A stretch of 32,000 bases of DNA, from contig JAOASE010000010.1 of NCBI GenBank assembly GCA_025210155.1, positions 55,587 through 87,586 of the forward strand. The letters are read 5' to 3'. Position numbers and translations under genes: made by a program. The notes beneath the pieces were generated by a model. It had not been told where the DNA came from, made no database searches, and saw nothing but the letters and a program-made list of their open reading frames with translations. Of the stretch, positions 1-32,000 are shown piece by piece. Source of the stretch: Alphaproteobacteria bacterium. GTDB taxonomy: Bacteria > Pseudomonadota > Alphaproteobacteria > Rs-D84 > CASDRH01. How positions within the stretch are numbered: position 1 is the stretch's first letter; the number at the start of each line of letters is the position of its first letter.

Positions 1-1160
1 AAATCTTGAAAAACAAACTATTAAAGAAAGAAGAAGTAATCGTTGAAGGTGTCCTAGAAATTTTACAAGACGGTTTCGGTTTCCTAAGAGCTGCAGATCA
101 AAACTACCTGTCTGGTCCAAATGACGTATACGTTTCTCCTGCACAAATCAAAAAATCAGGACTTAAAAAAGGTGACACAGTTGAAGGTAGTGTAAAAATA
201 CCAAAAGAAAAAGAAAAATTCTTCGCTCTTAATGAAGTTTTAACTGTTAACGGAGCAGATATCCAAAAAGCTAAAAGAAGAATTAAATTCGAAAACTTAA
301 CTCCTCTATTCCCAGATGAAAAACTAAATCTAGAATATATGGATGCCAATAGCAAAAATGGAAAACTTAACCTAACTACAAGAATTATCGACATAGTTTC
401 ACCTCAAGGTAAAGGACAAAGATCTCTAATCGTTGCCCCTCCAAAAACAGGTAAAACAGTAATGCTTAAAGAAATTGCTCACGCTATTACAGAAAATCAC
501 CCTGAAGCATACCTAATGGTTCTTCTAATAGACGAAAGACCAGAAGAAGTTACAGACATGAAAAGATCTGTAAAAGGTGAAGTAGTATCTTCTACTTTCG
601 ACGAACCAGCACAAAGACACGTAAACGTTGCTGAAATGGTTATCGAAAAAGCTAAAAGATTAGTAGAATACAAAAAAGACGTTGTTATCCTTCTAGACTC
701 AATCACTAGACTTGGAAGAGCTTACAACACTGTAATTCCTTCATCAGGTAAAGTATTAACTGGTGGTGTAGACGCAAACGCATTACAAAGACCAAAAAGA
801 TTTTTCGGTGCAGCTAGAAACGTAGAAGAAGGTGGTTCTCTAACTATCATATCTACTGCCCTAGTAGAAACTGGTTCAAGAATGGACGAAGTAATCTTCG
901 AAGAATTCAAAGGTACTGGTAACTCTGAAATCGTATTAGATAGAAAAATCTCAAACAAAAGAGTTTACCCTGCAATCGACGTTGTTAAATCAAGTACAAG
1001 AAAAGACGATTTACTTGTAACTGATGGCACTATGCAAAAATCTTGGATCTTAAGAAAAATCTTAAACAATATGGGATCTGAAGGCGCAATAGAATTCTTA
1101 ATTGATAAAATCAAAAACACTAAGAATAATGACGACTTTTTCGAAAACATGAACCAATAA
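1..1160 (+). CDS. rho: Transcription termination factor Rho, 5'-truncated by the window edge
   Basis: The frame of ORF 6..1160 is open to the left edge and the usual ~45 aa N-terminal helical domain is missing. RNA-binding motif [12 protein letters not shown], Walker [34 protein letters not shown]. Confidence 0.95.
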
Positions 1161-1182
1161 TAAAATTATAGGTAATACATAA

Positions 1183-2022
1183 ATGGATATTTTATTAATA
1201 GGAATACTAATTTTCATTAGCAAATTCTTTATTATGGTAACGTTAAAACCATGTGCTGATCATTTTAAAAGTAAAGAAAACACTTACTTTATTAGTACAT
1301 GGATTTTACTAAGTGGAACTGTAGCTATAGTATCTTCTTGGGAAGGCGCCAAACCATTTTTATATTCACCCCTATTAATATTCTCAGTATTAAAAGGATT
1401 CATTGTTTGGAATTCAACTAAAATAAGTACTGAAATTCTAAAAGAGAACGTATCATCTATTTCATTCCAACATTTCATATCTCTTGGAGTAAGTGCTTTA
1501 ATACTTAATGCATTTTTTGGAGAAACTCTATCAATAATAGCTCAGCTATCCATTCTATTTATGGGAATTTTAGGACTATTATTCTTCATAGTTGGACCTG
1601 GATCTAAACTATCAAAAGAAGGTCTTAAAAGATTAACAAAACTAATCTTCCTAGTTATGTCATTAATAATTATAGACCACATAGTTATAAAAAATACTCA
1701 TTGGGCATTACACCTTTTTATATATGCTGTATCATTCTTTACAATTTCACTTATATCATCTCACTCATTAAAAAATTGGGAAAAGATATTTATACAAAAA
1801 GAAACACTAATAGCTGGTTCAGTAATAGCATTCGCAGAAATCCTATTCATGTTTTCTATGAGCTTAATGCCTATCAGCTTAGCGGTATTCTTCGCAAGAT
1901 TAACTATACCTCTTATAATGGTTTATTCTTCTATAAAATATAAAGAAGACAAATGGTCTCATGAACTATTTTTTGGAGCTCTAGCAATAATATTTGCCTT
2001 ACCAATAATCTTTGATATATAA
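1183..2022 (+). CDS. Polytopic integral membrane protein (about 9-10 predicted TM helices), family not identified, possibly DMT-like
   Basis: 279 aa, hydrophobic almost throughout. Starts 23 nt after the rho stop and is followed by a terminator at 2027-2056. No diagnostic motif recognised. Confidence 0.6.
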   Translation: MDILLIGILIFISKFFIMVTLKPCADHFKSKENTYFISTWILLSGTVAIVSSWEGAKPFLYSPLLIFSVLKGFIVWNSTKISTEILKENVSSISFQHFISLGVSALILNAFFGETLSIIAQLSILFMGILGLLFFIVGPGSKLSKEGLKRLTKLIFLVMSLIIIDHIVIKNTHWALHLFIYAVSFFTISLISSHSLKNWEKIFIQKETLIAGSVIAFAEILFMFSMSLMPISLAVFFARLTIPLIMVYSSIKYKEDKWSHELFFGALAIIFALPIIFDI

Positions 2023-2026
2023 AATA

Positions 2027-2056
2027 AACCTCCCACCGGGAGGCTTTTATTTTTTC
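2027..2056 (+). terminator. Rho-independent terminator
   Basis: Stem cctccc(2029-2034)/gggagg(2038-2043), loop accg, then a T-run at 2045-2055. Confidence 0.8.
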
Positions 2057-2059
2057 TAG

Positions 2060-2087
2060 TTGACATTTAAGTTTTTATTCTTAACAT
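2060..2087 (+). promoter_or_regulatory. Sigma70-like promoter for the 2128 gene
   Basis: TTGACA 2060-2065, 16-nt spacer, TAACAT 2082-2087. Confidence 0.5.
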
Positions 2088-2127
2088 TCTTATTGGAAAA
2101 GTTAAATTTGAACCTAAAATTATTAAA

Positions 2128-2739
2128 ATGTACAATCAAAAAAAAGTAGAAATTTTCTTTTATTTTAAAAACAACATTCTTAAAGTCAGATTCCAAAACA
2201 ATAGATACCCTCTTAATGAAGGTCCTATGGAAAAACTATTTCTTCACAGGTTATCCTGTATGGAAAAACCCCTCACTGTAGGAAGCTCTCTATGGGGATT
2301 AGAAGAAACTGACGAATTAAATGGGGATGATATTTTAAAAGAAATCCATCTATTAAAAAAAACAACACAGCTAAAAAAACACGATATATCAATATCAAAA
2401 GAAAATGATAAGTTTATGATAAATTTATTCGGACAATATTCTTTTGATATTAAAACACAAGAGAATAGAATACTCTTTAAAATCGTAGATGATTGGCGAG
2501 ATAGCTTTAACATACTAATTTCTGGAAATGAAATGATTAGAGTTAAAAAGCCAATATTGACTAAGCTAATCAAAGCAATAGTCAATACATCTTCGTCTAA
2601 GATTATAGATATTAACAACTTCATAGATAAAAAACTTATAGAATTAGAAAACAATGAATTTTCAAATAAAAAATCTAGAAGTATAAAATATTTAGATAAA
2701 AGAAAAAAACGAAGAAATAGTCAACCACATATGCTGTAA
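2128..2739 (+). CDS. Hypothetical protein, 203 aa, basic C-terminal tail (KKSRSIKYLDKRKKRRN)
   Basis: Long ORF bracketed by its own promoter and terminator. No recognisable domain. Confidence 0.55.
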   Translation: MYNQKKVEIFFYFKNNILKVRFQNNRYPLNEGPMEKLFLHRLSCMEKPLTVGSSLWGLEETDELNGDDILKEIHLLKKTTQLKKHDISISKENDKFMINLFGQYSFDIKTQENRILFKIVDDWRDSFNILISGNEMIRVKKPILTKLIKAIVNTSSSKIIDINNFIDKKLIELENNEFSNKKSRSIKYLDKRKKRRNSQPHML

Positions 2740-2741
2740 AT

Positions 2742-2773
2742 AAAAAAGCCCCAAACGGGGCTTTTTGTTTTTT
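2742..2773. terminator. Bidirectional rho-independent terminator
   Basis: Stem gcccc(2748-2752)/ggggc(2757-2761), with an A-run upstream and a T-run downstream, so it can work on both strands. Confidence 0.8.
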
Positions 2774-2786
2774 ACTTCAAAGCAAT

Positions 2787-2815
2787 TTAGCAGAAATTTT
2801 CAAAGATTTTATAAT
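2787..2815 (+). promoter_or_regulatory. Candidate promoter reading into repeat copy A
   Basis: TTAGCA 2787-2792, 17-nt spacer, perfect TATAAT 2810-2815. The predicted start (~2822) coincides with the left end of repeat A. No equally good promoter is visible before the other copies. Confidence 0.3.
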
Positions 2816-2821
2816 AGCAGA

Positions 2822-2949
2822 TTAAACAAGTATTTTGTGCGAGTGGAAGCAAAAGTGCTTGAGAATTTTGGTGTCGTGTATAGATAATACTCGACTGCCA
2901 AAAGTCAAAAGTACTTTTTACAATCAATCGTGCAAAAGACGCCGTTTAA
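2822..2949 (+). repeat. Long-hairpin dispersed repeat, copy A (A/B subfamily)
   Basis: Termini attaaac...gtttaat. Central stem ggtgtcgtgtat(2870-2881)/atactcgactgcc(2887-2899), loop agata. About 80% identical by eye to copy B. Right end abuts the envZ-like stop codon (2950). Confidence 0.9.
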
Positions 2950-4290
2950 TTAGATAGGTAAAACAATCTTAACTCTCAACCCCTTCAACGAATGACCATC
3001 TTTAAGATAAATATCTCCACCATGAGCCAATACAATCTCCTTAGCAATAGCAAGTCCAAGACCTACTCCACCAGTCTTTGTATTTCTAGAAGTTTCAATT
3101 CTAGCAAATGGTTTGAACATCTCATCTCTCTTATCTTCAGGAATACCACAACCATCATCTTCAATATTAACTACAATATTATCTCTTTCTTTTCTCATCT
3201 TAACTAAAACAGTAGTATCAGCGTATCTAACAGCATTCATGATAACATTATTAAGACATCTCTTCATAGCTTCCGGTTTAAGATCAACCTTTTTATCAAG
3301 ATGAGCAAACTTACAAACAAATTTCTTATCAAAAGAATTAAATCTATCAACTACATTACCAAGAAGATCTTCTACATCAACTTTCTTAGTAGTTTCACCA
3401 CCCTCTCCTTTAGCATATTCAAGGTATTCATCAATCATTCTCTTCATATCTTCAATTTCTTCATTAAGGTTTTCTTTTAAATCTAAATCTTTAGTCTTTT
3501 GAACTTCTAAAAGCATTCTAGTCAAAGGAGTTCTCAAATCATGAGATATAGCAAATAACATTTTCATTCTATTATTAAACACTCTTGTAATTCTGCTTTG
3601 CATTTGTAAGAAAGCATTTCCTGTTCTTCTGATTTGACTAGCACCACTAGGAACAAAACCAACAACCTCTTTACCTTTACCAAAATCTTCAGTAGCTTGC
3701 GCAAGATCTTCAATAGACCTAACCTGCCCTCTTATAAACGGATAAGCTATAAGAACAGCAAATATACCACCAAAAATTATCCAAAGGAAAACAACTGCCG
3801 TAGAACTAGTAAATAACTTCTTCAAAGAAGACTCAACAACAAGCAATCCACCATTAAAATTAACTTCTGTTCTCAAATGCTTCATTTCTTCATTAGCAAT
3901 AATATTATAATTACCATCACCAAATTCTTGTCTGAAAGCTTCTTCTGCATTAGGATAATTTCTAATCAAATATGGATAAAGATTTTCCTTCTTTACAAAT
4001 TCAGTATTTGGAAAATAACTAACATCCATATCTTCTATCTCTTTAAAATAAGACTTAATCCACTCTTGGTTTCTATCTTCAAAATCTATAAAGTATTCTG
4101 CAGATTTAATAGAATTAACATAATAATTAACCAATCGTTTAGAAACTGTATCCCAGTGTCTATCATAGAATACATAACCAACAATAGTTTGTAACATAAT
4201 CATAGGAATAATCAAAGAAAGCATCGTTCTTCCCATCAATCCTTTAGGTAAAAATCTCTTAAACATATGTCCTATAAAATTCATCTTCAT
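2950..4290 (-). CDS. envZ: Two-component sensor histidine kinase, EnvZ-like
   Basis: H-box FAISHDLRTPLTRM; ATPase motifs NAVRYA, DDGCGIP, GGVGLGLAIAKEIV; two TM segments. Start set at ATG 4290 (MKMNF) behind RBS aaaggtga; the TTG at 4320 is unlikely. Confidence 0.85.
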   Translation of the reverse strand: MKMNFIGHMFKRFLPKGLMGRTMLSLIIPMIMLQTIVGYVFYDRHWDTVSKRLVNYYVNSIKSAEYFIDFEDRNQEWIKSYFKEIEDMDVSYFPNTEFVKKENLYPYLIRNYPNAEEAFRQEFGDGNYNIIANEEMKHLRTEVNFNGGLLVVESSLKKLFTSSTAVVFLWIIFGGIFAVLIAYPFIRGQVRSIEDLAQATEDFGKGKEVVGFVPSGASQIRRTGNAFLQMQSRITRVFNNRMKMLFAISHDLRTPLTRMLLEVQKTKDLDLKENLNEEIEDMKRMIDEYLEYAKGEGGETTKKVDVEDLLGNVVDRFNSFDKKFVCKFAHLDKKVDLKPEAMKRCLNNVIMNAVRYADTTVLVKMRKERDNIVVNIEDDGCGIPEDKRDEMFKPFARIETSRNTKTGGVGLGLAIAKEIVLAHGGDIYLKDGHSLKGLRVKIVLPI

Positions 4291-4350
4291 ATCATCACCT
4301 TTTCTTATTTTTAAAATCAAATTTTCTTAACTGTCATCTAACATTATATT

Positions 4351-4480
4351 TTAAACAAGTATTTTTGTTCGAGTGGAAGCGAAAATGTTTTTCAGATTTG
4401 GTATCGTGTATAAATAATACTCGATCGCCAAAGATTAAAAATATTTCTCGCAATCAATCGTACAAAAGACGCCGTTTAAA
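4351..4480 (+). repeat. Long-hairpin dispersed repeat, copy B (A/B subfamily)
   Basis: Termini ttttaaac...gtttaaaa. Central stem ggtatcgtgtat(4400-4411)/atactcgatcgcc(4417-4429), loop aaata. Lies between the ompR stop (4482) and the envZ start (4290). Confidence 0.9.
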
Positions 4481-4481
4481 A

Positions 4482-5204
4482 TTAAAAAGATATAAATTTA
4501 TATCCCTTATTTCTAACCGTCAATATAAAGTTAGGCTTCTTAGGATTTATTTCTATCTTCTTTCTTAATCTAGTAATTTGAACATCAACTGCTCTCAAAC
4601 TCTCTGATAAATTCAGTGCCTCAGCTAATTGTTCCCTAGTTAAAACTTCATCTCTATGATTTATCAAAAACGATAACAAAACCCCTTCAGAGTAAGAAAG
4701 AGATATAGCCTTATCAGCCTTAACTAACGAATTTCTTGAAAAATCAAACTCAAATTCTTCACCAAAAATATATTTATCACTATCATTATAAGACTTAGTC
4801 TCTACTCTCTTATAAACCCTAGTTAAAATATTTTTAATTCTCAAAAGAAGTTCATCTGGAGAAAACGGCTTAGCTAAATAATCATCCGCCCCAGCTTCTA
4901 AACCTTTAATTTTACTTTCCACTTCATCCAAAGCAGATAACATCAATATTGGGAAATTATAATTTTTAGATCTAAGCTCTTTAACAAGATCAAAGCCATC
5001 CATACCAGGCATCATAGCATCTAAAATCATTATATCTATAGATATTTTAGAAACAACTCTAAGGGCCTCATCCGCATCTTTAACACAAGAAACAAGATAA
5101 TCGTCATTATCCTTAATAAAAGAAGTCAATAATCCTCTAAGCTTTTCATCATCATCAACCACTAAGACATGGTATCTTTTTCTAAATCTTCTATCATTTT
5201 CCAT
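4482..5204 (-). CDS. ompR: OmpR-family response regulator
   Basis: Receiver domain (HVLVVDDD, ILDAMMPGMDG, KPF) plus winged-helix C-terminus (VQITRLRKKIE, LTVRNKGYKF). Start at ATG 5204 behind RBS gagg. Confidence 0.9.
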   Translation of the reverse strand: MENDRRFRKRYHVLVVDDDEKLRGLLTSFIKDNDDYLVSCVKDADEALRVVSKISIDIMILDAMMPGMDGFDLVKELRSKNYNFPILMLSALDEVESKIKGLEAGADDYLAKPFSPDELLLRIKNILTRVYKRVETKSYNDSDKYIFGEEFEFDFSRNSLVKADKAISLSYSEGVLLSFLINHRDEVLTREQLAEALNLSESLRAVDVQITRLRKKIEINPKKPNFILTVRNKGYKFISF

Positions 5205-5293
5205 ATTCAACCTCACTTAAAACAATTATAATACAATACCGAAAATCAATTCAAGTAAAAAAGCTATTATAATATATCTTATATATATAGTAA

Positions 5294-5319
5294 TGCCGAC
5301 CAAGAAAACAAGGTCGGCA
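5294..5319 (-). terminator. GC-rich hairpin downstream of the 5346 gene, possible terminator
   Basis: Stem tgccgacc(5294-5301)/ggtcggca(5312-5319). No clean T-run on the minus strand. Confidence 0.35.
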
Positions 5320-5345
5320 CTTCAAATAATTAGACTTTTTTCCTA

Positions 5346-6449
5346 TTATTCTCTTCTAGCTCCAGGAGTTCCAGGTGTTAAATCTTCAGACGTAACTTCT
5401 CTAACTCTCTTAAAAGAACTTGAAGTTATAGTTCCACCTTTAATCTCTTTAGAGAAAGAAGACTCTTTATATAATTCTTTCTTTTCAGTAGAAATAGGAA
5501 TCACTTTATATCTTCCAGGAACAACATATTCACCACCATCTTTAGTAGTATCTGATTTTTCTTTTTCTACAACAACTTTATTACCTTCTGGGAATTTCAT
5601 TAAGAAATATCCTGTTTTACCAGCATTAGCACCACCTTCAAAGTTAAAAGTATAATATGCACCAATCAAGTTGTAATCTAAATCAATATAATCAATATTA
5701 TAAATAATGTTACCAATAACGTTTCTAGAAGAATTAAGATCACAATAATAATTACCACCAACAACAACAATAGAATTAGAACCTCTAACTTCTATTCTGT
5801 TATTATAAGCAGTACATTTTGTCTTAATACCATTAGCCAACAAGTTTGGTTGTAAAGCAAATTCTAAACTTTTGAATTGTTTGTCATGATCCAAACCATA
5901 AATAGTCGCAGACATTAAATCGAAAACAACTGGAGTACCTGCACCAACATCCGCAGCTACTTTAATACCAGAAGTTAAACAAGCTCTGTTATTAGGATCT
6001 GCTTCACAAATCGCAATATTAGAATGTTTATTATAATAAAACATTTTAAACAAATTAGAATACAAAAATTCTGAAGTAGTCTTACTATTCACTCTTGTAC
6101 AATTAAAATCTCTACAAACCACAGTTGGCTTTTTTGCGAATCTAAGATCTTCATTATAAATAGTCTTATTTTGCATTGCATGATTTAACTTTTGTTTAAG
6201 CACCTCATTTTCATATTCTTGTTGATGAAGTCTCATCTCCAAATCAGCATTCATTTCTTCCATACTATTAATTTCTCTTTCGTATTCACTTTCAACACCT
6301 AAGAAATCACTAACTTGAACATCTTCATCGGTAGATAAATTTTTCTCATCACCACCAAAGAAAAAGAATGAATTAGATGTATTTGGACATACAAAAAAAG
6401 AACCAAAAACAACAGCTAAAGCAAAATAACTATTTCGAAGCTTAACCAT
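5346..6449 (-). CDS. Hypothetical exported protein, 367 aa: signal peptide, coiled-coil segment, Cys-containing C-terminal domain
   Basis: N-terminus MVKLRNSYFALAVVFGSFFVC looks like a signal peptide. RBS aggagag precedes ATG 6449. No recognised family. Confidence 0.6.
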   Translation of the reverse strand: MVKLRNSYFALAVVFGSFFVCPNTSNSFFFFGGDEKNLSTDEDVQVSDFLGVESEYEREINSMEEMNADLEMRLHQQEYENEVLKQKLNHAMQNKTIYNEDLRFAKKPTVVCRDFNCTRVNSKTTSEFLYSNLFKMFYYNKHSNIAICEADPNNRACLTSGIKVAADVGAGTPVVFDLMSATIYGLDHDKQFKSLEFALQPNLLANGIKTKCTAYNNRIEVRGSNSIVVVGGNYYCDLNSSRNVIGNIIYNIDYIDLDYNLIGAYYTFNFEGGANAGKTGYFLMKFPEGNKVVVEKEKSDTTKDGGEYVVPGRYKVIPISTEKKELYKESSFSKEIKGGTITSSSFKRVREVTSEDLTPGTPGARRE

Positions 6450-6546
6450 AAAACTCTCCTAAATTTATTTTTTCATACTATAATGATACTAAATTTTAGA
6501 ACAAAAGACAATTAAAAACTTCATTTTATCAAACCCCTCTCCTGTC

Positions 6547-6567
6547 ATCCCGGACTTAATCCGAGAT
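6547..6567. other. Short GC-rich hairpin module in AT-rich spacer
   Basis: atcccgga-cttaa-tccgagat: 8-bp stem with one mismatch, preceded by tgtcat. Confidence 0.4.
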
Positions 6568-6834
6568 CAACAAGAAATTTAAAGCAAAACCACATATTAA
6601 TTCCCAATTTTTTCAAAGAATTAAAAATAAATTGCAACAGTAGATTAAAGTTCTTATTGCAATTCCAGAACAAATCAATAAAATAAACCTTAGAGAACAA
6701 AATTTCTCAAAAATTTTTACACACATTTTACAGAAATGAAAAACTTCATAAAGCAATCTTTCCACATAACGTTTTGGATAATTTGCTTTAAAGAAAAATG
6801 TTAAAAAAAACGAATTTTACTTCTGCACTTTTTC

Positions 6835-7019
6835 CAAGTATTTTGTGCGAATGAAAGTAAAAAGTATAATATAAAAATTTTAACTCTCGGAGTTTTGGTA
6901 ATTTTGCTTCAGATAGAAGTAAAAATGATTTTTAGATAAAGTATCGCGTATAAATAATACTCGATCGCTTTAGATAAAAATTATTTCTTACGATTAGATA
7001 AGTAAAATCCCCAAAACCC
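6835..7019 (+). repeat. Long-hairpin dispersed repeat, copy C (duplicated left arm)
   Basis: Central stem aagtatcgcgtat(6939-6951)/atactcgatcgctt(6957-6970), loop aaata. Two tandem left-arm modules (6835-6890, 6900-6938). Right tail aaaatccccaaaaccc ends 23 nt before ATG 7043. Confidence 0.85.
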
Positions 7020-7042
7020 TTAATTAAAAAGAGGAATAAAAA

Positions 7043-7672
7043 ATGGATATTACTATTAACGGCGAAGAAGGTCTTCTTCAAGCTGGATATCATAAAAACG
7101 AAGAAAAAAATAAGAAAATAGCTGTAATACTTTCAGACCACCCAAAAAGAGGTAGTCACATGAACGACAAAGCCATCTACACGCTATATCACACTTACAC
7201 ACTACAAGGTTTCAACGTTATTAGATTTAACTACAGAGGCGTTGGTCTTTCTAAAGGTGAATTCTCAGGTAACGAAGGAGAAATCACAGATGCTGCAAAC
7301 ATCCTAGACTGGATGGAAAAAACAAATGACAAATACGAAGAAGTTCACGTAGTAGGAATCGGCTTCGGTTCATGGTTAGCATTACACCTTTTAATGAGAA
7401 GACCTGAAATTACAAATTTCGCCCTAATCTCTCCAATCGTAGAAGGATATGAATTCAACTTTGTAAACCCTTGTGCTGCTAATGGTATTATCGTAAAAAC
7501 AGAATGCCAAAAAGAATCGCAAAAAGAAAAGATTAAAAAACTTTATAAAGATTTAGAAAAAATGAATTCTGGTGAAACAAAACTTATAAGAATGAATACA
7601 TGTTGTTGCAAATTCGAAAGTAAATTAAAACCACTATTCGATAACATGCAAGAATTCATAACAAAGAAGTAA
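7043..7672 (+). CDS. Alpha/beta-fold hydrolase-like protein (resembles the COG2945 type), catalytic residues apparently absent
   Basis: RBS aagagga. Family-like blocks HPKRGSHMN, VIRFNYRGVGLSKGEFS, DAANILDWM. The nucleophile elbow reads GIGFG rather than G-x-S-x-G. Confidence 0.6.
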   Translation: MDITINGEEGLLQAGYHKNEEKNKKIAVILSDHPKRGSHMNDKAIYTLYHTYTLQGFNVIRFNYRGVGLSKGEFSGNEGEITDAANILDWMEKTNDKYEEVHVVGIGFGSWLALHLLMRRPEITNFALISPIVEGYEFNFVNPCAANGIIVKTECQKESQKEKIKKLYKDLEKMNSGETKLIRMNTCCCKFESKLKPLFDNMQEFITKK

Positions 7673-7687
7673 AAAAAATATTTCATT

Positions 7688-7714
7688 GTCATTGCGAGCA
7701 GAGCGTGGCAATCC
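7688..7714. other. Short GC-rich module (gtcattgcgagcagagcgtggcaatcc)
   Basis: GC-rich island in an AT-rich spacer. attgc/gcaat can pair. Begins tgtcat, like the 6547 module. Confidence 0.35.
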
Positions 7715-7726
7715 AGAAAAAATAAA

Positions 7727-7750
7727 AGCACCACTACGGTGCTTTTTTTA
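7727..7750 (+). terminator. Rho-independent terminator of the hydrolase-like gene
   Basis: Stem agcacc(7727-7732)/ggtgct(7738-7743), then a T-run to 7749. Confidence 0.75.
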
Positions 7751-7795
7751 CAAAACTTCAGTAACTAAAACATCATAACAACTGAATCTTTACAT

Positions 7796-7836
7796 TAAAA
7801 AAGAGTCGTAAGTACCTACCCCGACTCTATTTTTTA
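7796..7836. terminator. Bidirectional terminator
   Basis: Stem agagtcg(7802-7808)/cgactct(7822-7828), A-run before and T-run after. Serves the minus-strand gene ending at 7842. Confidence 0.6.
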
Positions 7837-7841
7837 AAATT

Positions 7842-8231
7842 CTAATTTTCAACTAATTCAAATCCAAAATTCTCCCCCTCTTCTAGAGAAGGACCTGGAA
7901 AGCAGTATCTAGCGATTCTTCCTTTTTTTATTTCAACCTCTCTTCCAGAAGTCAATTTAATAAAAATATCATCCGCTAAAACCTCAACGCGATCTTCAGT
8001 CCAATTTATAGGCATAAAAGATACATACAAAGGCAAATCTTCAGAAGTTTCAATTAACCCCTGAAATTCTGTTCCTTTTTCAATAATAATTGAAGCTCCA
8101 GATTCAAATTTTATTAAAAAACTTTCTTTTACAAAATCTTCTTTAATATAATCCCCAGGATTCCATTTTTCTTCGCAAGAAGGTAAAAATAAGATTTGTA
8201 ACAAAACAAAAAATACTAATAAACTTTTCAT
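7842..8231 (-). CDS. Small putative lipoprotein or secreted protein, 129 aa
   Basis: Signal peptide MKSLLVFFVLLQILFLPSC with a lipobox-like LPSC. Own promoter and terminator. Confidence 0.55.
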   Translation of the reverse strand: MKSLLVFFVLLQILFLPSCEEKWNPGDYIKEDFVKESFLIKFESGASIIIEKGTEFQGLIETSEDLPLYVSFMPINWTEDRVEVLADDIFIKLTSGREVEIKKGRIARYCFPGPSLEEGENFGFELVEN

Positions 8232-8335
8232 GGCTCTATACTTTTTTAGTTTTTTTAAATTTAATATTCAAATTTATTATTTTTTATAGAGGTGTCCTCT
8301 CCTCTAAAAATTTAATAATTAATAAATTAAAACAA

Positions 8336-8363
8336 AACATACCACAAACATCTTATTTGTCAA
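8336..8363 (-). promoter_or_regulatory. Sigma70-like promoter for the 7842-8231 gene
   Basis: Minus strand: TTGACA (8363-8358), 16-nt spacer, TATGTT (8341-8336). Confidence 0.45.
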
Positions 8364-8440
8364 GTTTTTTGTCTAAAAAAGAAAAAATCCCAGAAAAATT
8401 TTATTTCCTGAGACTTTAAATCTTGAAGATTTGGTTACTT

Positions 8441-8536
8441 TTGACTTAGATGTTTCTGAAAATGATTTCGAAGTTTACAAATAGTAAATAAGATAATCAT
8501 TTATCAGGAACAGATATTCAAAATTCCCAAATCCCC
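8441..8536 (+). repeat. Long-hairpin dispersed repeat, copy G (shortened centre)
   Basis: Left arm ttgacttagatgtttctgaaaatgattt and right arm aatcatttatcaggaacagatattcaaaattcccaaatcc are homologous to the copy C arms. The centre is reduced to gtttac-aaata-gtaaat. Ends 7 nt before the tpiA stop. Confidence 0.6.
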
Positions 8537-8543
8537 TTATCTT

Positions 8544-9284
8544 CTAAGAAGCACTAGCAATAGCTAGAAATGAATCCGCCTTAAGTGACGCACCACCTAC
8601 TAGCACACCGCCAACAGAATCAATTGCTAAAATTTCTTCAGCAGTTTCTGGTTTAACAGATCCACCATAAAGAATAGCTACACCAGCATACCCCATATCT
8701 TCAGCAACCTTTGCAATAGAATCATGCATTTCTTTAACGTCCGCTGGAGTTGCAGATTTACCAGTACCAATAGCCCAAACTGGTTCATAAGCGATAACTA
8801 CAGTATCACCATTACCTGCTTTAGGTAAAGATGCTTTAACTTGTGCAGCAACTACATCTAAAGCTTTACCAGCTTCTCTATCTTCTAAAACTTCACCAAC
8901 ACAAACAATAGGAGTTAAGCCTTGTTTTAAAGCAGTATCAGCTTTTTCAGCAACTAAGGCATCAGTTTCTTTTTCATATTGTCTTCTTTCACTGTGTCCA
9001 AGAATAACAAACTCAGCACCTAACTCTTCTAACATTTCAGCTGAAACATTACCAGTATAAGCTCCAGAATCTTTAGTATGACAATCTTGTCCACCTACTT
9101 TAATTGAAGAATCTTTAGTCAATTCGCAAGCAACAGCCGTCATAGTAAATGGAGGGCAAACAACCATTTGGAATTTAGTTTCATCTAAAGATTTAACACC
9201 TTTAACCAATGCGTCTAAAAGAGCTACATCTTCCTTCAAACCGTTCATTTTCCAATTACCGGCAATCAATTTTTTATTATTCAT
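8544..9284 (-). CDS. tpiA: Triosephosphate isomerase
   Basis: 246 aa. Motifs GNWKMNG, ILGHSERR, AYEPVWAIGTG, YGGSVKP. Confidence 0.95.
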   Translation of the reverse strand: MNNKKLIAGNWKMNGLKEDVALLDALVKGVKSLDETKFQMVVCPPFTMTAVACELTKDSSIKVGGQDCHTKDSGAYTGNVSAEMLEELGAEFVILGHSERRQYEKETDALVAEKADTALKQGLTPIVCVGEVLEDREAGKALDVVAAQVKASLPKAGNGDTVVIAYEPVWAIGTGKSATPADVKEMHDSIAKVAEDMGYAGVAILYGGSVKPETAEEILAIDSVGGVLVGGASLKADSFLAIASAS

Positions 9285-9319
9285 GAAAATCTCCTTATTT
9301 TTTCAAAATTTTACTTGTT

Positions 9320-9347
9320 TTAACAATCTTATCATATATTATATAAT
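9320..9347 (+). promoter_or_regulatory. Sigma70-like promoter for the PpiD-like gene
   Basis: TTAACA 9320-9325, 16-nt spacer, TATAAT 9342-9347. RBS aggaaagga before ATG 9397. Confidence 0.45.
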
Positions 9348-9396
9348 AATGAAAATGCAATAATTAAATTTATTTATTTTAGGAAAGGAATAATAA

Positions 9397-10839
9397 ATGT
9401 TAGAATTCTTCAGAAAAGAGAAAAATCAATTTTTCGTAAAAGGTATCATGCTATTATTAGCAGGAAGTTTCGTGTTCTTAGGTTTCACAGGATATATGTC
9501 TGGATACACAAGTTCAGCCCCAATAATTGAAACAAAAAACCATAAAATAGGTTTAAGAGAATTCCATGGTCTAGTAGAAAACTCAGTACAAATGATGAAA
9601 TACTACAGCAAAGACTTCAACACAAAAACATTTATTAACAACCCAGCTTTCTTCAACAACTTCCTAAGACAACTTAGCTACACTGCCCTAGTTGACTCTT
9701 ATGGAAAAGATAGAAGCTTTATCATGTCAAACGATCAAGCATATGAAATCATTTCTAATACAAAAGAATTCCAAGACGCTGATGGAACATTCAACTACGA
9801 CACATTTAAATATGCTATCCAAAATGCTGGCTACACAGAAAAAGGCTTCATTAACAAAATCAAAGAAGACAGCGTTCAAAAATTAACAAACCAAATCCTA
9901 ACTATTCCTTCAATAGTTCCTGATTTTTACAAAAACAATTTCTTCAAAGTAGCTAACGAAACTAGAGAAATAAAATTAGTAGAAGTTTCTCCTAAAAATT
10001 TCTCAAGCACTACTGCTCCAACAGCAGAAGAACTTCAAAATCTTTACGAACAAAAGAAAATAGAATTCTTAAATCCAGAATCTAGAAGCGTTTCGTACAT
10101 CAAAATTGATGAAACAGTTGAAAATCAAACAGAAACTGCTGAAAACATTTTAGACGACATCATTGGAGGTGAAGACCTTGATGAACTTTCTAAAAAATAT
10201 AACGTAGGAAAATTCGACGTAAGCAACATCAAAAAAGATAGAGAAAACAAAGATAAAATCGTTCAAGAAAACTTAGAAACTATCTTCTCTTTAGAAAAAG
10301 GTGAGGAAAGTAACTTAGTTAATCACGGTAAATCTCTAATAGTTTTCGTATGTAATAACATCAAAGAAAGCACTCCAAAATCTTTCAATGAAGTTAAGTC
10401 TAAACTTATTACTGAATGGACTAACAAAAAGAAAAAAGAAGCTGCTTACAAGTCTCTAAACGACGTTATTAAATCTATCAAAAGTGATAAGTCTTTCGAA
10501 GAAGCAGCAGCATCTAACGGTTTAAAATTCAAAACTGTAAAAGTTTCTAAAAAAGATGAAAAACTTGAAAAGAAACTTAAAGACGCAATCTTATCTGCAG
10601 AAAAAGAAAATCAAGAATACATTATCATGGGCGAAGAAAAATATTACCTTTTCTCAATCAACAAAACAATCTTCCCTACTAAAGATATCAAAACTCTAAG
10701 CGAAGATGAAATCAAAGAAGTAGATCAAGCATTCCAAGAATCTCTTGCGAACGAACAAATTGAAAAACTTCAAAGAAAATATAGAATGAGAGTGTACAAC
10801 AACGTACTAGAAAGCTACGTCAGCCAATACAGAGACTAA
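9397..10839 (+). CDS. Periplasmic chaperone, PpiD-like (membrane-anchored, SurA-N-like plus degenerate parvulin-like region)
   Basis: 480 aa with an N-terminal TM anchor (IMLLLAGSFVFLGFTGYM). Central block DDIIGGEDLDELSKKY...LEKGEES...GKSLIVFV resembles a parvulin domain layout. Confidence 0.55.
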   Translation: MLEFFRKEKNQFFVKGIMLLLAGSFVFLGFTGYMSGYTSSAPIIETKNHKIGLREFHGLVENSVQMMKYYSKDFNTKTFINNPAFFNNFLRQLSYTALVDSYGKDRSFIMSNDQAYEIISNTKEFQDADGTFNYDTFKYAIQNAGYTEKGFINKIKEDSVQKLTNQILTIPSIVPDFYKNNFFKVANETREIKLVEVSPKNFSSTTAPTAEELQNLYEQKKIEFLNPESRSVSYIKIDETVENQTETAENILDDIIGGEDLDELSKKYNVGKFDVSNIKKDRENKDKIVQENLETIFSLEKGEESNLVNHGKSLIVFVCNNIKESTPKSFNEVKSKLITEWTNKKKKEAAYKSLNDVIKSIKSDKSFEEAAASNGLKFKTVKVSKKDEKLEKKLKDAILSAEKENQEYIIMGEEKYYLFSINKTIFPTKDIKTLSEDEIKEVDQAFQESLANEQIEKLQRKYRMRVYNNVLESYVSQYRD

Positions 10840-10852
10840 ACAAATCTCTACT

Positions 10853-10889
10853 CAAAAAAATAAAGCCCCTCTTCCGAAGGGCTTTTTTT
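10853..10889. terminator. Rho-independent terminator, copy 1 of a duplicated 36-37 bp block
   Basis: caaaaaaataaagcccctcttccgaagggcttttttt. Stem aaagccc/gggcttt with A-run and T-run flanks, so bidirectional. Confidence 0.8.
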
Positions 10890-10907
10890 GAAGCTCAAAA
10901 ATCGATG

Positions 10908-11477
10908 TCAATCATATACCCACATAAGGTGTTGGTGTTCAATTTCCCTAACGATCTTTTCAATAGTATTTTTTTCTTTAGCTATTGTTTCTGTCTCTCT
11001 TTTAGTGACCAATTCACTAAATTCCTTAACACATAACGTAACAAAACGCAATTTTGCCGCAGGATCAAGACCAAGATCAGAAATTAAATCATCTTGAAAC
11101 TTAATCTCTCTACCTGATTTAACAAATTTCTCTTCCTTCAAAATATCAATAACTCTTTTACAGCGATAATAAGTCCGCAAATAATCTGAAATATGATAAA
11201 TTTTAGAAAAATCCTTACACTCCTCTTCTGGAATTTTCAAGCAAAATTTTTCTTCACAAAGACTTATCAATTTCTTTTTATCAAAATCGGCTTCAAATTT
11301 AAATTGAGCCCAAAAAAAACGACTTGTTATTCCTGAAGCATTTTCAACCAAAGAATTCTCTTTTATAATTTTAATTATTTCTTTATAAAATTGATAATTA
11401 CAATCAATCTCTGGTTTTTCAGCTATTTTTTGATCTTTATCACTAGAATTATTTCCAGTAAAAAATTTTATTTTCAT
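10908..11477 (-). CDS. Hypothetical protein with two tandem ACP-like domains, both lacking the phosphopantetheine-attachment serine
   Basis: 189 aa. LISLCEEKFCLKIPEEE and DLGLDPAAKLRFVTLCVKEF align with LDSLDILYFIQLCEDKFKITIPDEV of the neighbouring ACPs. The Ser position reads P in domain 2, and domain 1 has no Ser in the aligned stretch. Confidence 0.55.
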   Translation of the reverse strand: MKIKFFTGNNSSDKDQKIAEKPEIDCNYQFYKEIIKIIKENSLVENASGITSRFFWAQFKFEADFDKKKLISLCEEKFCLKIPEEECKDFSKIYHISDYLRTYYRCKRVIDILKEEKFVKSGREIKFQDDLISDLGLDPAAKLRFVTLCVKEFSELVTKRETETIAKEKNTIEKIVREIEHQHLMWVYD

Positions 11478-11515
11478 AATTTAAAATGTTTGGTTTATAA
11501 AATTGGTTTAAAATA

Positions 11516-11543
11516 AATTTATCACCAATAGTTTATTTGTCAA
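11516..11543 (-). promoter_or_regulatory. Sigma70-like promoter for the 189-aa gene
   Basis: Minus strand: TTGACA (11543-11538), 16-nt spacer, TAAATT (11521-11516). Confidence 0.45.
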
Positions 11544-11562
11544 GTAAATTCATAAATATAAA

Positions 11563-11598
11563 CAAAAAATAAAGCCCCTCTTCCGAAGGGCTTTTTTT
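11563..11598. terminator. Rho-independent terminator, copy 2 of the duplicated block
   Basis: caaaaaataaagcccctcttccgaagggcttttttt, identical to 10853-10889 except for one A in the A-run. Terminates the ACP operon on the minus strand. Confidence 0.8.
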
Positions 11599-11618
11599 AT
11601 AAACTAAATATTTGGGCT

Positions 11619-11873
11619 TTAAGCGACAACTCCATTTCTTATATCATAGATAATATTAACAAAGTCCTCTACTGTTTTAGCCTCTTCCGCAACTTCATCT
11701 GGAATAGTAATTTTAAATTTATCTTCACAGAGTTGAATAAAGTAAAGTATATCCAAACTATCTAAAGGAAGATCTTTCGTTAAATTAGCTTCCAAAACAA
11801 CTTCGTCCTCATTGATTCCATATTTATCAACGATACCAGCCTTTAAAACATTAAAAATTTCTTCTTTTGTCAT
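11619..11873 (-). CDS. Acyl carrier protein-like, orphan paralog 2
   Basis: 84 aa from ATG 11873. Carrier motif LPLDSLDILYFIQLCEDKF with the serine intact. Roughly half identical to the upstream ACP. Confidence 0.7.
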   Translation of the reverse strand: MTKEEIFNVLKAGIVDKYGINEDEVVLEANLTKDLPLDSLDILYFIQLCEDKFKITIPDEVAEEAKTVEDFVNIIYDIRNGVVA

Positions 11874-11890
11874 AATCAAAAATTTTAGGT

Positions 11891-12133
11891 TTAATTAATT
11901 ATATTATAAACTATATTTACAAAATCCTGAACTATTTCAGCTTTTTCAGCAACATCATCTGAAATATGAATATCAAACCTTTTCTCACAAAATTGAATAA
12001 ATTCAAGATGATCTAAACTATCTAAAGCCAAATCATCTACCCAGTTAGATTTTAATTCAACCTCATTTTCATGAATTCCTGCCTTATCTGCTATCTCAGA
12101 TTTTAGAACATTAAAAATTTCTTCTTTTTTCAT
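11891..12133 (-). CDS. Acyl carrier protein-like, orphan paralog 1
   Basis: 80 aa. Carrier motif LALDSLDHLEFIQFCEKRF. No fab genes adjacent. Confidence 0.7.
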   Translation of the reverse strand: MKKEEIFNVLKSEIADKAGIHENEVELKSNWVDDLALDSLDHLEFIQFCEKRFDIHISDDVAEKAEIVQDFVNIVYNIIN

Positions 12134-12170
12134 AAATAAAAATAATTAGATTTAAATTTCTTTTGGTAAA

Positions 12171-12199
12171 ACACTACAACTATAAAGTTTATTAATCAA
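12171..12199 (-). promoter_or_regulatory. Candidate promoter of the ACP pair
   Basis: Minus strand: TTGATT (12199-12194), 17-nt spacer, TAGTGT (12176-12171). Confidence 0.4.
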
Positions 12200-12230
12200 G
12201 ATTTTTTTTTCACAACAAAAGAAAACATTC

Positions 12231-12259
12231 TTGTCTAACAACCTATTTTATGATATCAT
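12231..12259 (+). promoter_or_regulatory. Candidate promoter for the 12295 gene
   Basis: TTGTCT 12231-12236, 17-nt spacer, TATCAT 12254-12259. Confidence 0.4.
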
Positions 12260-12294
12260 AAAAATAGCTTCTAACATTTAAACCTAATTACACA

Positions 12295-12708
12295 ATGAAC
12301 AACAAAATTCGCAATACAGTAAATATAAATTCTTTAAAAATATTAAATAACAAATTTTCTAAAGGATTTATTTCCAGGGAAATCTCTTCAAAAAAAGAAT
12401 ATTACCTAGAAACAAGTGACAAAAAATTCGAGAGAATAGAATTCAATGAATGTTTCATTAAACCAACATGTAGAAATTATTCCATCGTTTTAATTCATCT
12501 AGAAGATGATCTAATAACAACAGGATGTATAAAAAGTGAATTCGTATATATAAATATAAACGGATTTAAATTTAAACTTCTTGAAAGAATAAAACTAAAT
12601 GTTCTTAGTGGAAACTTCATACTTTTTGAAATAGAAGATGTAGTTAGAGAAACTGCAGAACCTATCAATGAAAAAAATGTTGAACTCATCGAAAAAATAG
12701 CCTCCTAA
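12295..12708 (+). CDS. Hypothetical protein, 137 aa
   Basis: ORF with its own promoter. The stop overlaps the bidirectional terminator. No recognised domain. Confidence 0.5.
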   Translation: MNNKIRNTVNINSLKILNNKFSKGFISREISSKKEYYLETSDKKFERIEFNECFIKPTCRNYSIVLIHLEDDLITTGCIKSEFVYININGFKFKLLERIKLNVLSGNFILFEIEDVVRETAEPINEKNVELIEKIAS

Positions 12709-12722
12709 TGGGAGGCTATTTC
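12692..12722. terminator. Bidirectional terminator shared by the 12295 gene and ftsZ
   Basis: Stem atagcctcc(12697-12705)/ggaggctat(12711-12719), A-run before and T-rich after. Confidence 0.75.
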
Positions 12723-12742
12723 CATAAAATCATTCCGATATA

Positions 12743-14677
12743 TTATTTTCTGAATACAGCTGGTATATCCAAGCTTTCTTCCATTTCTTCAATAACATCC
12801 ATCAAATTAAAAGGTTTTTTCTCTTCACCCTTCTCTTTCATAGAACTAGAAATGAAAACAACATTATCAGATTTTAATTGTTTATCATCTGAACTTGCTG
12901 TAGCACTTGCAGCTGGTGCTGGTTTTCTAACAACTGTTTCTTTTTTAACAGTTCTAACAACAGGTGCTTCTTCCACTACAACTTCTTCTTCAATATCAAC
13001 TTCTTCAAAAGGAACTTCATCCACTTCTTCTTCAATTAATTCAGCTTCATCTTCCTTTTTACCTTTTTTAAAGATTGAAGTAAAAAATTTAGACTTACCA
13101 ATTTTCTTATCTTCATCTTCAACATCTTCAGTTGTTTCTACAACAACTTCATCAACTCTATCTACTTCGCCATCTTCTTCAATTTCTACGAAAACATCTT
13201 CTTCAACAACTGATGGAGACTCTTGCAATTTAGTTTCAATCTCCTCTGTTATTTCTTCAGCAATATCTTCTGCAGTTTCTTGATTTTCAGCAATAGTATT
13301 AAACTCTTGCTCTAATTGAACATCTTCTTCATTTTGCCCAATCTCAACACCATCAATTTTATCTCTAAGTCTTGAAAATTCACCAATTGGTGATTTTGGA
13401 GCTTCTTGAGCTGCCTCCCTAACAACAACTCTTTCAGAAATTTCCTTAGGAACCACTAAGTCATCACTAGCTTTAACAGTTTCTTCTTCAAATAAAGTTT
13501 CTTTAACAGGAGCTTGCGCAGCTTGAACTCTCTTCTCTTCTGATAATTTTTGTAAAGCAATATCAGATTTAGCAGCGTCACTCAAAGAAATACCATCAAC
13601 AAAAGCACCTTCATCAACTACCTTTTCTAACGTTTCAACTTCTGCACTAGAGAAAGTTCCTGAAAAATTAGCAACTCCATCAAAACCAGCCGCAACTAAT
13701 GAAACCTTAATCTTTCCAGCTAAATCATCATCAAAAGATGTACCAAAAATAATATTTGAATCTCTTAAACCAACGTCTTCTCTAATTCTATTCATGGCAG
13801 TACTAATTTCTTCCAATGACAAATCATCTTCCGAACCAGAAATATTCACAAGAACACCCTTTGCACCTGAAATAGTATTTGACGAAAGCAATCTATTAAC
13901 CAAAGCTTCTTCCGCTGCAACAATAGCTCTGTTTTCACCTTCAGCAATAGCAGTACCTATAACAGCCCTACCCTTACCCATCATAACAGATCTAATGTCA
14001 GCAAAATCAAGATTAATCAAACCTTGCTTAATCATTAAGTCAGTAATATTTTTAACACCTTCTACAAGAATGCCATCAGCAACTTGAAAAGCCTCTTTCA
14101 TTAACGTATCAGAACCAACCACTTCAAAAAGATTTTGATTTGGTAGCACAACTAATGAATCTACAATTTCTTCTAATTCTTTAACGGCAGTTTCTGCAAT
14201 TTGCCTTCTACCATCACCTTCAAAATCAAATGGTGTAGTAACAATAGCTACTGTCAAAATACCTTTATCTTTAGCTGCCTGAGCAATAACTGGAGTAGCA
14301 CCTGTACCAGAACCGCCACCTAATCCTGTCGCAATAAATAGCATATTAACATCTTTTAATTCTTCAATAATTTCATCCAAAGATTCTTCTGCAGCAACCT
14401 TACCTATTTCTGGTCTAGAACCAGACCCCAAACCTTTTGTAGTCTGCTTACCTAACTGTATAATTTTATCTGCACGAGAATTAACTAACGACTGCAAATC
14501 AGAGTTAGCAGAAACAAATCTAACTCCTTCAATCCCTTTTTCTATCATGTTATTAACGGCATTACAGCCTCCTCCACCAACACCAAAAACAGTGATATTA
14601 GGCAAGACAGTTTTCATTCCGCTTGGAGCTTGATTAGCAACATTATCATGAAGATTTGTAATATTTGATTTATTCAT
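12743..14677 (-). CDS. ftsZ: Cell division protein FtsZ with a ~300-aa acidic C-terminal linker
   Basis: GVGGGGCNAV, GLGGGSGTGATPV, C-terminal peptide LDIPAVFRK. RBS aaggagag. The linker is rich in E, D and V. Confidence 0.95.
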   Translation of the reverse strand: MNKSNITNLHDNVANQAPSGMKTVLPNITVFGVGGGGCNAVNNMIEKGIEGVRFVSANSDLQSLVNSRADKIIQLGKQTTKGLGSGSRPEIGKVAAEESLDEIIEELKDVNMLFIATGLGGGSGTGATPVIAQAAKDKGILTVAIVTTPFDFEGDGRRQIAETAVKELEEIVDSLVVLPNQNLFEVVGSDTLMKEAFQVADGILVEGVKNITDLMIKQGLINLDFADIRSVMMGKGRAVIGTAIAEGENRAIVAAEEALVNRLLSSNTISGAKGVLVNISGSEDDLSLEEISTAMNRIREDVGLRDSNIIFGTSFDDDLAGKIKVSLVAAGFDGVANFSGTFSSAEVETLEKVVDEGAFVDGISLSDAAKSDIALQKLSEEKRVQAAQAPVKETLFEEETVKASDDLVVPKEISERVVVREAAQEAPKSPIGEFSRLRDKIDGVEIGQNEEDVQLEQEFNTIAENQETAEDIAEEITEEIETKLQESPSVVEEDVFVEIEEDGEVDRVDEVVVETTEDVEDEDKKIGKSKFFTSIFKKGKKEDEAELIEEEVDEVPFEEVDIEEEVVVEEAPVVRTVKKETVVRKPAPAASATASSDDKQLKSDNVVFISSSMKEKGEEKKPFNLMDVIEEMEESLDIPAVFRK

Positions 14678-14710
14678 ATAAAACTCTCCTTAAGCACACT
14701 TATTACAAAT

Positions 14711-14738
14711 ATTATAACATAATTTATAGTATTTTCAA
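14711..14738 (-). promoter_or_regulatory. Sigma70-like promoter of ftsZ
   Basis: Minus strand: TTGAAA (14738-14733), 16-nt spacer, TATAAT (14716-14711). Confidence 0.55.
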
Positions 14739-14788
14739 AGATAAAAAAAGGCTTTACGAAAAAAAATGATTTTTTTTGAAAAAAGTAC

Positions 14789-14817
14789 TAGACTTTTATT
14801 TTTTTTTATATTAAAAT
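14789..14817 (+). promoter_or_regulatory. Candidate promoter of tRNA-Phe
   Basis: TAGACT 14789-14794, 17-nt spacer, TAAAAT 14812-14817, about 16 nt before the tRNA 5' end. Confidence 0.4.
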
Positions 14818-14833
14818 ACGAGCAATTCAAGAT

Positions 14834-14909
14834 GGCCAGGTAGCTCAGTTGGTAGAGCAAAGGACTGAAAATCCTTGTGTCGGCGGTTCGATCCCGCCCT
14901 TGGCCACCA
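14834..14909 (+). tRNA. tRNA-Phe (anticodon GAA), CCA encoded
   Basis: 76 nt cloverleaf: acceptor ggccagg/cttggcc, D-arm gctc-agttggta-gagc, anticodon loop ctGAAaa, T-arm ggcgg-ttcgatc-ccgcc, discriminator A plus CCA. Confidence 0.95.
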
Positions 14910-14991
14910 CTTTTAATTTCCCAAAAAAGAAGGGAACTTTTTTTTCCCCTTTTTCCCTTCTTTATTCCCCTTTAAAAGTAGTTTTTTTTAC

Positions 14992-15028
14992 AAAAAAAAA
15001 TAGGCTGAACTCCCCTGTTCAACCTATT
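14992..15028 (-). terminator. Rho-independent terminator of ybgC
   Basis: Minus strand: ataggttgaac-agggga-gttcagcctat (one mismatch) followed by a 9-nt T-run (A-run 14992-15000 on plus). Confidence 0.75.
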
Positions 15029-15050
15029 ACCCTAGGGGATTCAAAGTCCC

Positions 15051-15536
15051 TTAAACAATATATTTAGAAAGAACGTCTCTCCAAACCTTAGGTGCTCTAG
15101 CAGCTCTTCCACTATCTTTCATCATAAATACTAAAGTAGGATTTACTTCCACCAAAATATCTCCCAAAGAACCATCTTCATTAATATGTCTTATTTCTTG
15201 ATGGAATTCCACTTTCAAACCATTAAAAGATTTAACATTAGTTAAAATCATAATACTTTCATTCAACCTAGCTGGCTTCTTAAATTTCATATTAACATCT
15301 ATCAAAGCCCAATCACCAACAGATCTAACTTCCTTAACTTCATCAGCAGGAACATCTGCATCAATTATATTCCAAAATTCATTCCTACCTCTTTCAGCAA
15401 ACTTCAAATAATTAGCATGGAAAACAATTCCTGCACAATCCAAATCTTGGTAATAAACTCTAGCTGAAATACAGTGAGTTTTTCCATCCATAAAACCATT
15501 TAATTTTTCATATTGATTTATATAATTTTTAATCAT
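15051..15536 (-). CDS. ybgC: Acyl-CoA thioesterase, YbgC/4HBT family
   Basis: RVYYQDLDCAGIVFHANYLKFAERGRNEFW matches the hotdog-fold YbgC signature. RBS aagga before ATG 15536. Confidence 0.8.
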   Translation of the reverse strand: MIKNYINQYEKLNGFMDGKTHCISARVYYQDLDCAGIVFHANYLKFAERGRNEFWNIIDADVPADEVKEVRSVGDWALIDVNMKFKKPARLNESIMILTNVKSFNGLKVEFHQEIRHINEDGSLGDILVEVNPTLVFMMKDSGRAARAPKVWRDVLSKYIV

Positions 15537-15712
15537 TTTCTAAATCCTTTTTTAAATTCATCTGCTAAATAATAACAAATCCCTAAACAATGTAAAGTTA
15601 AAATAAATAGATTATGATTTACCACAAACAAAAGGTAGAATCATAACTTTAAAAACAAATTTAAAATCATTGATTAGACTCAAACTTTTTCAAAAACAAA
15701 TTTTTAACAAAA

Positions 15713-15741
15713 TAAAAAAAGGTAGTGCAAAAACACTACCC
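15713..15741 (-). terminator. Rho-independent terminator of the DapB-N-like gene
   Basis: Minus strand: ggtagtg-tttttg-cactacc followed by a T-run. Confidence 0.8.
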
Positions 15742-15754
15742 AAATATTTTAAAA

Positions 15755-16237
15755 TTAACAATATGCTTTACTATATTCTATCCTTCTACAGGCATCTATA
15801 ATCATAGACCTAGTTTCATGATCACAAATTGAATCCTTATTAAAGTTAAGAACTTCAAAAGGCACCCCTTTCATGGTAGAATATAAGTATCCTAATTTTT
15901 TATTCCATCCGGAAGTTCCCAATACAATTGGCAACTCTCTTTTAGAACATTCTTCTATAACTTTTACTGCATCAAATGAATGAGTAAAAATCAAAACAAT
16001 AAGGTTTTCCGACTGACTAATTACATCATTATTAAAAGCCTCATCCATATCTAAAAATAGAGGACAATTATTAGATGCAAAAGAACAATCAAGAATACCT
16101 GGAACAAAACCCTTTACATTAACTTTAGACTCTTTATTAGAGTCGTAGACGTCAAAGATTTCTAATATTTGCCCATTAAAGTCATCATCTCCAACCAACA
16201 ATACATTAAACCTTTGATAAGATCCTTCAGCTTCCAT
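15755..16237 (-). CDS. Hypothetical protein resembling only the N-terminal dinucleotide-binding domain of dihydrodipicolinate reductase (DapB), with a degenerate glycine motif
   Basis: 160 aa from ATG 16237; the upstream part of the ORF overlaps a terminator and promoter. NVLLVGDDDFNGQIL resembles IRVAIAGAGGRMGRQL, and LIVLIFTHSFDAVKVIEECSKRELPIVLGTSGW resembles [33 protein letters not shown] of E. coli DapB (sequence recalled from memory). Confidence 0.4.
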   Translation of the reverse strand: MEAEGSYQRFNVLLVGDDDFNGQILEIFDVYDSNKESKVNVKGFVPGILDCSFASNNCPLFLDMDEAFNNDVISQSENLIVLIFTHSFDAVKVIEECSKRELPIVLGTSGWNKKLGYLYSTMKGVPFEVLNFNKDSICDHETRSMIIDACRRIEYSKAYC

Positions 16238-16267
16238 ATTTATTAGATTTAAATTTTTCTTATATAA

Positions 16268-16297
16268 ATTATATATATAAAAAAAGCACCCTGTCAA
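16268..16297 (-). promoter_or_regulatory. Sigma70-like promoter for the DapB-N-like gene
   Basis: Minus strand: TTGACA (16297-16292), then TATATA or TATAAT at a 16-18 nt spacer. Confidence 0.5.
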
Positions 16298-16317
16298 ATG
16301 AATTGAGAATTTATTAA

Positions 16318-16341
16318 TAAAAAAGAGGCTCTCCGCCCCTT
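16318..16341 (-). terminator. Terminator of the ruvB-DMT transcription unit
   Basis: Minus strand: aggggc-ggaga-gcctct (one G:U pair) followed by ttttttatt. Confidence 0.6.
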
Positions 16342-16347
16342 TCAAAA

Positions 16348-17244
16348 CTATTCTTTATTTTCTTTATATGCTAAATACATATTTCCAACTAAAATAAATA
16401 TTCCTCCAACTACAATGTTATCAGTCAACGGAGTTTTCAAAATAGTTACATCTAAAAGCACTCCTCCAACAGGTTCTAACAAAAGTATCAAACCTCCATG
16501 TAAGGCAGAAACATTCTTATAAGCCTTATACATTAAATAATTTCCCAACCAACAGAACAAGAAAGAAAATAGTGCTAAATAAAGAAACATATCTAATCTA
16601 TCAAAAGAAAATAAGTTCAATCCAAATTCGGGATATTTAGCATTTCCCATAAAATAAAAACCCATAAAACTAAATACAAAAACCGAAAATAAAAACATCC
16701 AAAAATAAGAAACGTTAGCATCTACATCATTTTTAGATAACTTCTCCACAATAAACCCTTCTAATGCCAGAGTTAAACCTGCAAACAAAGCCAAAAGAAC
16801 TCCTAACAAAGAACCTGATAAGTCACTTAATCCAACAAGGCAAACAACTCCTATAAGAACTAAGATTAAAGAAACAATTTCAAACAATCTAGTACCTCTC
16901 TTCAGAACAAAATGAGATATAAAAGCTGTCCAAACCGGCTGAGTATAAAGAAGAAGTATAGTTAATGAAACAGAAACTCCTAAATATAAAGGCATAAATG
17001 TAGCAAAACATTGTGCTGCCGCCAAAACACAATATAAAAATATGTATTTTTTACCTAATTTAGAAACATTAAAAATTTTTTCTCTAAGGTATAATAAAAG
17101 TCCAACAGAAAGAAATATTGAAGGTATCAAAGATATTTCGACTACTGAAACCCCCATCTGCTCGAATAATTTTCCAGAAAAAACCATACCACCAAAAATA
17201 ATAGCAGCAACAAACATTTGAAAATAGCTTAATCTTTTTTCCAT
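16348..17244 (-). CDS. EamA/DMT-superfamily transporter
   Basis: 298 aa, about 10 TM helices in two similar halves, typical size and topology for EamA. Substrate unknown. Confidence 0.65.
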   Translation of the reverse strand: MEKRLSYFQMFVAAIIFGGMVFSGKLFEQMGVSVVEISLIPSIFLSVGLLLYLREKIFNVSKLGKKYIFLYCVLAAAQCFATFMPLYLGVSVSLTILLLYTQPVWTAFISHFVLKRGTRLFEIVSLILVLIGVVCLVGLSDLSGSLLGVLLALFAGLTLALEGFIVEKLSKNDVDANVSYFWMFLFSVFVFSFMGFYFMGNAKYPEFGLNLFSFDRLDMFLYLALFSFLFCWLGNYLMYKAYKNVSALHGGLILLLEPVGGVLLDVTILKTPLTDNIVVGGIFILVGNMYLAYKENKE

Positions 17245-17285
17245 AACATATTCCCCTTAATATAAAATTCCCAAATCCTATCGGT

Positions 17286-18305
17286 TTAATTCTCATTTAA
17301 ATATGCAATATTTAAATGCTCATACCCTTTTTGAGTAATAACACGTCCACGTGGAGTCCTATTCAAAAATCCTTTCTTCAAAAGAAATGGTTCTATAACA
17401 TCTTCTAAGGTATCAACAGCTTCAGACAATCCCGCAGCAACAGTCTCTATACCAACAGGACCACCACTAAAATTATCTATAATAAACTTCATATAAGCCC
17501 TATCTGAAATCTCTAAACCTTGCTTATCTATATCCAAACGATTTAACGCACTATCAGCAACCTCTGCTGTAATCAAACCGACACCATCAACAATAGAGAA
17601 ATCTCTTACCCTCTTAAGTAATCTATTAGCAATTCTAGGCGTACCACGACTTCTACGAGCTATCTCAAGCGCACCACCATCATCAAGATTAACACCCAAA
17701 ATACCAGCACCTCTCTTAACAATCTGAGCCAACTCACTATCCTCATAGAAATGTAACTTCAAAGGAATTCCAAATCTCTCACGCAAAGGCGTAGTTAATA
17801 AACCTGTTCTCGTAGTAGCACCAACCAAAGTAAAAGGAGCTAAATCTATCTTAACAGAACGAGCTGAAGGCCCTTCCCCAATAATGATATCCAACTGAAA
17901 GTCTTCCATAGCAGCATAAAGAACCTCTTCCACCGCTGGAGTCAATCTATGAATTTCATCAATAAACAAAACATCATTCTTTTCTAAATTACTCAAAATA
18001 GCAGCCAAATCCCCTGACTTAGTAATCATTGGCGCCGCAGTCCCTCTAAATCCAGTTCCCAACTCATTAGCAACAATCTTCGCTAACGTAGTCTTTCCAA
18101 GCCCTGGAGGACCATGAAAAAGTATATGATCTATAGACTTACCACGTGTCTTCGCCGATTCGATAAACACCTTCAAATTATCTTTTAATTGAACCTGCCC
18201 TGTAAAATCACCCAATTGTAAAGGTCTAGTAGACTCAATATCTCTATTCTTATCCACATCCATCAAATTAGGATTAACAACACTTTTTTCTTTTTCCTCG
18301 ATCAT
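17286..18305 (-). CDS. ruvB: Holliday junction branch migration ATPase RuvB
   Basis: [51 protein letters not shown]. Confidence 0.95.
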
Positions 18306-18486
18306 ATATCCAATCCTTAAATAAATTTCTCAACACTGAGAAAACCTAATAAATCTCTATATAAAATCAAAATAACACAATAAGAACAAAAACGCAACAT
18401 CTTTTTTCCATTACAAACAAAAATTCCTATCACCGAACCAGGCCCAACCAAAAAAAAACAAAATTCAAGATTTTTTTATTTTTTTC

Positions 18487-18516
18487 TTGACAAATATTTT
18501 ATTTTAATGATATATT
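18487..18516 (+). promoter_or_regulatory. Sigma70-like promoter of the OMP gene
   Basis: TTGACA 18487-18492, 18-nt spacer, TATATT 18511-18516. Implies a leader of roughly 115 nt. Confidence 0.5.
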
Positions 18517-18639
18517 GTCAACATAAGTTATTTGTACACTTTATGATCTCGAATAGAGAGCAATATATAAAGAGGAGTTTTCTAACCTCCTCCCCAAATA
18601 AAAATAGATTAAAATGTAAAACCTAAAAAAATATAAGAA

Positions 18640-19185
18640 ATGAAAAATTTATTAGCAATGTTATTCGCGATTGTAGCAATCACAATGACAACAACTAAAG
18701 TAAATGCACAAGACGTAGCCGACGCAGACGAATGGAAAGTTTATTTTGGAGCAGGCATAACTGCCGCAACAAATAACACTGACCGAGAAGATTACTATAA
18801 AAGTACTCTTCTAAATGCAGAATTCACCTATGAAAAAATTCAAGGTGCATCATTCGGTATCAGAGGCATATTCGCCCCTCCAGGAGAAAAAGAACTGGAA
18901 ATTGAAGGAATAAATGCCGCTGGCGTTTTAAAACTTGGATACAACTCCCTACTTTCAGACGGAGATGATCTCAAAATAAACCTTGGGATTGCCGGATACG
19001 GAGGTTACGGAGAAGTAATATCCAGGTCAATAGTTTCTCACGACGTACTATACGGAGGAGAAGTCAGTCTAAACCTTTACTTCAAAGGAATAAAGCTGAC
19101 AGGCGGATACGAACTCCTAAGCGGAGAAAACGTAACATATTGGGGACCAAAAGTAGGTATCTCAATCCGATTTGGTGGAAACTAG
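18640..19185 (+). CDS. Small outer-membrane beta-barrel protein (8-stranded OMP-like)
   Basis: Signal peptide MKNLLAMLFAIVAITMTTTKVNAQD. Alternating hydrophobic beta-strand pattern, Gly/Tyr-rich, and a C-terminal ...GISIRFGGN. Confidence 0.55.
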   Translation: MKNLLAMLFAIVAITMTTTKVNAQDVADADEWKVYFGAGITAATNNTDREDYYKSTLLNAEFTYEKIQGASFGIRGIFAPPGEKELEIEGINAAGVLKLGYNSLLSDGDDLKINLGIAGYGGYGEVISRSIVSHDVLYGGEVSLNLYFKGIKLTGGYELLSGENVTYWGPKVGISIRFGGN

Positions 19186-19220
19186 TTACTATTAATCCTT
19201 AATTTTTCAGACCGCAGAGA

Positions 19221-19260
19221 ACCCTCATCAATCCGAAAGGAATGGTGGGGGTTTTCATTT
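19221..19260 (+). terminator. Candidate terminator of the OMP gene
   Basis: accctca(19221-19227)/tgggggt(19246-19252) with one G:U pair, an inner tcc-gaaa-gga element, then ttttcatttt. Confidence 0.5.
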
Positions 19261-19286
19261 TCATATTTTGATTTAAATCAAAATAA

Positions 19287-19445
19287 TTAAACAAGTATTT
19301 TAATCGAGTGGATAAAAAAATGATTTAAATTTTTTATAGTTTGCTTTAGATGGAAGTAAAAGTGCTTAGAAATTTGGGTGTCGTGTATATATAATACTCG
19401 ACTGCCCAAAGTTTTAAGTGCTTCTTACAATCAGATGAAGTAAAA
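19287..19445 (+). repeat. Long-hairpin dispersed repeat, copy D (duplicated left arm)
   Basis: Central stem gggtgtcgtgtat(19376-19388)/atactcgactgccc(19394-19407), loop atata. Left end ttaaacaagtatttt as in A and B. Right arm cttcttacaatcagatgaagtaaaa ends 9 nt before the addA stop. Confidence 0.9.
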
Positions 19446-19454
19446 TATACAAAT

Positions 19455-22400
19455 TTATACGAAATAGAACGACAAATCCGACAAATACAACAAAGCAGAA
19501 TAAACCTTACAATCAGGATAAACCTCAGCAACTAACTTCTTATAAGTCCTTAACTGAACCTTATACTTAGACGAAATATCTTCAAAAGACTTAGGCGGAA
19601 CTTCATCAGTCTTAAAATCAACTATGAATACAGAATTCCCGCGCTTAACTAGCTTATCTAAACGAACTAAACCACCTTCGTAAGCCAACGTAAGCTCAGA
19701 CGTAGCAAAATCATTATCAAACAATATTCTAAACCTATCATCTTCATAAAGATTCATAACATTATTCAAAAACTTCTCTCTAACATCATCAGAAAACAAA
19801 TCAGAGTAAGACTTCAAGAACTCATCAAAAGTCTTCTTAACCTTCTCAGCATCCAACGGCTTCATTCTCTCAACATATTCCATCATCTTATGAACTACAA
19901 TACCACGTTTCAATGGTAGCTCAGAACTATTCACAAAATCCTCATCCAATATAGATACCGCCTGCTTCTCAGAAACTTCCTCAGCAAAAATATCTTCTTG
20001 CTCTAATTCAATAGCTCCTTCAACAACTCTCAAATCAACAGCTTCTCTAACTATATCCACATCTTCAACAATAGCATCTTCTACGGTTTCTACTTCTACC
20101 TTACCACCGCAAACCTTTTCAGAAAATTCTTCAGCACCTAAAGCAACAATCCTCTTAATCTTACCACCATCATCTAATTCTTCAACAGAAACACTAGCAT
20201 AAGAATCCATAGCAATATTCATCTTATCATACCAATCATTCTTCTCAAAACCAAATACAAGAAGCTTTTCCCTAGCTCTAGTCATTGCAACATATAACAA
20301 TCTATTAAGCTCTTCGCCCTCTTTCTCTTTCTTCAATTCCTTAAGCTCAGAATAAAGCATCGAACCATTAGCTCCAACAAAAGAAAATGGATGTTTTAAA
20401 ACAGGTATCTTATAAGACGAATGAGAAAACTCCTCTTCATTAGTATCTGCAAAGTAAATATCTACTTTACCACCGCCACCACCAGAACTATCAGCAAACA
20501 CAGCTGGTATAATAACTACTGGAGCCTCTAAACCTTTAGATCCATGACAAGTCATAATCTTAACACCAGAAACAGAAGAAGATGAAAGATCTCTCTTAAC
20601 ATTATTATTAGACTTCTTAACCCAATCCAAGAAACCAACAATACCCAAATAATGATACGTAGAATTTTCAAACTCCAAACAAAGCTTAATAAACTCATCA
20701 GCGAAATCTTCAAACTCTCCACCAAGTCTCTTATAGAACTCTATATCTACCATCAACTCACCAAGAATAAATGAAAAGAAATCATAAGGAGACACTCCAT
20801 CTTCAAACATTTCAAAACACTTATCCAAAATCAAATAAGCTCTATCAAACTTCTGACTATTACAATCCCTATCATCATATTCTTCATTATAAGTTTTCAT
20901 TTCAGGAGTAAAAAGTCCATCCATATCACCAACATTCTTCCCTGAAAAATATCTTTCCTTCAAACACTCGTAAATAGATTTATTCTCTCTACCATAAGCC
21001 AACTTAAACACATCATCTTCATCAAAACCGAATATAGGCGACTTCAATACCGACGCAAGTAACAAATCATCTTCCTTAACCATAAGAAATTCTAATAACC
21101 CAAGCATATCATCAAATGCTATATAGTTATTAAGACTTAACTGATCAGCTCCAGCCACTTCTATATTTCTTTTAAACAATTCTCTAATAAGCAAGTTACT
21201 AAAATCATTTCTCTTTCTAACAAGCACCATAAAGTCTGAAGCAGAAACATACTTCTTCTTAGTCCCCAACCAAACCTTATCTTTAATCATCTTATCTATC
21301 TGATCTGCAACCTGTATAGCGACTTTCTTCAACGGAGAATCTTTCTCAGTAACTTCATATGGCATTTCCCATTCAGCCTCTAAAGCCTTCTTTCTATCTA
21401 CCTTCTCAGCATCCTTAGACAATGGAGGGAATATAACAACTTCCCCAGCCTTATCTGAATTCACAGAAATATGAGCCACTCCCTTTTCATTAATACTTCC
21501 ATCTTTCTCAAGTAAATCTTCAGCCTCTACAACTCCAACCTTACCCTCTGAATTCTCTAACACAGCATTAACAATCTCAAGCACGGGAGGAGATGTTCTA
21601 AACGAAACATTCTTAGATATTTCCTGCCACTTCCCAGCATCATATCTATTAACAACCCTATCTCTCAATTTCTTTCTAAACATATTAAAGTGATGTATAT
21701 CCGCACCTTGGAAAGAATAAATAGATTGCTTCTTATCTCCCACTACAAACACAGACTTAGCATCAAACTCTCCCTTACCTTCTCCAAAAAACTCTTCAGT
21801 AAGAGAATTAATAATATCCCATAGGAATGGCGAAGTATCTTGAGACTCATCGACAAGCAAATGATCTATACCACCGTCCAACTTATAAAGCACCCAACCT
21901 GCAAAACTCGGATTAGAAAACAACTTGTTCACAAGGTCAAGCATATCATCAAAATCCATAGCCCCCTTAAGCGTCTTCTCCATTTGGAACACTCTAATAA
22001 ACTCATATGCAAAACAACATACAGCATAAGTATATTCTAAATCATCAAAAGCAGAAAGATCATACATAAGCTTATGAACTCTCTCCCCCTCTTTCATTAA
22101 AAAGTCTATGAAATGAGGAAACTCAGTATCCATCTTCTTATTAATCAAATAAGCCTTACTCTTAACCTTACTAAAATCAGAAGTTAAAAACGCACTAGCA
22201 TATTCTTCTAAATAAGCCTTTTGACTTCTTCTTCCCTCAACATCATTCTCAAAAGAATACATCTTCTTCATCTTCTGAACATTACCAAACGCCCTAGCCC
22301 CAGCATCCTTCTGACCATACTCATCAACCGTAGCAACAAATTCTTTCAAAACATTAATGAAAGGTCTCTCATCTAAAAACTTCTTCCAAACTTCATCCTT

Positions 22401-23240
22401 AGAACTAGCATCAACTCTACTCAAGAAAACTCTTTCCAATTGATACCTAACAGACTCTAAAACATCTTCAGGATTTTCACTCTCACAAAAATCAAAAAAC
22501 TTCTTAAACTCTCTTCTACCACCGATAATAGCATTTCTCAACCCTTCAAAAGAAGCATAGGAAACATTATCAACTATAATCTTAAATACATCTTGAAGCT
22601 CTGCCAATATACCATCAGAAAAATACTCATCTTCTTCCGAAGACACTCCATAGTTCCCTCCATTCATAGCAATAAACACTTTCTTATATGCTACTTCAAG
22701 AAGCTCTTCAACATCTCTCTCATCTATAACCTTAAAATTAGAAGATATACCCGCTTCAACTGGGAACTTTTTCAAAACCGACTGACAGAATGAATGAATA
22801 GTCTGTATCTTCATCCCAGCAGACATCTGCAAAACTTTATAAAACAATGTACGAGCAACTTCAAACTTACTTCTAATAAACTCATCCGAATACTTCTTAG
22901 TATCAGAATAAATCATCTCCCTAAGTTCTTCAAACAACTCATCATCAGAAATTCTAGACCATTCCTCTAACTTACCGTTAACACGCTCCTTCATCTCCGA
23001 AGCACCCGCATTAGTATAAGTAATACACAAAATCTTTTCAGGCTCTACATCAGACAAAAGCAAATTAAGCACACGAGCAGTCAATAAATAAGTCTTTCCA
23101 GATCCTGCCGAAGCCGAAACCCAAACAGAATGGAATTTATCCAACACTTGCCAAGGCGTAGTCTTACCGACTATTCCCTTCTTAACCCAATCTTGGTTTT
23201 CATACTTATCTTGTACTATATATCTTTCATCCATAACCAT
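19455..23240 (-). CDS. addA: Double-strand break repair helicase-nuclease AddA (UvrD/RecB-like)
   Basis: N-terminal Walker A ASAGSGKTY, helicase motifs LVDESQDTS and VGDKKQSIYSFQGA, C-terminal RecB-type nuclease block IVDFKTDE...QLRTY. Start uncertain (ATG 23240 or 23234, or TTG 23258). Confidence 0.8.
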   Translation of the reverse strand: MVMDERYIVQDKYENQDWVKKGIVGKTTPWQVLDKFHSVWVSASAGSGKTYLLTARVLNLLLSDVEPEKILCITYTNAGASEMKERVNGKLEEWSRISDDELFEELREMIYSDTKKYSDEFIRSKFEVARTLFYKVLQMSAGMKIQTIHSFCQSVLKKFPVEAGISSNFKVIDERDVEELLEVAYKKVFIAMNGGNYGVSSEEDEYFSDGILAELQDVFKIIVDNVSYASFEGLRNAIIGGRREFKKFFDFCESENPEDVLESVRYQLERVFLSRVDASSKDEVWKKFLDERPFINVLKEFVATVDEYGQKDAGARAFGNVQKMKKMYSFENDVEGRRSQKAYLEEYASAFLTSDFSKVKSKAYLINKKMDTEFPHFIDFLMKEGERVHKLMYDLSAFDDLEYTYAVCCFAYEFIRVFQMEKTLKGAMDFDDMLDLVNKLFSNPSFAGWVLYKLDGGIDHLLVDESQDTSPFLWDIINSLTEEFFGEGKGEFDAKSVFVVGDKKQSIYSFQGADIHHFNMFRKKLRDRVVNRYDAGKWQEISKNVSFRTSPPVLEIVNAVLENSEGKVGVVEAEDLLEKDGSINEKGVAHISVNSDKAGEVVIFPPLSKDAEKVDRKKALEAEWEMPYEVTEKDSPLKKVAIQVADQIDKMIKDKVWLGTKKKYVSASDFMVLVRKRNDFSNLLIRELFKRNIEVAGADQLSLNNYIAFDDMLGLLEFLMVKEDDLLLASVLKSPIFGFDEDDVFKLAYGRENKSIYECLKERYFSGKNVGDMDGLFTPEMKTYNEEYDDRDCNSQKFDRAYLILDKCFEMFEDGVSPYDFFSFILGELMVDIEFYKRLGGEFEDFADEFIKLCLEFENSTYHYLGIVGFLDWVKKSNNNVKRDLSSSSVSGVKIMTCHGSKGLEAPVVIIPAVFADSSGGGGGKVDIYFADTNEEEFSHSSYKIPVLKHPFSFVGANGSMLYSELKELKKEKEGEELNRLLYVAMTRAREKLLVFGFEKNDWYDKMNIAMDSYASVSVEELDDGGKIKRIVALGAEEFSEKVCGGKVEVETVEDAIVEDVDIVREAVDLRVVEGAIELEQEDIFAEEVSEKQAVSILDEDFVNSSELPLKRGIVVHKMMEYVERMKPLDAEKVKKTFDEFLKSYSDLFSDDVREKFLNNVMNLYEDDRFRILFDNDFATSELTLAYEGGLVRLDKLVKRGNSVFIVDFKTDEVPPKSFEDISSKYKVQLRTYKKLVAEVYPDCKVYSALLYLSDLSFYFV

Positions 23241-23300
23241 AGAACAAATAATACACAAAGCTCCCTACAATTTCAACGACAAAACTAAAGAAATACTTCA

Positions 23301-23329
23301 TTGACAAACAAAATTAAGAATTATATCAT
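23301..23329 (+). promoter_or_regulatory. Sigma70-like promoter for the 23357 gene
   Basis: TTGACA 23301-23306, 17-nt spacer, TATCAT 23324-23329. Confidence 0.55.
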
Positions 23330-23356
23330 GCAGCCAAAACCTAAAATGTAAATAAA

Positions 23357-23848
23357 ATGACAAAAAAGAGACAAAGGCGACAGCTTTTAGCTAAACTTGA
23401 TATAGGAAATATTTATAAATCTAATACTCAACTTTTCTGGAAAAAAGGGCTATTAGAGGAAACTGAATTTTCAATTCTTAAAATATATGAACTCAAAAAA
23501 ATTCATAAAATATACCTATTAAGAGAAGTAAGTACACAAAACTTATTTATATTCTCAAAAAATATAAAAAACAGTCATAACTTTATAAATTTAAACATTA
23601 GTGACGAAAAAATGATTATAGGATTTAACCTAGGTCACTTTAATAAAAACCATAAAAATAAAATTTTTTATATAGATCTAATCTTTGACGAAAGACAAAG
23701 CATTAACCCTATAGGAAATTTAAGTTATCTAAAATTTATATTCCGAGAAAACAGTCTACAATTTACCTTACAAGAAAAAGGTGAAATTAAAAGATGTTCC
23801 AAGGAAAAACTTGATATATATCAAGCCAAAGAAATTAGTATATCCTAA
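23357..23848 (+). CDS. Hypothetical protein, 163 aa, basic N-terminus (MTKKRQRRQ)
   Basis: ORF with its own promoter and terminator. No recognised domain. Confidence 0.5.
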   Translation: MTKKRQRRQLLAKLDIGNIYKSNTQLFWKKGLLEETEFSILKIYELKKIHKIYLLREVSTQNLFIFSKNIKNSHNFINLNISDEKMIIGFNLGHFNKNHKNKIFYIDLIFDERQSINPIGNLSYLKFIFRENSLQFTLQEKGEIKRCSKEKLDIYQAKEISIS

Positions 23849-23851
23849 ATA

Positions 23852-23881
23852 AAGTCTGTGGAGAAATCCGCAGGCTTTTTG
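23852..23881 (+). terminator. Rho-independent terminator
   Basis: agtctgtgg(23853-23861)/ccgcaggct(23868-23876) with two G:U pairs valid on the plus strand, then tttt. Confidence 0.65.
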
Positions 23882-23884
23882 CAT

Positions 23885-23913
23885 AAAAAAAGGTCGACTA
23901 TAAAAGTCGACCC
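23885..23913 (-). terminator. Rho-independent terminator of the 23947 gene
   Basis: Minus strand: ggtcgac-ttttata-gtcgacc followed by ttttttt. Confidence 0.8.
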
Positions 23914-23946
23914 GTACAAACAAAATTTTCATTATATATATTGCAT

Positions 23947-24345
23947 TTAAGCAACCGAAGCATTAGCACCGATCATACAATAAAATACTTCAGCAAGCGT
24001 CTTAAAATCCTCAGACAAAGCACTTTCCAATTCAAGTTCTTTTAAAAGTTTACCCTTATCGAGAGACGGAGCTATCTCAGAAAGTTGCTTCTCAAACAAT
24101 ATTGTCTGATAACTTTCCGGCAATTCCATAAAAACATCAATGGAAGAGCCTCCATTATGTTTAAGCTTTTCTAAAGAATTATCGATTTTTAAAATGTCCT
24201 TAACAGAACATTCTTTCTCTTCAATAGCAATCGCATTATCTAAATAATGGGCTGCCTTATCAACACTTGTAACTTTAATTATTCCGAAGAAAGTCGTTAC
24301 TAATTCATTAACTTTTTCTGCTTGCTCTTTTTGAAATTTCTTCAT
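23947..24345 (-). CDS. Hypothetical helical protein, 132 aa
   Basis: ORF with its own promoter and terminator. Weak similarity to the neighbouring 24517 gene product (FEKQLSEI versus FETKLSEM). Confidence 0.5.
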   Translation of the reverse strand: MKKFQKEQAEKVNELVTTFFGIIKVTSVDKAAHYLDNAIAIEEKECSVKDILKIDNSLEKLKHNGGSSIDVFMELPESYQTILFEKQLSEIAPSLDKGKLLKELELESALSEDFKTLAEVFYCMIGANASVA

Positions 24346-24410
24346 TTTAAAAATTTTAATCAGGTTTAAATCAATTACTTATAGTTTAAATTTGCTTATT
24401 TAGCCCTAGC

Positions 24411-24438
24411 AATATAACAAGTAATTTTTATTTTTCAA
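24411..24438 (-). promoter_or_regulatory. Sigma70-like promoter for the 23947 gene
   Basis: Minus strand: TTGAAA (24438-24433), 16-nt spacer, TATATT (24416-24411). Confidence 0.5.
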
Positions 24439-24460
24439 GAGGTAAAATGCATTTTTTCTA

Positions 24461-24497
24461 AAAAAAATAAAAAAGGAGGCAAATTTCTCTGCCTCCC
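24461..24497 (-). terminator. Rho-independent terminator of the 24517 gene
   Basis: Minus strand: ggaggca-gagaaatt-tgcctcc followed by a long T-run. Confidence 0.85.
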
Positions 24498-24516
24498 TCA
24501 ATAGTATGGATCTAAT

Positions 24517-24948
24517 CTAAACAGCCTTTGCTGCTTTTTTCCTTTTAGCTTTCTTCGGTTTCTTTTGTGCATTAATAAATCTCACATAATCACCCAAAGT
24601 ATTTAACTCAGCTTCCGGAGCATCTTGAGGAACCCCGAGTTCTTCCCTGAACTTTTCAATCAGCAAAGAAGAGTTTTTCATCTCCGATAACTTAGTCTCA
24701 AAGAAAGAATAAAAATACATCCCTGATAACTGCTTAAAAAATGCAAACATAGCATCTCCCCGATCTTTCACGTTTTGATAAATACTAGCAACATGATCAT
24801 GAAGGTTTTCATTATCCTTCTTATTTTCCCTTTTTAGATTAACCTTAATTAATAAAGGTAAATTTTCAACAGCAACAACTTGTTCGTTATTATTTAAAAA
24901 TGCCTTTAAGACATTCTGAACTGTTTCACTCTTTAAAATATCATACAT
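24517..24948 (-). CDS. Hypothetical helical protein, 143 aa, with a Lys-rich C-terminal tail (KKPKKAKRKKAAKAV)
   Basis: Start moved to ATG 24948 (MYDILKSE) because the longer ORF overlaps its own predicted promoter. Confidence 0.5.
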   Translation of the reverse strand: MYDILKSETVQNVLKAFLNNNEQVVAVENLPLLIKVNLKRENKKDNENLHDHVASIYQNVKDRGDAMFAFFKQLSGMYFYSFFETKLSEMKNSSLLIEKFREELGVPQDAPEAELNTLGDYVRFINAQKKPKKAKRKKAAKAV

Positions 24949-24987
24949 ATGTATTCTGTTATTAGGTTTAAAAACATTATCAATACA

Positions 24988-25015
24988 AAGATAACCAAAC
25001 AAATAATTTTATCAA
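24988..25015 (-). promoter_or_regulatory. Candidate promoter for the 24517 gene
   Basis: Minus strand: TTGATA (25015-25010), 16-nt spacer, TATCTT (24993-24988). Confidence 0.4.
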
Positions 25016-25055
25016 GAAAAAAAGAAATCTAATTAATATCCAATAGAAAAACATC

Positions 25056-25083
25056 TTGATTTCCAAAACAATTTGTTTATATT
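25056..25083 (+). promoter_or_regulatory. Sigma70-like promoter of parE
   Basis: TTGATT 25056-25061, 16-nt spacer, TATATT 25078-25083. Implies a leader of roughly 185 nt containing repeat copy F. Confidence 0.45.
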
Positions 25084-25140
25084 AAAAGTTAGAAAAAGGA
25101 AAAATCATACATAAAACATCTTAAAAACATCAACTATTTA

Positions 25141-25253
25141 TAGTGAGTAAAAGTGTTTTGTTATAAATTGTTTAGATGCGAAGGAAAAAGGTTCCGACGC
25201 GTATAAACAAATACGTGAGGGTTCTTTTTTCAAAGCAGATGAATGATTTAGGA
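25141..25253 (+). repeat. Long-hairpin dispersed repeat, divergent copy F, in the parE leader
   Basis: Family blocks gtgagtaaaagtgtttt, tttagatgcgaagg and caaagcagatgaatgattt. Central stem cgcgtat(25198-25204)/atacgtg(25211-25217), plus an outer stem gaaaaaggttcc/gggttctttttt. Confidence 0.45.
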
Positions 25254-25273
25254 CGAAACGGAGAATTATAAAC

Positions 25274-27235
25274 ATGAGCAATCTAACAGGGAATAAAGAC
25301 TACTCAGCCAAAGACATAAAAGTTCTAGAAGGACTAGAGCCTGTTCGTTTAAGACCAGGTATGTATATTGGTGGAAGTGACGAAAAAGCTATGCACCATT
25401 TAATAGCTGAAATCCTTGATAACTCAGTAGACGAAGCTGTTGCCGGATATGCCACAGACATTAAAATTGATCTACTTCCTGGAAACAAAATCATAATAAG
25501 AGATAACGGTAGAGGTATCCCATGCGACCCTCACCCTAAATACCCTGGAAAATCTGCACTTGAAGTAATCTTAACGTCACTTCACTCAGGTGGTAAATTC
25601 GAAGGCGGAGCATATAAAACATCTGGTGGTCTACACGGTGTAGGTATCTCAGTAGTTAACGCCCTTTCATCTCAAATGGAAGTTAAAGTTTACAAAAACG
25701 GAACTATTTTCGAACAAAAATTCTCAAGAGGACTTTGTCTAGGTCCAGTAGAAGAAATCGGTGAAACAAGATCTAAAGGAACAGAAGTTATGTTTGTTCC
25801 AGACACTGAAATCTTCGGCGAAAAAACAAGATTTAGAACACAAAAAATATTCAAATATGTAAGATCAAAAGCATTCTTATTCAAAGGTCTAAAAATCACT
25901 TTAAACATAGACCCTACTTTGATTACAGACGACATGGGAATAGAACCAACAACTACATTCCACTTCCCAGAAGGTATCAAAGAATTCTTACAAGACTCAG
26001 TTAAAAATAAAACTATAGTAAGCAACATGATCTTCGCAGGTGAAGCTCCTCTAGCCAACGACAAAGGTAAAGTAGAGTGGGCATCTCTATGGATAGAACC
26101 AGAAACTTATGAAAAAAGCGGTTTCACACTTTCATACTGTAATACAGTTCCAACTGTAGAAGGTGGTACTCACGAAGCTGGTTACAGATCTGCTGTACTA
26201 AAATCATTAAAACAATTCGGTGAAATGATCAACAACAAAAAAGCTGCTCAAATCACTGCTGACGACATCTTCGGAGAAGCTGGAGTAATTATATCTATAT
26301 TCTATAAAAACCCAGAATTCCAAGGTCAAACAAAAGAAAAATTCTCAAGTTCAGACGCGAACAAACTTACTGAAAACGCAGTAAGAGACTATTTCGACCA
26401 CTTCCTAATCGAAAACAAAGATCAAGCAATCACGTTACTTGACTTCATAGTAGAAAGAAGTGAAGAAAGACTTAAATCTCGTAAAGCAAAAGAAACTACT
26501 AGAAAATCTGCAACTAAAAAAATCAGATTACCAGGTAAACTAACTGACTGCTCAAAGAAAAACTCAGAAGATACAGAACTATTCCTAGTAGAGGGAGACT
26601 CTGCGGGAGGTTCAGCAAAACAAGGTAGAGATAGAGAAACTCAAGCAATCTTACCTCTTAAAGGTAAAATCCTAAACGTTGCTTCAGCATCTACTGACAA
26701 AATATTTGCTAACAAAGAAATTCAAGACATGGTAGAAGCTCTAGGTTGCGGAATGGGTAAAGACTATGACGAAAGCAAACTTAGATACGAAAGATTAGTA
26801 ATCATGACCGATGCCGACGTTGACGGTTCTCACATCGCAACATTACTAATGACTTTCTTCTATAAAGAAATGCCACAACTAATAGAAAACGGACACCTAT
26901 TCCTAGCATGCCCTCCTCTATTCAAGGTACATAACAAATCAAAATCTTTCTACTGCTTCACAGAAGAAGAAAAAGATCAAGTTATAGAAAAAGAATTCAA
27001 AGGCGTAAAACCAATGGTAAACCGTTTCAAAGGATTAGGTGAAATGAACCCTTCTCAATTGAAAGAAACTACTATGGATAAGAAAACTAGAATTCTTCTA
27101 AGAGTAGGATTACCTGACTTCGTTGAAGAGATAGAAGAAACAAAAACTCTAGTTGAACACTTAATGGGTAAAGAAGCAAAACACCGTTTCAAATTCATTC
27201 AAGAAAACGCCAGCTTCGTAGAAGTAGATGTATAA
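25274..27235 (+). CDS. parE: DNA topoisomerase IV subunit B
   Basis: 653 aa type IIA B subunit: LEGLEPVRLRPGMYIGG, GLHGVG, Toprim EGDSAGG and IMTDADVDGSHI. Its length and the lack of the long GyrB insertion favour ParE over GyrB. Confidence 0.85.
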   Translation: MSNLTGNKDYSAKDIKVLEGLEPVRLRPGMYIGGSDEKAMHHLIAEILDNSVDEAVAGYATDIKIDLLPGNKIIIRDNGRGIPCDPHPKYPGKSALEVILTSLHSGGKFEGGAYKTSGGLHGVGISVVNALSSQMEVKVYKNGTIFEQKFSRGLCLGPVEEIGETRSKGTEVMFVPDTEIFGEKTRFRTQKIFKYVRSKAFLFKGLKITLNIDPTLITDDMGIEPTTTFHFPEGIKEFLQDSVKNKTIVSNMIFAGEAPLANDKGKVEWASLWIEPETYEKSGFTLSYCNTVPTVEGGTHEAGYRSAVLKSLKQFGEMINNKKAAQITADDIFGEAGVIISIFYKNPEFQGQTKEKFSSSDANKLTENAVRDYFDHFLIENKDQAITLLDFIVERSEERLKSRKAKETTRKSATKKIRLPGKLTDCSKKNSEDTELFLVEGDSAGGSAKQGRDRETQAILPLKGKILNVASASTDKIFANKEIQDMVEALGCGMGKDYDESKLRYERLVIMTDADVDGSHIATLLMTFFYKEMPQLIENGHLFLACPPLFKVHNKSKSFYCFTEEEKDQVIEKEFKGVKPMVNRFKGLGEMNPSQLKETTMDKKTRILLRVGLPDFVEEIEETKTLVEHLMGKEAKHRFKFIQENASFVEVDV

Positions 27236-27242
27236 CAATTTC

Positions 27243-27270
27243 AAAGCTCCCTAACCGGAGCTTTTTTTTC
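27243..27270 (+). terminator. Rho-independent terminator of parE
   Basis: agctcc/ggagct stem followed by an 8-nt T-run. Confidence 0.8.
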
Positions 27271-27271
27271 A

Positions 27272-27301
27272 TTGACAATCACAATAGATCATTGCTAGTA
27301 T
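27272..27301 (+). promoter_or_regulatory. Sigma70-like promoter, copy 1 of a duplicated block
   Basis: TTGACA 27272-27277, 18-nt spacer, TAGTAT 27296-27301. The block 27262-27309 recurs at 27804-27852 with three substitutions. Confidence 0.6.
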
Positions 27302-27351
27302 TTTTTCATATAAATAATTTACTGTTACTAACCATTTTTAAACAAATTATT

Positions 27352-27783
27352 ATGAGTAATGACAAAGCAAATAAAAAGGCTGAAGCCGAAAGAATTACTA
27401 AAATAATCACTGAAAAAATTAAACTTTCAATTTCCGATGTAACCATATCAAAAAATATCGAAAGAAACTTAGCAGAACATAATAATTTTACTTTTAGTTC
27501 TGAAGATAAACGTGCTAGCAAAATTTTAATTGCAATATGCGGAGAAGAATTCGAAAAATTTTATTACCGAAATACAAATCAAGGTAATATACATACAGAA
27601 TACTTTGAAGTAAGTGCAAAAGAAATTCTGGAAAAATTTCCTCTAGTAGAGTATATTCTTAATGAAATAGAGGAAGGAAAATACGAGTTATTCAAAATTT
27701 CCAAACTAGAGGAAAGAAAAAAAGAACTCAAGAAAAAGCAAGAAATCAACAATTTCGTAGATGCTTTAGTAGAAAAAATTTAA
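27352..27783 (+). CDS. Small hypothetical protein, tandem family member 1 (143 aa)
   Basis: Start moved to ATG 27352 (MSNDKANKK) because ORF 27292 begins inside the promoter. The C-terminal half ILEKFPLVEYILNEIEEGKYELFKISKLEERKKE aligns with member 2. Confidence 0.6.
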   Translation: MSNDKANKKAEAERITKIITEKIKLSISDVTISKNIERNLAEHNNFTFSSEDKRASKILIAICGEEFEKFYYRNTNQGNIHTEYFEVSAKEILEKFPLVEYILNEIEEGKYELFKISKLEERKKELKKKQEINNFVDALVEKI

Positions 27784-27784
27784 A

Positions 27785-27812
27785 AAGAGGTGTCTAACAC
27801 TTCTTTTTTTTT
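27785..27812 (+). terminator. Rho-independent terminator
   Basis: aagaggtg/cacttctt stem (one G:U pair) followed by a 9-nt T-run. Confidence 0.7.
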
Positions 27813-27814
27813 CA

Positions 27815-27844
27815 TTGACAACCACAATCAATCATTGCTAGTAT
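27815..27844 (+). promoter_or_regulatory. Sigma70-like promoter, copy 2 of the duplicated block
   Basis: TTGACA 27815-27820, 18-nt spacer, TAGTAT 27839-27844. Confidence 0.6.
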
Positions 27845-27883
27845 TTTTTCATCAAAACGTTAAACCTAAAAATCCATTATATT

Positions 27884-28285
27884 ATGAACCTCCGAAAAGC
27901 AAATTGCTGCAAAAAAGCAGAAATAATCTTAAAAAGGCTTGCAGAATTTAATTATTTCAATATAGAAATAATATGTTCAGAAAAAGAGTTCGGTAAAAAG
28001 AGCTCCACAAAAAACATAGCTATAGCTATCAATGTTGATGGAAAAGCACAAAGAATCAAAATAATTGAAAAGCCAGAACAAAAAATCAAAACAAAAGAGA
28101 AACCTAGCATTAATTATCAAAGCATCTTAGATCAAGCTCCTCTAGCTGTTTTCCTTCTAGAAATAGAAAAAGGTAAAAATCAGGTGGTGGTATATAAGGT
28201 ATCAAACTTTGAAGAAAGAGAAGATCACTACAAGAAAGAAAAATGTAATGATAAAAACTTTAAAAAATTAGTAGCATGGGTATAA
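27884..28285 (+). CDS. Small hypothetical protein, tandem family member 2 (133 aa)
   Basis: ILDQAPLAVFLLEIEKGKNQVVVYKVSNFEEREDHYKKEK aligns with member 1. The N-terminal KAN..KKAE is also shared. Confidence 0.6.
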   Translation: MNLRKANCCKKAEIILKRLAEFNYFNIEIICSEKEFGKKSSTKNIAIAINVDGKAQRIKIIEKPEQKIKTKEKPSINYQSILDQAPLAVFLLEIEKGKNQVVVYKVSNFEEREDHYKKEKCNDKNFKKLVAWV

Positions 28286-28290
28286 ATTAA

Positions 28291-28328
28291 AGAAAGGAAA
28301 GTCTAAAATGATTTTCCTTTTTTTATTT
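28291..28328 (+). terminator. Weak AT-rich terminator hairpin
   Basis: aaaggaaa(28293-28300)/tttccttt(28313-28320) followed by a T-run. Confidence 0.45.
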
Positions 28329-28342
28329 CACATTTTTTATTC

Positions 28343-28371
28343 TTGACAAAGTATATTTTAACGAATAATAT
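28343..28371 (+). promoter_or_regulatory. Sigma70-like promoter
   Basis: TTGACA 28343-28348, 17-nt spacer, TAATAT 28366-28371. Confidence 0.55.
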
Positions 28372-28395
28372 ATTTACATACTAAAAATTAAAATC

Positions 28396-28755
28396 ATGAA
28401 AAATAAAATTTCTGAAAAAATTTTGGAACTAATCCAAAAACAAAATGTAAAGAATTCCAATGTTACACTAGGAAAAACTATAAACAAAGGTTTTCAAGTT
28501 CAAATTAGAAAAGAAAGCAAGATATTTGCAGTAAAAACAAATCAAGAAATTATACCCATAATATGTCAGGACAATAGCCCTGAAACAAAAAACCTTGATT
28601 TAGAACTGATAAATCAGCAGGTTCCAAGGGCAAATTGCATAATAACAATTATCCCAGGAAGAAGCGCTGAAATACAAAAAATTGCAAACCTGAGCCCAAA
28701 AAATTTACCTGAAAATCAGGAGGAAGCCGTAAAAGAATTAGAAAAATGGCTATAA
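28396..28755 (+). CDS. Small hypothetical protein, probable distant tandem family member 3 (119 aa)
   Basis: Same layout as members 1 and 2: KIFAVKTNQEIIPIIC, LINQQVPRANCIITIIPGRSAEIQKIANL, and the ending LEKWL (compare LVAWV and LVEKI). Confidence 0.5.
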   Translation: MKNKISEKILELIQKQNVKNSNVTLGKTINKGFQVQIRKESKIFAVKTNQEIIPIICQDNSPETKNLDLELINQQVPRANCIITIIPGRSAEIQKIANLSPKNLPENQEEAVKELEKWL

Positions 28756-28763
28756 CAAAACAC

Positions 28764-28800
28764 AATCCCGACACCACCTATAATTGTCGGGATTTTTTTA
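28764..28800 (+). terminator. Rho-independent terminator
   Basis: atcccgaca/tgtcgggat stem followed by ttttttt. Confidence 0.8.
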
Positions 28801-28829
28801 TTGACTCCCCTTCTTCAAATGGTAATATT
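28801..28829 (+). promoter_or_regulatory. Sigma70-like promoter
   Basis: TTGACT 28801-28806, 16-17 nt spacer, TAATAT or AATATT 28823-28829. Confidence 0.5.
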
Positions 28830-28856
28830 TTCCCAAACTAAAAATTTAAATCAAAT

Positions 28857-29321
28857 ATGTACACAGAAAACAACATTACTGAAGAAGTAACAAAAAAACT
28901 CCTTCCAGATGAGTTAGAAAAAGTCCTAAATTTTCTCAATGAAAAAGGATATAGAGCTGAATTTATCACTCCATTCATTGAAGAATTATTTAGAGACGAA
29001 AATGTATGGACCTTAAGAATCCAAAATATCCATATATTAAAAAGAGAAAGCTTTAAAATTTCTGACCTAAAAGATTTAGACGGAATAAAACCAGAGTTAT
29101 GCTCTGAAAAAAATTTCAGAGATGAAGGAACTGGAATATTCAACATTTTACCTTTAACTAAAAAAGATGAAGTATTAGAATTAGTCCCAAGTTTTAAAAA
29201 AGAATTCTATAAAACTAAAAATCTAATAGGACTGCACTTCCCTGCAGAAGTGAAATATTTTAGAACAGAAAATTTCTTCATTTTCGATCGTCAATTACCT
29301 AAAAAAATGATTGACAATTAG
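28857..29321 (+). CDS. Hypothetical protein, 154 aa
   Basis: ORF with its own promoter. No similarity noticed to the three upstream small proteins. Confidence 0.5.
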   Translation: MYTENNITEEVTKKLLPDELEKVLNFLNEKGYRAEFITPFIEELFRDENVWTLRIQNIHILKRESFKISDLKDLDGIKPELCSEKNFRDEGTGIFNILPLTKKDEVLELVPSFKKEFYKTKNLIGLHFPAEVKYFRTENFFIFDRQLPKKMIDN

Positions 29322-29386
29322 GAATAAAAATATATTATTCTCAATAGTAAATTTTTATTTATAAAGGTCTCAAAAAACAAAAAAAT

Positions 29387-29411
29387 GGTATTCAACGGAA
29401 TGCCTTTTTTT
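29387..29411. terminator. Bidirectional terminator
   Basis: ggtattc/gaatgcc stem (one G:U pair), A-run before and T-run after. Confidence 0.65.
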
Positions 29412-29581
29412 ATACCCAAACACTTGAATCAACAATTCAAAAACGAATCACAAACAATTGAAAAGACTCCTTCTTTTTTAAAAGAAATAATTCTCCTAAT
29501 AATACCATAAAAAAATCATTCAACAAAAATACTATTTTAATATTTTTGTTTTTTAACCCTATATTTAATCCCAATGTTTTT

Positions 29582-29692
29582 CATAGTTTGCATTAGATGG
29601 AAGTAAAAAAGCATTTTAGATAAGTTATTGTGTATATACAATACTCAATCGACTTAGATAAAATGCTTTTCTTACAATCAGATGATGTGAAA
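29582..29692 (+). repeat. Long-hairpin dispersed repeat, copy E (single left arm)
   Basis: Central stem aagttattgtgtat(29622-29635)/atactcaatcgactt(29641-29655), loop ataca. Outer stem aaaagcatttta/taaaatgctttt is a perfect 12 bp. Ends 12 nt before the lptB stop. Confidence 0.9.
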
Positions 29693-29704
29693 TATGGGAA
29701 ACTT

Positions 29705-30451
29705 TTAATTATCGAAAGAGTCTCCCAAATAAACCCTCTTAACATCCTCATTATTAATAATATCTTCCTTAGAACCTTCGATAAGAATCTTACCATCATA
29801 GACAACATAAGCCTTATCAGTAATATCTAAAGTCTCACGCACATTATGATCCGTAATAAGAACACCAATACCCTTATCCTTAAGATGATAAATTAAATCT
29901 TTAATATCATTTACCGCGATAGGATCTACACCTGCAAATGGCTCATCGAATAATACAAACTTAGGATCCGCAGCCAAAGCACGAGCAATCTCTACTCTAC
30001 GTCTTTCACCACCAGACAATGCCATAGCTGGAGAATTTTCAATATGAGAAATATGAAATTCTTCAATAAGCTCTCTCAATTTCTTTTCTCTCTTTTCTTC
30101 ATCAGCTTCAATAAGCTCAAGAACACCCATAATGTTTTCTCTAACAGTTAAATTTCTGAAGATAGACATTTCCTGAGGCAAATAACCTAACCCCATTCTA
30201 GCACGCTTATAAAAAGGATATTCTATAACATCTTCACTAGAAATACTCACGTTTCCAGCATCTGGTCTAACCAATCCTGTAATACAATAAAATGATGTAG
30301 TCTTACCAGCTCCATTAGGACCTAACAATCCAACAACTTCACCAGTAGATACTTCCATCGAAATCCCTTTAAGAATCGATCTAGCACCATAACTTTTCTT
30401 AATATTCTCAATAACTAACTTTTCCCTAGCCTGAGAATTTTTCTTAACCAT
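29705..30451 (-). CDS. lptB: LPS export ABC transporter ATP-binding protein LptB
   Basis: Walker [10 protein letters not shown], signature [15 protein letters not shown], Walker [14 protein letters not shown]. Located downstream of lptC-lptA. Confidence 0.9.
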
Positions 30452-30514
30452 CTTCTTTTTCCTTATATTTTCAACTAATATAAATCTTTTCTAACAAATA
30501 AACAAGTTTTTTAC

Positions 30515-31276
30515 TTAGTTAAATATACCAATAACTTTCTTCTTCTCTTTACTCGGCAATATCTTAGCAACACCTGTTCTCATATCATAAGTAACCTTAC
30601 CACCGGTAAGAGAAACATTTTCACCCTTAGCAAACGAAACATTTCCAGAAATATTTGCTATACCTGTAGATTGATTAAAGTCAGCCTTATCACCTACTAT
30701 AAATTGGTCACCATCTTTAATTCTAACACCATCCTTAACAATAACTCTCTCCAAATCATTCTTCTTATCAAGAAATACATAAAGAACTTCACCTTCAATA
30801 ATTCTACCAGAATTAACTACTTGAGCATCTTTCAATACAATCTTTCCATCATTTTGATAAAAAACAACATTACCTTTACTCTTCAAAATAGTATCACCTG
30901 AAGCCATAGTAACTTCACCTTCATCCATACTCAAAGTCAAAAGAGAATTCTTCAAATCGAAAGTAAGATAATCAGATCTAATTTCATAATTAAGAGAATT
31001 TATAACGACATTTCCCATAGCCGTAATATCATAAATCTCTCTCTTTCCACCAACTTCATTGTAATAAGCGGCTATCTTATCGGAAATAACATTCATATCA
31101 TCTCTCTTCAAAATAGCATTCTCACTAGCAACAATAGTCTTCTTATTCATATTCCATTCAAGACCATTATCAGCAGATAATTCAACCTGCCCTGCCATTG
31201 CATCAAAAGAAGTACTAACTGCTAATAAAGATAAGCAAACACATCCTTTTAAAAATTTTCTAAACATAACACTCAT
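30515..31276 (-). CDS. lptA: LPS transport periplasmic protein LptA (OstA-like)
   Basis: Signal peptide, repetitive beta-jellyroll-like sequence, and position between lptC and lptB. Confidence 0.65.
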   Translation of the reverse strand: MSVMFRKFLKGCVCLSLLAVSTSFDAMAGQVELSADNGLEWNMNKKTIVASENAILKRDDMNVISDKIAAYYNEVGGKREIYDITAMGNVVINSLNYEIRSDYLTFDLKNSLLTLSMDEGEVTMASGDTILKSKGNVVFYQNDGKIVLKDAQVVNSGRIIEGEVLYVFLDKKNDLERVIVKDGVRIKDGDQFIVGDKADFNQSTGIANISGNVSFAKGENVSLTGGKVTYDMRTGVAKILPSKEKKKVIGIFN

Positions 31277-31324
31277 ATATTTTAAACTCCATATAGTAAC
31301 ATATACTACAATTATAAAATTAAA

Positions 31325-31897
31325 CTAATTTTCAGGCAAGGCCTTTTCATCAAATATTAAATTAACTCTACCTTTAAACTTATAAACCTTATTAGGCTCT
31401 ATATAAAACCCTTCTTCTGCTTTTAACTTACCCATATCAGTTTCCACAGTAACAAAGTCATTAGATGTTCCAATCATAGTATTCAAATCTAAAAATCCAT
31501 TATTACCAGACATAAACCACTTATCATGGTTCTCAATAGAAAATGAACCTTTCAATTCTATTTCTTTACTATTCTTATCATAAACAGTATTTTCACCCTT
31601 GAAAATCATCCACTCATTAGTAAATGTAGATCTCACAACAGCTTCCATACCTTTAAAATACATTTTACTACCTTTAACTTCTTCCTCACCTTCAGCACTT
31701 CTCAAAGTAACAAATCTATCCTTAGCATCAAAACCAGTAATTTCCAATCCCTTAACATTAAATACAAACTCTTCATTAGGTGAAATCTCAGGTATATCAA
31801 GATCAATATAATCACTCATATCAGCTTCTTTTAAAATCATAATCAATAAAAGGAAAAAAACTAACCCTGCGATAGAAGCAGCCTTAGCAACAATCAC
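31325..31897 (-). CDS. lptC: LPS export system protein LptC
   Basis: N-terminal TM anchor IVAKAASIAGLVFFLLLIMIL plus a periplasmic beta-rich domain, at the head of lptA-lptB. The reading frame stays open upstream to the window edge (32000) with no start codon other than GTG 31897, so the true start may lie outside the window. Confidence 0.55.
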   Translation of the reverse strand: MIVAKAASIAGLVFFLLLIMILKEADMSDYIDLDIPEISPNEEFVFNVKGLEITGFDAKDRFVTLRSAEGEEEVKGSKMYFKGMEAVVRSTFTNEWMIFKGENTVYDKNSKEIELKGSFSIENHDKWFMSGNNGFLDLNTMIGTSNDFVTVETDMGKLKAEEGFYIEPNKVYKFKGRVNLIFDEKALPEN

Positions 31898-32000
31898 AAA
31901 TCTAGAATAAGAAGACTTCTTAAAAAACTCTAACCTAGCAAATCTAGTGAAAAGCTTAAATCTATAAACCCACCAATCTCTATACTTAATCTCATTGAAA

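Follow-up and report, generated by a model that had tools for sequence, protein, structure and literature searches.

Intergenic regions of an uncultured alphaproteobacterium (31% GC) contain a family of long, imperfectly palindromic repeats, in which base pairing and structural irregularities alike are kept by selection on one strand (+), in single-stranded form. The family looks like a new set of uncharacterized palindromic repeats rather than a conserved RNA gene; on balance, and with modest confidence, we favor a lineage-specific family of small palindromic repeats of the MITE/RPE/ERIC kind, with the (+) single-strand hairpin under selection. The census covered about 55 kb of one genome and identified ten copies: seven in the window (the whole 32,000-nt stretch of DNA analyzed, to which all coordinates refer) and three more (H, I, and J) on about 23 kb of neighboring sequence. 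Repeat orientation is identical in all ten, with every window copy on the + strand. The copies are 105–134 nt long, and each folds as a rod of about 50 bp.

Genomic context of the repeat copies

The gene content of the region is mostly housekeeping; genes neighboring the copies, on one strand or the other, include Rho, a histidine kinase/response regulator pair, triosephosphate isomerase, FtsZ, RuvB, AddA, ParE, and LptA/B. Each of the ten copies is intergenic. The core genes beside them are unrelated, and the sites are 5′ UTRs, 3′ UTRs (in the stretch between stop codon and terminator), and intercistronic spacers; seven copies lie 0–10 nt from the stop codon of an opposite-strand gene. Five window copies (A–E) are full-length, with covariance-model scores of 104–114 bits; two others (F and G) are short variants.

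Copy A (2820..2951, +; 104.6 bits; MFE −46.3 kcal/mol on + vs. −34.9 on −) has a central module of the A/D type within a type-1 outer stem (TTAAAC...GTTTAA); it adjoins the stop codon of a − strand histidine kinase gene (2950–2952), between that stop and a bidirectional terminator (2743–2776). Copy B (4348..4481, +; 110 bits), also with a type-1 outer stem, occupies the spacer between response regulator and histidine kinase genes, both on the − strand, 2 nt from the response regulator stop. Copy I is 37 kb away from B, past the window's right end at a window-equivalent position of about 41.4 kb. Copy D (19335..19449, +; 113.9 bits; MFE −44.0 vs. −21.0 on −) joins a type-2 outer stem to a central module of the A/D type and lies 5 nt away from the stop codon of an AddA-like helicase gene (− strand). 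Copy E (29576..29703, +; 105.6 bits; MFE −46.8 vs. −26.6 on −), a type-2 element carrying four private compensatory pairs and the most diverged of the full copies, lies 2 nt from the lptB stop (− strand), between it and a bidirectional terminator (29387–29411). The short copy F (8428..8534, +; 36.8 bits with filters off; MFE −28.4, z −5.1) retains the same outer frame (UUAGAUG...CAGAU) and has a different apex; it sits between the stop of the triosephosphate isomerase gene (8544–8546, − strand) and that gene's terminator (8417–8384). The adjacent gene's intrinsic terminator falls beyond the element at copies A, F, I, and E, indicating that gene and element share a transcript. Transcription of seven of the ten copies probably yields the weaker (−) version, so that the selected strand is not the one expressed with the neighboring gene.

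Copies C, G, and J immediately precede ribosome-binding sites and are there in the orientation that folds strongly. Copy C (6893..7016, +; 103.9 bits; MFE −36.6 vs. −25.9 on −), which has a type-2 outer stem and a J/C-type central module, is within the 5′ UTR of a + strand alpha/beta-hydrolase gene (ATG 7043). Copy G (25155..25259, +; 19.9 bits), a short divergent variant with seven G:U pairs, is in the parE 5′ UTR (ATG 25274), and its 3′ arm terminates at the ribosome-binding site; its MFE of −36 (z −6.95) on +, as compared with −13.5 on −, is the strongest strand asymmetry in the family.

Hairpin architecture and covariation

Each element is one long imperfect hairpin of nested modules, comprising an outer stem, a central stem, and the apical loop GUAUAnAUAAUAC. 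Irregularities of the central stem (G.A/A.A internal loops, a U.U mismatch, and a bulged pyrimidine) are conserved and, together with three fixed G:U pairs, persist in all lineages. A first-pass annotation of the window had described several paired substitutions in this structure, and alignment of the copies recovers them: pair 7, otherwise C:G, is U:A only in E; at pair 9, copies A and D carry G:C where B, C, and E carry A:U; pair 11 has U:A in E against G:C elsewhere; and pair 12 has A:U in C against G:C elsewhere. All full copies share the U.U mismatch (C.U in C) and, on the 3′ arm, a single bulged pyrimidine, as that annotation had stated, and the outer 3-bp segment reads gcg/cgc in B, gta/tac in C, D, and E, and ctg/cag in copy F (labeled G in the annotation), with a C.A mismatch in A. 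A local 5′ hairpin with the direct repeat AGAUGGAAGUAAAA was considered and dropped; changes in copy E covary with the long-range partner, not the local one.

Of the cells in the alignment, 93.4% are paired, as compared with 78% in shuffles and 41–48% with slid partners; 25 of 41 pairs are changed on both sides, as compared with 11.7 ± 2.0 in shuffles (0/500) and 4–7 with slid partners. In a tree-aware analysis of the eight full copies, covariation exceeds the phylogenetic null (18 of 36 pairs vs. 5.3 ± 1.6; maximum 11; 0/1000). The first-pass annotation had recognized that two source lineages with no intermediate states could also produce apparent double substitutions; the double changes instead divide the copies in at least 10 different ways, with terminal branches to E (four), D (four), H, and A among them, and G:U intermediates occur at several pairs (e.g., C:G/U:G and G:C/G:U/A:U). 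On the + strand, folding of each copy far surpasses that of dinucleotide shuffles (z −6.8 to −9.3). These data partly sustain the annotation's argument for selection on the hairpin, in that compensatory change is above the null and the irregularities are kept; however, part of the covariation between copies reflects whole self-complementary modules that were exchanged, not independent point events. The contrast it drew with decaying duplicates also needs qualification: some decay is apparent in the outer stem of copy I and in two truncated 5′-arm remnants.

Comparison of G:T with A:C oppositions, which the annotation had suggested as a guide to the functional strand, indicates that the + strand folds: on an alignment giving equal score to all mismatches, there are 35 of the former and four of the latter. 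This wobble excess is contrary to local composition, the + strand having more C than G and more A than T. Corresponding MFE values range from −37 to −47 kcal/mol on the + strand and from −21 to −35 kcal/mol on the − strand. The folding strand is the C-rich strand, i.e., the leading-strand template. Where central modules are nearly identical, the single differences between them are mostly transitions that preserve wobble pairing, though transitions make up only about 19% of the neutral spectrum, in which about 58% of changes are A<->T transversions.

Module exchange and truncated remnants

The copies are mosaics, between which outer and central modules have been exchanged: outer modules cluster as {A, B, H, I, J} and {C, D, E}, and central modules as {A, D}, {B, I, H}, {J, C}, and {E}. 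Copies B and I, for example, are 98%–100% identical in the central module and 83% identical in the outer module. A truncated type-1 5′-arm remnant (6828..6863, +; nhmmer E = 0.023) lies just upstream of copy C, and a second (TTAAACAAGTATTTTAATCGAGTGG...; 19286..19330, +), with a weak nhmmer match, lies immediately upstream of copy D. The first contains a promoter-like TTGTGC-16-TATAAT pointing toward C and the hydrolase gene. Most copies are 20%–40% diverged from one another, giving little sign of a recent burst, and the private compensatory changes on the terminal branches to E and D suggest long in-place maintenance. Such maintenance is not obviously needed by a purely selfish element.

Coding and promoter potential were also considered. 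An in-frame (RPE-like) coding reading was rejected: one frame is open through copies A and B, but closed in the other copies. A dedicated + strand promoter was likewise set aside, as the density of promoter-like sites in DNA this rich in AT matches chance and the flanks are unconserved. A good promoter-like site, TTAGCA-17-TATAAT, precedes copy A, and a TTnAGA-16/18-nAnAAT pair is present inside every full copy. No terminator follows the hairpin.

Orthologous sites and database searches

The closest relative shares 93% identity in Rho and 95% in ParE and is about 30% diverged at fourfold sites. Profile searches of its three orthologous sites (A, B, and G) identified no recognizable copy, which argues against an indispensable host RNA. 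Its site A is a 56-bp spacer containing the terminator only; sites B and G are unstructured spacers of the same length with no profile match. The flanks are too diverged for clean empty sites to be defined. Global alignment of the relative's histidine kinase–response regulator spacer with copy B gives 60% identity (z 4.4 against mononucleotide shuffles); nevertheless, nhmmer profiles are blank there, and a decayed orthologue at this site is not relied on. A search of 22 kb from a more distant relative, whose ParE is 67% identical, found no copies. Against named taxa, identities of Rho and ParE are only about 58%–73%.

Searches of Rfam returned only a tRNA at gathering score in the window, and no credible match over copies A–C at E values up to 10. 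Querying 185,579 reference genomes and the JGI metagenomes with a degenerate core pattern returned chance matches (3 and 16 loci), none of them with the hairpin, and two viral scans returned no matches. BLAST searches identified nothing relevant among plasmids and phages, and no similar sequence in 5,426 E. coli genomes. E. coli genomes carry ERIC and REP/BIME. The window has no gene for a transposase, integrase, or HUH enzyme, and the annotations of genes called at the flanking loci include none either.

Comparison with known repeat families

The elements share the general features of MITEs, being small (under the limit of about 500 bp), non-coding, multi-copy, and dispersed (10 copies in about 55 kb, with no consistently open frame); the whole element is an imperfect inverted repeat, and its outermost stems are paired in every copy. 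They also resemble both MITEs and RPEs, the latter by description, as AT-rich palindromic repeats of about 100–150 bp across a low-GC alphaproteobacterial genome, with several diverged subfamilies, no nearby transposase, and stable transcript hairpins (PMC10969869). MITEs are described as forming stable hairpins in transcripts, with effects through RNase III/E, and RPEs are covered likewise (PMC10969869); R. bellii carries 526 RPEs (PMC1458961). However, RPEs are known for inserting in-frame into protein-coding genes, to which they add a peptide segment, whereas all ten copies here are intergenic and most copies have stops in most frames. Standard MITEs have target-site duplications and a cognate IS, neither of which was found for this family in the sequence examined, and lack the strand-specific wobble bias and uniform orientation that it displays. 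The TTAA ends of A, B, and H are palindromic and covary to ATAAAC...ATTTAT in I, such that no target-site duplication is demonstrable; no direct repeats were seen around C, D, and E.

ERIC/IRU and Correia elements are similarly imperfect palindromes of about 100–150 bp in transcribed intergenic regions (3′ UTRs and intercistronic spacers); they form structures in mRNA and influence its processing by RNase III/RNase E (PMC10969869). Their hosts are Enterobacteria and Neisseria, whereas this family belongs to a different host lineage, in which comparable effects on RNA are a prediction.

The first-pass annotation had also pointed to ssDNA recombination sites such as attC or REP. Like attC sites, these elements combine variable sequence, a conserved single-strand hairpin with extrahelical base(s), a position just after a stop codon, and fixed orientation. 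Membership in either group is nonetheless not supported by the sequence examined, and the attC reading was rejected on core sites, gene context, and the lack of an integrase. The R″ (RYYYAAC) and R′ (GTTRRRY) consensus is matched at 6/7 positions in type 1 only (ATTAAAC/GTTTAAT); copies C, D, and E have no attC-like ends, and those of I are altered; and the neighbors are core housekeeping genes on both strands rather than a cassette array, with no integrase in the window. REP/BIME elements with RAYT and the ends of IS200/IS605 likewise form strand-specific hairpins in ssDNA, and their orientation is biased with respect to replication. Their stems, however, are short (about 10–20 bp) and accompanied by a Y1 HUH enzyme, whereas here the whole 105–134-nt element is a rod, no Y1 HUH enzyme was seen in the window, and the strand that folds lies on the other template. 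IS608 and related elements follow a lagging-strand-template rule.

Alternative explanations and possible mechanism

A host-functional family of structured cis-acting RNAs, in which the + hairpin acts in RNA, is unlikely, although several observations are in keeping with it: pairing rich in G:U that is confined to one strand, tandem G.A and A.A loops, the conserved bulge and loop, covariation on terminal branches, and the predominance of wobble-preserving transitions. Copies C, G, and J, before ribosome-binding sites, could then serve as 5′-UTR stabilizers or translational gates, and the seven stop-adjoining copies as barriers or processing sites for antisense transcription into the 3′ ends of convergent genes. 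However, the three orthologous sites lack recognizable copies in a relative at 93%–95% protein identity, no promoter recurs consistently upstream of the copies, no terminator or Rfam match accompanies the hairpin, and repeat DNA typically shows swapped modules and truncated remnants, as here. Quite improbable, too, is that these are previously undescribed strand-specific structured elements kept by the host, the ~50-bp rod, with its fixed G.A/A.A loops, bulge, and conserved apex, being read as RNA or ssDNA by a dedicated protein. Orientation would then be tied to the replication arm and position to gene boundaries, with possible roles in insulating convergent genes from antisense transcription or in marking chromosome polarity.

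We consider it very unlikely that the elements are strictly ssDNA recombination or transposition sites (attC, REP/RAYT, or IS200/IS605 ends), with the + hairpin bound and cut by a tyrosine or HUH recombinase. Strand-specific folding, the conserved extrahelical base and mismatches, a single orientation in 10/10 copies within one replichore, and the attC-like type-1 ends are what such sites would show, but the type-2 and copy I ends, the core genes in both orientations, the lack of an integrase or Y1 transposase gene in the window, the roughly 50-bp whole-element rod in place of a short subterminal or REP-size stem, and a folding strand opposite to the IS608 rule all argue against them. Least probable is that no structural selection operates, the arms being kept complementary by template switching within a quasi-palindrome or by gene conversion between arms or copies. 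Template switching can create and maintain hairpins and mimic compensatory substitution (PMC8794818), and whole-module exchange between copies is evident here; however, copying from arm to arm should erase asymmetries, yet the bulge, mismatch, loops, and three fixed G:U pairs persist, wobble intermediates occur at several pairs, and the excess of G:T over A:C is not predicted.

Under the favored reading of a lineage-specific palindromic repeat family, the hairpin would be what the element needs for copying or retention, as an ssDNA or RNA intermediate recognized by a protein not encoded nearby. The host would tolerate copies only at sites where genes stay undisrupted, and co-transcribed copies would probably have secondary effects on how mRNA is processed or how stable it is. 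Insertion in a specific orientation may account for the uniform orientation; alternatively, copies may survive better with the more stable hairpin strand on the leading-strand template.

If this reading is right, the repeats represent an uncharacterized family in a poorly known uncultured alphaproteobacterial lineage and provide unusually clean evidence that palindromic repeats are constrained as single strands, in the form of many-branch covariation, a roughly 9:1 ratio of G:T over A:C against composition, and swapped nested modules. They could help to explain the persistence of transposase-less palindromic (RPE-like) repeats in reduced genomes and to show whether repeat orientation is set by replication. 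In practice, such a family would appear as a false "novel ncRNA" in covariation-based RNA screens, and it breaks assemblies; one assembly contig terminates within copy A.

Copies of the repeat and host sequence

Repeat finding and sequence reading yielded five obvious full copies on the + strand of the window (A, 2820–2951; B, 4348–4481; C, 6893–7016; D, 19335–19449; E, 29576–29703); the covariance model built on them scores these copies at 104–114 bits. With filters off, the model recovered two shorter, divergent copies, F (8440–8525, within 8428–8534) and G (25167–25250, within 25155–25259). Exact-protein look-ups reached neighbouring sequence of the same organism and three added full copies (H, I, and J), giving 10 copies in ~55 kb, all oriented as the window + strand. 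Each copy, 105–134 nt with flanks, forms a single rod of ~40–53 pairs; in the full copies, an outer module (type 1 or type 2) encloses a central module and apical loop. One publicly available contig from this organism (7.5 kb) stops within copy A (contig positions 7463–7526, approximately window 2820–2883), which would be the expected outcome of short-read assembly failing at the repeat.

GC content of the window is 31%, and throughout the + strand C exceeds G and A exceeds T. Core genes encoded there include Rho, a histidine kinase/response regulator pair, an alpha/beta hydrolase, triosephosphate isomerase, a SurA-like chaperone, two acyl carrier proteins, FtsZ, RuvB, an AddA-type helicase-nuclease, ParE, LptB, and LptA; no transposase or integrase genes are encoded within it. 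An NCBI MAG encodes proteins with 100% identity to Rho and ParE (MCT4552773, MCT4552797); in the closest named taxa, identity is 58–73%. The sequence examined comprised ~55 kb of this genome and ~8 kb of its closest relative, an organism from sample SRR13663708.

Covariation, module exchange, and decay

The hairpin is under selection. The first-pass annotation had argued as much from base-pair-preserving double substitutions between copies, and all those listed were recovered in the alignments, together with the conserved U·U mismatch (C·U in C), the bulged pyrimidine, and the outer-stem gcg, gta, and ctg variants (the last in F, there labelled G). Across eight sequences, 93.4% of cells were canonically paired, versus 78.2 ± 1.5% when shuffled and 41–48% with a slid partner; 25 of 41 pairs were altered on both sides, versus 11.7 ± 2.0 shuffled (0/500) and 4–7 slid. 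Covariation also exceeded a phylogenetic null in which every 3′ column was re-evolved on a neighbour-joining tree, retaining its own number of parsimony changes: among the eight full copies, pair-preserving double changes occurred at 18 of 36 pairs (null 5.3 ± 1.6, maximum 11; 0/1000), and 96% of cells were canonically paired (null 81%). Such changes are spread over at least 10 groupings (E by itself and D by itself, 4 each; {J,C}, 3; {B,H,I} and {A,D}, 2 each; among others), and several pairs show wobble intermediates, so an artefact of two source lineages does not explain them.

Compensatory change nevertheless accounts for only part of the pattern, as modules have been exchanged between copies. 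By outer module, A, B, H, I, and J belong to type 1 and C, D, and E to type 2; by central module, the sets are {A,D}, {B,I,H}, {J,C}, and {E}. J joins a type-1 outer stem to a central module 94–95% identical to that of C, and B and I are 98–100% identical in the central module versus 83% in the outer. Because each module is contiguous and self-complementary, central exchange swaps both arms together and adds apparent double substitutions. The earlier view that decaying duplicates would not look like this needs qualifying: decay is present, as two truncated remnants of a type-1 5′ arm (one upstream of C, one upstream of D) and as several pair-breaking changes in the outer stem of I.

Complementarity might alternatively be maintained by arm-to-arm copying through template switching (PMC8794818). 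Template switching would erase asymmetries between the arms; the bulge, the U·U mismatch, tandem G·A and A·A loops, and three fixed G:U pairs persist, which argues against simple copying of this kind. Single stem differences between close modules are mostly transitions (10 keep pairing via + strand wobble and ~6 produce A·C), versus a neutral spectrum at fourfold sites of ~58% A<->T transversions and ~19% transitions. This contrast is evidence for ongoing constraint.

Strand specificity and orientation

The constraint is strand-specific. The proposed comparison of G:T with A:C placement identified + as the folding strand, with 35 versus 4 oppositions when arm was aligned to arm with equal score for every mismatch; on the same alignment, + strand mismatches were purine–purine in 52 cases versus pyrimidine–pyrimidine in 21. 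Minimum free energies for A–E were −36.6 to −46.8 kcal/mol on the + strand (z −6.8 to −9.3) versus −21 to −34.9 on the − strand, and for G −36 versus −13.5 kcal/mol. Given a + strand rich in C and A, the opposition that mutation pressure should favour is A:C; that G:T is in excess instead suggests selection acting on this strand while it is single-stranded.

The 10/10 orientation bias falls within one replichore (two-sided p ~0.002) and suggests a replication-linked rule. The strand with the more stable hairpin is the C-rich strand and the leading-strand template. IS608-type single-stranded DNA transposition has the opposite strand preference. Asymmetric palindromes may survive better when the stable hairpin avoids the lagging-strand template, and the placement seen here would be compatible with such survival.

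Genomic context and relatives

The copies reside in UTRs. Seven lie 0–10 nt past the stop codon of an opposite-strand gene, and in H and I the stop codon overlaps the terminal TTAA/TTAT of the element. At A, F, I, and E, the neighbouring gene's terminator is located past the element; these copies are thus predicted 3′-UTR passengers, transcribed as the weaker-folding version. C, G, and J lie in the 5′ UTR of genes on their own strand (the hydrolase gene, parE, and rpmF-plsX-fabH, respectively), immediately ahead of the ribosome-binding site.

Two further motifs lie within the copies. The 5′ arm contains a conserved, unpaired, Shine-Dalgarno-like UGGAAG (within 2844–2887 in A, 4374–4417 in B, and 19351–19394 in D), with ATG or GTG five bases past it in six of eight full copies. 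The ensuing mini-ORF has 10 codons and ends on the apical-loop UAA (MFFRFGIVYK, MLENFGVVYR, MLRNLGVVYI); in C, J, and E it is without a start or stops after 4 codons, and it is probably incidental. All full copies also carry, at a homologous position, a sigma-70-like pair directed at the 3′ arm and downstream gene: TTnAGA in the internal loop and, 16–18 nt on, nAnAAT in the apical loop (2859–2888, 4391–4418, 6931–6958, 19367–19395, 29615–29642; TATAAT in D). Because promoter-like sites turn up in this AT-rich DNA about as often as chance would produce them, the pair may be without meaning, although outward promoters are known from other MITEs.

The element appears to be lineage-restricted. In the closest relative (Rho 93%, ParE 95% identical; fourfold sites ~30% diverged), site A is a 56-bp spacer holding only a terminator, and sites B and G are non-folding spacers of similar length (−15.8 and −9.7 kcal/mol), to which the covariance model and the nhmmer profiles gave no match. 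A weak global similarity between the site B spacer and B (identity 60%, z 4.4), which lacks significance in profile searches, might mark a decayed remnant. In a relative further removed (ParE 67%), 22 kb contained no copy. The gene adjoining copy A is itself fast-evolving or replaced: its 203-aa ORF (2128–2739) is 26% identical to its syntenic counterpart of equal length in the close relative, versus 93–95% for neighbours, and ORF 1183–2022 has no counterpart there.

Relation to known elements

Context, the relative's sites, mosaicism, and decay together favour a repeat family over an RNA gene; a genuine host-level structured element is unlikely. No Rfam family matched. Core sites, gene context, and the lack of an integrase in the window all tell against the attC reading put forward in the first-pass annotation, which is rejected. 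REP/RAYT hairpins, its REP alternative, and IS200-type hairpins are of a different size, and no partner enzyme for them is encoded in the window. Insertion inside genes, as in RPEs, is not seen in any copy here. Plasmids, phages, and E. coli genomes showed no sequence similarity to the elements, and two large collection scans (reference genomes; JGI metagenomes) returned chance matches only. From these comparisons, we file the repeat as a new element of the palindromic-repeat/MITE kind, unusual in its strand specificity and uniform orientation. The hairpin would be the form recognised at copying or retention, as single-stranded DNA or RNA. To the host, the elements would be UTR passengers, possibly with an effect on how mRNA is processed, such as ERIC and Correia elements are described to have (PMC10969869).

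Other repeats in the locus

An ORF without a Pfam match (10908–11477, − strand, 189 aa) is flanked on both sides by exactly identical 35-nt terminator hairpins (10855–10889 and 11564–11598; AAAAAATAAAGCCCCTCTTCCGAAGGGCTTTTTTT) spaced 709 bp apart. A 53-nt unit containing TTGACA-18-TAGTAT (27262–27314 and 27805–27857; 91% identity) sits ahead of consecutive small ORFs without Pfam matches. Past the window, a series of tiny ORFs (36–107 aa; positions 9400–12100 of the extending sequence L031) includes one named pseudopilin by JGI; several have a perfect TTGACA-18-TATAAT promoter, with strong terminators in between. The acyl-carrier-protein genes (11619–11879 and 11891–12133) are tandem duplicates, with 250-nt units 72% identical. 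Short direct repeats (D5, D8, D9) in the 3′ half of ftsZ (− strand, 644 aa; window 12970–13520) suggest a repetitive C-terminal linker.

Follow-up and report, generated by a model that had tools for sequence, protein, structure and literature searches.

Why should every copy of a repeated hairpin in one stretch of chromosome read in the same direction and end at the edge of a gene? This question is raised by the window, the whole 32,000-nt stretch analysed here, for which a preliminary description had noted seven co-oriented copies and proposed orientation-specific insertion or selection as the cause. The hairpin repeats, of about 110-170 nt, look like a previously undescribed family with unusually strict polarity. 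The host is a small, AT-rich, uncultured alphaproteobacterium.

Copies, orientation and subfamilies

A covariance model built from the copies and run with filters off on both strands of the window recovers exactly seven copies (Table 1). All seven are on the plus strand, as first described, and the reverse-strand matches at these sites score 60-80 bits below the plus-strand matches. Two additional copies, H and I, are located on flanking contigs of the same organism, so that nine of nine copies are co-oriented in approximately 45 kb (two-sided P ~0.004). No family member in the opposite orientation came up in an unbiased scan for long hairpins. The Logan assemblies of this organism are interrupted within A, B and I, which is the behaviour expected of multi-copy repeats.

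Table 1. Hairpin elements and terminators in the window and the flanking contigs
Feature	Position	Strand	Score (bits)	Remarks
Copy A	2822-2949	+	112	Type 1
Copy B	4351-4479	+	116.5	Type 1; ompR-envZ spacer
Copy C	6833-6860, then 6889-7022	+	114	Type-1-like left end, then type-2 hairpin
Copy G	8428-8536	+	65	Divergent subfamily
Copy D	19286-19311, then 19326-19457	+	120	Type-1-like left end, then type-2 hairpin
Copy F	25154-25260	+	51	Divergent subfamily
Copy E	29576-29708	+	110	Type 2
Copy H	L001 6406-6534	as window copies		Flanking contig, 6 kb right of the window
Copy I, right half	L006 1-56	as window copies		Flanking contig, 4.6 kb left of the window
Terminator	2743-2766	both		Canonical, GC-rich, bidirectional, intrinsic; left of A, which lies between it and envZ
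Terminator	29387-29404	both		Bidirectional; left of E
Terminator-like site	8417-8384	-		Follows G
Further terminators	10855-10889, 11564-11598			Canonical

The copies can be divided into type 1 (A, B and H, with the termini TTAAAC...GTTTAA), type 2 (C, D and E) and further F-type and G-type elements. The copies are mosaics with respect to outer arms, inner hairpins and tails: copy I has its inner hairpin in common with F and its tail in common with E. The outer arms of G correspond, at nearly every position, to the arms of an element that lies downstream of aroK in another relative (L013), while the inner hairpins of the two are not shared.

Hairpin structure and the folding strand

Each copy is in essence a single long hairpin with imperfect pairing, its left end base-paired to its right end. 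Conserved features are the outer arms, an A·A internal loop and an AGAU/AGAU internal loop (possibly a tandem G·A). The middle helix varies, and the apex carries a small stem-loop, GUAY-RAAUA-RUAC. In the alignment, 94.5% of cells are paired and double (compensatory) changes occur in 20 of 35 pairs; shuffling gives 9.0±2.0 such pairs (0/500), and slid controls give 3-7. The hairpin structure is under selection.

The two strands are not equivalent. An unbiased arm-versus-arm alignment contains 45 G·T and 6 A·C pairs, favouring the plus strand, and this wobble excess runs counter to the local composition: the GC skew of the elements on the plus strand is +0.17, while that of third codon positions is -0.5 to -0.6. 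The plus strand also folds 4-26 kcal/mol better than the minus strand in most copies, against a background trend that favours the minus strand. Predicted energies on plus and minus are -47 and -35 kcal/mol for A, -47 and -25 kcal/mol for D, and -44.5 (z -6) and -20 kcal/mol for F, for which further folds give -43 to -29 kcal/mol on plus and -17 to -13 kcal/mol on minus. In an unbiased hairpin scan, the elements are the only places at which plus folds much better than minus. These data show that the strand required to fold is the plus strand, the same chromosomal strand in all readable copies.

Right ends and gene boundaries

The names assigned earlier to the neighbouring genes envZ, ompR, tpiA, addA, parE and lptB are confirmed by NCBIfam. 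The right ends of A and I lie 0 nt from the stop codons of envZ (2950-2952) and aroK, respectively, that of B lies 2 nt from the ompR stop (4482-4484), and that of G 7-10 nt from the tpiA stop (8544-8546). The terminal TTTA of D overlaps the addA stop (19455-19457), the terminal TTTTAA of E overlaps the lptB stop (29705-29707), and in H the stop codon is contained in the terminal TTAA. Copy C stops 20 nt short of the ATG (7043) of an alpha/beta hydrolase gene, just 5' of the Shine-Dalgarno sequence, and F stops 13 nt short of the parE ATG (25274) and is directly followed by the Shine-Dalgarno sequence GGAG. The right end is therefore found at a minus-strand stop codon (overlap to ~10 nt) in seven of the nine copies and before a plus-strand ATG in two. 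The left ends are 60-380 nt away from the left-hand gene, facing open spacer as in the preliminary description. Of the right-end distances given there, those of A (0 nt), G (7 nt) and C (about 20-23 nt) broadly hold, that of B is 2 rather than 1 nt, and those of D (9 nt), E (12 nt) and F (about 20-23 nt) are replaced by the two overlaps and by 13 nt.

Assuming uniform placement in each spacer, multiplication of the seven one-sided probabilities for the right ends gives ~4e-12. Read on the minus strand, 10 of 13 elements begin 0-2 nt after TAA or TAG, with boundaries partly set by eye. These positions show that the right end adjoins TAA or TAG, mostly the stop codon of a convergent gene, an arrangement that resembles insertion next to a short fixed target.

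Terminators, promoters and transcript context

Ordinary terminators are used in this genome, and the hairpin elements are something different. An assignment of the elements as intrinsic (rho-independent) terminators was rejected, because their stems are 35-55 bp long and AT-rich, have sequence in common and lack a free U tract behind them; among the window copies, only part of F is flagged as a terminator. Where a minus-strand gene carries no element, its stop codon is immediately followed by a canonical terminator.

A promoter-like site, TTAGCA-17-TATAAT (2787-2815), precedes A and would start transcription at the first bases of the element. Such sites are found 37 times with 34 expected, i.e., at chance level in AT-rich DNA, and no conserved promoter is present upstream of the copies, whose left flanks are unrelated. 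C and F must be transcribed on the plus strand within mRNA leaders, because no space remains for a promoter. In searches against Rfam 15 no element matches a family at gathering score and only tRNA-Phe reaches the threshold; the sub-threshold matches on the elements are generic microRNA-precursor hairpins.

Empty and occupied sites in relatives

In the sister lineage SRR13663708, parE is 89% identical to that of the window at the nucleotide level. Copy A is absent from the orthologous site (L014), where the envZ spacer measures 56 nt instead of 210 nt. Copy B is absent from the same contig: the ompR-envZ spacer lacks a family hairpin and consists of 162 nt of unrelated sequence, compared with 191 nt in the window, so that the site is not cleanly empty. 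A and B are therefore polymorphic in presence and absence among related genomes, a hallmark of MITEs, and at least these two copies are dispensable, as they are missing in a close relative. At both empty sites, a single TTAA abuts or overlaps the stop codon. The empty A spacer contains three TTAA in total and, by our own reading, the empty B spacer more. Since TTAA and TAA are common in AT-rich spacers, the target sequence alone does not explain the stop-proximal choice.

The C, F and G sites of the sister lineage hold different family variants, as does the aroK site (I) in a further relative. At the C site, there is a different, single type-1-like element with the same left boundary; at the F site (L008), the flanks and outer arms are kept and the inner hairpin cannot be aligned. 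Overall, four of six examined orthologous sites are occupied in both lineages, in the same orientation. The comparison shows that new copies arise in this lineage, with A and B specific to it, and that occupied sites are overwritten by other family members, yielding mosaics. The sites occupied in both lineages also fit fixed functional elements. No similar DNA was found in plasmids or phages.

Origin and possible function of the elements

We favour, with moderate confidence, the view that these hairpins, 110-170 nt in length, form a lineage-specific family of mobile but non-autonomous elements of REP/REPIN or MITE type. The comparison of orthologous sites supports the proposal that the elements are, or recently were, mobile. 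Insertion or copying would proceed via a single-stranded, strand-specific intermediate, beside a target containing TAA or TAG. For type 1, this target would be TTAA: it occurs at the two ends and at the two empty sites, and it overlaps the stop codon in H. A target-site duplication is arguable for type 1 only, in which terminal inverted repeat and duplication are inseparable because TTAA is palindromic; the other subfamilies show none. Such targeting would set the orientation and put the element end at stop codons, and purifying selection would then clear insertions that harm terminators, promoters or ribosome-binding sites. The mobilising enzyme would be encoded elsewhere in the genome: the search for an HUH/Y1 (RAYT-like) enzyme suggested earlier yielded no HUH/Y1, RAYT or other transposase gene in the ~45 kb read, out of a genome no smaller than 1.05 Mb. 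After insertion, the reverse complement of the element would form part of the minus-strand gene's 3' UTR or intercistronic RNA, where its hairpin may have a secondary effect like that of an E. coli REP close to a stop codon. The initial proposal of orientation-specific insertion or selection agrees with mobility, variant swapping, a special strand and the TAA/TAG-adjacent right end, but nine copies in one replichore cannot separate mechanism from selection.

Compensatory evolution and wobble bias on the plus strand would equally fit a family of functional structured RNAs made from this strand, in which duplication and gene conversion give the multi-copy mosaics; we consider this possible, though rather unlikely. 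C and F would then be 5'-UTR elements just 5' of the hydrolase and parE Shine-Dalgarno sequences, consistent with their necessary transcription on the plus strand, and the other copies would be small RNAs, cis-antisense RNAs or insulators that stop rightward (antisense, head-on) transcription entering the 3' end of the minus-strand gene. The strong covariation, the wobble pairs lying nearly all on plus, the much better folding of plus despite a background favouring minus, and internal and apical loops that are conserved while helices vary all argue for such RNAs, as do the four orthologous sites occupied in the same orientation and the good promoter-like site before A. They are difficult to reconcile with the unrelated left flanks and missing conserved promoter, the chance-level number of promoter-like matches, hairpins without a following terminator, the absence of A and B from a close relative and the lack of an Rfam match, and abutment of a stop codon at 0-2 nt has no obvious role for a plus-strand RNA.

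The seven copies 0-10 nt downstream of a minus-strand stop suggest instead an action on minus-strand mRNAs, whose 3' ends the reverse-complement hairpin would shield from exonucleases, placed between the stop and the true terminator (A, D, E and G) or between cistrons (B, H and I); co-orientation would follow from the minus-strand bias of the local genes. The terminators further downstream of A, G and E would place the element inside a 3' UTR, and element-less minus-strand genes have their canonical terminator directly after the stop. Since the hairpin begins within ~15 nt of the stop, it might also damp translation of the upstream gene: many E. coli REPs sit within 15 nt of a stop codon (PMC12306157), and REPs in this position are reported to stall ribosomes and lower expression, according to work cited in PMC12306157. 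This role is nevertheless distinctly unlikely, as the preserved folding strand is plus and not the mRNA strand (G·T 45:6), F does not fold on minus, C and F show the opposite relation, being sense to their neighbour and in its 5' UTR, and A and B are dispensable in the relative. Co-orientation could also reflect survivorship at the DNA level, if hairpins extruding on the lagging-strand template are cleaved or deleted and those folding on the leading-strand template persist; the same pressure would favour C·A mismatches that weaken the minus-strand hairpin. The orientation of attC arrays in chromosomal integrons has been explained along similar lines. Third-position GC skews of -0.51 and -0.63 for genes on either strand mark plus, by the usual rule and within one replichore, as the lagging-strand sequence and hence the leading-strand template, and plus is the better-folding strand in the copies. 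Survivorship, a very improbable reading, is based on one replichore and an inferred fork direction, and leaves both the abutment of right ends on stop or start codons and the upkeep of the hairpin by compensatory changes unexplained.

Comparison with known systems

The elements share traits with several known systems. Like integron attC sites, they are imperfect palindromes conserved in structure over sequence, with one folded strand active, and each of the co-oriented copies starts at the preceding gene's stop codon or overlaps it. An attC identity was rejected, as the termini TTAAAC/GTTTAA are unlike RYYYAAC/GTTRRRY and the neighbours are scattered housekeeping genes rather than a cassette array; no integrase or attI was found near the elements.

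IS200/IS605 elements (IS608, ISDra2 and miniatures) show a comparable strand-specific biology and a short fixed sequence directly at one side only, here TAA/TAG, and in both cases a link between orientation and replication direction is expected. They insert directly 3' of a fixed tetra- or pentanucleotide (TTAC for IS608) without target duplication, their active strand lies on the lagging-strand template, and orientation flips at ori and ter. In the present elements, the better-folding strand is on the leading-strand template, as judged from GC skew, the opposite of this rule. If minus is regarded as the 'top' strand, the elements agree with both the target side and the lagging-template rule, yet the preserved folding strand is plus. 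IS200/IS605-derived miniatures, which lack terminal inverted repeats and carry two separate, directly oriented subterminal hairpins, were rejected because the ends pair here, and no Y1 transposase is seen in the ~45 kb read. The build of the elements departs from the IS200/IS605 and RAYT-REP systems named initially as examples: each element is one long hairpin, neither two subterminal hairpins nor two self-palindromic REPs.

Palindromic MITEs (Correia/NEMIS, ERIC/IRU, RUP and Rickettsia RPE) are likewise 100-170 nt long, give hairpin-forming transcripts, are intergenic in transcribed regions and vary in presence between close lineages, and the TTAA at both ends of type 1 is like a target duplication. 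There is no sequence similarity to them and no Rfam match. RPEs occur in reduced alphaproteobacterial genomes and often lie in frame inside genes, which the present elements never do in the DNA read. To our knowledge, none of these families is uniformly oriented or abuts stop codons so tightly.

REPIN-RAYT systems comprise a single-copy RAYT gene (Y1 HUH, PF01797) flanked by REPs in the same genome. The present elements differ from REPINs in that they share no sequence similarity, have no RAYT in the ~45 kb read, and have arms that on inspection are not short palindromes and show no GTAG-type motif. They are also strictly co-oriented with strand-asymmetric wobble, and we know of no report of co-oriented REPINs. 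As in the REPs and REPINs of Pseudomonas and Enterobacteria, the copies are extragenic, multi-copy, single long hairpins of ~100 nt that form within-genome populations with subfamilies. Within subfamilies their inverted ends are conserved, and these pair with each other around a middle part that varies, much as REPINs have conserved ends and a spacer that shows compensatory changes and is limited solely by its length and the need to form a hairpin (PMC3116915).

Family membership and orientation

The hairpin elements belong to one repeat family whose copies all read in the same direction. Repeat finding recovered five similar copies in the window, and alignment of the seven regions named in the preliminary description showed that the copies next to tpiA and parE share the architecture and little of the sequence. 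A covariance model (R1) was built from the copies and searched against both strands with filters off. Within the window it matched seven places and no more, each on the plus strand at 51-120 bits; the mirror matches on the minus strand were 60-80 bits weaker. The seven co-oriented copies described earlier were thus borne out, and two more copies from the same organism have the same orientation: H in flanking DNA to the right, and I to the left, represented by its right half because the contig breaks inside the element. Co-orientation therefore extends to 9/9 copies, all on one replichore (two-sided P ~0.004). Long hairpins were also scanned for without regard to sequence; no family member in the opposite orientation emerged, and the strongest minus-strand hairpins were ordinary terminators.

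Elements of the repeat family and other features of the region (window positions unless a Logan contig is named)
Feature	Position	Subfamily	Right end or remark
A	2822-2949	type 1	0 nt from envZ stop
B	4351-4479	type 1	2 nt from ompR stop
C	6833-7022	type 2	20 nt before hydrolase ATG
G	8428-8536	G type	7-10 nt from tpiA stop
D	19286-19457	type 2	overlapping addA stop
F	25154-25260	F type	13 nt before parE ATG
E	29576-29708	type 2	overlapping lptB stop
H	L001, 6406-6534	type 1	stop of convergent 796-aa gene inside terminal TTAA
I	L006, 1-56		0 nt from aroK stop
Empty A site	L014, 3581-3636		56-nt envZ 3' spacer of SRR13663708
262-aa ORFan gene	1234-2022
129-aa ORFan gene	7842-8231
35-nt terminators	10855-10889; 11564-11598		AAAAAATAAAGCCCCTCTTCCGAAGGGCTTTTTTT
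Acyl-carrier-protein-like genes	11619-11879; 11891-12133		PF00550
ftsZ	12743-14677		644-aa product
Internal repeats of ftsZ	12972-13189
tRNA-Phe (GAA)	14834-14909		plus strand
53-nt repeat	27262-27314; 27805-27857

Hairpin architecture

Every copy is one long imperfect hairpin, with 94.5% of cells paired in the seven-sequence alignment. Two-sided changes occur in 20 of 35 pairs; shuffling the columns gave 9.0±2.0 such pairs (0/500), and sliding the partner gave 3-7. Folding with more flank pairs the 'tail' with sequence left of the core, indicating that the whole element, end to end, is the hairpin; its energy on the plus strand is -34 to -47 kcal/mol (z = -6 for F). Conservation extends to an outer helix and a long helix whose sequence varies, to an A·A loop and the apical stem-loop GUAY-RAAUA-RUAC, and to a symmetric internal loop that sets UAGAUG against CAGAUGA (AGAU opposed to AGAU, perhaps as tandem G·A). 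Type-1 elements have the termini TTAAAC...GTTTAA, and the 5' extension that the type-2 copies C and D carry resembles the type-1 left end; the F and G types form further subfamilies.

Identification of the hairpins as intrinsic terminators was rejected, as their stems are 35-55 bp long and AT-rich, share sequence and have no free U tract after them; of the window copies, a terminator search flagged only part of F. A mini-ORF (MLENFGVVYR-like, in A, B and D) was likewise discarded: in C, E and H it is truncated or has no start codon. A promoter-like motif within the elements, TTnAGA-16/18-nATAAT, is present in A-E; such matches occur at chance density, and a start at this motif would leave out the 5' arm, whose pairing is conserved.

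The folded strand

RNA folding favors the plus strand by 4-26 kcal/mol in most copies and is about equal for G. When the left arm was aligned to the reverse complement of the right arm under wobble-blind scoring, the transition mismatches comprised 45 G·T on the plus strand versus 6 A·C on the plus strand (equivalent to G·T on the minus strand), and the lean toward plus-strand G·T was seen in all elements (12/12). The background is opposite: the G+T-rich minus strand folds better almost everywhere else, leaving the elements as the only clear exceptions. Their GC skew is +0.17, against -0.27 in neighboring spacers. Strand-biased C-to-T pressure of the usual kind, acting on the leading strand, would place wobbles on the minus strand instead of the plus strand. 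Thus, the wobble bias, which runs against background folding, skew and C-to-T pressure, shows that the plus strand, as RNA or single-stranded DNA, is the strand whose folding is preserved.

Position of the element ends

The right ends lie at gene boundaries, as the preliminary description had claimed, with small corrections to its distances for E and F; on the left, the copies stop 60-380 nt short of the next gene. Under random placement within each spacer, the joint probability for the seven window copies is ~4e-12. Since TTAA is frequent in spacers, the choice of stop-proximal sites needs a further targeting cue or selection, and nine copies on one replichore are compatible with either.

Turnover in related lineages

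Cluster look-ups led to proteins of two close relatives, SRR13663708 and DRR671587, with short Logan contigs. A and B are both missing from the sister lineage SRR13663708, in which the spacer from envZ to the gene for a 203-aa protein is 56 nt long versus 210 nt in the window, and no family hairpin occurs in its ompR-envZ spacer. At both empty sites, TTAA abuts or overlaps the stop codon. The empty A site contains a short terminator hairpin (GATTAAACAAGGCCCCTGAAAAGAGGCCTTGTTTTTTATTTAA) that starts with GATTAAACAAGG, the same 11 nt as the type-1 left end, and its ends resemble type-1 termini; this hairpin could represent a minimal or ancestral version, the remnant of a deletion or a coincidence.

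Occupied sites differ in content. At the parE site of SRR13663708, where the parE DNA is 89% identical to the window, the flanks are kept together with the outer arms (TTTGTTATAAA ... TGATTTAGGACGAAACGGAG), and ~75 nt of inner hairpin are unalignable. Its tpiA site holds an element with the outer arms of the F subfamily, not of the window's G. The hydrolase site has the same left boundary in both lineages, with a single type-1-like element in SRR13663708 versus, in the window, a type-2 hairpin preceded by a type-1 left end. At aroK, DRR671587 has an element of the G type that lies 1 nt away from the stop, and the window strain has a copy with an inner hairpin matching F and a tail matching E. 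ParE relatives at 64-67% identity have neither a spacer nor an element upstream of parE. Lineage-specific copy gain, recombination or overwriting at occupied sites, subfamilies and TIR-like ends are together the behavior of a non-autonomous mobile repeat.

Between near-identical strains (contigs 99.4-99.9% identical) the elements do not vary. As expected of multi-copy repeats, the organism's Logan contigs break inside A, B and I. Comparison of the window with contig L011 (SRR21418661) revealed 74 of 75 SNPs within 23.5-27.2 kb and no indels; this cluster (23500-27200) has the look of a tract exchanged by recombination among strains that occur together, and copy F, which lies inside it, is unchanged. 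In SRR13663708, the two ORFan genes of 262 and 129 aa are uncalled at the orthologous places (contigs L014 and L012), the 203-aa gene directly follows rho, and the tpiA-hydrolase spacer measures 443 nt versus 871 nt in the window.

Source organism and searches for relatives

NCBIfam models identify rho, envZ, ompR, tpiA, ftsZ, ruvB, an alphaproteobacterial-type addA, parE, lptB and an lptA-like gene; about half of the window ORFs have no Pfam or NCBIfam match. EnvZ has a 100% identical counterpart in an NCBI 'MAG: Alphaproteobacteria bacterium', and its next homologue is at only 39%; ParE relatives are found at 95% identity, then at 67% and below, and window proteins are also encoded on a 1,048,500-bp contig. 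The organism is therefore a small-genome, deep-branching, uncultured alphaproteobacterium. It is probably host-associated.

G+C content is ~31% in the window, and the plus strand shows strongly negative GC skew. In plus-strand letters, third-codon-position skew is -0.51 in plus-strand genes and -0.63 in minus-strand genes, so that it tracks the chromosome strand rather than transcription. The usual skew rule makes the plus strand lagging-strand sequence and has the fork run from right to left, with most genes; the tRNA-Phe gene is head-on to this direction. The replication-associated skew is very strong, and as a result minus-strand RNA folds better than plus-strand RNA almost everywhere in the window.

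The ftsZ product is unusually long, with the FtsZ model covering residues 26-338 only, and the short internal repeats lie in the DNA for its C-terminal extension. The two identical bidirectional terminators are 709 nt apart and enclose a 189-aa ORFan gene, and the acyl-carrier-protein-like genes are tandem paralogues (72% DNA identity over 250 nt). The 53-nt repeat (91% identity) holds a strong promoter-like site, TTGACA-18-TAGTAT; each copy lies after a terminator and before a small ORFan gene, in a region with four co-directional ORFans in a row.

Rfam searches at gathering and E-value thresholds returned only the tRNA-Phe and generic hairpin noise. An exact-pattern scan with the apical core GTRTCGYGTANNNNNAATACTCGAYYRC gave 0 matches in the genome contig and metagenome contig collections, indicating that neither contains the organism. 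Scans with two subfamily tails returned single matches in unrelated taxa (11 for ARTGATTTAGGACGAAAC, 18 for ATATTCAAAATTCCCAAAT), which were taken as chance, as 0 coincide with a covariance model match. Plasmid and phage collections contain no similar DNA, and ~45 kb of readable DNA contain no gene for a mobilizing enzyme. As far as exact-pattern scans can tell, the family appears restricted to this lineage.

Alternative explanations

A family of structured RNAs transcribed from the plus strand would account for the covariation and the wobble bias, and for C and F as 5'-UTR elements, but it leaves unexplained the unrelated left flanks, the missing conserved promoters and terminators, the fact that the relative does without A and B at no loss, and the 0-2 nt abutment to stop codons. 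A 3'-UTR or intercistronic hairpin acting on minus-strand mRNAs would be similar to those E. coli REPs that lie no more than 15 nt from a stop codon (PMC12306157). Such a role fits the position of 7/9 copies and the terminators located beyond A, E and G; however, the mRNA would then have the weaker-folding strand, and C and F are reversed relative to their neighbor genes. An effect on minus-strand mRNAs may be a secondary consequence of the insertions. Survivorship at the DNA level, through selection against hairpins on the lagging-strand template, could yield the orientation but fails to yield the placement.

Comparison with known repeat systems

Interspersed palindromic repeats such as REP, REPIN, MITE and RPE are common, and how they move and become fixed in position is poorly understood. 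The pattern in the window is real and statistically strong, and its source is a previously undescribed hairpin repeat family, classed here with the REP/REPIN/MITE kind. This family joins testable features, namely strict co-orientation, a strand-asymmetric wobble pattern from which the folded strand can be told, ends at stop codons, lineage-specific insertions and the swapping of modules at conserved sites. It also shows how much spacer DNA of a reduced alphaproteobacterium can derive from repeats, and it carries a warning for annotation, because its hairpins break short-read assemblies.

Co-orientation, wobble and the position against TAA/TAG suggest that copying would include a strand-specific, probably single-stranded, step and would be aimed, on one side, at a short sequence resembling a stop codon, which for type 1 is TTAA. 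A bolder and rather improbable reading is a new strand-locked hairpin transposon or 'cassette' that would copy itself via a folded single strand, target stop codons (TAA/TAG, TTAA) in one orientation relative to the fork and replace resident copies. It would be an attC-like or REPIN-like replicator of housekeeping-gene 3' ends in a reduced alphaproteobacterial genome, served by an enzyme other than a known RAYT (the transposase of REP/REPIN elements) or IS200 transposase.

For the hairpin repeat family itself, the earlier idea of orientation-specific mobilization finds partial support in the strand-specific features. Membership in IS200/IS605, the single-strand transposons, fails on architecture. 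The polarity of that comparison is also ambiguous: an active minus strand would agree with the target side and with the lagging-template rule, yet the plus strand is kept foldable. In REPINs the ends are conserved, and pairing is the sole constraint on the variable middle, where compensatory changes occur (PMC3116915); the family in the window has the same architecture. Its strict co-orientation, strand-specific wobble signature and position against TAA/TAG go beyond known families.
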